DNA of 63,736 nucleotides, counting the filler, from Reclinomonas americana ATCC 50394 (Eukaryota), in the NCBI GenBank assembly GCA_048213135.1. It is 5 parts of 2 records of this genome, joined end to end, with 100 filler letters (N's around TTAATTAATTAA, not from the genome) between each part and the next. Parts side by side here need not be neighbours in the genome. Positions count along the whole stretch, not along the records: positions 1 to 27,606 come from PS015142.1; positions 27,707 to 43,745 come from PS015142.1; positions 43,846 to 60,054 come from PS015142.1; positions 60,155 to 61,895 come from PS015146.1; 1 more part is not named here. One strand, 5' to 3'. The notes below the pieces were generated by a model, which searched no databases, had not been told where the DNA came from, and saw only the letters and a program-made list of their open reading frames with translations. A program made the translations under genes and the position numbers. Positions 1-63,736 of the stretch are shown one piece after another; within the stretch, counting starts at the first letter, position 1; each line of letters opens with the position of its first letter.

Positions 1-2878
1 CTCTCTCTCTCTGTGTCAGTCTTCTCTTTCGATGTCTCTCACTGGAGAGAGCGCACAGCGCTCGAATGTCGACGAGCTGAAGCAGGCACGAGCAGAGCTT
101 GTCAAGCAACGCATGCGCGCCGACTTGGCAGAAAAGGAGCTCGAGCAAGTCGCCACGATTGTTGACAATGCCGCGTCACGAGTTGAGCTTTGCCTCACTC
201 TCTCTCTCTTACACTGTCTGCGCCCAACTGCTGATGCGTTGTGTCGTAGGCTGAGTTGGCAGTGGCGCGGGCGACTCGGGCGGAGGAGGACAGTCGGGCG
301 ATTCGAGCGCGACTGGCCGACTTGCAGGCGCAGCATGTGCAGTTGGAGGCAGAGAAGGCGACGCAGCAAGGTCGTGCTGATGGGCTGGAGAAGGAGCTGG
401 TGGCGGCTAAGAAGGCGGCACGGAGCGCCGAGAAGCGCATTGTGGAGTCGCGACAGCAGATCTCATCGCTGGAGCAGTTGCGCTTGTCGGGTGCCTGTCT
501 GCCTGATGGTGGTGCTGATGGTTGGCGTGCAGCGAGAACTCTGCGCTGCAGCGGACCATCAGGCAACTGCAGGAGGAGGCCACGGAGCAGAACAAGTCGT
601 TGGAGTCGCTGGGGAAGGAGGTCAAGTCGATGCAAGATGCGCGATTGAAGACCAAGGCAGTTGCGTCTGCTTCTGCGTCTCTCTCTGATGGTGGGAAGGG
701 GCCGGTTGCTCACGTTGAATGGAATCGATGGAGTGCAGTTGAAAAAGGACATGGAAGAGCTCGGTCGTCGACTGGCCACCGCGGAAGACACGCTGCAGAG
801 GAGAACCGCCGAGCACGAGGCCGAACTTGCCCGTCGTCAACGCGAATGGTATGGAAGCGCGCACTGCATGGCTTGTGTCTGTGTGTGCGTGTGCTGTGAA
901 TGTGACATTCCTTGCGTACGTGCAGGGAGACGCAAGAAGCAGAACTGCGCGGTACGCTCAAGCTCCTCAAGGGTGCGTGACGAGAAGTGCCTCCAGACAA
1001 CGCTGTTCGGATTGTGAAGATAACAGTGATTGGTGTGCGCAGAGGAAAAGGCTCGCACGGCAGTGATTGTCAACACCAAGGAGAAGCGGATCGAGGAGCT
1101 GGCAGGCGAGGTGGACTCGGCACGCTCCACTGTTGCGCCTGTTTCTTGCTCCACGCAACAATGAGTCTCGCTGGTTACCGACGGAATGTGTGTGTGTTTG
1201 CAGGATTCGGCCACCAGAAACCGCACGGTGCACTTGGAGCAGAAAGTGGCGCAGCTGCAGNNNNNNNNNNNNNNNNNNNNNNNNNNNNNNNNNNNNNNNN
1301 NNNNNNNNNNNNNNNNNNNNNNNNNNNNNNNNNNNNNNNNNNNNNNNNNNNNNNNNNNNNNNNNNNNNNNNNNNNNNNNNNNNNNNNNNNNNNNNNNNNN
1401 NNNNNNNNNNNNNNNNNNNNNNNNNNNNNNNNNNNNNNNNNNNNNNNNNNNNNNNNNNNNNNNNNNNNNNNNNNNNNNNNNNNNNNNNNNNNNNNNNNNN
1501 NNNNNNNNNNNNNNNNNNNNNNNNNNNNNNNNNNNNNNNNNNNNNNNNNNNNNNNNNNNNNNNNNNNNNNNNNNNNNNNNNNNNNNNNNNNNNNNNNNNN
1601 NNNNNNNNNNNNNNNNNNTCTCTCTCTCTGTGTCAGTCTTCTCTTTCGCTGTCTCTCACTGGAGAGAGCGCACAGCGCTCGAATGTCGACGAGCTGAAGC
1701 AGGCACGAGCAGAGCTTGTCAAGCAACGCATGCGCGCCGACTTGGCAGAAAAGGAGCTCGAGCAAGTCGCCACGATTGTTGACAATGCCGCGTCACGAGT
1801 TGAGCTTTGCCTCTCTCTCTCTCTTACACTGTCTGCGCCCAGCTGCTGATGCGTTGTGTCGTAGGCTGAGTTGGCAGTGGCGCGGGCGACTCGGGCGGAG
1901 GAGGACAGTCGGGCGATTCGAGCGCGACTGGCCGACTTGCAGGCGCAGCATGTGCAGTTGGAGGCAGAGAAGGCGACGCAGCAGGGTCGTGCTGATGGGC
2001 TGGAGAAGGAGCTGGTGGCGGCCAAGAAGGCGGCACGGAGCGCCGAGAAGCGCATTGTGGAGTCGCGACAGCAGATCTCATCGCTGGAGCAGTTGCGCTT
2101 GTCGGGTGCCTGTCTGCCTGGTGGTGGTGCTGATGGTTGGCGTGCAGTGAGAACTCTGCGCTGCAACGGACCATCAGGCAACTGCAGGAGGAGGCCACGG
2201 AGCAGAACAAGTCGTTGGAGTCGCTGGGGAAGGAGGTCAAGTCGATGCAAGATGCGAGATTGAAGACCAAGGCAGTTGCGTCTGCGTCTGCGTCTCTCTC
2301 TGATGGTGGAAAGGGGCCGGTTGCTCACGTTGAATGGAATCGATGGAGTGCAGTTGAAAAAGGACATGGAAGAGCTCGGTCGTCGACTGGCCACCGCGGA
2401 AGAGACGCTGCAGAGGAGAACCGCCGAGCACGAGGCCGAACTTGCCCGTCGTCAACGCGAATGGTATGGAAGCGCGCACTGCATGGCGTGTACACGTGCG
2501 CGCATGTGCGTGCTGTGAGTGTGACATTCCTTGCGTGCGTACAGGGAGACACTAGAAGCAGAACTGCGCGGTACGCTCAAGCTCCTCAAGGGTGCGTGAC
2601 TAGATGTGCCTCCAGACAATGCTGTTCGGATTGTGATGATGACAGTGATTGGTGTGCGCAGAGGAAAAGGCCCGCACGGCAGTGATTGTCAACACCAAGG
2701 AGAAGCGGATCGAGGAGCTGGCAGGCGAGGTGGACTCGGCACGCTCCACTGTTGCGCCTGTTTCTGCTCCACGCAACAATGAGTCTCGCTGGTTACCGAC
2801 GGAACGTGTGTGTGTTTGCAGGACTCGGCCACCAGAAACCGCACTGTGCACTTGGAGCAGAAAGTGGCGCAGCTGCAA
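1..2878 (+). repeat. Near-identical direct duplication of ~1.26 kb (1-1260 and 1619-2878)
   Basis: The two blocks are collinear with scattered substitutions. Both start in a (CT)n tract and end at ...GCGCAGCTGCA followed by an N-gap. Confidence 0.95.
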
Positions 2879-4031
2879 NNNNNNNNNNNNNNNNNNNNNN
2901 NNNNNNNNNNNNNNNNNNNNNNNNNNNNNNNNNNNNNNNNNNNNNNNNNNNNNNNNNNNNNNNNNNNNNNNNNNNNNNNNNNNNNNNNNNNNNNNNNNNN
3001 NNNNNNNNNNNNNNNNNNNNNNNNNNNNNNNNNNNNNNNNNNNNNNNNNNNNNNNNNNNNNNNNNNNNNNNNNNNNNNNNNNNNNNNNNNNNNNNNNNNN
3101 NNNNNNNNNNNNNNNNNNNNNNNNNNNNNNNNNNNNNNNNNNNNNNNNNNNNNNNNNNNNNNNNNNNNNNNNNNNNNNNNNNNNNNNNNNNNNNNNNNNN
3201 NNNNNNNNNNNNNNNNNNNNNNNNNNNNNNNNNNNNNNNNNNNNNNNNNNNNNNNNNNNNNNNNNNNNNNNNNNNNNNNNNNNNNNNNNNNNNNNNNNNN
3301 NNNNNNNNNNNNNNNNNNNNNNNNNNNNNNNNNNNNNNNNNNNNNNNNNNNNNNNNNNNNNNNNNNNNNNNNNNNNNNNNNNNNNNNNNNNNNNNNNNNN
3401 NNNNNNNNNNNNNNNNNNNNNNNNNNNNNNNNNNNNNNNNNNNNNNNNNNNNNNNNNNNNNNNNNNNNNNNNNNNNNNNNNNNNNNNNNNNNNNNNNNNN
3501 NNNNNNNNNNNNNNNNNNNNNNNNNNNNNNNNNNNNNNNNNNNNNNNNNNNNNNNNNNNNNNNNNNNNNNNNNNNNNNNNNNNNNNNNNNNNNNNNNNNN
3601 NNNNNNNNNNNNNNNNNNNNNNNNNNNNNNNAGTGCACTGGCCGAGTCGCAGCGACGGATCCGCGAAGAGGAGAAGCTCGACTTGCGTGCCCGTGTCCAA
3701 CTACTCGAGGCGCAACTGCAGCGGGAGCGACACAGTCGACGCAAGGTGGGGTGGCTCGTGTGCGAGCCTCCCCCCTCCTATGGTGTACGCTGATTTTTGT
3801 GGTGCCTGACAGCAGATGGCGTCTGCTGTTGAACGCCTCTTCTCCATGCACGACGAGCAAGGACAGCTCCTGACAGAGCTCTCCGCCTTTACGAATTATG
3901 TGGAAGCGGAGGTGCATTCTTGTTTCGCGTCGCCTCTCCCTCACAGCGTGGCGGTGATCTCATGAGGTTGAGCGTGCAGTCTTCCCTGGCAGCCGAAGTG
4001 ACAGTGCAGCAGCACGACAGAGACGACGGCG
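1..4031 (+). CDS. Large coiled-coil protein, partial and multi-exon; may continue into 4811-5875
   Basis: Phase-compatible GT-AG introns (e.g. 477-532, 660-738, 1132-1203) join heptad-rich exons: ELKQARAELVKQRMRADLAEKELEQ / AELAVARATRAEEDSRAIRARLADLQ / HENSALQRTIRQLQEE / LKKDMEELGRRLATAE. No recognisable domain. Interrupted by N-gaps. Confidence 0.65.
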
Positions 4032-4810
4032 NNNNNNNNNNNNNNNNNNNNNNNNNNNNNNNNNNNNNNNNNNNNNNNNNNNNNNNNNNNNNNNNNNNNN
4101 NNNNNNNNNNNNNNNNNNNNNNNNNNNNNNNNNNNNNNNNNNNNNNNNNNNNNNNNNNNNNNNNNNNNNNNNNNNNNNNNNNNNNNNNNNNNNNNNNNNN
4201 NNNNNNNNNNNNNNNNNNNNNNNNNNNNNNNNNNNNNNNNNNNNNNNNNNNNNNNNNNNNNNNNNNNNNNNNNNNNNNNNNNNNNNNNNNNNNNNNNNNN
4301 NNNNNNNNNNNNNNNNNNNNNNNNNNNNNNNNNNNNNNNNNNNNNNNNNNNNNNNNNNNNNNNNNNNNNNNNNNNNNNNNNNNNNNNNNNNNNNNNNNNN
4401 NNNNNNNNNNNNNNNNNNNNNNNNNNNNNNNNNNNNNNNNNNNNNNNNNNNNNNNNNNNNNNNNNNNNNNNNNNNNNNNNNNNNNNNNNNNNNNNNNNNN
4501 NNNNNNNNNNNNNNNNNNNNNNNNNNNNNNNNNNNNNNNNNNNNNNNNNNNNNNNNNNNNNNNNNNNNNNNNNNNNNNNNNNNNNNNNNNNNNNNNNNNN
4601 NNNNNNNNNNNNNNNNNNNNNNNNNNNNNNNNNNNNNNNNNNNNNNNNNNNNNNNNNNNNNNNNNNNNNNNNNNNNNNNNNNNNNNNNNNNNNNNNNNNN
4701 NNNNNNNNNNNNNNNNNNNNNNNNNNNNNNNNNNNNNNNNNNNNNNNNNNNNNNNNNNNNNNNNNNNNNNNNNNNNNNNNNNNNNNNNNNNNNNNNNNNN
4801 NNNNNNNNNN

Positions 4811-5875
4811 TGCGACATCGAGAGCACTCACAGTTGTCCACCACAATGTGCGTACCGCCGTCGCCGACTTCTTCCTCGGTAACACTTTGTGATTGATTCT
4901 TCGTGCAGTCGAGCACCATCATCATCATCGCAGCAGCAGGAGCAAGCGTTCGTGCAACAGGAGCAGCAACCGCAACAACAACATCAATTGCACCCACAGC
5001 ATTACACACAAGGGAGCTTTATCGTGCACGAGAGCAGCAGCTTTGGCGACGGTGTGTGTGTGTGTGTTCGTGTCTCTGCACCTGGCGGAATGTGTGGCTG
5101 AACAGGAGCGTGCATGTGCGCAGAATACTCGGCCGAGGGCAGCGGCGACTCGACAACGTCGCCGCCGGCGCTGGGTGGCTACTTGGAGAGCGGGCACGGA
5201 CGCGGTGCTCGCGGCAATCCGTATGCCAATCGTGCGGCGGTGGCGGCGGCGGACGGCAGCGAGGGTCCGCTGGCCAATCTCCTATCGCTCCAGCATTCGG
5301 CTGGTATCTCGCCGCCACGACATGTACAAAAGCAACAACAACTACAACAACAGCAGCAGCAGCAACAACAATATTATTCGTCACAATCGTCGCCACCCCA
5401 CCAACACGGTTACATGGACGAGTCGGCCGATCAGCGCACCGAGTTTGACAGCGAAGAGGACTACATTGCGCATCTGCGGTCGGGCACTGGCGGCGGCGGT
5501 GGTGGTGGCAACACCCGTGCACCGGTGATTGTTCGCGGACCCACACTGCAGCCGACACACCAGTCCCCAGCTCGCGCCTCCGCGGGCTCACACTTCGGTG
5601 TCGGCAGCGCACACTCGCCCGGCGTAATCGACGTGCTGGCGCGCGTGCGAGCCACGGCCGCTGCCGCTGTTGCCGCCGGCAGTGGGACCACAACTACGGC
5701 ATCACCAGCAGCAGCAACAGCAACACCACCAGCAGTGGCCACACGACCAGCGGTCGCTGTCTTCCGCGGCAGTGGCCCAAGTCCGTCGCTGGTGACTGGC
5801 ACCGAGAGCGCGGCTGCACTCGCTCGCCAGCACCTGCTTCAGCACCATCAACGACCGCAGTCCTCGGGTCTGTAA
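4811..5875 (+). CDS. Low-complexity Q/G/A/S-rich C-terminal exons of an unknown protein
   Basis: Open frame 5114-5875 with polyQ and polyG ends in TAA. An upstream Q-rich exon (~4910-5050) is bounded by plausible splice sites. Confidence 0.5.
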
Positions 5876-6055
5876 CCACCACAGCTGAATAGTGGTGGCG
5901 GAGGTGGTCGCCAACGGGCGTCAGTCTCACCGCCAAACCAGCAGCAACGCGGTCGCACTCGCTGAGACAAATGAATGGACAATTGAATTGAGCGAGCGTC
6001 CCGCGTTTTGTGTTTTTGTGCGTGAGAGAGAGCGCGCGCGAGTTGAACCCTATGA

Positions 6056-9000
6056 ATGGAGTTGCTCACGGGGGAGCAGCGGGCAGTGGTGCTCTCTGAG
6101 CATGACGCTGTGTTTGTCTCAGCGGGCCCCGGTGCTGGTGAGAGAGAGAGAGTTTTGTCTGTGAGTGCAAGAGTGTGTGAATGTGTGACAACTCGCAGGC
6201 AAGACGCGCACCATCACATATCGTGTGGCGCACTTGTTGGCTTCTACTCCTCGACAAGTATCTGCAAAGGCGGAGATCTACTGCATCACATTCACCAACA
6301 GAGCTGTGCGTGTGTGTCTCTTCTCCACTCTCTCTCTCTCTCTCATTGCTTGTGCTCATCTGAATGTTCGCAGGCGCGTGAGATGCAAGAACGACTGAGA
6401 CAAGTGTATCGATCGCACACGGACGACGAGCAGCGTGTGTATGTCGGAACGTTTCATCAGGTGTGTGTGAGAGAGAGAGATTGATTGATTGATGACGGTG
6501 CATTGATTGCTGTCACAGTTGGCGTTGTCGTTGCTGCGTGAATTTGGGGCCTCGGTGGGCCTGGTGCCGCGTCGATTCTCGCTCGTGACTGGTGAGTGCG
6601 GTGTCGTCGCCCTCGTGTGCATTGCCCTGCGCATGCGTCGCCGATGCGAGAATTGTTCATTGGTGCAGATGAGCGGCAGCGAGAGTGCGTGCAGAGTGTG
6701 CTTGAAAAGCACGGTCTTGCGGAGGAGGTTTCGTGCGCTGAAGGTACTCTTTCATTTCCTCCTGCCGCGTGGTGTGTGCTGTTGCTCATTACATCACTCC
6801 GCGCGACAGTGTTGCACGAAATCTCCTTGGCCAAAAACCACTTTCACGACCCGCCGTACATGCAGCGCTCCATGGACGCTCAGGTGAGCCTCATGGGTGA
6901 CCTGTACGCCGAATACGAGACATGGGTTGCGTTGTTCATGCACACTGTGCACATGCCTCCTGTTCCGTGACTCTGATCGACATTGGACGAGTGCAGAAGG
7001 ATGCCGAGTATGTGCTGGACTTTGATGACTTGCTGCTGCGCTGCATTCGCATGTTGCAGCGACACGAGCCACTGCGACAGGTCATCAGCGAGCGCATACA
7101 CCATCTCATCGTGGACGAGTTCCAGGACACCAACGCCATGCAGGTGGAGCTGGCATTTCTCTTGTGCCACGCACACCGTCGATTCATGGCTGTCGGCGAC
7201 CTCGACCAGAGTGTGTATCAGTGGCGGTGAGCAACCAAGCCTTCCTCCGTTCATTGCTGCATCACTCGCACACTCACTCGCACACCTCTGGCATGCGCAG
7301 GTTCGCGGATCCCACCAACGTGACCAAGATTGTCGCGCACTTTCCGCGCCTGCGTCACATGCCACTGAGTTACAACTTTCGCTGCACCGGCAGCATCCTC
7401 ACTGCATCGCGTCGCCTGGTCGAATCGTGCCCCGAACGGCGCAAGCAGACTCGCACACCGGGGCTGGCCTCCGTCATTGGTGAGTCGCTTCAGGTCACAT
7501 GATCACCGCCGTGGCTCACCTTTTTTCGTATGCAGTTGGTGGTGTCTCCTTTCGCACCACCAACGACGAGGGAGAAGCTGTGCGTGTGGTCCACTGCCTC
7601 ACGCTGCACGACGCGGCGTCGATGATCATTCGGAGTATTCAACGCACGCGACTGAGTGCAGGCGCCTCGCCGCCCGACTACGGCAATTTTGCCATCTTGT
7701 GTCGGTCTGTCGTCGTCCCTGTGTCGCGATCGCGCTCGCGTAGGAGACTGACCATGTGCGTCGCAGAATCAATGCCGACGCGGCAATGCTGGCCAACATG
7801 ATAGCCACCGAGGGTGGCATACCGGTGCAGACCACGTCATCCGGCTCCATTGCGTCGCACCCGCTGACAATCAAGCTCCTTTCGTTTCTGCGACTGCTTG
7901 TCGACTCGACCGATCTGTCGGCGTTTTGTATTGCGGTGCGTGCGGTACCGATGCTGGTCTCTTTCTCTCTCTATCTCCCTCCTTCGTGTGCTAACAAGGA
8001 AGCAGATCCACGTGCCGTGTCGCTTGCTGGTGGACGAGGAGGTCGAAGAGATTGTGGAGCTGGCCAAACAGTGCGAGCAGTCTGTTGTGGAGGCAGTGCG
8101 GACCGTGGCAGCGGGTCAGCTGGTGGCACAGTACCCTCCCGAGTCAGACGTGCATGCTGCATGCGTCCGACTGAGTGCGGCTCTCGAGGCGGCGCAGTCG
8201 GTGCTTAACCAGCAGGCGGCAGCGGCGCCGCCCACCGTGCACGATGCCCTGAAGTGCCTGGTGGTGCGCCTGATTTTTCTGTTGTACACCAGTGGCATGT
8301 ATTGATCGCGATCCGCGTGCAGGAGGTTCTCGAGGTGCCAGTTGACGACGACGACGACATTATTGGCGAGCTGCTCGACATTGCTCACGGATTCAAGCGG
8401 CCTGCCCTCGCGGTGAGCTCAGCACGACGGCTACAGGGGTAGTCGTCGACAATCGGTCGTCTGACACGCACATGTCGACAGGAAGGTGACGCAGGAGTGG
8501 TGTGCGTGGAAGAGTTCCTCAGCCACATGCAGACACTGAGCAGCGCCGATGTCTCGTGGTCCAAGTCGCGGGTGTGCGTGTCGGTGAGTGGTGGCGCATG
8601 TGATCACACTGTTGTTGCTGTGATTGAACGACTCACTGTCTGCCTGCCGCAGACCATCCACGCCGCCAAGGGTCTCGAGTGGCCACACGTCTTTGTGGCG
8701 GGTGTGGTGGAGACACGCATTCCGCACCGTCGGGCCGCCACAGCCGAGCAGATTGCCGAGGAGCGACGGCTGCTCTACGTGGCCATCACACGGGCGCGAC
8801 AATCGCTGCGCCTCCTCACACACGTGTTCCAGGAGGAGCCCGACGATGCAGACGATCGTGGCAATGTGTCGGGCGATCGAGGAGCGCGACTGCGGCGATC
8901 GCGGTTTCTCCGCGATCTGCCCTCCGACCGTGTGCACCAGTCGGTGACGCGAGCCTGGAAGCACTGGGCGAGCACTTGTCGGCACTCTCGCCGGGCACGG

Positions 9001-9402
9001 AGCAGGCGTGGTGGCCGCGCCGACGCGGGAGATCGCGCCCTCCTTCACGACATTGATTCTGCAGACGACGTCGACGACGATGATGCTGATGATGATGATG
9101 GCGGCGAGGGTGACAAGGAAGGTGACGATGATCGTGATCTGGAGGGTCTTGCGGTCGAAGACCCAGACGACGACGACGAGGAGGAGGAGCAGGAGGAGCA
9201 GGAGATCGAGGAGGCGGAAGATCTCCACATGCATGTTGGATTTGTGAGTGCACGAAGTGCACTGGCCATGCCGGCCGATGACGATTCGGCTGACGCATTC
9301 ATCACCGCCGCCGGCACCACACTGGGTCGACGGCGCAGCCGGCCCGAGGACACCGACACGCAACCCAACACAAAAAAGCAAAATAGTAGCCGTTACACTT
9401 GA
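6056..9402 (+). CDS. Superfamily 1A DNA helicase, UvrD/PcrA/Rep/Srs2 family, multi-exon, acidic C-terminal tail
   Basis: Spliced motifs in the correct order: AGPGAGKT (I), ITFTNRAAREMQERL (Ia), GTFHQ, LIVDEFQD (II), VGDLDQSVYQWR (III), NFRCTGSIL (IV), STIHAAKGLEW (V), EERRLLYVAITRAR (VI). Stop TGA at 9402. Confidence 0.95.
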
Positions 9403-9458
9403 ATTTTCATGCTACTCTTTCGCGCTTAAAAGTGGTTTGTGCGGCAATCTTCATCCCC

Positions 9459-11556
9459 ATGCGTACCACTGGTGTGCTTCTTGTCGTGGTGGCACTGGTG
9501 TGCCTCAGTGCACTGCATGCATCGGCGGCGTTGCAGGTGTGTGTGTGGCGCGCGTGTGTGTGTGCGTGTGAGCTCCAGAGAGATATGCGAGGGAAAACTG
9601 CTGGGATTGTTTCGCGCGCAATCTGAGGGGGAAGGCCCTCGCATGCACACAAAGATCTCACCGCGTGTGTGCATGCACACACACATACACAGCTGCCCGG
9701 TGTCACTATGCTGACACCGCAGAACTTCCACAAGTCAATGAAGGACAGTGCGTGGCTCGTCGGCTACACTGACGAGAAGGGCGAATGCACGGTGAGACAC
9801 ACACACGCGCTCTCTCTCCCACAGAGAGAGAAAGATGTGTGCTCACACTNNNNNNNNNNNNNNNNNNNNCGTGAGCAAACAGCGAGCGAATGTGGAGTCT
9901 CCGCGCGAGGGTGAAACGCAACGTGGCCATGGACTTGACCCACTCGAGCAGCGGGCCAGCCTCCAGGCGCACCATGGAGATGCCGAACATGGGCGAGTCG
10001 TGGCCACCCTGCCACCTGCGCGCACCACGTTGGTGAGCGCGAGAGCGCCACACACACACACGCGCGCACACACACATACACGAACCAGCGCACGTTGCCG
10101 ACGGGGAACACCTCGCTCTTGCAAAAGTCGGCATATGTGGTGCAATCAATGGCACCGAGCTTCACATTCTTGGGCAGCTTGGGCGCGACCTCAGGCAGCA
10201 GGCGGTTCACCACGCGGCAACCCTGTGTGGTTTACAGNNNNNNNNNNNNNNNNNNNNNNNNNNNNNNNNNNNNNNNNNNNNNNNNNNNNNNNNNNNNNNN
10301 NNNNNNNNNNNNNNNNNNNNNNNNNNNNNNNNNNNNNNNNNNNNNNNNNNNNNNNNNNNNNNNNNNNNNNNNNNNNNNNNNNNNNNNNNNNNNNNNNNNN
10401 NNNNNNNNNNNNNNNNNNNNNNNNNNNNNNNNNNNNNNNNNNNNNNNNNNNCCGAGTGAGGCACACACACACAGTCCGCCGGCCATGAAGTCGCGCGAGG
10501 AGATCAAGGCTCACAGCCTGTGGGAGTCCGGCCCGCTGACGCTGGTGCGCACCAGTGCCGCTCAGTACGGCTTCCTGACCAACAACAACCTGGCCAAGGT
10601 GGACGCTGGCATTGTTACGTGACAACAGTCTCCATCTATCTCTCTCTCTTCTTTGCTATGTTTCTCATGACAATGGACAACAGCAATTTGTGGCCTCGTA
10701 CGCTGCTGGTGCCACCCCGCGTCTGCAGAACTTTGCCTTCTACGACGGCGACCTCAATGAGATTGCCGCGGACTTGAACCGCACTGGTCTTGCGACTCTC
10801 GGTCAGACCTGCGCGTCTCCCGACGCTCTGATCATCAATTTCAACGGCGTTCACGTGTGGTGCGGTGGCCTGCAGGCGGTGCGTCGCATTTCCCTCGTTG
10901 TTGTGTCCTTCTCTCTCCGCCACTGAAAAACGACACAACAATAGACCACTCTGCGTCCGTGGCTGCTGGCCAACGCGTCGCCGCAGATTGCTCCCTTCTC
11001 GTCGGCCAACATTGCGCTGCTTAAGAATCTGGCTGGTGCGTATAAAATATGTGTGTGTACCACGTGACGATGCGCTCACTCACTCATCCTTTCGTGTCTC
11101 GCCACAGGCGCTCAGAACACCGGTCGCGTGTACGGCATTGTGGTGCCGGAGAACTTTGACGCCTCGGGACCTGCGTTGCGTTCCACCCACTGCTCTCGCG
11201 CAGTGCTGCCCGCGGTGCCATACTGACATGTACATGTTGTGTGAATGCACCCGCAGCATTCGCAAGGCCCTCGCTACGGCGCTGAAGGAGTTCCCCGACC
11301 GCTGCTTCATCTACGGCAAGGCCGCTGGTTTCCGCCAGGTTAATGCCACCACCCCTCTGCGCACAGTCTCTCCCGTGTGGCTGACTCGTCGCCTCTCCTG
11401 TGTGTCGTTCTGCAGTACTCGCACGCGTACGAGATGAGCGTCGATCAACCGTCGTACATTGCCGTCTCGCGCCCGCGCTGGCAGGAGCCGAACATCAAGA
11501 CCGTGCCGTCGGTCACCGCCAACGACTTCCTGGCCTTCCTCAAGGAGAACCCGTAG
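9459..11556 (+). CDS. Secreted thioredoxin-fold/PDI-like protein with CxxC = CTGC; two exons lie inverted at 9870-10237
   Basis: Signal peptide MRTTGVLLVVVALVCLSALHASAA, then VTMLTPQNFHKSMKDSAWLVGYTDEKGECT. This splices to minus-strand GCRVVNRLLPEVAPKLPKNVKLGAIDC and returns in phase to the plus strand at ~10474. Ends FLKENP-TAG with no KDEL. Confidence 0.75.
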
Positions 11557-11699
11557 AATGGGTCGTCCTTCCCTCTTTGTGTACACTGTGGCCTCTCTCC
11601 GGGAGGTTCGCTTGTGACACAGAGCTCGAACAAGGAGAAAAAATGAATCCAGGAAACAAGAAAAAACATCGGTGCTTGACATACATTCACATTGTTTGG

Positions 11700-14600
11700 T
11701 CACTCCAGTGCCTCCCCTTGCTGGCTCTTTGCTAGCTGCATGAGTGCCACACGCTCATTCGCTGACAAATCGCCTTGCTGCAGCCGGGCGACAAGTGCAT
11801 CGTAGTAACGTACTTGTGCATCAGTGTCCTCCTCGTCGGTGATTGTCGTCGAATCGTTGGCCGCCGACGCTGTCACCGCGGAAGCTGCAGCAGGTGGCGG
11901 ATGTGATGCGACAGCAGCTGCACGTGCAGGTGGTGTTGACAGGTGTGATTGTACGGCAGAGAGTGGAAGTGGGGGGATTGTCGGCGGGCCAGTAACAGTG
12001 ACCGCCGGTGGTGCGGCTTGTTTCTGTTGTTGTTGTTGCTGTTGCTGTTGTGTGGCTGTCGCCGCCGCCGCTGCTGCTGACGAAGCGCGCAAGGCAGCTG
12101 ATGTCCGCGGCGTGGTCTCCAGCACCGAATCGCGCAGCCGGTTTGCGCGCACCGCAATGTCATCCACCAGACGCCGCAGTTCGGCCACGTCACTCTGCAG
12201 CCAAGCGCGATCAACACACGAGGCTTCCCGACGGGAAAAAATGCACACGCACACATGCAAACAAACCTCGCCGGGCGAATTGCTTGGTCGCACCACTGGC
12301 TGCGAGTTGACACCCAGTCGTGCACTCAGCGTGCCGAGCGATCGCAGGCGGCCATTGTTGGCCGCCATGGCTCCCTGCGACGGTCTCTCCGACTCCACGT
12401 CGTTGGTGAATGGTCGTGGACTGTTCGGTGATGAGTGACTGACGGCGCCGGATTGCGTCTCGGCAAGTCGCTGCTTGATACGCAGTCGCAGGGCGGCTGC
12501 TGTGTCCGCGTGATCATCCAAGCTGGCATTAGACAGCAGTACATCGCCTCCACCAGAAGACACAGGGCCATTACGTTCTCGTTGTCGCTTCAGGTCGAGC
12601 AACAGGGACGCCTGCTCTGGTGACAGCGCGCGAAGGGCCTTGAGCTGGTAGCGGTCACACGAGTCAGTACTGCGAGTAGTCGCCACGCGCTCGCACACAC
12701 ACACNNNNNNNNNNNNNNNNNNNNNNNNNNNNNNNNNNNNNNNNNNNNNNNNNNNNNNNNNNNNNNNNNNNNNNNNNNNNNNNNNNNNNNNNNNNNNNNN
12801 NNNNNNNNNNNNNNNNNNNNNNNNNNNNNNNNNNNNNNNNNNNNNNNNNNNNNNNNNNNNNNNNNNNNNNNNNNNNNNNNNNNNNNNNNNNNNNNNNNNN
12901 NNNNNNNNNNNNNNNNNNNNNNNNNNNNNNNNNNNNNNNNNNNNNNNNNNNNNNNNNNNNNNNNNNNNNNNNNNNNNNNNNNNNNNNNNNNNNNNNNNNN
13001 NNNNNNNNNNNNNNNNNNNNNNNNNNNNNNNNNNNNNNNNNNNNNNNNNNNNNNNNNNNNNNNNNNNNNNNNNNNNNNNNNNNNNNNNNNNNNNNNNNNN
13101 NNNNNNNNNNNNNNNNNNNNNNNNNNNNNNNNNNNNNNNNNNNNNNNNNNNNNNNNNNNNNNNNNNNNNNNNNNNNNNNNNNNNNNNNNNNNNNNNNNNN
13201 NNNNNNNNNNNNNNNNNNNNNNNNNNNNNNNNNNNNNNNNNNNNNNNNNNNNNNNNNNNNNNNNNNNNNNNNNNNNNNNNNNNNNNNNNNNNNNNNNNNN
13301 NNNNNNNNNNNNNNNNNNNNNNNNNNNNNNNNNNNNNNNNNNNNNNNNNNNNNNNNNNNNNNNNNNNNNNNNNNNNNNNNNNNNNNNNNNNNNNNNNNNN
13401 NNNNNNNNNNNNNNNNNNNNNNNNNNNNNNNNNNNNNNNNGAACCTGCAGCCGCACAGCCTCCTCGGGAGATGCCGGTGTCGGCGAGTGCAACGACGCCA
13501 CGTCCAGTCGCGGTCGCCTATCTGCCTCCCAGAAAAGTGGGTCCGAGTCCGAGACACTCCACTGGTGATGCGATGAACCCGCGGGAGACCGTTTCCTGCC
13601 CGAGTCCGACATCTCCTCGTACTTGTTCAGCACGCGCTGCAGAATCGAGCTTTGCACCGGCGAGTCGGGTCCAACCGGACTACTGCCGAGAAGCTGGCGA
13701 AGGGCACTCAGCTCGCCCGCTTTCCTCTCCACTTCGGAGGTCACCAGGGTCAGCGCGGCCGTGTACGGTCCCGATGACGGTGGCCAGCCGACGTCGCTGT
13801 GTTCACCATTCGCACTCTCCCCCACCTCCATCGCCATGTCGTCGTCGGCACCGAAAGTCGCTGGCGCCGCAACATCGGCCTCTGGTGCCTCCGACATGGA
13901 CGGGGCGGGCTTGGTAGATACGGCTGATCGCGCGTTTGTCAGTAAACTGCGAAGGCCACCCGCTGGAGAAAAATGACAAAGAGATTGTTGAGCACACTCT
14001 CGAGACGATTGACGACTGCCACGAGTAGAAACACAAAAATGGAGACCTCGCGGAGACTCTGAGACGGCAGGAGCTGCAGCCGGAGCTGGTGCGGTCACCG
14101 TGATATCTGTGCACACAAATGGCGCGCAACAATGAGAGATGCGCAGAGACTTTCATCGGTACCGTGAAAGGGGGGGTTACCTGTTGACGTCCCCGCCGAT
14201 CCGGCGGCCGTCTGACCACCATTCAGCACTGCACTCAGCGACGATGCGTGCGCCGTCCGCAGAGATTTGGTGAGCGGGTGTGCGGCGGCGGCGCGTGCGC
14301 CGGCCGTGGCCTCCTCGTCCTCGAGCAGAGCGCGCTCGGATTCCGATACCAGCGCAGCGCCAGAGGGATCCTGCAGCAACTCGTGCGCCTTCGATGACAG
14401 GCCAAGTTCCACACGCAGCGCATGGTCCGACGCGCTGACAAGCGGCGAGCGCTCATCCAACGTTGGATCGGAGGCCGTGGATGAGGCCGACATGATGGCG
14501 ACCGACAGCGGGTCTTCGCCACTCCGCGTCACTTCGTCGTCCCGCACCTCCATGTGCGGTACTGCCAACATCGCCAACTTCATCTGCAGTCCGTGCAGCA

Positions 14601-16908
14601 CAGCATCTGCGGGAGGTTACACTGAGACAAGGGAGAGAATACATCAATGATGGGCATGGAAGGGGGCGCAACTGTCAGCGGGGCCGTGCTGCCGTGCTTG
14701 CTCACGGGCCTGCATGCGCAACAGCGCCTCCATGATGCCACCGTCGGATCCTGAGCCAGTGGCGTGCGAGACTGCCGCGCCAGGCTGTTCGCGTACACAC
14801 AAGCGTGAGTCACACGACACAGGCCACACATGTCGTGCACATGTACCTGTTGCAGCACCTTCAGCGCCGATCGCAGATCACCGAGCTCCTGACTCAAGTA
14901 CTGCTCCTCCTCCTCCCACTCCTTGTGCAGCCGTTTGCGGTTGGCGGCATTGAGAACGGACTGGATCTGCGCACCAGAGACGGAATTAAGCGAGCGACAC
15001 GGCAAAGGTGTTTTTCTCCCACGGATCGAACCTTCTGAACCTCAATGTTGCGCTTCAGTCTCAACGCTCGTCGCTGCTCTTCGATCTCGAGAAATGCCGC
15101 CAGCCGCGTCGGCGACATGCGACCAAGCAACTCAGAATTGGCAATCAACTCCACATCCTCGTACAGCGACGGTTGTGCACTGTGCACCGAGCCGGCTCCA
15201 GCACGTGCTGCATCCTCGTCTCCCTGTTGCGGTTGCTGCTGATATTCGTCGACTCCGTTAGCTTCGCTTGCATGCGCCTCGCCCGTGCCGTTCGGCTCGG
15301 TTGCTCGAGTCAAGTACCGCTCCGAAGTCTGCAGACTGCGCTCCACCTGTGAGCGCACCCGCCGCAACGCCTCCAAGTCCTGTGCATACACACACACACA
15401 CACACGTCAGGCGACTCTGCGATGCGATGGTACCTCCCAGGAAACATCACGCAACATCATCGCCCAGGTGTTGTTGTTGCTGCTGCTGCTGTTGCTGCTG
15501 TGCATCACTGGCCTGTGCCAGGCCACTGTGCGTACTCTGTGTCTCCGATCCGGCAGACAGCGCACCGTAACGCTCCGCACGAGCACGAATGTCATCAATG
15601 ACTTCCCGCAACGACCGACCCTGCAGCGAGCTGGAGTGCATGCCGGAGGAACCCGTGGACGACAACGAGCGCAGATCGGCCGACTGGCCCTGTCCACGCT
15701 GGCCTCCGTTCTCCATTCCTCTGCCCCGTTGCGCACTCATCTCCTCCAGCGCACGCAAGTCGCGCAGAGTCGATGCATCGCCTGACACGCTGCACACAGT
15801 CGACGAAGAAACGAGATGAGGATCACGAAAGTAGTAGTGGTGTGGCACCCCATCGTCGTACCCTTGCAACGCGCCCTCTGGACTCCATCCCGCAGTGCTG
15901 CCGATCGCCGACAGGTCGTACGAACTGCGTTGTACGCGATGGAGTGAGCCACTGCTGTCACACTCTCTTTCTTCGCTCTGCCTCACGGGACGCAACAGGT
16001 CATCGTCATGCACTCCATCGTCGTGAACCTCGGGACGGAACATCGGATGCTCTCGCACAAGCACAAACAGCTGGTCAATCATAAACTTGAGGTCTTCCTC
16101 CACCGGCAACGCCTGCACCTCCCACGCCGCAATTCAGCACCAAGCACGCCAAGAAACACACCACACGGAAATCACCTCACGAAAGAGCACCGACAGCTGA
16201 TCGCGAATGCGTCCAAGTCGCCGCGCAATCTTGTTCGCCAGGTCAGGTCGCTCTCGCGTAAGCAGCCGCACACGTGCAAACTCGGTGAACATCAAGTCCT
16301 TCAAACACACACACATCAGCTCCACGACCTGGAAAACGAGACATAGAGAGAGAAACATCCTCCTCACCAGCGTCTCTTGGTGCTGATTGACGAGCAGCTT
16401 GGAGCGCTCATCCAGCGCTCGAGTCTGCTTCTGCGTAGCGCGCTTGATGCCATACGGGTCCTGCTTCCGCTCCTCTCGACGCTGCTCCATCTTGCGCAAC
16501 TGCTCACACATACAACAACAACACACATTCATACGACTGTAAGCAAGCGATGCTTCCACGCGCGTGTGCATGCACGTGTGCGTGCGTGCGTGTGCGTGTG
16601 TGCGTGTGTCTCTCGCGTGTGGCGATGGGTCGTCGATGACGCGATCCCCCACTCTCACTCCCTCTCTCACACACACACGCGCTCACTCCAGCGCCATTGC
16701 GCACCTTGTAGTCCTTGAGTTTGTCGTCCAACTGGCGACGCAGCGCGCGGACCTCGTTCCACTCCTGCATCTTGCGGTCGACGTTCTCCTCCAGCGATCG
16801 GGCCCGACTCTGCTCCCGCGAGGAGCGCTCGGCCAGCGACCGCCGTGTCTCGGCGCGTGCATAGTCGGGATTCACCACCGCCGCAATGGCCGGCACACCT
16901 CGTCGCAT
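11700..16908 (-). CDS. Orphan multi-exon coiled-coil/low-complexity protein
   Basis: Chain of minus-strand exon-like ORFs from MRRGVPAIAAVVNPDY through RKMQEWNEVRALRRQLDDKLK, QALPVEEDLKFMIDQLF and LEIEEQRRALRLKRNIE to QLAKSQQGEALE-stop. One gene versus two is uncertain because of the gap at 12705-13440. Confidence 0.55.
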
Positions 16909-17011
16909 GATAATCGCAGACTTCGGTCGTGAGTGAGTCTCGTCAGCGGCTCCAAATCCGTCAGTCGGCCACATTTGTAGAGCACAATCGGGCCGTTTCA
17001 GTGCGTTTCGC

Positions 17012-19385
17012 ATGGCATCGCTGCCTCGTGAGCGATCACGTGGGCCCAGCGCCGATGAGTACTACATGCTTCACGACTACCGGATGACAGGCAACAGCGA
17101 CCTTCAGTCGTCGCTGAACAAGTCGCCGATGTTGTTGTCGCCGATGCGACGGGGCTCTGTCCGACCGCAGTCGTCCGCGTCGATCAAGTCGCCGTCGAGT
17201 GCGGCAACCACAGCTGGTGGCGAGTCGATACCGCAGAGTGCGGCAGTGGAGATCACCATGCTGAAGAACACGGTGGCTCGGCAAACTCAAGCGATTGCCG
17301 ATTTGCAGTTTGATGTGAGCAGAGAGACATCGAAGATTGTCTTTGCGTGTGCGCGCGAGGTCCTGACGCTGCGCTCGCCTGTGCGTAACCGCAGTATTCA
17401 CGTATCACTGACGAGAATCAAACCCTGCGGCGACAACTGACAGTTCGTATCCACATAAATACTGTCTTCTCCCTCTCCCTCCTGGCTGATGAGCGTGTGC
17501 ATGTGCACAGGAGACACGTGCGGCACTAAAGGCCAACGACGACAAGGTCGAGCGACTCTTCATGAACGCTCGGCGACGCGAGGTGCTGTGGGAGGAGCAA
17601 CGCAAGAAGATGTTGTGGCAAATTGCCCAGCTGCACGTCGACTTGTCGAAAAAAGACGGCGGCGACACTGGCGGCGCTGCTCCGGCGAGTGCCGGTGCCA
17701 GTGCACGCATGACAGCGGCCGACCGCGAGTCGCCGACGCCCGAGAGACTTGGCGAGACCACCGAGGGGGGAGCGTCGATGTTGGAGTTGTCTCCGACTCC
17801 TGTCGTTGTGCCCCGACGGCCACAATCGGCAGTGTTGGGTTCTGCCGGCGCCGCCTCGCGACTGGCATACGCAGGTGTATCGCGGCCCAACTCGGCTGCA
17901 TCGGTGAGTCGCTTCGTCGTCAGCAGGACTCGGCCGCCGTCGGCCATCGCCACCCTGTCTGGCGACGTCGTGGCCAGCAGCGAGCACGGTCCGGAGCTTC
18001 TCGACGACGGCGATTACGACGCCTTGGAGAGCAACATTGTGGACATTCCCGAAAGCGTGCTGCAGGTCGTACGCAAGGTGGACAGCGATATTGCGCGCCA
18101 GACGCTCCTCGACTTGTACCGGCAGCTATCGCGGCAACAGAAGCAAAACATGATTACACACGCTGCGCAGGCGGAACTGATTCATCGGCAGACGGCGCAG
18201 GTTTGGACTTGCCGTTTCGTGCACGCAACTTACGGGAGCTAAAGGAAAACCTGTCCGTTGAATGTCACAGCTGAGCCAGTTGACAGTGGCACTCAAGTCG
18301 GAGAGTCGTCAGAGACAGTCTGCGATGATTGAGGTGGAAAAGACGCGGGACCACTGTCAGAAGCTGACCGAGAGATACGAGGAGGAACTGCAGCGTGTGC
18401 GGACCGAGTGCGCCGACGTCGTGCAGAGTCTGCGTGTGCAGCTGGAGCAGCTGAGACGGGCGCTGTCGCTGCAGGCGTTGCACGAGAAGCATGCCGCTGA
18501 GGCCGCCGCGGTTCGTGTTCAGTCTCGCAAGGTGCAAGCGCGTTCCACTGACGATATCTTGCAGGTGGCAGACGAGCGTGCGGCCATTGAAGAGCGCGAA
18601 CGCGATGTGGCGCAGGTGGCACAATTGGCAGTCGTACATGAGTTTCGTGCGCGTGCGCCATCAGTTGTTCTTAGCGAAACCACGCTGTGGCTCATGCGCT
18701 TTCATCGCACGCAGAATCTGGCGGATGGATGCCAAGGTGAGTGTGTACGGGTCGTAGGAAGTGCGCCTCTCGTAACTCAAACGGGCGGTCAGGTGCGAGC
18801 AACCGACCCCAAAGTCGATGGTTCGTCGCAAAGTTGGCTCTTCCTGCTGCCGGATCGGCACACGTCCAAAGTCCTTGTCAAGGTGTGTGTGTGTGTGTGT
18901 GTCATCAGCGTACCTGCATCCTGTGACTCTCACACCACCAACACGCGCACAACTAGCTGAATACGGCGGCCGAGATGAATACCCTCATCCAGAACGCCAC
19001 CGACATGTCGAAAAAGTACGACCCTGTGCAGTACCGCCGCGCTCGAAACGTGATTCTCCGCAGTTGCGTCTGCTCTCTCCCTCTCCTCCTCTCCACTTCC
19101 GTTCCTTGAACCTCACGAGTTCCACCCGCAGAACCTCATCACGTGCAAGTGGCTCGCCATGCTGCACATGGCCGTCGTCACAACGCGGGTCGCGTCACCG
19201 ACGTGCGACGACCGACAAAACCGCTGTTTGATATCGACGCTGTCCTCGCGACGACTGCGGGTGACACCGGCACCAATGTCAACAGCGGCAGTAGCAGCAG
19301 CAGCAGAAGTACGAGCAGCTGGAGTATCGATGGTCCAGTGGAGCCTGTCGACGACGATGAAGACGACGGTGGTACTGACGACTGA
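17012..19385 (+). CDS. Orphan multi-exon coiled-coil protein
   Basis: Exon ORFs MASLPRERSRG..., MNARRREVLWEEQRKKMLWQIAQL..., LSQLTVALKSESRQRQSAMIEVEK... and an acidic terminal exon ending DDGGTDD-TGA, separated by short GT-AG introns. Confidence 0.6.
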
Positions 19386-19418
19386 CGAAACACACCTACA
19401 GATGCCGACAATCTCTCT

Positions 19419-22400
19419 TTACAAGGACATGTTCAACAAAATATCCGTGTCCTCCCGTGAGCGACGCTCCTGCAAGCCAGCCAGCCAGACAAGCCATCAG
19501 TGCCACATGTCGGAAGCCACGAGACAAGAGTAAAATAACTCACCAAGTATTCCTTAAATGCCTCACGCGACATGCGAGGTGAGCCGGTTCCGCGTGCTGA
19601 AGCTGCATGCGAAGGAGTGTGAGAAATGCAACAGCATCGACACCAACAATAAGCGATGCCGCATACCACTGCCATTGCTTGCTTCTCCGCGTCTTGCCGA
19701 CACGGGGGCGGACGGCGGACTGGACAAGTCGCTCAATTGCAGAGGACGAGGAGCTGCGCTGCCACCGGATGCCGGATTCTGGTGTTTCCGTACAGAGGGC
19801 TGTCGAGGCGAGACCAGAGCGTTCACCTGTGCAGAGGGCGGCTGGCCGCCGGCACCACGTGCGGCAAATGCCTGCGCAAACGATTGCTTCACTGACGCCA
19901 GAGCCGACCGAGGTGAAAGCGGAGCCTTGCCTCCACTGCCACTGCAACAAAAGAATTGAGTGCGGGCAAGTTAAAGATACGCGCGCGTGTGTGCCAAGGA
20001 GCAACGCAACAGGCCGCCACCAGTCGCGCCTTTTGTCGCGGCAGGAGACCTCGGTGAATGTATTGGTGAGCTCTTCTTGTTGGCAGCAATCACCACGTGC
20101 GGCAAGTCCGCAGCGGCGGCGGCGGCCGCAGCACCAGACGAGGAACCACGAGGTGTGGCCGCAGCTGAAGGTGGCGAGCTGAGACCGACCGGCGAGCCGG
20201 CAGCACCAGATGACGATCCAGTGGACACTGCGGTCGGCCGTGAAACAAGTTAACACGAGCACACACACACGTGTGGTGACGAGCGATAGCATGCTTACCA
20301 CGTGCAAACGACCGGATTCGCTGCTTCAGCATCGTGTTCTCCTTGTTCAGCTTGCCGATGACCTCTCGCAGCGTCTCGTTCTCGTGCTGCGTCTCGTGCA
20401 CCTGGTGCCGGGCCTCCACGTACCGTTCAGAGTACACTTGTGCATTGGCCTGAGCCTCGCGCAACATGATCAGAGCCTCACGGAGTCCTGCGTGAGTATA
20501 TGTGGGTTAATGCCATTGTGCCAATTGGGATGCATCACACGCGTGACGAACCTCGACGGCGCTCGCCGCCACTCGGTGCTGTCAACTCGTTCACCAGCGT
20601 ACCCGTAAAGTTGGAGTTGCCCGGAGCGACGCCCTTGTACGTGTACTTGTGTAGTGAGTCGTACTGCGTCTTCCCGGCCAGCGTCAGCGCCATGGCCACA
20701 TCCTTGTTGCCTGTTCACAAGATGCGGGTCGCCTTTAGCCTCAACACGGGTCATGTACACACCACCACAAGCAGATGCTTACCTCGGGCTGCAGCCAATC
20801 GCATGTTGGGGCCAGTCGAGTCCTCCACATCCAGCTGCTCCATCAGTGTGGCGACCAACTCTGCGCAGTCACCAACGGGTCAGCTTATGGTCCCAATGTT
20901 CCCTCTCCCTCTCCCTCTCTCACACACGCACCCTCTCCTGATGAAGAGGCACTGGCGTCACCGTCAAAGGAAAGCGGTTCAGGAGCGGCACTGGTGGCAC
21001 CTGCACTGCAATGTGAATCCATTGATGTCCCACAGCCTCGTTCCCTAGTAAGACGTACCCGATGATCCTGTGCTGCTGAAAGCGGCGCTGATGGGCTCGC
21101 CAGTGATGCACTGCAGCAGGAGCTGAGGCGAGAACGACTTGAGTTTGGAAAAGTCCAGATGCTGCAGGCGGGCACCAATCTCGCGGACATCGGCCGAGTT
21201 CGGTGGCACCTGCAGAGTGCACATCATGCAGGGTGAGCTCAAGCCGTGACGCAAATCGCGGGAAANNNNNNNNNNNNNNNNNNNNNNNNNNNNNNNNNNN
21301 NNNNNNNNNNNNNNNNNNNNNNNNNNNNNNNNNNNNNNNNNNNNNNNNNNNNNNNNNNNNNNNNNNNNNNNNNNNNNNNNNNNNNNNNNNNNNNNNNNNN
21401 NNNNNNNNNNNNNNNNNNNNNNNNNNNNNNNNNNNNNNNNNNNNNNNNNNNNNNNNNNNNNNNNNNNNNNNNNNNNNNNNNNNNNNNNNNNNNNNNNNNN
21501 NNNNNNNNNNNNNNNNNNNNNNNNNNNNNNNNNNNNNNNNNNNNNNNNNNNNNNNNNNNNNNNNNNNNNNNNNNNNNNNNNNNNNNNNNNNNNNNNNNNN
21601 NNNNNNNNNNNNNNNNNNNNNNNNNNNNNNNNNNNNNNNNNNNNNNNNNNNNNNNNNNNNNNNNNNNNNNNNNNNNNNNNNNNNNNNNNNNNNNNNNNNN
21701 NNNNNNNNNNNNNNNNNNNNNNNNNNNNNNNNNNNNNNNNNNNNNNNNNNNNNNNNNNNNNNNNNNNNNNNNNNNNNNNNNNNNNNNNNNNNNNNNNNNN
21801 NNNNNNNNNNNNNNNNNNNNNNNNNNNNNNNNNNNNNNNNNNNNNNNNNNNNNNNNNNNNNNNNNNNNNNNNNNNNNNNNNNNNNNNNNNNNNNNNNNNN
21901 NNNNNNNNNNNNNNNNNNNNNNNNNNNNNNNNNNNNNNNNNNNNNNNNNNNNNNNNNNNNNNNNNNNNNNNNNNNNNNNNNNNNNNNNNNNNNNNCAATC
22001 CACAAACACACACAACTGGAATCGATGTGGGCGACTTGATTTGCCCAGGAGGACGCTGTATCGAGCGGGCTCTGCACAGTGCATTGTCACTCTCTCACGG
22101 TCCTCATACAAACGCGGAGTGAGGGAAGCGCAACTTGGGCGAGTTCGGGGCGCGATACGTGTGCGCAATGTACAGCGCTTGCATAAAGAGTGTCCAGTCG
22201 GCGAAGCGCTTCTCCATTGCTTTTGTCTTGGCGAGCGCGGCGTCAGTCTCGCCGACTCTGTGTGAAAAAGACAGTTGAGCGACAACAAGCAACGCAAGAC
22301 AGCATGACAAGCGAATCGGAGACGCACTTATCCTCAGCCACCTTGCGCCAATGAGCGGATTCGGACTCCACAGCCGAGAGGCGCACTGTCGCCTGTCGGC

Positions 22401-25400
22401 TTTGTTCGTCCAGCGTACGTTGGAGGGAAGCAATCGTCTCGTCGCGCTGGCTCACCGTGTGCGACAACTCCGCCTATTGGAGCAATCCAGCAGTCTGTTT
22501 AAGCGCACATCTCTCGAGTGACGAGGAGTGCTGACATACCACGCGAGCCTTGGCTTGGTGCAGGTCGCGAATCACAGCGTCCTTGCGCATGTTGTCCGAC
22601 TTGAGTGCCTGGATTTGCAACTCAAACTCGCGACGCGCCACCTGCTCGTGCGACGCAGCCTCCTGTCGTACCGACACCATCTGCTGGCAACGGTCAGTAC
22701 AACGCACTTTCTGATTCGCACGCAAGCTCGCCGTACCTTTTCGGCCGTGTTCATTTCGTCGGCACGCGCCTTGGCCAGCCGCGACTCTTGCGCCTGCAAC
22801 TCGGCACGTAATTGTGCGTGCGCAGCCTCGTGTCGTGCAAGTTCGGCCGCATGCTCAATGGTCAGCTTCTTGATCATGTCCTCCTTCTCCACCACCTGTG
22901 CAAGGACACTGTGAACTCCCCGCCCAGCGACTTCATCACACGAGTTGCAGCAGCAGCAACGCACCACTTGCTGGAGGAATGAAATATGCTCCAGCAGGTG
23001 CTTGTTTGTCTTGGTCAGGTCGGTCTCAATGTTGCCGGCCTTGGCTTGCAGCTGGGAAGCGACCCACACACTTCAGAGATCAACACACATGCGCGAAAAA
23101 AGCGTCACATTTTTGCGTAGAGACGTACCGTGATGAGCAGATCCTCCTTGTGGTTGAGAGCCTGTTCCAACTCGTTCGCCCGTTCGTTGCTGCGCTGCAG
23201 CTCATCACGCAGCATCTCAATTGTCGACGACAGATCCTGTTCGCGCTTCACCTCTGCGTACACGCTACGTGCAGCAGCCTCTGCACCGGCGTTGTTGAGG
23301 ACGTGAGCTGATGGACTCGGCTGTGAAGGCGCCGGTGGCGAACTGTGCATGCCGCTGCCACCACCACCACCACCACCACCACCACCACCACGTGGACTGC
23401 CGAGGCGCTCTGGAGTCGGTGGTTCGTCCTCCTCCGAGTCCGAATCCGACGGCGGCGCTCGGCTCCGCAATTTCTCCTCTGTCCGCTCATGCGAAAGCAC
23501 AGTTCGCAGTTGCGACGGCAGCAGCACTGGTATCGAGCTGCCGTCTGCCGCAGACATCATCCGTGGAGTACGCATGTCACGCTCCTTCTTCGCCTCGCGC
23601 ACCACATTCGTCAACTGTTCCAGTGGGTCGAGTGGCCCGTCCGACGAGGCCTGTGACCCGGGTGCAGGTGCAGGCGCTGGGCTGGCAGTGGACGCTGGGG
23701 TAGTCTTGGCACGTGGTCGCAATGCATCGTGCGTAGCTCCGCCTCGCTGAGTGCTGCCACTGGACGAGTCGCCAGCAGACGCGGAGCTCGTCTCACGGCG
23801 AGAAATCTGCAGGTCGGTGAGCGACTGACATTAGCGTATTCAGCAAGGCAACACGTCATCGAAGAACCTCGGGCAGGCTGTTCACAGGTGGCGGAACTGG
23901 GCCCAGCGCTCCACGCTCCATGAGCTCCCGCATAAGGTCCTCCAACTCTTCCGAGTCCGCGTCCTTTCGATACAACAGCAAGTCAGAGACACCACGTGCG
24001 TGGGCAGTCTCGCACTCACACACGCGTACACACCTCGCCGTCGTCATCATCGTCATCATCGTCGTAATGGCCGTCAAGGTGACTGCTGCTGCTGCTGAAT
24101 CGCTCAACCTCCACCGGCTCCCCTACCGTTGCACCGTGCGGCTTCATGGGCGACTCTCCCGGCGGCATCGACATTGCAGCCTGTCGCGGGGACGAGGCGC
24201 TCTTCACGCGCCCCATCTTGTGTTCACCATCAAAGCCGGCCTGCGCAATGTCGACCAGTGGCACATCAACGGCCGAGCGGTGTACAGGCGGTTCGCCGTA
24301 CGCTTGGTGATGATCATCGTCTTCACCATCGTGGCCGTTGACCTCTGTGGCCTGCAGTTTCCACGCATGCAAAATGAACACACCAATGCCCCACACTCGG
24401 ACACATTTTCCTGTTCCTCCTCGCCACATACCAGGCGCATGAGAGCGGAGGGCGGCGACTGCGGCAGCGCATCGAGTGCAGCGATGTGGTGTCTTTCAGT
24501 CTGCACAGAACGGAGGGCGATAAGTGACGAAGTGCAACAGACTCCATCATGCCGTAGCACTGCAGTGCACTCACTCCCAGGAATGGATATCGCTTCGGCT
24601 GCGGGTGCAAGTCAGTCATGACACAAGAACGCGTGGGAGGGACCGCAGCAGCAGCAAGGACGCACCAAACCGCTGTGCTGGACAGCGACTTGAATGGAGG
24701 GAACTTCGTCGCCCATGAAACCGAGCCCTGCTCCGGAGCCTGCCACAGCAACGACTGTCAGAAGACACAAACATGTAGATGTATAACACCTTCAACAGTG
24801 TTCGCAACGGAAGGAAGCGCTGTTCTTGTGTTGTGCAGAGATGATGGAGGTTTGCAGGAGTGACAGCTTGCTCTCAATACCCGCCCGAAGCTCCGCCAGA
24901 CTCAGCTTGCGGTTCGGGGATCCGTCCACCTCACTGGCCATGAGTGCAGCCTGAGCCTACACGCACAGAGTGAGCACAATCACGACGACGGTCACTGAAA
25001 GCAACGCCTCTCACCTCGGTGGGCTCACGCTGGGCAAGCATGTTGTGCAGGCGACGGATCTCAGCCTTGTAACGCAGGATCAACGCCTGGCTGTCGTCGT
25101 TGGTCTGCTTGCGCGAAAATGTGGAGATGTGAGTTTGCCTGTTCTTCCTCCTCTCATCATCGCCCAGACTTACCTCATTGCGCGTCGGCGAGTTCACAAT
25201 CTTGCGCATGTTCTGGCAGAAGCGAAGGGTGCTAGGCAAGAGGTGTGAGAGATTTCAACTCAACTCACTGATTCTTCTCACAGGCGCGGGATCAAGGCAC
25301 ACCTCTGGCTCTCCTCGGCGTGCTCGATGCACGGAGTCACGCAGCAAATGATCACCAATTTCGAGTTGCCACCGAGTGATTGCTGCAGGAAGCGAGTGAG

Positions 25401-27109
25401 ACGGCTCTCCCGGTAGGGCACAGGTGCTCCCGATCTGTGCGCAGAGGCGGGGAGCGATCAGTGTGTATGCATGTCGAGCAGAGGATCAGCGCTGCTTACG
25501 CACTTGCGAGTTTCGGCGAGAACAGTGACGCAGCGGTGAAGCGTCAGCATGCTCTTGTTGACGAAAGTGCCGGAGCGAACCACTTCGTGTTCTCGCGCAT
25601 CAAATGCTCCAATGCGCTCCGAGCCAGCCATGTCGACCAGCAGCTGCGAACATGGAGGAACACTCGTCAGCACGAAAATCTTGGAACGCATGCTGACTGC
25701 CGTCATTGGCTCACCAGCGATGCCGCAAACGCTGGATGCGGCTCTTGTGGCCTGCGATAAACAGAGAAAAATGACACGATCAACGTAAGAAATCCTCCCA
25801 CCATGTATGCAAGCAAGCGCGTCGACGCACCACTCGGACTCGAACTCGCGCACCCTGCTCTCCACCGTCTGCGAGCGAGCGTGTGAGACATACTCCTCGC
25901 ATGTGAAGCGATACACAGCGCGTGAAACGCAACAATGCGGCACAGACACACGGCGCGGTTGCTGAGAGGACTGCGCGACGCGTCCAGCACGCTGCGGTGC
26001 ACTGCACAGACGAGAAGAAATCAGTAAACGAACCGCCCAACAGCATCGCTTCGTGTCACTACGCAACACAGTGCACGCCGAATTACAGCCAGTGCGTGTG
26101 AACCCGACTGCAGAATAATCTCCATCGAATCGGCAACGGGGACCTGGCATCGTCGTGAGTGAGCTGTCTCTCTTTCTCACGATCCACCCGGTGTGCCACG
26201 CAAAACGCACCTCGGGCGACGATCCCAACAAATCGCGCGTCTTCTCATTCTCCAGATCCACCATCGAGCAGCGCACGAGGAATTCACGACCCGGCAGCTG
26301 TCACTGACATGTGAGCGACGATAACAACAGTGACGAGCATCACAACACACACCCTGTCGATCTTATAAAACAGGTCACGAACGAGGCAGCCGATCAGGCC
26401 CTCATCGTGCTCATCGCCAAGCAGCGTGTGCGTCTTCCCCGACGTCGTCACTCCATAGCTCATCACCGTTCCTGTGCGTCGGTGTCAGTCATGACCACGG
26501 TACACACACACACACACACACATCGATGCGACAACCATTGATGCCATCGAGCACCGCATCCACCAGTGGCTCCACCGTCGGCCCATACATATCCTCACTC
26601 GTGTCCTCGTCGCCATACACGCAGTCTGAGGACGACGTGCGCATGCGTGAGAGAGAGAGAGAGTGACAGAGAACACGAGCATCGATATGTCTCACCAAAC
26701 GGGTACGACGGAGCGCGCACGTAATCCAAGTTCGGCAACACATGCGTGCATTCCTCCGACGATGACCACGCATAGTCGCTGTCACCGCGCTCCAGCTGCG
26801 GACGGGAAGAGCACATACAGATCAACCAAACCGCTCAACCTCATCATCACTATCATCATCGTAATCACAGTCATCTTCTGTCTCTCTCTCTCACAGTGAG
26901 ACGCACCTCAGCTAGCAAGAACGGGCGTATCCTCGCATAGACACGCACATGCGGCGAGGATGCCGATGAGTCGTCATCGTGAGCACTGCGCGAGCGACCA
27001 GCCTGCGACAAAGAGACACTCAGTCACTCTCTCCCACACACAGAGGAGGGATAGAGAGAAAGAGAGACGCAACAGTGGCGTAGTCGTCGTCGCCGTCGTC
27101 GTCGTACAT
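19419..27109 (-). CDS. Kinesin with N-terminal motor domain (kinesin-7/CENP-E-like P-loop) and long coiled-coil tail
   Basis: Motor motifs [30 protein letters not shown] (P-loop), [10 protein letters not shown] (switch II), VNKSMLTL and [21 protein letters not shown] at ~25100-26960. Continuity of the tail to TAA at 19419 is inferred across a gap. Confidence 0.85.
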
Positions 27110-27206
27110 TCGAAAGTGTGCGGCCCGCGTGACAAATGCACTCGCGGGCCTCCCTCTGTCACCCCGTCTCCCGCGCGCGCTGTGCTGTGTTGCCCGCATT
27201 GTCGTG

Positions 27207-27606
27207 TCAGTTGCAGTGGCGCCTCTGGCAGTCTGTGGAGCAGTGCGCTGCAGAACGGTCACGCGCGTGCGANNNNNNNNNNNNNNNNNNNNGCGTGTGA
27301 GTGAGTAAGCAGCCAAGTGGACATGTCCACTCCCTCGGAGGAACCTCCTCCTCCTCCTCCTCCTCCTCGTCGTCCGCCTCCTCCTCGTCGTCCAGCCAGA
27401 GCAGTGTGGCCGACCGAAGAAGAGTTCGAGAAGTTGAAAGAGGATCCACTCAAGCGAGCGTTGCGTCGCAGAGTGAAGTGAGTTTGAGTGTCTCTCTCAC
27501 ACACTGATTGTTGTCGAGCAGTGCGATCGACAAGCTGGCGTGGATGCAGAACTTTGGATGTGGCGACGATGCTGGAGAGTATCAACGTTCCACGCCTCTC
27601 TTGCGG
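27207..27606 (-). CDS. 3' fragment of a gene ending in a MYND-like Zn-finger half-motif
   Basis: Acidic tract, then EWTCP and terminal HCSTDCQRRHCN-TGA, resembling the MYND YCSxxCQxxH motif. Truncated by a contig linker. Confidence 0.35.
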
Positions 27607-27650
27607 NNNNNNNNNNNNNNNNNNNNNNNNNNNNNNNNNNNNNNNNNNNN

Positions 27651-27662
27651 TTAATTAATTAA
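27651..27662. other. Artificial contig linker TTAATTAATTAA within Ns (also 43790-43801, 60099-60110, 61940-61951)
   Basis: Identical palindromic 12-mer with stops in all six frames, always centred in N padding. Confidence 0.95.
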
Positions 27663-28063
27663 NNNNNNNNNNNNNNNNNNNNNNNNNNNNNNNNNNNNNN
27701 NNNNNNGTGTGTGTGTGTGTGTCGACGGGATTTGACAGTTGCATGCTATTTTTTGTTCATTTTTGGGTGTATGTACAGCAACCTGTGCGACCTGGCAGCC
27801 AAGTACGGCAGAACAATGTTCAACATGATGGTCACTGCCGATGAGCCGGCGCCGGCTTTTGTGCCCTCGCAGGCTGATCGTTGCGCATTTTGGTGGGCTG
27901 TGTATGCAAACTGCGTTTCTGAACATCAAACACATGCACAGTCGCTGCGGCTGATCGGTTCGGATTTTCGTGGACGATTCAGATGACCAGTTTCGCGCTC
28001 GACAACGCGGAAAGGCAGGGCGGGAGGCGCACAGAAACGCAGCCGCGAGAGCGAAGACCAGAG

Positions 28064-30296
28064 ATGGATGAGTCTGACGCACGAAAGACGCTTCGATCGG
28101 CTGTGCTCAGGGTGAGTTGGTCGCTGTCGCGTTTGTGTGCGTGCTGGTTGCTGAACAGCGTGCACGAGCAGGAGCTGCAGGGCTTGGCTAGTGTGACGGT
28201 CACGAAAGTCTATCCGCAGGGAGTGAGCGTCGTGCTGAAGCAGTTGTACGGGGTTCCGAAAGATGACGGCACGCTGGGATTGAGTGCGGAACTGCGGGAT
28301 GTGGACGTTTCCCACGTGAGGATCGAGGTGTGATCGTTGCAGTGTGTACGTACCAGTGCACTGGCGTGTATTAATTGGTGTGTGTGCATGCGTTCTGGCA
28401 GGGTTACGTGCTCAGTGAAGCGATTGCCAAGGACGAGTACCCGGACCAGTACTGCCCGGGTGCGATTATTCAAGGTGCGATCCCGCTGGGGTCGCATGTC
28501 TCGACAGTTGCTGGCCTCACTCCTCTTTTCCTCTCTCTCTCTCTGTCCGCCTGTACACGCACGCACGCAGGTGTCATTCAGAACAAGGTTCGATCTCCGG
28601 ACGTGGATTATGAATTGTTGACGGTGAAGGAAGACGTCGTCCGCCATGCAATCGATATCCACGTGCCTCGTGATTTCACGATGGTACGCGCAGTGATTCG
28701 GGTTTGCGTTGACTGTTCAGCGGCGAGTATCTCATCTTGCGCACCTTACAGGGAGTGCTCATCGACGTCGACGAAGACAACTTTCGCCCAGTTTACAGCA
28801 ACCCAGTGGCCTTTATTCCTCGGTGCGTGCATTGTTTCTTCTCCCACTCCAGCTGTCATCGCCATCTCATGTGCTCATTCTCCTCAGTGCGAGAGACGAG
28901 CGTGCATCACCGACCCTACCAGGCGACGTCGAGGACCGCTACGGTGACGGCAGTGAAGCCAGAGAGAAAGCCGCGGCAGTTAATCCAGCACCGCATTACG
29001 ACCGTGGATTCACCAATCCGACGGCGGTAGAAGCCATGTGCTACGGATTGGGCATTGATGAGTACGATAGCTATCTGCCGCTGCTGCAGTTGCGTCGTGT
29101 TGCGTCCACGTCGGATGCTGTGATGTGTTTTCCCGGCTGTCTCTAAAAACGCCAGCCTGCAGTGATACCCTGCGGAGTCGAAGACCAATTGTCAAGGAGC
29201 GCTCAGAATTCCCCTACTCTGCTGCTCATTTGCGTGTGCTGCAAACCATCGCATACGCCAACGGACTGTTGCGTGTGTGTGTGTGTGTCTCGCGATTTCA
29301 TTCTCCTCTGATCGTGGAGACAGCGTGACGATTGCCGCCGACAAGATGCGCGGCGGTCATCCACGCGAAGCCGTTCGGTTACTCAACGAGGCGCTGCAAT
29401 TCGACAGTCGCAACCCCGGCGCCCTCACTGGCCTGGCTCAGTAGTGCGTCGGAGCGGTGTCTTTGTCACATCGCTCGTCGTGCTGACTCACTCGTGCCGT
29501 GCGCAGCTACTATCTCGCAAATGACCTTGAGCGAGCAGAGACGTTCGCGACTCGTGCGCGGAATGCGTGGAGCGGCAGCGCACATGTGATGACTGCGACG
29601 GAGCCCGCTGTCAAATTTGTGCGTACTCGACGCCACACTACGCGTGCACATATCGAGTACTCACTGTGCTGTGCTGGCCAGATTCGGGAGAAAAGAGAAC
29701 TGGAGGCGCGGAAGCTGCAGGAAGAGCAGGAGCGACAAGCCGCGAAGCAGCAGAAGGAGCAGGAGGAGTTGGATCGCTTGGCCGCCGCCGAGCGTCGCTT
29801 GCGGCGAGCGCTGGCGAAACAACACAAGCGACTGTCGTCGAGCGACTCAAGTGCCAGCGACAGCGACAGTCTCGGCGACAGCGACAGCCTCGACGACAGC
29901 GACGACGTCAGCTTGTCGTCGAGCTCCAGCGGCGATGGATCGACCAGCACAACCAAGAGGCGCAAGTCGAAACGCGACGAACGCCATCGGCACAGTCGGC
30001 ATCACCATCGCAGCAAACACAAGGACGGAAAGCGCAAGAGCAAGCACAAGAGCCGTCGCCACGACAAAGACCGCGACCGGAAGCGGCGCGATCGAAAGCG
30101 TGAGCGGCGTGCATCGGAATCCGACAGTGGCAATCCGACCCGCAGTCACGACGATGAGCCGGCCGGGGCCACCACGACAGCAGCATCGCAATCAGCAACC
30201 ACCGCCACCAACACCACCACAGCGACGACGACGACAACTTCGTCGTCATCTAGACATAGAAAACGAAGAAAAGTAGCCAGCGAGACGGACAAGTGA
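28064..30296 (+). CDS. TTC14: Tetratricopeptide repeat protein 14-like (OB/S1-like region, TPR, R/S/K-rich tail)
   Basis: GFTNPTAVEAMCYGLGIDE and LRVLQTIAYANGLVTIAADKMRGGHPREAVRLLNEALQFDSRNPGAL match my recollection of TTC14 conserved blocks. Followed by an SD-rich and K/R/H-rich C-terminus. Confidence 0.75.
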
Positions 30297-30318
30297 AGAA
30301 CGCGTCCCATCCGCTGCC

Positions 30319-33079
30319 ATGTCCACTGAGCTGGAGAATGCACAACGGCGATGTGCCGAGACACGGCGCAAGCTGACAGCTCTACTGACCGCACACCAGC
30401 GTGAGCTGGCCGACATTAGGTGCCAACGCGCAGCAGCCAAACACGCACACACACCGTCCTTCATCTCACACGCTGTGCACAGTGGTGAACTGAGCGCGCT
30501 GGTGGCCCCCAAAGTCGACCAGTTGCAGACGGCGGCGCAGAGTGTGTGTGAAGTGGCCAGCACAGTGTCCACGCGTGTGCGACACTTGGATCGAGTGCAA
30601 GTTGCGAGATGATGACACATGATGACGACTGCCTTCACATTCGTTTTCGCTCATCTGCCTTGTGCAGACGAATGCGCGCGCAGCTCTGGATCGCACCGAT
30701 GGTGTCATGAACTTGCGGGTACGAGAGGGAGAAGGATGTGTGTGCATGTGCATGTGTGTGTGTGTGTGCTCATGTGGATGAGTGGCAGAAATGCGTCGAG
30801 GGCGTCAACGAGGCCATTGCGCACACGGATTACGAGGCGGCTGTCAACTTTCTCAAAGAGTTTCACGCACTCGAGGCCGCGGTGCCCGACGATCCAGCCT
30901 GCGCTGTGCTTCGCGATCGGGAACGCGAGCTGCGAATCACGCTGCAGGCGCGCCTCCGCGAGTGTGTCAACAAGCGAGAATCGCGCGGCGTGCTGCGCTT
31001 TGCCAAGCTGCTGGCGCCGCTCGGCGAGAGTGTCAAGTCGCTGCAGACGTATGTGGAGCACATTCGCGATGCAGTGCGCGCCGACGCACTCGTGCAAGCG
31101 CAGTCCATTCTTGGTGCGGCTCGTGCAGCTCTCCATGTCCGATGATGTCGCTCACTCGGTGTGTGCGCTGCAGTGGACGATGTGGTGGACCGGTTGACAT
31201 CGGTGTTGGATGTGTTGGCCGGCACCATTGAAACCGAGGCGCCGCAGATCATCGAGGACTTTGGCCCGGCCAGTCTCGGCCCGCTGCTGCGCGAGGTGCA
31301 GAGTGTGACCGACGAAGTCGCTCTGCCGATTCTGCGCTCGTTCATGACGGCGAAGAAGGCGCAGGAGCTGGTGCGTATCCGTTGCCGTGCACGTGTCTTG
31401 ACCACCGTCTGACCTCAGTTGGGTTTTCCGTCCACAGACAACTCGGAGAGCCTTGCAGATGCGAATGGATCCACGTGAACTGGACGCCATTCTCGAAGAG
31501 CTCGCCGCCCTCTGTCAGCGCAGCGAACAGTTTCGCGCATTTTTCGATGCCAAAGTCGAGGTACTGCGCGGATTGTTTGTGTGTCTGGGTGGGGGGCCGT
31601 CATACTGATTGCAGCTTTGGTGCGGCAGGAGGCCAAGCGCACCGCCGGTGCCGAGTCGGCCGGGTGGAACATTGGGCGCACCGGCGACTTTTCTGTGTAT
31701 GTGCAAGAGGTGCAGGCCACGTATGCGGCACTGGAGGAACGCTTTCTGCGAGAATCATTACGCAAAGCTGTGGAACTGGAGGAGCAGGGCACGTTTGGCG
31801 ACGGCGGGTTGACCAGCGGCGTGCTCGACAATGTGCTCTTTGTCATGCAGAACGTGGCCAATCGGTCGGTGCAGACCTTGTCGCCACACACGGTGATTTC
31901 GGTCATGAGCCACATCAACAGCGTGCTGTCGGGTCCCTGTGCTGAGGCGAGTGAGCAACGGAATGCTTTGCCTTGCACTTTATCTGCCGCTGACGAGGAT
32001 GTACACAGTACGTCGAATCGCGTGTAAAGGAAGGTGTGGCGAGCACGCGGTTCTACGAGGTCGGCCAGATGGATCCCGTGTTCCGTGTCGCGCTGGTATG
32101 CTTCATGGGTGTGGGCATGCGTGTTGTCTGCTCTGCACTCTTTGTCTCACTGCTCATGCACAGTGCTACGTCAACGAAATGGAGACGTGCGTGCAGTACA
32201 TTCGGCGACTGCGCCAGCAATTCGACGCCTCCGTGAACGATGTGTTCGACGCCCAGCAAACCTCGAAAATCAGCGCCGCCGGTGTGGACTTGCAGGTCAC
32301 CTCGGCCAACATGAAGCGCTCGCTGAATGTTGCGCATCGGTGGAGCGACTTTTTGTGCACTTCACCATCACGCCCTCATACGCGCGCATGCATGCACAGG
32401 ATTGCATTGCGACGCTGGTGGAGCCACTGGAGAGTCGCCTGTTGCAGCTGATGAAGCCGTTCGGACAGCTGCCGTACGATCGGATTGACGAGACCACGCT
32501 CACGTCGTACGAGGTCAACGATCCATTCGCGTGGAACTTTATCACTCGCGTGTCGCAGCTGTTTGCGCCGCTCAAGACCGAGCTTTCGAAGACCAACATG
32601 GATGCGGTGATGGTGCACGTGATTGGTGTGGTGGTTATGCAGTTTGAGCAGCAGGTGATGCGGAAACGGTACAATCAGGTGTGTGTGTGCGTGCGTTTTT
32701 GTTGTTGCAAGCTTGTTTTGTTGGTGACGGTCGATGATTCACACACACATGCACACATGGTGCACGACAGCTCGGCGCGCTGCAGCTGGACAAGGACGTT
32801 CGCACGCTGCTCACGTTCTTCTCCAAGGAATGCGAAGTCACCGTGCGCGACAAGTTTGCTCGCCTGTCGGAGATTTGCACGGCGCTGTCGTTCGAGCGAG
32901 TGGACGACGCCAGCGAGTACTACTCGGCAGCCGAACCATCGTCTTGTCCACTGTCGGAGGATGAACTGAAGCGTGTGCTGAGATTACGAGTCGATCTGGC
33001 CGGCGACGTCAATCGCGACTTTAATCCGTGGCGTTCGCTGTCGAGCTCGGGGGCGCCAGGTGATCCGTTCCGTTTTTGA
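30319..33079 (+). CDS. COG4: Conserved oligomeric Golgi complex subunit 4
   Basis: DPRELDAILEELAALCQRSEQF, YAALEERFLRESLRKAVELE, TSGVLDNVLFV, YEVNDPF and YNQLGALQLDKDVRTL...VRDKFARLSEI are characteristic COG4 blocks. Confidence 0.93.
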
Positions 33080-33182
33080 AGACCATCGCAGTGAAGTGAC
33101 TTGACTTCGTTGAGTTGTCTCCATCGTCCTCTTCACTGTCCCTCGTCATCCGTCTGTCATTGTTGAGCACCGACACACGCAA

Positions 33183-33875
33183 ATGTTGGACTTGAGCATC
33201 ATTCTGCCCGTGGCACTTGGCATTCTGGTGACCGGCTGGCTCTTCACTCTCTTGCTCAACCGCCTGTTGTTTCGCGCCAAGCTGCCGGCCCAGCAGCCGC
33301 ACGGGATTGCGTCTGCGCCTGCTGACAGCGACAGTGCGGCAGCAAAGGGCGGCAGCAGCAGCAAGCAACGCGAGTTCACGGCCACCGAACTTGCCGAGTT
33401 TGACGGCGTCGACACTGCGAAGCCGGTGCGGGTGCACACAAAATGCATCAGTCGCACAATAATCACTCTGACGTGTTTGTTTGTGCAGCTGTTCCTGAGC
33501 GTCAAGGGTGTGGTGTATGACGTCTCGCCGAGGCGACACATCTACTCTGGGGAGTCGCCCTATCGTGTGTTTGGTGGGCGAGAATGCTCGCATGCGCTGG
33601 CCAACCTCAGCTACGAAGTTGCGTGTGTTGCCTCCAAATCACGTTTGCATGTGGTTCACCCTTCGCTCTCTCTCTCCCTCTGCGCAGCTCAACGATGTAC
33701 ACGGTCGCCTGGTGAGCAGCTTGCGGTCTACGTGCGTGTGTGCGAGTCATTCGTTAACGAGGCAGTGGCGCAGGATTCACTCGACGACAAGAAGCGACGC
33801 ACGCTGCAAGAGTGGATCGACAAGTTCAATAAGCAGTACGAGGTGGTGGGCACGTTGAAGAACTGGGCTTGCTAA
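33183..33875 (+). CDS. Membrane-associated progesterone receptor (MAPR/PGRMC/Dap1) family cytochrome b5-like protein
   Basis: N-terminal TM helix, then FTATELAEFDG, LFLSVKGVVYDVS, YRVFGGRECSHALA and LQEWIDKFNKQYEVVGTL. Three introns. Confidence 0.9.
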   Translation: MLDLSIILPVALGILVTGWLFTLLLNRLLFRAKLPAQQPHGIASAPADSDSAAAKGGSSSKQREFTATELAEFDGVDTAKPVRVHTKCISRTIITLTCLFVQLFLSVKGVVYDVSPRRHIYSGESPYRVFGGRECSHALANLSYEVACVASKSRLHVVHPSLSLSLCAAQRCTRSPGEQLAVYVRVCESFVNEAVAQDSLDDKKRRTLQEWIDKFNKQYEVVGTLKNWAC

Positions 33876-33914
33876 AACAGTTGGCAATATACATTTGTTT
33901 CACAAACACACCAC

Positions 33915-36900
33915 TCAGGGCACCACATTGATAGTCACCACCACACTCTTGCCGTCAATCTGCACGAGCAAGAGACAGAAGTGTGAGTCGAAATTCATCG
34001 ACAACAAGAGACAGAACAAGAAAAGTAGACGTACCACCGCCTCGACATGGCCAGTGCATGCTGAGCGCACCTCGCTGACACGTCGTGGGACCGTGCGCAG
34101 CTTGCTCGAGATGGCGTCGGTCTGCGCCGTCACCGCATTCACCAGCTCCTGCTCCTCGGTCGTGTACTCAATGTCAATGTTGTGGTAGAGCTTCAGTCCC
34201 GACTGTATCAAATGACAATCGTAAGTCGCCACGTACACGCACACAAAACACCACCCGCAAGAGAAAAGAAGGACGCAACGCTCTTGCGCAGGGCTTGCAC
34301 CCGGCTGATAAACTCGCGCGAGTAGTACTCCTCGCGCAAGGCCGGCGTCAGTTCCAGATCCAGTGAGATCAGCACGGCGCCGTCCGTGTTGCACGACTTC
34401 TCGTTCTTGGCACGGCGCACAAACTAACACATCGCAAACCACAAAACACACACACACACCCCACAGCGCACGAGTCAGTCATCAGCAGCGGCAACAGAGG
34501 AAGCAAGATCGTGGTGGTGGCAGTGGTGGAGGAGAGCAATCAAGCAGAGAAGAGAGCAAGCATCGGGAGGGGATGGGCAAAAAATGTGTGCTAGCCATCT
34601 GGCCGAAGTTTTCAGCGACAGAAAATCAAACGCTGCTTCAGCAAACTAAACTGGCACTACTCATTCTCCGACTACTTTTGACTGCCCGGGAAATGGAGGA
34701 GCTTTCGCCGGACAGCTTCGAAGTGTCGGGACAGATAAAGGAAAGGGAGAGACAGAACAGGNNNNNNNNNNNNNNNNNNNNAGAAGGAGAAGAAGATGAA
34801 TAGACATGAAGGGAAAGAGAGATGACTCACCGTGACCTCGTCGGCAGTAATGTCGACACCCGCGGGCTCAAAGCGGAAGCGGCCAGACTGGAAGAACTCC
34901 ATGGCGACCTCAGGGGCGAGGCTCTCGCAGGCCGCGAGCAGCGCCTGGAAGTTGCGGCCGAGCTTCTTGCCCAGCTTGCGGCCGTCCGGCTCCACCACCA
35001 CACCCACGTATGAGACCTCGTCAGTCGTCAGCACCAGCTCCTTCACATTCAGCTCGGCGAGGATGTAGTCGCGTAGTCTGTCAACGTCGCGCAGGAAGAC
35101 CTCGTTCTGCGAGACCACGGCCAGCGTCTGCAGCGGCATCTTGTTCGGGCGACTCTCGCGATCGCGCACCGCGCGAGCCAGCACAATGACGGTCTGCACG
35201 CTTTCCACCACGCGCTCAATCTCCGGATCGAGCATCGACTCGTCGCCCTGCGGCAACGGCAAAAAGTGGACACCTGCGTTGGNNNNNNNNNNNNNNNNNN
35301 NNNNNNNNNNNNNNNNNNNNNNNNNNNNNNNNNNNNNNNNNNNNNNNNNNNNNNNNNNNNNNNNNNNNNNNNNNNNNNNNNNNNNNNNNNNNNNNNNNNN
35401 NNNNNNNNNNNNNNNNNNNNNNNNNNNNNNNNNNNNNNNNNNNNNNNNNNNNNNNNNNNNNNNNNNNNNNNNNNNNNNNNNNNNNNNNNNNNNNNNNNNN
35501 NNNNNNNNNNNNNNNNNNNNNNNNNNNNNNNNNNNNNNNNNNNNNNNNNNNNNNNNNNNNNNNNNNNNNNNNNNNNNNNNNNNNNNNNNNNNNNNNNNNN
35601 NNNNNNNNNNNNNNNNNNNNNNNNNNNNNNNNNNNNNNNNNNNNNNNNNNNNNNNNNNNNNNNNNNNNNNNNNNNNNNNNNNNNNNNNNNNNNNNNNNNN
35701 NNNNNNNNNNNNNNNNNNNNNNNNNNNNNNNNNNNNNNNNNNNNNNNNNNNNNNNNNNNNNNNNNNNNNNNNNNNNNNNNNNNNNNNNNNNNNNNNNNNN
35801 CGGTGACACAGCGTCAGCAACGGACGGTAAAAGTGCAAGCCACATGCACATGTTGTCGTGGCGCAACTTGGCTCACGCTCCTCTGGCGGCAAGAGGTTGC
35901 GCAGGTTCTGGTACATGAGCTCGGTCATGAACGGCGTGAATGAGGCCTGTGGAAGACAAAAACAGTGAGTCACATAATCCTCGTCCGTGTGCGTATGCGC
36001 GCGTACAGAAGACAAACCATCAGACGGCAAAGCAGCATCAGGACTTCGAACAGGGTGCTCAGGGCCTCGCGGCTGTCCTCGACGCCACCCGAACCCTTCA
36101 TGCGATCGCGGTTCAACTTGACGTACCAGTTGGTGAACTGGTCCAGGAACTGCATCAACCGCGGGATCACAGTGTACAGGCGGTATGCTATTGCGGGAGC
36201 GATGATGAGCAAACACACGTCACATGGTGGCAGCAGACACAACAACACGCGCTGCGCACCCTTCATCTCCGCGTGGACAAAGAAAGTCAGGCGGTGGGCC
36301 GCCGCGAGGATCCAGTGATCCATCAGGTTGTGCCGACGGCCAGTGGTGCACGTGAACGTCTCGCCGGTGCTCTGTGTTGTCGAGTCAGTCATCACCAAGT
36401 CTTGCAGATAAAGACGAGATAAAGTGGAAAACCCACTCACCCTCTCCAGTCGGTGCACGTTTTGTACAAAGAACCGGTAGGCGTTGTACCAGGGGAGGAG
36501 GGTGTCCTTGACCACGTTCTTGACACCATCGTCCACAAAGCACAGCTCCTCGGCTCGCACCACGGGGGAGTTGATCAGGTAAACACTAAACACGGGACAC
36601 ACAACAGTGAGTGTCGAGTACATGGGACACGTGGTCACGAAAGAGATGAGACAAGAGACGCACCGCAGCGCATCTGCGCCGAATTCGTTGATGATGAGAT
36701 CTGGCGCCGTGTAATTCTTCAGGCGCTTGCTCATCTTCTTGCCGTCACTGAAAGAGACAAACAAAACAGTTCATGAGCAGCACGACAAAAATGGAAAATA
36801 ATGTTGTCACAAGCAAGGTACGCAACGCGGCAAGGACCAGGCCGTTGACAATCAGATTCTTGAATGGCGGCTTGTCAAACAGGGCGGTCGAGAGCACCAG

Positions 36901-38006
36901 CAGAGTGTAGAACCATCCGCGCGTCTGGTCAATGCCCTCAGCGACGAAATCGGCGGGGAAACCCTGTGGCAAAGCCGGAGGTGAGCAACCGAATCAGAGA
37001 TGAATGAAAAGGGGGCACCACGCACCTTCTCAAACGACTCGACATTCTCAAACGGATAGTGCTTTTGTGCGTACGGCATGCTGCCGCTCTCGAACCAGCA
37101 GTCAAACACTTCCTCCGTGCGCCGCAGAGGCGGGTACGCGTCACCACGTGGATCGGGCATGGTCAGACCGTCGACACTGCGAGGAGGAGAACAGCGGTCA
37201 ATACATGAGGGAGGCGCACTCACACGAGCACGAATCACACAGCAAGCAAGACGCAACAANNNNNNNNNNNNNNNNNNNNNNNNNNNNNNNNNNNNNNNNN
37301 NNNNNNNNNNNNNNNNNNNNNNNNNNNNNNNNNNNNNNNNNNNNNNNNNNNNNNNNNNNNNNNNNNNNNNNNNNNNNNNNNNNNNNNNNNNNNNNNNNNN
37401 NNNNNNNNNNNNNNNNNNNNNNNNNNNNNNNNNNNNNNNNNNNNNNNNNNNNNNNNNNNNNNNNNNNNNNNNNNNNNNNNNNNNNNNNNNNNNNNNNNNN
37501 NNNNNNNNNNNNNNNNNNNNNNNNNNNNNNNNNNNNNNNNNNNNNNNNNNNNNNNNNNNNNNNNNNNNNNNNNNNNNNNNNNNNNNNNNNNNNNNNNNNN
37601 NNNNNNNNNNNNNNNNNNNNNNNNNNNNNNNNNNNNNNNNNNNNNNNNNNNNNNNNNNNNNNNNNNNNNNNNNNNNNNNNNNNNNNNNNNNNNNNNNNNN
37701 NNNNNNNNNNNNNNNNNNNNNNNNNNNNNNNNNNNNNNNNNNNNNNNNNNNNACACCACCAACAAAAAAAACACACACAAACGCACGCACGCACCCTCCT
37801 CGAGACCGGAAGGCGACACGTGCAATTCGCTCTTGCTCTCACTTGCATCTGTGCGCACACACAAAAAAAAAAGTGAGTGTGCGCGCGCGGGAAAAAAAAC
37901 ACGCACACTTTATTCATGCACACACACACACGCACGCGCACACAAGGCATGCCAACTGACCTGCAGCAGCAGATGCCGGCGGCGTTGATGACGACGATGA
38001 CGCCAT
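33915..38006 (-). CDS. IARS1: Isoleucine--tRNA ligase, cytosolic type (much of the N-terminal half hidden in the gap)
   Basis: [55 protein letters not shown] (KMSKS motif), [13 protein letters not shown] and [12 protein letters not shown]. Putative start exon [10 protein letters not shown] at 38006. Confidence 0.96.
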
Positions 38007-38104
38007 CGGGTGGTGTGCGCTCTCACGCAAAAGCAAAAAACAAGTGAAATGGCGGCGATTTCACCGAACCCTTGCCTTCTATTAATATTCACGAAGAGCG
38101 CGCG

Positions 38105-39363
38105 ATGCCTTCTTCGTCTCGCCGCCGTGGACGCGAGCATCCCGCACACGGTAGCGCCAGTTGAACACACTGTCGCGTGAATTGTCTCTTTGTGCTCATT
38201 TGATCTCTCTCTCTCTTTCTCATAGAGGATGATGATGAGTTGGCGCCTGTGCACAAGCGCGCCAAGCACGCCGTCAGCAGTGATGAGAGTGAGGATGAGG
38301 AAGCAGAGGAGAAGAGCGCGAGGAGGAGAAGAAGAAGGAGAGAGAGGGTGGTGGTGGTGACGGCGGATTCGGGAAATGGAGACGAAGAGTGTTGCGTCTC
38401 TCTCTCGTTGTGCTCGTTGCGCTCGTTGTGCTCACTTTGTGTGTGCAGCGGAAGGTGGTGCGTCGAGTGACACAGAGCCAGCAGGTGTGCGCGCGCGTTC
38501 TCTTTGCCTCTCACACGCGTTTTTTTTTCTGAGAGCACGTCGCAGACGAGACGTCGACGGATGAGGAGGTGTTGCAGAGCGATGCGGATGGTGAGTAGCT
38601 TGTGCGAGTTTTCCTTCCAGGCCTGCCTGAATGCGACTTGCACCAGGTGAGCCGACGAGTGCTTCCGATGATTCGGTGAGCTCCAGCGACGAGGCCAGTC
38701 AGTCGGACAGCGAGAGCTCGTCGGAGGATGATGCAGCGAGTGGGCGAGGAGGTGTGTGTCTATGCGGTGCGCTGGTGCGGCCTTTTTTTGTCTGACATGT
38801 TTGCAGATGAGTCGCCTGAGCCTCCGCATGAGGGCGATGACTTGCCGGCCGAGGAGGAGTCGACGGGAGTGTTTCGCTTCAACTTTGCGGCGGCAGCGGC
38901 CGAGGACAGCGACGAGGAGGAGGCTGTGCGTGCGAGGAGTTCGCGTCCATTCGTGCCTGCTGTTGCGTCGTGTCAAGGGTCGTAACATCATGTGCTGTGT
39001 GTGTCTGACCGGGTTCGTGTCTTGCGTGCAGCCACTGCCGGCTGCGGCAGGGTTCCGCTCGGCGTTCGCGACGCCTGCTGTGTTGCCGATCGGTATCGTG
39101 CCACAGAAGCTGGTGCCGCATCCGCTCTTTGTCGAGGCAGTGTCGCTGGCCGCGCTGCTGGAGCACCCAGGCAAGACGTATTACCGCACCGAGTCACTGT
39201 TGCGTCTCTCATCGCCGTCGTTCGCTGCCTCTTCATGCGGCCCCGTGCTCACTGCGTCATTGGCAGAGAGGAGCTTCGCGCTGCGTGGCATCCGATCAAG
39301 AACAGCCTGTTCCACGAGTTCAAGAAATTGTCGAAGCGATCGCACAAGGAGAAGCTGGCGTGA
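38105..39363 (+). CDS. Acidic/basic low-complexity protein; C-terminus weakly NOL8-like
   Basis: Spliced exons with D/E and R/K tracts end in YYRTESLEELRAAWHPIKNSLFHEFKKLSKRSHKEKLA-TGA. The NOL8 similarity is from memory only. Confidence 0.5.
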
Positions 39364-39418
39364 GAGGCCACCACCACCACCACCACCACACATACAAGCG
39401 CACAGAGAGTGGGAGAGA

Positions 39419-42400
39419 ATGAACGATGTCCGTATGTCCCGTGCCGCCTTTGCCAAGATATCAAGCGAGATGAGTGCTTCCGCCGCAGCCGCCCTTCCAT
39501 CGCGCTCCGCTGCTGTGCCTCGCCTCACTGGCACCGCCGACGTGGTGGTGGCCACAGGCTTGGACGGAGGCTCAGCAGTGCCGTACAAGCTCTCAGATGT
39601 GGAGATCCCAGTGCGCCACCTCCTTCTCTCCTCTCTCTCTCTCACACACACACTGACACACCAACAACGCAGGGCAATCCGTTCCAGATGGCATGCGATC
39701 GCCGCCTGCTGCGATGCACAGTGAACGCCATGCCGCGCTCGAGTGCCGCGCGTCGACAGTGGCGTCTGCCACTCTCCATCACTGTGCAGCCACTGCACCC
39801 GGCCTCGTGTGTACCCGGCTCCACATTGGTGCCGTCGGTCGCCGGCGAGGTGCCACGGTGTCGCCAGTGTCGCGCCTTTGTCAACTGCTTCACCAAGTTT
39901 GTGCGCGAGGGCAAGCAGTGGATGTGCACCTCGTGTGCGTCGCCCAACGAGGGTGCGTGCCCTGTCTGTCTGTCTGTGTGAGAGAGGGTAGTGTGCTTAT
40001 GTTGCTCGTCGCGGGCATGTGTGCAGTGCCGCCCAAGTACATGTCGCCGGTGGATGGACGCGGTCGTCGAGTCGATGTGTTGACGCGACCGGAGCTCTTG
40101 TCGGCGTGGTGCGTTGTGTGGTCTTTTGTGACGTGAAGGGTTGGTTGCTCCTGAAGCAGCGGGCTCGCAGCTTCGAGGTGGAGGCTCCGCCCGAGTTGGT
40201 CATTCGACCGCCGCCACCGCCGGCGTTCCTGCTGGTGATCGATGTGTCGCCCGAGTCTGCACGCTCAGGTGTGTTTTTTTCAAGAGAGAGAACTTGCTTG
40301 CGACTCGTCACTTACGACTGAGCCATGCACAGGGTACGCACAGCGAGTGGTCGAGTTTCTGCGCGGAGTGCTGCCGCAGGTGCTGCTGAATCCACGCACT
40401 CTGCTGACGGTGTTGACGGTCCATCCGGACAACTCGTTGCGCGTCTATCAACCGCTGCCACCGGCATCCTCGGTACGCGCGCTGGCGGCGCACGCTCTTT
40501 CATCGTGCACCTCACGTTGGTGTGTGTGCACAGAGCAAGACGCTCTTTCTGAGTGTGACCTCTGCCGAGGTGCCGCTGGTTGCGCCCTTTCACGAAATGA
40601 TGCGAGTGTCGCAGAGTGGTCTGGATCCGGAGCCGATCGGTTCGTGCCGGCGTCTCCATTCGTCCCTTTGTTGGATCACTCTTTCTCAGTTGCATGCTGG
40701 TGATCACAGTGGCGCACATGCTCGACAGCATTCTGCAGGTGATCGACGGGGAGCAGTCGGCGTCGCCCTCGTCCACCGAAATCGACAGCGAGCTGCTGTT
40801 TTACATGGTCGATCGTCTGATTGTTGAGTACCGGGAGCTGTACATGTGCGCGTGTGAGTGGTGCCTGCTGCTGCTGCTCACACTGCTGTGCAGCGACCGA
40901 TTGGTGGCTGCGCGTCGTTTTTCCTCGCTCGCCCACTGAAAGCCATTGAGTTGCGAGGCCACCAATGTTGGGTTGTGCCGGTGAGATGCTCACTAACTGT
41001 CGTGTGGTGCGCTGGGCAGTTGGCCAACCCTGGGAGTCAATCTGGCGCGCAATGGAGTCTCCTGTCACCTCTTTCTCAGTCCACACGAATCTGCTCCACC
41101 GTTGGATCCCACCACGCTCGGTGCGTGCGTGTGCGATTGTCTCTGTCCCCACAGTGGAAAACGTCGCTCACTGCGTTGCCTCGGCGGCGCGCAGAGCTGC
41201 CAGAGACCACGGCAGGTCAGACGTTTTATTTTCCGCGATTCCAGCCACTGCGCGATGCATCACGGTTGCAGCGCTGCATGATGCACACGCTCACCGGGCC
41301 ACTTGGACTGGACGGCGTCATCCGCGTGCGAGTGTCGGGTCTCGCCGTTTGTGCAGTCTACGGACCCTACCATGTGCGGTCGGGAGACGTGATTACTGCA
41401 ACCACACTCAAGCCGCATCAGGTATTGGATGTTGCATCCTGCCTCGGCCGGACTCTGCGCTCACCGATGGTTCGTTTACAATCGCAGTCGGTGACCATTG
41501 ACATTGGACACACCTCGTTGCCGCTCGAATTCCAACACGTCCACGTGCAAGTCGTGTATCTGTTTCGTAATCCTGCTCTATGTGCGGATTGTCTCTGTTG
41601 CCTCATATCCCGCGCGTGAGCTAGGTACTCGTCGGTGCAGGGACATCGGCGTGTACGCGTTCTCAATGCTCGACTGCCGATCGTGGCGCAGTCATACGAA
41701 TTATTCGATCACGTCGATGTCCACGCATGCGCCGCATCGCTGGCCAAGAGCTGTTTCGCCTCTTCCGCCTCCGTCCCTCTTTCATTTGCGCGCCGTTGTG
41801 TACAAGTACCCACATCCACATCTGCGCAGGTTCTCGCCTCCAGGACCAAGAGAACGGCCCTGAACTCGTGCAACAGCTCCTGGCCGACACTCTTCAGCAG
41901 ACGCTGCGCTTGTACTTTACACAGAAACCGGGCGTCGACAAGACCGTGCCGCGGCCACCGCCAGAACTGGCGCTCCTGCCGTTGTACATTCACGCACTCT
42001 TGCGGGTTTGTCTTGTCAGGCATGGGGTGTAGTACCTCCCCCCGTCTCCTTGTGTGTGTGTTCACATTGCGAGGGTGCACAGTCGCCACTGCTGATGCCG
42101 CATGAGCGCATGACTCCACTGGACATTCGTCTTCTCAAGCAGTTTGTTGCCGCCGCCGGTGTGGCGGACTGTGTCACGTGGCTCCATCCGCGTTTCGTCA
42201 AACTCCTTCCTGCGGTACTTGAAGATGACCACTCCGCGTTGCATCTCTGTGTCGTACTCACTGCGTCGTCTCGCCGTGCAGAGTGACGCCGAGGAGGTGA
42301 ACCGAAGCCATGATGTTGATGCTGCCAACGACAACATGTTCTCATCGGCAAGTGGTGCACAGGTGCAACTGTTGACACCTGCTCGCAGCAGTCTGGCCTC

Positions 42401-43745
42401 ATCCGCAGTCGTTCTCGTCGACGATGCCATGCAGCTGTCACTGTTTGTGGGCTCCGGGGTGCGTGAGAAATGCACACACGCACCCTCACATGTCTCGCTG
42501 ATGACCACCGTGCAGGTGAATCCGTCACAACTCAACGAGTACATCGGCGACAGCGTCGAGGAGGTGCGTACACCATGTTTGAGTGCGTGCGTGTAACAGG
42601 TGCCAACTCGACAGCGCGCAGGGTGCAGTGGAAAAGTTTGCCGGGCCATTGCGAAACGCGGTGCTGGCCGTCTTCCGACTGCGCAGCAATAGCGTAGTTG
42701 ACGAACCGCTGTCGCTGGCAAGCGTCACTGTGTGTCGGCAGGGTAGTGCGGCGTCCGACGCCATTCTCGGACGACTGACAGAGGACTCCAGTGCACCCAA
42801 CCCAGGCTACGAAGCCTTTCTCGATTCGACACTGCGCGAGTGTCGAACTGCGGTCAGCAAGGGGCTGCAGGTGCAGGCCGGCGAAGACACGTGCGTGCGC
42901 GACTCGCTTCTCGCCTTGTTTATCCTCGCGTTCTAAACTGTGGTGGTGCGCAGAGAGGCGTCGGCAGCGGACTTGGAGGAGCTGCTGCGAACGCTACTTN
43001 NNNNNNNNNNNNNNNNNNNNNNNNNNNNNNNNNNNNNNNNNNNNNNNNNNNNNNNNNNNNNNNNNNNNNNNNNNNNNNNNNNNNNNNNNNNNNNNNNNNN
43101 NNNNNNNNNNNNNNNNNNNNNNNNNNNNNNNNNNNNNNNNNNNNNNNNNNNNNNNNNNNNNNNNNNNNNNNNNNNNNNNNNNNNNNNNNNNNNNNNNNNN
43201 NNNNNNNNNNNNNNNNNNNNNNNNNNNNNNNNNNNNNNNNNNNNNNNNNNNNNNNNNNNNNNNNNNNNNNNNNNNNNNNNNNNNNNNNNNNNNNNNGCGC
43301 GTACCAAATGGGCCGACTTGCCGTCGACTCGCTACGCGTTTGTGCCAGGCACGCCGGAGCGCGATTGCATCGATGTACGTCGTCGCAAGTCGATCGTTGT
43401 AGTCGTTGAGTATTATTGCGCACTCATGCATGTGTCTGTAGAAACTGATGGAGGGAGCGGTCACGGTGGAGCGAGTGCAACTGGTGTTGACACAGTTGAT
43501 TGTTCGCCATCTCGTGGTGTGGTGCAATCGCACGGTGGCCGCGGAGCGTGACGGCATGGGAAACTCGCGTTTGCGTTTGGTCGCACGGCTCCCGTGGGAC
43601 TGTGAGAAGGACATGGAGGCGGCATACAGCGCCTCGCCCGTGCCGGTGCCACAGCTGCTCTTGGACGCTGTTGCCAGGTTATTCCCCACCGAGACCACCA
43701 TCGAGGACATGTACGCCCTCCAGGGTGAATGGCGATCGCTGACAA
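39419..43745 (+). CDS. Divergent Sec24-family COPII coat protein with C-terminal extension (3' incomplete)
   Basis: Zn finger RCRQCRAFVNCF...WMCTSCASPN, RPELL, trunk PPAFLLVIDVS, LPETTAGQTFYFPRF, GLDGVIRVRVS, GHRRVRVLN, helical PELALLPLYIHALL, gelsolin-like segment and LTED...YEAFL. The frame continues past the usual C-terminus. Confidence 0.85.
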
Positions 43746-43845
43746 NNNNNNNNNNNNNNNNNNNNNNNNNNNNNNNNNNNNNNNNNNNNTTAATTAATTA
43801 ANNNNNNNNNNNNNNNNNNNNNNNNNNNNNNNNNNNNNNNNNNNN

Positions 43846-46800
43846 TTGTGCTGTCTGCCGTATTCGAGTCGTTGCATTCGGGTCTCGATGTGCATGTTGC
43901 GTCATGTGATTTCTTGCCTCTCTCTCGCTCTCCATGTGCCGACGCGCAACGTGTGTGACAGGATGTGTGGAGCGATTTTGAGAGCCAGGGAGTTTTCAAC
44001 TTTGACAAGTGGCTGTATGTTCTCGACGCCGACGATGACGGCTACTTTTCTGCCGCTGATTTGCGTGCTCTATTGGGAGACGCTTGGCAGCTCGTCCGGG
44101 CCACGGTGGAGCCGGTGAGTTGCCTTTCCTCTTGTGCATCGTCTCACCTATCATCCAGTCACTCACCGGCGGTGAGGCAGTGGATCGGTGTCGTTGGTGC
44201 ATCAGCTGCACAGTATGCCAACGTGCTGTTGGATCGCATGGACGACACACTCGGACGGCAGCTGGATGTCATTGCAATGTTTGCCGATGGCCAGGGCCGG
44301 TGTGTTGGAAAAATGCACGTCTCGCCGCCTCCCTCGCGTCCCTCACCGTGTCATCGCAGCGGGTACTTTACCATCGAGGAAGCCTGTGCTCTCGTACCGG
44401 CCGAGTTGTACAAGAAGCTGAACGAGGGTTTCGAAGCGCACTTGCCTGCCGTCTCCAAGCTGGCAACCGCCGTCACCGATCCACAGCTCCATCTGCTGCC
44501 GCCCATTAAGAAGTTGTTCTTGGCGGCTCTTGCCGAGTGCCCCGACGGCCGCTGTCGCGTCACTGATCTCGTCGACGCCGTGGTCAAGGCGTACGCCGAG
44601 TCTGCCGACGTGCACCACCGGTTCTTCGATCAGTGGCTCAAGGTGAATCATTTTGCTTCGCCATTGGCAGTGGCGTGGTGCATTCAAGTGCTTATCTGCC
44701 TTCCGTTTCCTTGCCTCTCTTTGTAGAACAAGCACGTTGCCGAGGTGGTGTGCGCTCTGTTTGTGCAACTCGACTCCGAGTGGAAACACGTGCAGCAGGA
44801 GTGCGCCGCCGACTTCTTCCGCGCCCTCTGTGTACTCTTTGATCGAGACGAAGACGGCTCAATTAACACGGCCGATGTGGAGTCTGTCATGCGCGTGTTT
44901 GAGTTTCTCGCCGCACCCATCTCCAAGGGCGCCGACCACGTGCTACGCTTGGCCCAAGTGCTGATGGGCCTCATTCGATTCCCATCCGAGGCCGAGCAAG
45001 GCCAGCTCACACGCGGTCTGCTCAAGGACGCGGTTCTGGTGCGTCGTCTTTGTCGTTTGCTCATTGGCTTCATGGCACAACCTCACCTACATACGTAGCG
45101 CGGAGGTCGTTTCGTCCGTGATCTCTCGCGAGTCGCAACAATGGCCACGCTCAAGACCATCGAGGCGCTCTTTCGCGCGGGCGACGGCGACGGAACCGTG
45201 TTTGACGCGCTGTTCCAGGTGCTGGTTGCGCCACTGTTTATTGCGCCGCCTGCGGCCACAAAGCGCCGCTTCACGCTGCTGGATGAGACCGGTGCTGGCG
45301 GTGCTGGTGGCAGCGGTGTCGACGCACTGCTCAACATCGGGAACGCCTCGTCAATGTCGGCCCGATCGGATCGCCCGTCCGGTCGCAGCCATGTGCTGCT
45401 CGATCTTGTGCTGGCCGGTGACGACCACGCCCCGGCTGGCAAGTCCGCCTCCTCTACACTGCTCGGTGTGAGTTTCGCCGACCTCGCTGCCGATGGACAA
45501 CCTGCGCTGTCGCCAAAGCAGTCGGCGCGGTCGTCGGCGCGCTCGCCGAAAGGCCCACCGGCCGCATCGAAGCTACTGGGCGTCGGCTTTGCTGAGCTCG
45601 CAGCCGGTGAAATGCCCGACGGACAACCGCCAGTCTCGCCCAAGGAGGCGACCAGCAGTGTCTCCTCCAAGTTGTTCGCCGATCTTGTCGATGCGCAACC
45701 GTCGCCAGTGTCGCCGAAACAACCGGCAGCCATGTCGTCACTGCTGGGAGTCAGCTTCGCGTCGCTGGCAGATGGAGGCTCTGTCGCACCTTCTGGATCA
45801 TTGCTGGCCCCGGCCGACCAGTCGGAAGCGGATGGCACAAGTGCACGGGACACGATGTCGTTTGCCAGTTTTCGCAGCCACAGCAGTGACCCGTCGGATG
45901 CGGCCCTTGATACGCGACGGAGCTCTTTCCTCGACAGTTTCATGGCACCGCCGCCGCCGTCCCAGCCGCCGCCACTGGTTGGTGGCGACGTGACACTGGC
46001 AGTGCCGGTGTCGGTGGGCGACAGCGGCAGCAGTCAGCCGGCCAGTTCCATGCTGGAGGCTGTGATGGGCGCACTCTCCGAAGCCACCACCCCGTCGTCG
46101 TCCGAGAGCAGCCGCGGTGGTGGCATGTTGGACATGCTCATGGGATCGGCCGCGGCGCCGTTACCGCCTGCGCCGACACGGGGTTTGCTTGCGGCGACGC
46201 TGGAGATTGCAGAGGACGCCGACAAGCAGGTGGCTGTGATGCCGCCGTCACCAGCATCCACAAGTGCACGCAAGGGACTGCTGGCCGGCGCTCTGGAGCT
46301 GGTCGATGAGCCGCCACGTCTTGCATCGTCAAATCTGCTGTCGTCCGTGCTGGAGGTCACGGGCGACTTGCAACCGCCCGTGTCGCCGACTCGCGCCGGA
46401 GGCCTCCTGGCAGCAACACTCGAGGTGGTGGGGCCGCTGGAGGAGCCTCGCCCGGCCAGCAGGGGTGGTCTGCTGGCCGCCGCCCTCGAAGTGACTGAAG
46501 GCGGTGGCAGACCATCTGGTGGACTGCTGAGCGCCGTGTGGGAAGTTGCGGAGGCCGAACCTCCTCCACCGCCACCACCACCCACCGAGCTGCCCACGTC
46601 GTTTTCGGAGACGCTGCTGCGCGCGTTGGTTGGCATCAGCCGCGCCGTGCATGCGTTGGCCTCGCACGCCCTGTCGCAGCGTCTTGCTCAGCGTCGTCCC
46701 CGACGGCTGCTGGACGCGGTGGCCGAGTCGGAGGCTCCGTCGACGGCCGATGTCGACAAGTTGGTGCAGCAGGAGTTCGAGCACGTTCTCACCGCGGCGC

Positions 46801-46988
46801 CGGAGCTGGCGCCAGAGACCGATACAGAAAAGGAGGCTTTGCTGGCGGACATTCGTATCGGTATGCAGACATGTTTTCGTCAAGCAAATCGCCCCCCGCG
46901 CTCTCCTCACTGCCTTTTTCTTCCTACAGTGCTCATGAGCCAGTTGCGCGCCATTTACGGAGCAGACTGGACGCCTCGCGATCGGTGA
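43846..46988 (+). CDS. EF-hand-containing protein with long repetitive S/P/A-rich tail (5' incomplete)
   Basis: EF-hand-like loops LDADDDGYFSAADL and FDRDEDGSINTADV. Long exon 45141-46860 carries peptide repeats. Stop TGA at 46988. Confidence 0.7.
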
Positions 46989-47077
46989 TTACATGACCGC
47001 CGTTGCAATCCGGACGAAACGGGACGACTTGCTGGCACCTTTTTTTGATAATAGCAAGAAGGAGAGCACACGACAAC

Positions 47078-48182
47078 ATGAGCGATGCGTGGCGACCACC
47101 CACGTCACCGTCATCATCATCACAACAGCAGCAGCAGCAGCAGCAACAGCAACAACAGCAACAACAGATAGTCAGCAGCAGTAAATGCGCCAATGTCGAC
47201 TGTGAGAGAATGGTGGCGGTGTCGACACAGACGGCGTGCAATGGATGCCGACAACACGCCTGTGTGGATCACATGGTGCACGACACAGACGCGGTGGTCT
47301 CCACCATGCGTCGACAACTCAAGCTGCCAGAGGAGATGGATAGAGAGCTGCGGGCGGCAGCGCGCGCCACCTTCAAGGTGATGATGATCATGCGCAGAGA
47401 GAGAGATCATGTCGCTGTGTGCTCACACTCCTCGCCGCACACACACACAGCGATACTCACACTGCCTGGACTGTGTGAGTGATCTGGTGCGACGCACACT
47501 CGAGCGACTCAAGCAAGCGCAACAGCAGTCCTCTCGATCGTCGTCGAGCAGTGAACCACGCTGCGAGGTGTGCAGCACCATTGTGACGTGTGCACCCGGT
47601 GAGAGCGCACCTGCTCGTCGCTGCGTCATCTGCCAGCTTGGCGCCACTGGATGCACCATTCATCGCGCGGTATGTATGTGCGTGTGCATGTGACAAACTC
47701 GGCAACCATGAGCCTCATTGAGACGATATCAGGACGGCACACTCGTGCACCGGCAGCCCTTCCGAGTCCGCAACCGTTCCACCACCGACGGTTACCACCC
47801 GTTCACTCGTGACGACTGGAACTGGTTCATGCAGCAGCAGAACTACCGCTGTGCCGTGTGTCGCGCCGCAATCTCGCCCGACCACGTCGACGCCGCCGAC
47901 GACACCGGTGGCATGTGGGAGGAGCCGCTGATCGACTACAGCCGACAAGGCGACAATCTAGTACGCGGGCTGCTATGCCGCACGTGCTGTCGACGTGTGG
48001 TGGTGGAGCCACGCACGCCCGAGTTGTACACGCGCGCGGCACTGTACATGCTGCAAGACGAGGCGCAAGGCGACCGCGAAGTGGCGCGCGTGATGCTCCG
48101 CGATATCATGATGTCGGTCGACGACGATCTGCCCAATGCCGAAGCGCGCGCCTATCTGCGGGTGGCGAACTCGGGTTTCTGA
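47078..48182 (+). CDS. PolyQ + Cys-rich Zn fingers + endonuclease VII-like (His-Me finger) domain protein
   Basis: Three exons. CANVDC...CNGCRQHACVDH...HCLDC (FYVE-like spacing), CEVC...CVIC, then QQQNYRCAVC...LIDY...VRGLLCRTC, matching the endonuclease VII pattern QxxxCAIC...VDH...VRGLLCxxCN. Confidence 0.7.
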
Positions 48183-48694
48183 GATATCGAATATACAAAA
48201 TGTCAGATTGTGAACTTCTGACTGAAGCCTGCATTCAACACTGTGCTAAGGCACTGCTTGTTCCGAGTCTTCGCCGCCACACAGCTGGTGCTGTGTTGTG
48301 GCAACGAAGATTATCCTTGCATCAACAAAAAAATTACATCCAAACAGCAACACATATGTACCAGCCAGAACGTACTCCACATGCAGCTCATAATCTTCGG
48401 GCAACTTTCAACTTCTGTGGGGTTGGAGGCTTCACGACCGGGGACCGCTGAGAATGCAATAAAGTCCTTTTCGATATTCCTGACAGTTTCTGAGCGGCTC
48501 GCGCGCGTTATTCACGACTCATTCAAACGCGTGAGTGTGAGCGAGAGAGAAGAGAAGGTGAGCGCGCACGCGTCTTGCCTCCTCCCTCTGTGTGCTCGCT
48601 CACTCGCTCTCTCTCTCTCTCTCTGCGTGTGCTCATTCTTCCGTTTTTGCATTTCTCCTCTCATTGCACACACAGAGAGTGAGAAAGAGTCCCA

Positions 48695-50881
48695 ATGAGC
48701 AAAGCTGCGCGCATCATTGGCGTCATCTGCCTGGTGCTCACTGCGGGCGCTGTTGCCTCGTGCATCCTCGCGCTCAAGTCGTGGCACTGGATGTTGCGTG
48801 CACAGTGATGCATTCCTCACTTGCGCACTCACTCTCTCTTACTCTTCTCTGCGTTGCTTTCTGCATGATCAGCAAAGCCGACTGCAAGCCTGCGTATTAC
48901 TACGAGATTGGCCTGCGCAATGGGTGCGTGTCACACACAACACACACAGAGAGAAAGAAGCAGACAGTGTGTGTGCGTGAGTGAAGAAACTCCGGCTTAA
49001 CACTGTGCATGTGTGTGTGTGCAGATGGTTGTGCACCAACTACGATGACTCTGTCAACGGCCCTGTGTGTTACACGTCGAGTCTGGGTGACTTGGATGTG
49101 AATCGCACGGTGACGTCGCCGTCCGACTTGTAAACTGCTCCCTCCTCTGTCTGCCATTTCTCACATATCGAAAAAATTGTTAGACTCTTGGTGTGGGTGC
49201 CGCTGGAACCGCCGTTATTTGCCTGCTTTTTATCCTGCTCATTGTGTATGTCGTGCGGCCGACGAGCAAGGCGTTGAAGTGGATTTGTGTGGTTTGTTTT
49301 TTTCTGTATTCGACTGTTTTCCATGTCGGGAAGAGCACTGATGTGTTGCGCTGCACACAGGTCACTGCATTTGTGGCCTTTGCGGTGAGTCTTTATGTGC
49401 GCGCCTTGTCCAAGTTCAACAGGTCGATCCTCACTGTGTTGCATGCGAGCAGCTCTGCTTGGCGGCTGTGGCGTACTTTACCAGCAAGAACAAGCTGGAA
49501 GCGTGCACGGTCGGCACCGGCAAGGCAGTTGCGCTCATTCACTCCCCCTTTCATTACTGCACACCTGTTGGCTTATCGCGTTGGTTGCACAGGCTTGGGA
49601 CTGGGGCTTCATTATCTTCTGGTGACGTGCTTTGCCTCGCGCGATCGACTTGATGCGTGCGCGCAACGACTGAATTGTGGTCCTTCTCCCCGTCTCGCAG
49701 GCTCGGCGTGTGGCTCCTGTTTGCAGTGGTCATTCTCCTTGTGGTGGCCACCCAATGTGGCGGTGGCGAACGGCGAACGGCGACCGGTTCCGGTACCGGT
49801 GGTCTCCTGAGTCCATCGGCGGTGAATTATTCGATCGACACCGATGTGGAAACCGGTGAGCAATACACGCCTGCCAACGACCGCACTCCGAAGAAGACGA
49901 CCCCGGCGCCGGCGCCGACGCCGACGCCTGGCCATGCCCCTGCTCCGCTGCCGGGCAGCCCCCAGCATGATCGCCACCCGGCACCCGCTACCGCTCCGCT
50001 GCCGGGCAGCCCCCAGCATGATCGCCACCCGGCACCAGCAGCGGTACCGACGCCTGCGCACGACCCCGACGTCATTTCGCCGGCGCGCCCGCCCCGCAAG
50101 GCCAACAACAAGGCCGGCGTCGACTACATGGACCTCGCCGGCCGCTTGCCGTGGCACAAGAATGCTGCCGATCAGGCGAAGCGCCAGCAGATGTTTACGC
50201 GCTTCGATCCGAATGGCAACGGCCATTTGTCGTACTCGGAACTCGAGGTACGCTACATTCTCGCTCTGGCGGCAGTGCGCGGAGGCCTGCCTCTCTCACA
50301 CTCTTCCTTGTTGTGCGCAGGCGGGCATGCGTGCATACTGGCAGCTGACGCAGGACCAGGCGGAGATCCTCAAGCCGGCCATCATGAGATCCTACAATGT
50401 CTCCAAGGATGCCGTCAAGGCGAAAGGCCCTGCGCGAGCGGGCGGGCTTAACCGCGACGACTACGTGCAGAAGCCCGAGTTCCGTTTGTTCCTGGTGGCG
50501 CTGCAGCAGAACCTCGAGCTGTACGACGTTGCGTTGGGCCGGCAAAAAGTATTCGGGCATGTTGCTGGTGGTGCTGACTGTGACTCACACAGATGTTTGA
50601 TCGTGTGGACTCGGGCGACGATGGTCGCATCGACTATGCCGAGTTCCAGCGCATGTTGCCGCAACTGAGCAAGTGGGGCTACAGCACCAGCGATCCTCGT
50701 GCCGCGTTTGCTGAGATTGATCGCAACGGCGGTGGAAGCATCATGTTCCAGGAGGTGAGTAGAAGAGTTGAGTGTGTATGTGAGAGTGTGCGTGTTCTCA
50801 TGTGGACAATGTGCATCGCAGTTTGCCACCTGGGCCACGGCCCAGCACCTCAGCGTGGACGACGATCCCTCAGCTGAATAA
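48695..50881 (+). CDS. Four-TM claudin/PMP22-like membrane domain fused to a calflagin/FCaBP-type EF-hand domain
   Basis: Phase-compatible splicing gives four hydrophobic helices, a Pro-rich linker, then RQQMFTRFDPNGNGHLSYSE...DDYVQKPEFRLFL...MFDRVDSGDDGRIDYAEF...LSKWG...DPRAAFAEIDRNGGGSIMFQEFATWA, collinear with trypanosome flagellar calcium-binding protein. Confidence 0.8.
49938..50037 (+). repeat. 45-nt in-frame tandem duplication (APLPGSPQHDRHPAP x2)
   Basis: GCTCCGCTGCCGGGCAGCCCCCAGCATGATCGCCACCCGGCACC occurs twice at 45-nt spacing. Confidence 0.9.
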
Positions 50882-51050
50882 GCTGTGTTTTGTGTGACGC
50901 CGGCGAGCGCCGAGCGATTTTTGAGTATGCATTAAAAAGTGTGTTTGACACGATCGCAACCCAACATGCTCCTGCGGTGTTTATCAATGTGCGTGTAGCG
51001 AGGGCGTGTGGGGAAAGGGGAGAGAGGGAAGGGAGGGGATGGAAAGAGAG

Positions 51051-53425
51051 TTACTCCTGCACCTCCTCGGGAGACAGGTCGAAGCGGCTGTCCTTGGGCA
51101 GCAGGCGCAGCACCAAGCCGTCGTCCTTTTCCAGCGGCGAACCCTGCACATCAGCGTGAGTGAGAGATGAGTGAGGCGGTGAAAAACGGGTGTGCGAGGA
51201 ACGCACATTGAGGTTGCACGAGAGGTGCACGCCGACGTAGAATCCGTGATCTGTGTCGACGACGCGTCATGAAATCAATTAGGCGAGAGTGAATGGACGA
51301 CGATGGTGTGTGCGTGCACTCACCGGCAGTGGACAGGTTGACCTCTGGCGTTAGGCACAAGAGCAATGGTGAGACGAAGAAGAAGAAGCAAAGATAAACC
51401 ATGACAACAGTGATTACGCACGAGGTCCGCAATCCTGCGTGGTATTCAAGTGAGTTACACAGCACGACGGCAATAAACAAGCAATGCACAGCATCAACAC
51501 TAACCTCCGTCGGCTGGCACACCTTGTACTCGGTGTTGTCCTGCTCGGGTGGACGAAACGAAGGTGAGTATGGATGGCGGAGCGCAAATAAATGGTGCAG
51601 CCCACGAACCTCGTTGTACCACACTTCGGTCGGCACATGCTCAAAGTGCAGGTAGGACGGTGGCAGCTGTTTACAGAGACGGTGAGTACCAGATGGTGCA
51701 TGCCGATCGCAGAGGGCGGACGACTCACATCCGGCACCACGTCGTGGTTGCTGTGCGCGTGCATGTGTGAGCACTGCCGCAAGAGGGAGACAGAAAGGGA
51801 GACTGTGCAAACGCAACTGCACGACACGCCACGAGCGACCCAGCGGGACCTCGCTGACAAAGAACGGGTAGAAGGAGTTGTCGGCGCCAACACGCGGAGC
51901 ACCGAACGTGTACAGCATGATGCGGTTCGGCTGTGGTGTGGTATGTACAAAAGAATCAGTGCACCACGTACATGTGCACACACACACACACACATTCGCA
52001 CGCACGTTAATGCCCATGCGGTAGGTCAGGTCGACGGCGCAAATGGTCGCCTGCGCACCGCCCAGCGAGTGTCTGCGCGAGCACAGGGGTTTTCTTCAGT
52101 GGCCGCTCACAGCACACCACAAACACAAGCACGGGGCACCCCGCACCCGACAATCATGATGTTGGCGTTGGGGTGCGTGGCATTGTGGCGATCGAAATCA
52201 ACCTTCCAGTCGTCGCGGCACACCTCGTACGAGCGCAGGAACCCCGCATGCACCGTCACACCCTGTTCACACACACACACACGGCCGTCATATGGAGAAG
52301 CGGAGAAGGAGACGCAGCACAGGCGGCACCGCACAAACCGTGTCCCACAGCTTCGTCTTGATGAACTGCACACAGCCAGCCACAAGGCGTCAGAGAAAAA
52401 CGCGACGCCGAGTGAAGGGATGAGAGGTGCACGCAACGTCAATGTTGGTGATCCAGTCAGCGACATCATCGGTGCCACTGATCGTCGTGTTGTGTTGTGA
52501 ATGCTGTGAGGGAGAAAGCACGAGAGCGCAATAACAACAACATGAACCCACGCACCGGAACACAATCATGATGGTGTTGCGAGAGGCGTCGTAGGCCACG
52601 AATCCAAAGCTGGAGTAGATTGCCGACTTTTTCTCAAACACCACCGCCTCGGAGACTCCAGGCACCGCCTTGCACGCCGTTCTGAGGGAACATAAGCGAG
52701 AGGTCAGCACTCAGTCTCTCTCTCCATACTGCAGAAGGCAAAGGAGCAGAAGAAGACGAAGAAGACGAAAGAAGAACGAGAAAAATAACAAGGAGGAGGA
52801 GGAGGAGTAGGAGGAGGAGGAGGAGGAGGAGGAGGGAAGAAGGAGAACAAGAACAAGAAAAACATCAAGAAGGAGGAGGAGTAGAAGAAGAAGGACGACG
52901 ACGACGACGAGGAGGAGGAGGAGGAGGAGGAGGTGGAGGAGAAGACGAAGAAGAAGAAGAAGAAGAAGAAGAACAAGGAGGAGGAGGAGAACTCTTCCTC
53001 AATCTCTCTCATGATCTCCTTTCATCCATTTCTCAGTCGGAACTCACCCCGACCAACTCTCAATCGTGTCCTTGTTGCACATGCAGCACGAGGAGAGGTA
53101 GGCGCCGATCTTGGCCTCGGCGGGGTTGTAGGCGTCAGCGAAAACATGACCTGCTTGCGCACAATTAGACAGTGAGACAGAGAACCTCGGAATCCCGCCA
53201 CCCACTCACCCACTCTTGCACTCTATCTCTCTCACGCACACACACACACACTGTGACACACACACGCACACTCTCTGCATGACACTCTCTCTCTCTCTCT
53301 CTCTCTCTTCTTTTCAGTCTTTGCCCTATCTCTCTCTCTTTCTTTTGTCACGCACCCTGCACCGCCACTGACATCATCAGTGTTGCCACAATCGCCACCA
53401 CAAGCACCACAACACGCGCAGTCAT
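51051..53425 (-). CDS. Secreted class 3 triacylglycerol lipase
   Basis: Signal peptide MTARVVVLVVAIVATLMMSVAVQG, then FGFVAYD...IMIVF, GTDDVADWITNI, VHAGFLRSY, GHSLGGA nucleophile elbow (split by an intron), YTFGAPRVG, RVVHNHDVVP and FEHVPTEVWY. Confidence 0.92.
52730..53010. repeat. (GAA/GGA/GAC)n purine-rich trinucleotide tract inside a lipase intron
   Basis: Imperfect GGA, GAA and GAC runs enlarge this intron to ~360 nt. Confidence 0.85.
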
Positions 53426-53522
53426 GGCAGAAAAAAACAAGTGAGTGAGTGAGAAGAGAGTGAAATTTCATCCGATTTCGCACGTGCACTCCGGACAAAA
53501 AACACTTTGTTTCTCGGCCACC

Positions 53523-56500
53523 ATGGGCAGTGGTTGCAGCAAGACAGCCGCGTCCTCGGCAGTCGCTGCTGTCGCGCCTCTACCTCGTAATATGGTATAC
53601 AACAGAAAAATCGCTCATACAGTTGTCAAGAAAGCAGATGACTGTTACTCATCATTCTCGTGTAGTCGATGGAGGACGAGTCGTTTGTGCCTGTGGCGCC
53701 ACGTGCGACTGGCGCGAGCACGGCTGTGACGACAGTGGACATGCCGTTGGCGCCAAGCGAGCAGGCGGATGAGGCAGTGGTCCGTCTGTCGTGTGTGTCG
53801 CTTGTCGTTGGTCACCCCGCTGCTCACTCCATCTCATGTGCCATGCAGTCACCACTGGCACTGGCGGTGCCTGGGCCACCACCATCACGGCCGCGATCGG
53901 TGTCGTCTGCGGGACGGCGAGTGGTGGTCGCGGCCTCGGCCACTCACGATCCGTCGGGGACGACCGTGATGCGGAGGCCGCAGAGCTCGCGATCGGCTGC
54001 GCCACCGGCGTTGAATGGGGAGAAGACGAAGGGCGTGGGACTCAGTGCGCTCGATGCCAGCTCGGTGTCGTCGCTCAGTTGCGTCGTTTGGAGCGGACGA
54101 GACAAGTGTGGGCGGCCACGATCTTCTGATGCTGCTGGCTGTGTGTGGTGCAGACATTCCTGGGCTGGGCGAGTTGACGGGTCATGCGGCAGTGGAGGCG
54201 CCGGCATTGTTTCTGTATCCAACGTGGGAGGCCATTCGTCAGCACTGCCTGCAGCAGCTGCGAGGTTGCGTTTGTGTGCGGCAGGCACGAGAGCTTGGTT
54301 TGTCGTTCTTACGCCTGTGAGTGCACTTGCAGAGGCGCGACGATCGGTGCGTATCGTGGTTTTGCATGGAGATTCTGGTTGTGGCAAGGCCACCATTGTA
54401 CGCACGTTGGCGCGCGATGTGGCACACATTGGGGCGTCGCTGCAGCCGAGTGTTCCGCCAGCAGTCACTTTCTTCAGGTGCCAGCCGGCGTTGGAATTCC
54501 AGGTTTGACGGCCTACTGCGCAGGGTTTGCCACTGCGATGCCGTGTCTCATCTGGGCTGTCGCACAGATCGTCAATGAGTCGCTGCATCTGTTGGCGCTG
54601 TTGAATCCGTTCCGTGCACACCACTTGCGCGAGTCGACCGAGGACGCCATTCGTGATGCCATTCACGCGCACTTGTATGGACCGTCGGAGCAAGGTAGCG
54701 ACGCGTTCGCTGCCAGGCACTGCTGTGTGGATACTCATCCTTTGTGTGTGTGCATGTGACATGCAGAGATTGTGCTGACCGTCCTTGGTGTGTCCAAGGT
54801 GGCGGACTTGGCCGGCATCCTTCCGCGCACCTTGTCGTCGACCATGAATTCGCACACCGTCACTATCTTTGTCACCACGTCGGCGGTGGAGGAACTGCGA
54901 GAGGATCTGCGCAGCATTGACTTTGCCGCCACCGTGTCCATGCTCGAGGTGCCGTCATTGTTAACTGATGGCGATCGCGAAGCGTATGTGGCGCACCAGG
55001 AGACTGTCGGTGGACTGTCATTAGCGACGCCCGAGCAGCGGCAGGTGTTGTGCGACCTGCAAGTGGATGCCGAGTCGGATCTGCAGAGTTCCACGCAGAG
55101 CACCATCTCCAGTGTGGCGCCGCTCCCCGACGATCAGCCGAGTGACGTGCGACTGGCTGTGCGCTTTGTGACGGCCTTCTCCGCCATTAGCCGATGCAAA
55201 CAGATGCCAAAACCACGCGTGTTGACCCGCCTATTGTCACCGTGGACCACCTTCGGCTTTGATTCGTGCTTTGTTCGGTTGGAATCGGCCGAGCGTCGCA
55301 TTCTGGTGGCGTTGGCCGCCGCCGCTGGCTTGCCACTGCTCGGCGTGCGCAGTTTGCATGCTCTTGCATCGCACACCCCGGATCCCACCGAGCCTCTCGC
55401 GCTACCGGCGGTCGATTACTTGACCTGCTTGAAGCGGCTGGTGTGTGTGTTGATGTTCATGTACGCATGCACATGTCTCGTCGCTGACACTGCAGTGGTG
55501 GTGTGCGCAGGCTGTCGAGCGATTGGTGGAGTCGCATGTGCTTCCGCGCGATGAGTACCCGGTAGGTTCCGATGAGGAGGATGCCGCACTATTGCGGCTA
55601 GCCGACGAAGAGAGTGATGAGGTAGGTGAATGGTGCGCAGCAGGTCGAGAACGAGACAACTGATTCGTGTGCAACGGCTGCAGCTCGACACCGACCACGA
55701 CGCCGACAGCAATGTCGGAGATTTTGTGCCAGCTGAGCGGCGATCGCTGGTGGGATTCGCCTTGCATCCCATGTTGGTGGACTATGTGCAGCGACGATTT
55801 GTGGAGGCGTTTGATATAGTTGCGCACCGGTGATGTCTCTCGGGCAGTTGCGAAGCGCGCTGCTGCTTACTCGCATGAGCAGTCTCGATGTGAACTGGCA
55901 ATGCTGATGATCGAGTGGGCTGTGCGGCTGGTTGAAGGCGGACTGGAGACGCACGCACGTCGTCGTGCGCTCTTTGCTCGTCATCTTGACGGATTGTGGC
56001 GAATCTTGGCGGGTTCGCACCACCCTTTCTACCTACGGATCATCGCTGGCACTCATCGTCACATTTGCGCAGAGCTGGATCCGCGATCCATGTCGAGTGA
56101 ACGGTGGGCGCGCGCCATGTGGACGTTCCGGCTGGTGTCGGCGTGGAATCTGGAGAGACATCGTCCGCTGGCGCTGTGCTTCCGGCAGGTATGTGTTCGA
56201 ATCCTCGACCCCGACGACGAAGACGGACAGGCTCTCGTGCCGAGACGTAGCAATGTGATGGCTGACGAGGTGCGCTGTGTGTGAACAAGCGTGTAGCAAT
56301 TCTCTATTTTGAAGGGCTTGTCAATTGACGTGTCACGTTGATGATCGCAGCTGGAGGACCGACGGTGGTGGCTGTTGCGCGAGTGGGGATTGCTGGCGCG
56401 GAATCTGGGACTGAATGAGGAGGCGCGGCGAGTGCTGGCCAACTGTGTGCGAATTCAAGTGGGTGCGCTGGGCAACCGTGATGTGGAAACATTGAGAAGT

Positions 56501-59500
56501 AGGCATTTCCTGGCGGGTTCACTCGCCGCCTGTGGGCATCTGCCAGAGGCACTTGAGGTGCGTAGCGTGGCGTTGTGCACGTGCTGGTAGCAACACACCA
56601 TAGCCTGCTCACGCGTACGGTCGTTTTCCGATGCGCGATGCAGGAGTATAAGCAGTGCATGGCGGGTCGGGAACAGGTTCTCGGGGAGAAGCATGAAGAC
56701 ACGGTGGCGACGTTGCACTGCATCGCCACGACGCTACAGAAACTGCGGCGATCCCCCGAGGCTGAGGCGCTCTTCCGTCGCTGCCTGAGCTCGTGTGTGG
56801 AACGATTTGGTGAGCGCCACCCGGACTCACTCATCACAATGTCGAATCTGGCGGAGACTCTGTGGGCGCAATCCAAGTTTCGTTGCACACGTGCGCTGGC
56901 ACAGACGCGCATATCAGCTTGGTTGTTTCTCACACGCCGCTGCGCAGATTTGAGGAGGCCGAACCGGTGCTGCGCAAGGCAGTTGCACTGCAGTCGGAAG
57001 TGCTGGGAGGTGAGCGCACGCTGAGAGTTTGCAGTCTCCTTATTGGTGCTCACTCGCTCGGTCCTCGTGTCAGCCACGCACCCGCAAACTCTCCGCACCA
57101 AGCACAACTTTGCCTCCACACTGCAGGCGTTGAGCATGTTCATCGAGGCCGCTGTCGTGTATCAGGACTGCTTCGAGGCGCAGCAGCAACTGTACGCGCC
57201 AGACCACACCAGTGTGCTGTTGACACGTCACAATCTCGCAGCTGTGCTGGCGGAACTCGGTTCGTCTCTTCTTGGTGATCATCCATGCAGGCTGGGTGAC
57301 TGTTGCCAACACTCTTGCTTTCTACGCAGGCCGCTACAGTGAGGCCATTGTGCTGCAGTGCCAGTCGCTCAAGACGCTGGTGGACAAGAACGGCCCCGAC
57401 GACCCATTCACCGTGCGCTGTCGTGTTAGCTTGGCCAACACGTTTCTGGCCAACAACGAGCCGGCGTCGGCGGAGACACACTTGCGGTGAGTGCATCTTT
57501 CACCACACGTCGATGTCGGGGTGATATGTGGAGCAGAAAAGTGATTCTCTTTTTTTATTGTCGTTGCAGAGAGACTCTTGCTTCACAAATACGGACGCTG
57601 GGTCGGACCCACGAGGAGACATTGCACACCATGGAGTCATTAGCGCTGGCGTTGGAGGCACAAGGCCGACACGTGGAAGTCGAGCAGACGGAACGGGAGG
57701 TCCTCCAGATGCGGTGCGTAAAGCAGTGCGTAGGTTACGGTGATGTGAAGCTGACCCCACCAACCTGCAGACGGGACGCTCTCGGACCGGAGCATGTGCT
57801 CACGTTGCAGACCATGTTCACCTATGCCCTGGTGCTCAACGAGTTGGGTCGACACGATGAGGCAGTGGAGCAGCTCAAGGTGTTGTTGTGCACGAGCGCT
57901 GGACACGGTCTCGGCATGTTTATCTTACCATGTTGATGGTGGCAGGAATGCTTGGACTCGCGGAGAAAGCTGCACGGCCCGTCGCACGACCTGACCACCA
58001 TGACGGAAAATGCACTCAACGCACTCTACGTGCAACTCGGACGCGGCCCCGGTGCCGTGGAGAGTCTGACGGCGGCGTACAACGAGCGGCAACAGAGATT
58101 AGGCGAAGACCACCCAGACACTGTACAGGCGCTGGGGTGAGAGCAGCATGATTTTGCGTCTCTCTCTCTGCATCGCGTGATGACTGAGTCTCTCTTCTGC
58201 AGCGATCTGTGCCGCGTGCTCTGCATTCAGAAAAAGTTCAAGGAGGTGCGACCGCTGTTGGAGACGTACGCACGACAGGCGACGCGAGTGTATGGCGACG
58301 ATGCCGCGCAAACGCTCGGAGCCCTACACTCGCTCGGTGTCACGCAGCATTCGCTGGCCGAGCCGCAGGCCGCTGAGCGGAATCTGCGCAAATGTCTCGA
58401 GGTGACGCCAACTGGTTGATTTCTTTTGATGTCGCTCGTGATGCTTAGACGTTTGTCTTCTTGCTTCTTTTGCAGGCGCGTCTCCGCCTGCTCCCACCGC
58501 GCGATCCAAGTCTGCTCGACACGCAGTTTGCACTGGCCTCTGTGCTGCAGGCGCTGAACAAGCTGAAGGAGGCCGAGACGCTGCATCGTCAGTGCCACGA
58601 AGGTATTCTGCTCACACACACACACACAACATGCACCGTGCCCTGCTGAGCCCGCTCGCTCATGTGTGCCTGCGCCGATAGCGCGAAGCGAGACTCTGGG
58701 CGACGCTCATCCGGATACACTCGCCGTACTGCACCAGCTGGCCGTCAACTTGGATGCACAAGGTCGGTTCGCGGAGGTCGAAACACTGGAGCGACAACTC
58801 TTGAAACACCGTTGCGAGCTGCTGGGACCCAAGGTCTGTGCAGTTGTGGCATCAGTTGATCGCTCCTGCTTTCTCACACATGCGGCGCCACAGCATCCGC
58901 ACACGCTGACGACCATGCATTTCCTGGCGCTCACACTGCGCTCACTCGGGCGCAACCAAGAGGCCATTGAGTTGGCCGAGGCGTGTCTGGTTGCGCGCCT
59001 GGAGCTGGTGGCGGAAGGCATACTTATTGAGGAGGACACCATGGAAACGCGATCGCTTCTGGCGCAAATGTACGAGAGCACGGCCAACTATGGCCGTGCA
59101 CGAGATCTCTATCAGGTGCGCATTTTGTGCTTCTCGTGTGCGCGTGATCGCGTCGTCAGTCTCCAACATGGTTGTGTGCGCACACACAGGTGCTGCTGCA
59201 ACACGCCGAAAAGACAGGTCCGACCGAGGGTGCCGAGGTGCTGCGCATTCGGTCCACGTTGGCTCGCCTGCACGGCCTGTTGGGTGCGCTGGCCGAGTGT
59301 GAGGCGCAGCAGCTCGCGTGCGTGGCCATTATGGAGCGCGAGATGGGCAAGGATCATCCCACGACCCTGAGCACCATGTGCGACCTGGCCACGACTCGGC
59401 GCAAGCTGGGGCGACCGTCCGAGGCCCGTGTGCTGCTGGAAGACCTCGTCGTGCGACGTATTCGAGTGCTCGGCGAAAGCAATCGCCTCACGCTGCAGGC

Positions 59501-60054
59501 GCAGCACGAGCTCGGCCTGTGCATCTTTGCGGAGGGCAAGCACGCCGAGGTCAGCCACGCGAATCGTCTTCTTTGATGTGTGTGTGTGTGTGTGTGTGTG
59601 TGTCACTGGTCACTCACTGCGTTGGCAGGCGGAGACCGTGCTGCGTCAAGTGCTGACACAGCGCAAGCGCCAGTTCCAGCCAACCGATCCCGATGTGTTG
59701 GCCTCACGACACGCACTCTCCGAGTGCTTGCTCATCACGGGTCGACTGGGCGAGGGCGTGCGTGAGTGCCGTGAATGTGTCGAAGACCGCATCCGAATTC
59801 TCGGACCAACGTTGCGTGCTTGCCATTCGTGATCGCCATTCTTCTGCGTGCTGCCGGTTGCTCACGAGCTTGTGCCATGGCGTAGACATCCGGATGCAGT
59901 GGAGACGCAGCTGGTGCTCATGCAGATTCTGCAAAAGCAGGGCCGACACCGTGAGGTCGAGCGTGTCGGTCGCGAACTGCTCGACAAGAATCCGCAAGGC
60001 GAACAAGGCAGGCTGCTCTGTCTGTTTGTCTGCGTGCGCGCAACACCACTAACT
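53523..60054 (+). CDS. N-acylated P-loop (STAND-like) protein with long kinesin-light-chain-type TPR array, NPHP3-like architecture (3' incomplete)
   Basis: Starts MGSGCSK. Walker A-like VVLHGDSGCGKAT. Many ~42-aa repeats of type LGxxHPDTL (LGEKHEDTV, FGERHPDSL, LGEDHPDTV, LGDAHPDTL, MGKDHPTTL) from ~56400 to 60000. Confidence 0.8.
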
Positions 60055-60154
60055 NNNNNNNNNNNNNNNNNNNNNNNNNNNNNNNNNNNNNNNNNNNNTT
60101 AATTAATTAANNNNNNNNNNNNNNNNNNNNNNNNNNNNNNNNNNNNNNNNNNNN

Positions 60155-61895
60155 TCTTCAACATGGCACGAGCGCACCACCGGCGAACGAGTGCAGGTGT
60201 TTGTCGACGGAGTGCTCTGGCTATCGACTGTGCCGAATCCGTGTCCGTGGCCGACGACGTACACCGACACCGTGGTGTGTACGGCCACCGGGCTGCAACC
60301 GAACACAAACTACACCTTCAGTGTGGCGCTGGCCAATGACGACGACTTTGGGCGTCAGCAGGTGGTCCTGGGTGCGTGCACATGTGCTGTCCTCTTCTAT
60401 TCGAATCGCAGCGCGCTGATGCGGGCTGTGCAGGGAAAACTCTCCTCGTGCACACGGCAGCGATGCGGAATGCCGGTAACCCGACTTACACGACGGCTCC
60501 AGTGTTGCGTACGGTGGATAGAAGAATGGAGGAGCGAGGACACTGAGGGCAACAGAGAAACAGTGTTTCTACGAATTTCTCTTTCCATTGCTGATAGTCG
60601 TGCCCGTATTGCAGGTTTGTACAAGCCAACGGCCCACCCAATGCAGCAGAAGGGTGAGCCTCCTGCTCTAATAATTCTGTTGCCGGTGCGCTGACTGCCT
60701 CTCTGATCAGACCCAATCCACGTTTTCAAGTCATTCAGAAGCGCGCATCTAGCGGACGGACGCGTCTCATCGATTGGCATCCCACGACATCGCCTTGCTT
60801 GTGGTTAGTCACCGTGTGCTTGCCAGTTCAGCGCTCATTCATTCACCCTTGATTTGCACTCCACAGGACCTCGGCAACTCCGGTGTTGTGCACTCTGGCC
60901 GGCCTCGAGGCGGCCACCGGCTACTCCGATCTCTTCGTGTTTGTCGTCACTGACGCGAACTCGGGAGACTTGACGCCAGCGGCGGAAACTATTGTCACTC
61001 GTTGCGTACCGCGTTCTGCGTGTACCTGCCGTCTCGCGCGCGTTGCCGTGTCGCACTCATTTGTGTTCTGTGCGCGCACAGAGTTCCATGACTTGGAGCT
61101 GTCGCTGACCGCCATGGGGCCGGCGGTTGGTGTTGGTGGACCGGTGACCGTGCAGGCCACAATGGTGGATGTTGATCGCACTCGGCCGTTGGTACGAGAC
61201 GTGCCGGTGGTGTTCACGTGGACATGCTCGTTCGGGGGCACACCCTGTGGGGCATCCGTCGTTTCGACGGCGCGAACTGCGGTGCTGACAATTGCCACCG
61301 GCTTCAGCGCCCCGGGAATGTTACGTAGCGAGTTCACCCAGAGTGTTTGACGGTCGGAAACGTGGACTTCTCATGTCTCTTCCTACAGCTATTCATTTGG
61401 GTGCACAGTGACTCGAGGAACTCGCAACCGGCACGCGACCGCAGACGTGACAGTCCAGGGAGAAGAATCTGTCGCATTCAGAGTGGTTTGTCGATGTTCA
61501 CTTGCTTGTCCTCACATGGTGGTGTTGTTCTTCATCATGGTGTTGCGTGCACAGGTCTCGGCGTCACCCTTGGCTGTCGGTGCTTCAACTGCACGGCTGA
61601 ACCCACTGCGCTCCATTTCAATCACCGCCACTGCATTCGGCACTACCGCAGATACCAGATTTTCGTGGCGAGCGTATGAGCAAGGTATCAGTGATTCAGC
61701 GAGACGTGTACGCAGTCGTGTAACTGACTACACCAAATCATATCTGTGTGTCGAATGCAGGATCGACGCAGGATCTGCGGCTCGGCTTGCCTGATTTCGA
61801 TTTTCTTCTGTCGGCTCCCGGACAGCCGCCTGCTGTGCGCATCAAGGAGGGCGTCTTTGAGGGCAACAAGAAGTACGTGTTTGAGTTGTTGGCAC
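60155..61895 (+). CDS. Internal fragment of an extracellular FN3 + REJ-like domain protein (polycystin-1-like)
   Basis: FN3 signature TGLQPNTNYTFSVAL and a second LAGLEAATGY. REJ-like blocks VVFTWTC...C, TRFSW and VRIKEGVFEGNKKYVFELLA. Confidence 0.6.
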
Positions 61896-61995
61896 NNNNN
61901 NNNNNNNNNNNNNNNNNNNNNNNNNNNNNNNNNNNNNNNTTAATTAATTAANNNNNNNNNNNNNNNNNNNNNNNNNNNNNNNNNNNNNNNNNNNN

Positions 61996-62639
61996 CTGTA
62001 CACCAACGCCGTGTTTGCCGAGCAAGCCACCGTCACGGGCGGTGGTTCTGCCTTCCTTCGCGAAATGCTGATTGGCATCATCTCTGGTTTCGTGCACTCA
62101 GATCTATTCACCGTGTTGCCATTGTGGTGTTCCTCACGCTTGTCTGCAGGCGTGATTATGGCACCGGTGGTGTGGGTTGTGTCGCAGATATTCATCCGCA
62201 CGCCGCGTATGGCAATGCAGCTGCGTTCCGCTCACGAGACAACAATGGGCAAGCGTTTCACGGAGCGGGTAGAGGTGACATCCATTGACTTGCCCGCCGA
62301 CGATGCAAGCGACTTGGAGTGCGCAGAGTCGGCTCGCAAGGTGATTTTCATGTGGAGTGGGAGGATGTGGCGTGCAATCAAGTTCGCGAGGTAACAGCAA
62401 TGTGTTTCTTAACACGCGCGCAGAGCCAGCACACCATGATACACGTGGTGTCTGCTCGGGGGCAACCACCACCACCGCCTCCGCCTCCGCGCGTTGCTCG
62501 ACTGCGAGTGCGCGGCGAATCCAGCACACACTTGCTCACTGCCGTGTCTCAACTGCGAAGGAATGATGTTTTTGGCGCGCTTTTGCACTACGCACAACAC
62601 GGCCGAGAGAGAGCAGTTGCGTCGATGTGGGAGGAGTGA
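61996..62639 (+). CDS. Transmembrane fragment resembling a polycystin-1-family TM segment
   Basis: Spliced REMLIGIISGVIMAPVVWVVSQIF resembles the PKD1/PKD1L xxVGxxSxLIxxPxxxxxxxIF helix. Same strand and directly downstream of the REJ fragment, but across a linker. Confidence 0.45.
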
Positions 62640-63400
62640 TAGGAGGGGGCGATGAGAGAAAGAGGAGAGGAGAGGAAAGAGAAATGGAAGAACAGGGTGA
62701 GGGAAAGAGGAGGATGGTGGTGAAAAGGTCTCGATTCCGGGGAGGAAAGACGGGAGTGAGGGGAAAGGGTTGAGGAACTAGCTTGATGTGAGAAGAGGAA
62801 GGAGGTGAAAATGGATGAGGTGATAGGGTCAAGCTGTTGATGGAGGAAAGAAGTTGATGCGCGAGGAGTGAGAAAAAGAGGTTGGCAACTGCCTCGATAA
62901 GGGAGGAAAATGATGGCAGTGATAAATGGTGAGGTCAGAGTGAGAGACAAGAGATGAGCAGATTGTTGATGTGGGGGAGGAGGATAGGAGGGGCGCGAGT
63001 TCGAAGGTATCTGCGCAGATGAAGTGGATCCATGGAAGAGGGACGAACGCTATCCGAGAAGAATCGGGAGAAGGAGAAGGTGGACCGAGGGAATGGTTAA
63101 ATGAGGGGAAACTGAGATGAGTGAGAAGGAACAAGCTCAGTGGAGAGGAGGAATGGGAAGAAGGCAAAGTGAGGCGGTGAAGATGGAGGATTGAGTAGCT
63201 GGAAGAGGGAAACAAACCCGATGCGAGAGTGAGGTCTTAACTGTTACTGGAGTGAGGGAAAAGTAAGGTAGATTGCACACACGTGATGGGTTGCAGTTGG
63301 ATGCAGAATGAGCTTGTGGTGGAGACTGGGGCAGGACGCAGTTCTTGTATTCAACTCGGAGTATGCCAGAGTGGTGCTTCGAGATTTCATTCTTGCTCAC
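62640..63400 (-). mobile_element. Possible degenerate non-LTR retrotransposon (APE-endonuclease-like) relic
   Basis: Abrupt switch to purine-rich plus strand and loss of intron signals. Broken minus-strand ORFs show faint APE-like order (YSILHLHR, FICADTFELAPLLSS similar to GDFNAHHPLW, LDPIT). Catalytic motifs are not intact. Confidence 0.3.
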
Positions 63401-63736
63401 AGACACTGCTTTCTCCACCTTGTATCCGTGCACAATTGGCGCTCAAGTCGCCACCACTCCGTTCCTTGATATCTCTCCGTTGCCAAACCTGTCTCATGAC
63501 TGATCGGTCCATCAGGTCCCCGTTGGCTTCTCGCTGGCGGCGCTGCAGCGCGAGTTCTTCGGGTGGGTGCACAGAACAGGGATGGGCAAGGAGAGCTTGG
63601 CACCGGATATGTCTGCCGATGAGTTCCAGCGTCTTTGGCTTGCGCAATACGCCATGGAGGGTGCCAGTGCCGATGGCCCCGGGAACGACCTGCTGGATTC
63701 GCGCGCTCGCCTGCTGTCCTTTGTGTCAGACAAGGA

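Follow-up and report, generated by a model that had tools for sequence, protein, structure and literature searches.

The short GT-AG spliceosomal introns of Reclinomonas americana ATCC 50394 may carry two discrete 5' splice-site forms served by a single recognition step, which would act either in the normal register or in one shifted by +1; we put the probability of this reading at roughly 0.5. The main form would be G|GT-NN-G-T, mostly G|GTGCGT, and the second N|GTTGCG-Y, where N is seldom G, with GTTGAG, GTTACG and GTTTCG as rare versions. Both could be written as one seven-base element, G-[G/T]-T-G-C-G-T, which the second form would place a base deeper in the intron, and cleavage would in both cases always precede the element's first GT. 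All counts come from one window, a joined stretch of 63,736 nucleotides (58 kb excluding N), from an intron-dense, GC-rich eukaryote with short GT-AG introns of ~70 nt.

The second donor word and its predicted introns

A first-pass annotation of the window had listed 28 GTTGCG donors as an abundant second class. GTTGCG is present on the strand given, with the -1 base given, at 28/28 of these coordinates, and only 6926 and 54265 have G at -1, the other 26 sites being non-G. We used a self-trained gene model that considered GT..AG pairs spanning 35-400 nt and scored them by intron length, by an acceptor matrix and by 3-periodic coding potential; it had no donor matrix, and donor hexamers were therefore unseen in training (the blind model). 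A second-pass model added intronic positions +3..+9 only, and both models were restricted to GT-AG introns.

The blind model returned 178 introns in 18 genes, with a median intron length of 72 nt. Its commonest donor hexamer is GTTGCG, at 25/178, followed by GTGCGT (22) and GTGAGT (8), so that an abundant predicted class does hold in silico; only 2.9 GTTGCG donors would be expected from the 61/3765 sense-strand GT sites with this word, an 8.6-fold enrichment. Over both strands the hexamer occurs 93 times, against 68.05 +/- 7.89 in dinucleotide-preserving shuffles (0/100 reached 93), and within gene spans it is found 61 times in sense and 22 times in antisense. GTTGCG-type donors have a specific need for T at +3 and for G at +6: the blind model used 22/58 sense GTTGCG sites as donors, compared with 1/50 for GTGGCG, 0/20 for GTCGCG, 1/6 for GTAGCG, 1/28 for GTTGCA, 0/21 for GTTGCC and 1/20 for GTTGCT.

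With shifted-type donors defined as GTT-N-H-G and canonical donors as GT-NN-G, GTTGCG-type predicted donors appear to account for around one in five introns in the window, or about 18-22% (24/136 blind introns of 45-130 nt; 36/167 second-pass introns). GTTGCG itself makes up 20/24 of the blind shifted-type donors, and the class of 'other' donors, which has model errors among its members, takes 41/136 and 25/167 introns, respectively. An unsupervised 3-component mixture of 142 blind donors separates a T-G-C-G-Y component with a weight of 0.21. The two shifted forms pointed out at first pass, T|GTTACG (10614) and A|GTTTCG (56877), are likewise in the blind model, which has a further A|GTTTCG donor (18642) and two A|GTTGAG donors (182, 1799). 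Of the listed sites, 16/28 are donors in the blind model and 23/28 in the second pass; the 5/28 in neither are 9922(-) and 35867(-), whose introns enter N gaps, and 38391, 48793 and 59811. The second pass adds 12 GTTGCG donors beyond the list, 3 of them in the gene copy at 1619-2878. The features are given below, where 'listed' and 'unlisted' refer to the first-pass annotation.

182-249 (+): predicted intron, A|GTTGAG; both models; 2-nt copy indel inside
477-532 (+): predicted intron, A|GTTGCG, listed; both models; donor kept in copy 2 at 2092
660-738 (+): predicted intron, A|GTTGCG, listed; both models; donor kept in copy 2 at 2275
1132-1203 (+): predicted intron, T|GTTGCG, listed; both models; 1-nt copy indel inside
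1799-2821 (+): gene copy 2, four shifted-type donors (1799, 2092, 2275, 2751) as in copy 1; both models
6926-6996 (+): predicted intron, G|GTTGCG, listed, UvrD-like helicase gene; both models; 3/4 homologues
9917-9922 (-): candidate donor C|GTTGCG, listed; motif, neither model; intron enters N gap 9850-9869; upstream coding score positive in one frame only
10614-10683 (+): predicted intron, T|GTTACG, listed; both models
11175-11256 (+): predicted intron, C|GTTGCG, listed; both models
14607-14672 (-): predicted intron, A|GTTGCG, unlisted; both models
15380-15455 (-): predicted intron, T|GTTGCG, unlisted; both models
15790-15996 (-): predicted intron, T|GTTGCG, unlisted; both models; acceptor doubtful given 207 nt
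18642-18714 (+): predicted intron, A|GTTTCG; both models
19936-20010 (-): predicted intron, T|GTTGCG, unlisted; second pass only
24740-24808 (-): predicted intron, C|GTTGCG, unlisted; second pass only
25869-25933 (-): predicted intron, T|GTTGCG, listed, kinesin-like gene; both models
26002-26067 (-): predicted intron, T|GTTGCG, listed; second pass only; best acceptor 66 nt downstream
27003-27073 (-): predicted intron, T|GTTGCG, listed; donor in both models; acceptor 26796 in blind model, 27003 in second pass
27880-27941 (+): predicted intron, C|GTTGCG, unlisted; both models
29089-29162 (+): predicted intron, A|GTTGCG, listed; second pass only; upstream coding score +10.7, one frame
29268-29323 (+): predicted intron, T|GTTGCG, listed; second pass only
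30601-30667 (+): predicted intron, A|GTTGCG, listed, COG4 gene; both models
32329-32399 (+): predicted intron, T|GTTGCG, listed, COG4 gene; both models
33618-33687 (+): predicted intron, A|GTTGCG, listed; second pass only
34203-34279 (-): predicted intron, C|GTTGCG, listed, IleRS gene; both models; two homologues, indel-free
35862-35867 (-): donor A|GTTGCG, listed, IleRS gene; homology; intron enters N gap 35283-35800
36748-36826 (-): predicted intron, C|GTTGCG, listed, IleRS gene; both models; NGLVLA|ADGKKMSK as in homologue, indel-free
38391-38396 (+): candidate donor T|GTTGCG, listed; motif, neither model; weak local coding signal, good acceptor 58 nt downstream; possibly a UTR intron
38962-39031 (+): predicted intron, T|GTTGCG, unlisted; second pass only
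39199-39266 (+): predicted intron, T|GTTGCG, listed; second pass only; upstream coding score +12.3
48793-48872 (+): candidate intron, T|GTTGCG, listed; neither model; by eye, ATG at 48696 opens the frame, read-through meets TGA after 6 codons, acceptor 48872 preserves the frame
49528-49592 (+): predicted intron, A|GTTGCG, listed; second pass only
50528-50592 (+): predicted intron, C|GTTGCG, listed, EF-hand/FCaBP-like gene; both models; EF-hand Pfam match starts at first position of following exon
51751-51817 (-): predicted intron, A|GTTGCG, listed, class-3 lipase gene; both models
52366-52437 (-): predicted intron, C|GTTGCG, unlisted; both models
54078-54153 (+): predicted intron, A|GTTGCG, listed, AAA_16/TPR gene; both models
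54265-54332 (+): predicted intron, G|GTTGCG, listed; both models
55819-55882 (+): predicted intron, A|GTTGCG, unlisted; both models
56877-56947 (+): predicted intron, A|GTTTCG, listed; both models
59811-59816 (+): candidate donor C|GTTGCG, listed; motif, neither model; candidate acceptors 89-115 nt downstream
60504-60509 (+): candidate donor T|GTTGCG, listed; second pass, doubtful 363-nt intron; weak coding signal
61001-61081 (+): predicted intron, C|GTTGCG, listed; both models

The view that protein conservation pins the IleRS junctions is borne out by homology-guided spliced alignment, which placed 36826(-) and 34279(-) without an indel and is consistent over the N gap at 35867(-), where the exon stops one base after ...EREP, the post-gap exon starts VHF and the homologue runs contiguously ...EES-VHF. 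In the UvrD-like gene, spliced alignment with 3/4 homologues selected the 6926 junction. Beyond these four homology-backed junctions, the differences between the near-identical gene copies at 1-1260 and 1619-2878 (96.9% identical, aligned against 2-1259) support further predicted ones. Predicted introns, 33.5% of the length, hold 28/42 of the differing columns (p = 1e-5), and introns 182-249, 849-925 and 1132-1203 contain indels of 2, 4 and 1 nt, respectively.

The -1 base and the one-base slide

Statistically, the second donor class behaves as the canonical element would if displaced intronward by one base. At the GTTGCG donors of the blind model (n = 25) the -1 base is A in 9, T in 7, C in 7 and G in 2. 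Elsewhere in that model G at -1 is found in 13/17 GTGAG, 7/8 GTACG, 6/8 GTTCG and 19/28 GTGCG donors, the last in line with the 'about three quarters' estimated at first pass. With the duplicate removed from the second pass (gene copy 2, 1619-2878, omitted), G stands at -1 in 2/36 shifted-type donors against 86/106 canonical ones (81%; Fisher p = 2e-16), and its count is also below the 8.9/36 expected from exon-internal composition (binomial p = 0.003). The -1 column of the shifted donors (A13 T13 C8 G2) is clearly unlike canonical -1 (p = 6e-15) but does not differ from canonical -2 (A34 T31 C24 G17; chi-square p = 0.43). The downstream columns fit the canonical profile with a log-likelihood of -122.5 when slid by one and -141.3 unslid, with the shifted-class +7 distributed like canonical +6. 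The trinucleotide CA|G is seen in 7/36 shifted donors, compared with 7.3% inside exons (p = 0.014).

For the -1 base alone, log-likelihoods are -31.1 for the shifted model, -34.3 for the neutral one and -57.3 for a same-register (bulge) model. When exon positions -3..-1 are taken jointly, the shifted model brings no gain over a uniform one (-99.4 vs -99.8); the exon-side support therefore comes mainly from the -1 base and from small numbers. C at -2 of shifted donors reaches 42% in the second pass and 25%, with no enrichment, in the blind set. There is a hint of compensation among canonical donors, as G is present at -1 in 30/42 GTGCG donors vs 56/64 of the others (p = 0.046). Introns of the two classes are the same in length (medians 69 and 70 nt) and in acceptor profile, and in both a YTNAY motif lies ~18-19 nt upstream of the 3' end.

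U1 pairing and competing explanations

Under the two-register reading, intron G+1 would occupy the usual place of exon G-1, and the exon -1 base would adopt the canonical -2 preferences, which are weak, A/T-leaning and G-poor. The most likely mechanism would be a shared early 5'-splice-site recognition step that binds both registers, with later catalytic steps setting cleavage at GU. One element in two registers was already proposed at first pass; the -1 base and the downstream columns fit its +1 shift, but the pairing does not follow. The universal U1 5' end forms only weak duplexes with GTTGCG-type donors whatever the register (mean -0.8 to -1.0 kcal/mol), while on the same scale an average non-donor GT site gives -2.5 kcal/mol and canonical donors about -6. 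Shifted pairing to standard U1, being weaker than at the average decoy GT, is therefore insufficient alone for recognition, and the mechanism would need a diverged U1, a second U1 or U1-independent recognition. Because G-C-G at +4..+6 is near-invariant and universal U1 pairing negligible, the recognising RNA would be complementary to GCG, either a U1 that has diverged at positions 5-6 of its 5' end or a further variant of U1. A hypothetical U1 with positions 5-6 complementary to the consensus G-C is modelled to pair with shifted donors at -6.6 kcal/mol in the +1 register; its AUC for blind donors vs decoys is 0.663, no improvement on 0.670 for standard U1. No snRNA genes were found within the window.

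Two recognition RNAs might instead be at work, the main U1 taking G|GUGCGU and a dedicated second U1 variant, its 5' end fully complementary to GUUGCGU, taking the other form. The discrete, near-invariant character of the class, its barely used single-base neighbours such as GTGGCG and GTTGCA, and its negligible pairing to standard U1 would all suit such a variant; yet the flanks are the canonical profile slid by one, for which a single recogniser is simpler, and the minor forms GTTGAG, GTTACG and GTTTCG parallel canonical GTGAG, GTACG and GTTCG, and we regard this arrangement as unlikely. Somewhat less probable is that there is no register shift and GTTGCG is a second donor word, read in the normal register mainly by non-U1 steps (U6, U5, Prp8, proteins), its G-poor -1 resulting from absent selection plus sampling. 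The parity of the uniform model over -3..-1 and the poor standard U1 pairing in all registers agree with this; the below-neutral G count, the CA|G enrichment and downstream columns that match canonical columns only after a one-base slide speak against it, as does the single letter that, after sliding, separates the motif from the canonical heptamer.

It is improbable that the junctions were mis-placed by frame-continuity reasoning and that GTTGCG is a word that sits in exons or introns close to the true donors. The 12/28 listed donors absent from the blind model, the five absent from both, and visible model errors such as those in the IleRS and kinesin-like genes point that way, but such an artefact does not sit with the enrichment at blind donors, the almost unused one-letter neighbours, the sense-strand excess in gene spans, the indel-free homology over 36826 and 34279, or the frame-breaking copy indels within introns 182-249 and 1132-1203. 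Very improbable, too, is a bulge of U+2 or U+3 with G+1 pairing normally and G-1 still opposite U1 C9, a configuration documented at some human sites (Table 3 of PMC4856993 gives 68 predicted 'bulge +2/+3' sites). A bulge predicts the observed downstream slide, but G at -1 should then stay favoured, against what both the G-poor column and the -1 log-likelihood show. Since -1 is like canonical -2, +7 like canonical +6, and the class is specific for +3 T and +6 G, the bulged-U register is rejected and the +1 shift fits. An expanded minor (U12-type) class, or recently copied introns forming an 'introner' family, would also look like a discrete, abundant second intron class; Physarum reportedly has a large U12-type expansion, and some algae carry introner families. 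We consider this the least credible of the readings: GTTGCG differs from the U12-type 5' word RTATCC, a TCCTTRAY-like branch motif occurs in 0/34 shifted-type introns, and 3' ends and lengths are the same as in canonical introns, while among the 34 introns shared matches span only 12-17 nt (chance or microsatellite) and no column past +7 is above 46%.

Comparison with known systems

GC-rich, short-intron eukaryotes, such as basidiomycete fungi, have a donor consensus of the GT-NN-G-Y type, and the main class described here is like theirs in its G|GT-NN-G-T donor, ~70-nt introns and YTNAY branch motif. We know of no second, shifted donor class described for such eukaryotes, and a full-text literature search found no report of a GTTGCG/GUUGCG splice-donor class. 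Shifted-register 5' splice sites in human were reportedly first described by Roca and Krainer. According to PMC4856993 (Table 2), intron G+1 there stands in for exon G-1 in facing U1 C9, every pair is shifted by one position, cleavage remains at GU, the -1 base lies opposite U10 and CA|G is favoured; validated non-canonical registers all together make up ~1.5% of 201,541 human sites. The predicted class resembles the human shifted sites in having G+1 in place of G-1, GU cleavage kept and CA|G favoured. It differs in its share, ~18-22% of predicted introns in the window where the human sites are rare, and in its word, GTTGCG at ~-1 kcal/mol instead of an A-rich word matching universal U1. With the bulge +2/+3 and asymmetric-loop registers of PMC4856993 it shares an extra U after GU and a one-base displacement of the pairing downstream; in those registers G at -1 stays paired, but it is nearly absent here.

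Tunicates have lineage-wide remodelled splice-site rules with a large share of introns off the standard 5' signal, and the authors of that work consider that U1 might act there in a shifted register (PMC13326754). The window is like tunicates in the large share of predicted introns that departs from the standard 5' signal. Unlike in tunicates, where the GT/AG rule itself is abandoned, the predicted introns here keep GT-AG and depart solely in the register of the flanking signal.

Gene content and donor census

The 63,736-base window contains 20 N gaps and has a G+C content of 58.7% outside them; its genes are densely packed and broken up by numerous short introns. Gene identities were taken from Pfam matches on the stop-to-stop frames.

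Genes of the window identified by Pfam matches
about 6.0-9.4 kb, plus strand: UvrD-like helicase
about 22-27 kb, minus strand: kinesin-like gene
30.7-33.1 kb, plus strand: COG4
33.9-37.2 kb, minus strand: isoleucyl-tRNA synthetase (IleRS), C-terminal half
39.4-41.6 kb, plus strand: Sec24
47.7 kb: endonuclease-VII domain
49.6-50.9 kb: EF-hand/FCaBP-like protein
51.1-52.1 kb, minus strand: class-3 lipase
53.7-59.6 kb: large AAA_16 + TPR_10/12 gene

The closest relatives of the IleRS exon are 36-45% identical, the top match of the metagenome scan is 37% identical, and searches for relatives of the kinesin and COG4 exons returned no matches. An unexplained ORF of 629 amino acids scored 0.75 in the protein atlas, which is an uninformative level. 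The UvrD/PcrA-like helicase (6056-9402, plus strand) is interrupted by at least 12 spliceosomal introns; the closest relatives in a search of 1.84 billion representatives are proteins 46-53% identical and about 715-770 amino acids long, and the gene may be of bacterial type and have resided in a eukaryote for a long time. For IleRS (33900-37259, minus strand), tblastn finds only the C-terminal half, corresponding to homologue residues from about 500 on. The N-terminal half is expected past the gap at 37260-37752, yet the next gene begins shortly after, suggesting an assembly mis-join or a missing piece. The very large AAA_16/NACHT-like gene with TPR_10/TPR_12 repeats (53669-61895, plus strand) has about 28 modelled exons and an NLR-like architecture. 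Directly upstream of an ATG at 48696 lies an imperfect palindrome rich in (GA)n/(CT)n (48540-48690), probably a low-complexity stretch of a promoter or 5' UTR, whose weak miRNA- and IRES-like Rfam matches fall far under the gathering score.

Donors were counted with a generalised hidden Markov gene model that has no donor matrix (the blind model). It considers GT..AG pairs 35-400 nt apart and combines a 3-periodic coding score, for which the frames with Pfam matches served as seed, with an acceptor matrix and an intron-length curve, all three self-trained. The model returned 178 introns (median 72 nt) in 18 genes, and its most frequent donor hexamers were GTTGCG (25), GTGCGT (22) and GTGAGT (8). 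GTTGCG accounts for 61 of 3,765 sense-strand GT sites, so that 2.9 such donors would be expected by chance; the window as a whole contains 93 copies of it, compared with 68 ± 7.9 in shuffled sequence. The blind model picks GTTGCG at 22 of 58 sites, and the one-letter neighbours are rarely picked (GTGGCG 1/50, GTCGCG 0/20, GTTGCA 1/28, GTTGCC 0/21, GTTGCT 1/20). When an unsupervised three-component mixture was fitted to positions +3 to +9 of 142 blind donors, one component read T-G-C-G-Y (weight 0.21) and another G-C-G-T (weight 0.43). In a second pass, donors were scored by this intronic mixture alone, with no exon positions, giving 173 introns with GTTGCG at 35 and GTGCGT at 34.

The first-pass annotation had listed 28 GTTGCG donors, each with its base at -1, and all 28 coordinates are correct in the sequence. 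The blind model recovered 16 of them and the second pass 23. Those missed by both belong to introns that abut N gaps (9922 and 35867) or lie in weakly coding stretches (38391, 48793 and 59811); by eye, the one at 48793 resembles a first intron after the ATG at 48696. The models also contributed 12 GTTGCG donors outside that list, three of which are in the duplicate copy of a gene at the window start. As far as sequence analysis reaches, the occurrence of GTTGCG donors is thus confirmed.

Reading frames join across every modelled intron, under models that admitted GT-AG introns only. Our own protein-guided spliced aligner, also confined to GT-AG and using no donor scoring, was run with fetched homologues and placed IleRS introns at 37025, 36826, 36663, 36440, 36259, 36017 and 34279. 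The junctions at 36826 and 34279, both GTTGCG, are crossed by the homologue alignment free of indels; across 36826, NGLVLA/ADGKKMSK (the slash marking the junction) matches the same words in the homologue. The IleRS donor at 35867 is consistent with the homologue across an N gap, and in the UvrD-like gene the donor at 6926 was selected with three of four homologues. The divergence of the kinesin-like gene is too great for its junctions to be pinned by homology.

Further support comes from two copies of one gene at the window start (1-1260 and 1619-2878), which are 96.9% identical. Although the six predicted introns make up 33.5% of the length, they hold 28 of the 42 differing columns (p = 1e-5). 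The three internal indels (2, 4 and 1 nt), each of them frame-breaking, also lie within predicted introns, among them 182-249, whose donor is GTTGAG, and 1132-1203, whose donor is GTTGCG; the first nine bases of every intron are free of differences. The copies, with an N gap between them, represent the 5' part of a coiled-coil-like gene and may reflect either a recent duplication in tandem or the tandem assembly of a haplotype. Mapping of four RNA runs to the stretch 27707-43745 yielded 40-52 partly fitting reads per run and no joints; these reads fall on microsatellite-like sequence and on a 47-nt conserved piece of IleRS, and no conclusion is drawn from them.

The base at -1 and the register of the donor word

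Donors that carry T at +3 and G at +6 but lack G at +5 (GTT-N-H-G, mostly GTTGCG) are here called shifted, and those of the form GT-NN-G (mostly G/GTGCGT, the slash marking the cleavage site) canonical. In the blind model the base preceding GTTGCG is A in 9, T in 7, C in 7 and G in 2 cases, whereas G precedes 19/28 GTGCG, 13/17 GTGAG, 7/8 GTACG and 6/8 GTTCG donors; the GTGCG value agrees with an earlier hand count of about three quarters. In the second pass, counted without the duplicate copy, G occupies -1 in 2/36 donors of the shifted type and 86/106 of the canonical type (Fisher p = 2e-16). Because neither model uses the exon base, the models cannot have imposed this difference. Bases before GT inside exons, taken at the same codon positions, predict G at 8.9 of the 36 sites (binomial p = 0.003), and G at -1 is therefore depleted, beyond a mere lack of selection. 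Among canonical donors, G at -1 is found in 30 of 42 with GTGCG and in 56 of 64 others (p = 0.046), a hint that a non-G base is accepted more often where the intronic word is best. Canonical donors accept T at +3 as well (GTTCG and GTTTG, for example at 36017(-), 40640, 42006, 51609(-), 52338(-) and 56013), and G precedes all 12 such donors of the second pass (GTTCG 8/8, GTTTG 4/4). To our knowledge, T at +3 in canonical donors is unusual among eukaryotes.

Canonical G/G-T-G-C-G-T and shifted /G-T-T-G-C-G-T are one heptamer with T in place of G at its second position, cleaved in both cases before the first GT. The base composition around the two sites follows this offset. Shifted donors at -1 (A13 T13 C8 G2) resemble canonical donors at -2 (A34 T31 C24 G17; p = 0.43) and differ from them at -1 (p = 6e-15), and +7 of the shifted type (T 67-72%, C 22-29%) matches +6 of the canonical type (T 61-63%, C 20-22%). 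In the blind set the downstream log-likelihood is -122.5 when the profile is slid by one base, compared with -141.3 unslid and -133.1 for a uniform model; for -1 alone the values are -31.1 in the shifted register, -57.3 in the same register and -34.3 for a neutral model. CA/G occurs in 7 of 36 shifted donors, against 7.3% for CA before GT inside exons (p = 0.014; 5/27 in the blind set, p = 0.04), and in the +1 register it would oppose the conserved C-U-G at U1 positions 9-11. Beyond -1 the exon side is weak: over -3 to -1 the shifted model (-99.4) equals the uniform one (-99.8), and a preference for C at -2 that the second pass seems to show does not recur in the blind set. The offset extends to rarer words, as the first-pass annotation had noted for GTTACG and GTTTCG; GTTGAG, GTTACG and GTTTCG mirror GTGAG, GTACG and GTTCG, and all of them follow a non-G base.

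Alternative explanations and pairing with U1

Several other explanations of the GTTGCG word were weighed. A bulged-U (+2/+3) register predicts that G at -1 is still paired and favoured, and it is rejected by the 2/36 against 86/106 found at that position. Minor introns of the U12 type carry RTATCCTT at the 5' end and TCCTTRAY at the branch point; among the blind shifted donors 20 of 24 are GTTGCG, and a U12-like branch word occurs in 0 of 34 introns. If the introns were introner-like copies they would share sequence; matches among the 34 reach only 12-17 nt, and no column past +7 exceeds 46%. Pairing of the donor with an internal complement, CGCAAC, was rejected too: a 5-mer complement is present in 1 of 34 shifted and 6 of 89 canonical introns, with no enrichment in the shifted type. 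The two types are otherwise alike, with median lengths of 70 nt (shifted) and 69 nt (canonical), similar acceptor profiles, and a YTNAY branch-point-like motif in the last 30 nt of 25/34 and 65/89 introns, at median distances of 18 and 19 nt from the 3' end. Equal lengths, acceptors and branch motif, with no U12 word and no shared sequence, mark the shifted-type introns as members of the ordinary major class whose 5' word is unusual; judged by their sequences, they constitute neither a distinct intron type nor a family of copies, nor do they pair with themselves. The modelled acceptor consensus is R-C-A-G, C occupying -3 in 93-97% of cases under a self-trained acceptor matrix; the homology-guided IleRS introns end in CAG in 5/7 and TAG in 2/7 cases, and the strength of the C preference is uncertain.

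Each donor (-3 to +9) was folded as a duplex with the universal 5' end of U1, the sequence being taken from PMC4856993. Canonical donors pair with a mean of -6.1 kcal/mol, 97 of 106 in the canonical register. Against the same universal sequence, from which the organism's own U1 may differ, shifted-type donors average -0.84 kcal/mol, and the best duplex is in the +1 register for 18 of 36, a preference resting on three pairs only; in the blind set their mean (-1.0) is weaker than that of non-donor GT sites (-2.5). Duplexes this weak imply that shifted pairing to a standard U1 is not the whole explanation. The proposal that G/GTGCG and GTTGCG are the same element in two registers is supported in part: the base statistics bear out the register shift, but pairing to standard U1 cannot alone account for it.

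The shifted word is also the tighter of the two, +4 being G in 88-92% and +5 being C in 96-97% of cases, compared with 63-71% G at +3 and 52-55% C at +4 in canonical donors. This would be expected if a weaker register needs the best possible match elsewhere, and it points to G-C rather than A-A as that match. A hypothetical U1 with positions 5-6 complementary to G-C pairs with shifted donors in the +1 register at -6.6 kcal/mol, leaving one mismatch; it is no better than the universal U1 at separating blind donors from decoys (AUC 0.663 versus 0.670). Taken together, the tight G-C word, the modelled -6.6 kcal/mol and the tolerance of GTGCG donors for a non-G base at -1 lead to the prediction that the U1 5' end has diverged or that a second U1 exists. 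An Rfam search of the window, in which no snRNA gene was found, gave no match of any kind at gathering score and, at E <= 1, just seven weak miRNA- or IRES-like matches at low-complexity places. The shifted class probably needs a non-standard recognising RNA. As to mechanism, we infer, tentatively and with a probability of about 0.3, that two registers may be in routine use, with some one-fifth of introns recognised one base out of step, either by a U1 5' end that complements G-C-G (positions 4-6) or by a second U1 for GUUGCGU.

Comparison with known splice-site registers

The U1 5' end and the recognition of donors in one register count among the best-conserved features of gene expression in eukaryotes, and we know of non-canonical registers only as a small minority of human sites. 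If the two-register reading is true, shifted-register recognition would here, for the first time in any organism, form a mainstream, selectable splice-site class, and this might also be the first case of a re-written U1 5' end. Should about one-fifth of donors indeed form the shifted class, recognition register and cleavage site would be separable on a genomic scale, and a real shifted class would offer a natural system for studying how out-of-step sites are handed over among U1, U6 and U5. In this organism, gene finders with a single donor matrix would miss, or misplace in frame, about one-fifth of introns. A full-text literature search, covering article texts mostly outside subscription journals, found no description of a GTTGCG/GUUGCG donor class, the word appearing only in primers and unrelated uses.

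For human 5' splice sites, PMC4856993 describes shifted, bulge and asymmetric-loop registers; its validated non-canonical registers together make up about 1.5% of 201,541 sites, and it predicts 68 bulge +2/+3 sites. For non-canonical sites of tunicates, PMC13326754 raises a shifted register only as a possibility. The shifted donors described here have their logic in common with the human shifted register; they differ from it in forming a mainstream class with an invariant word of its own.
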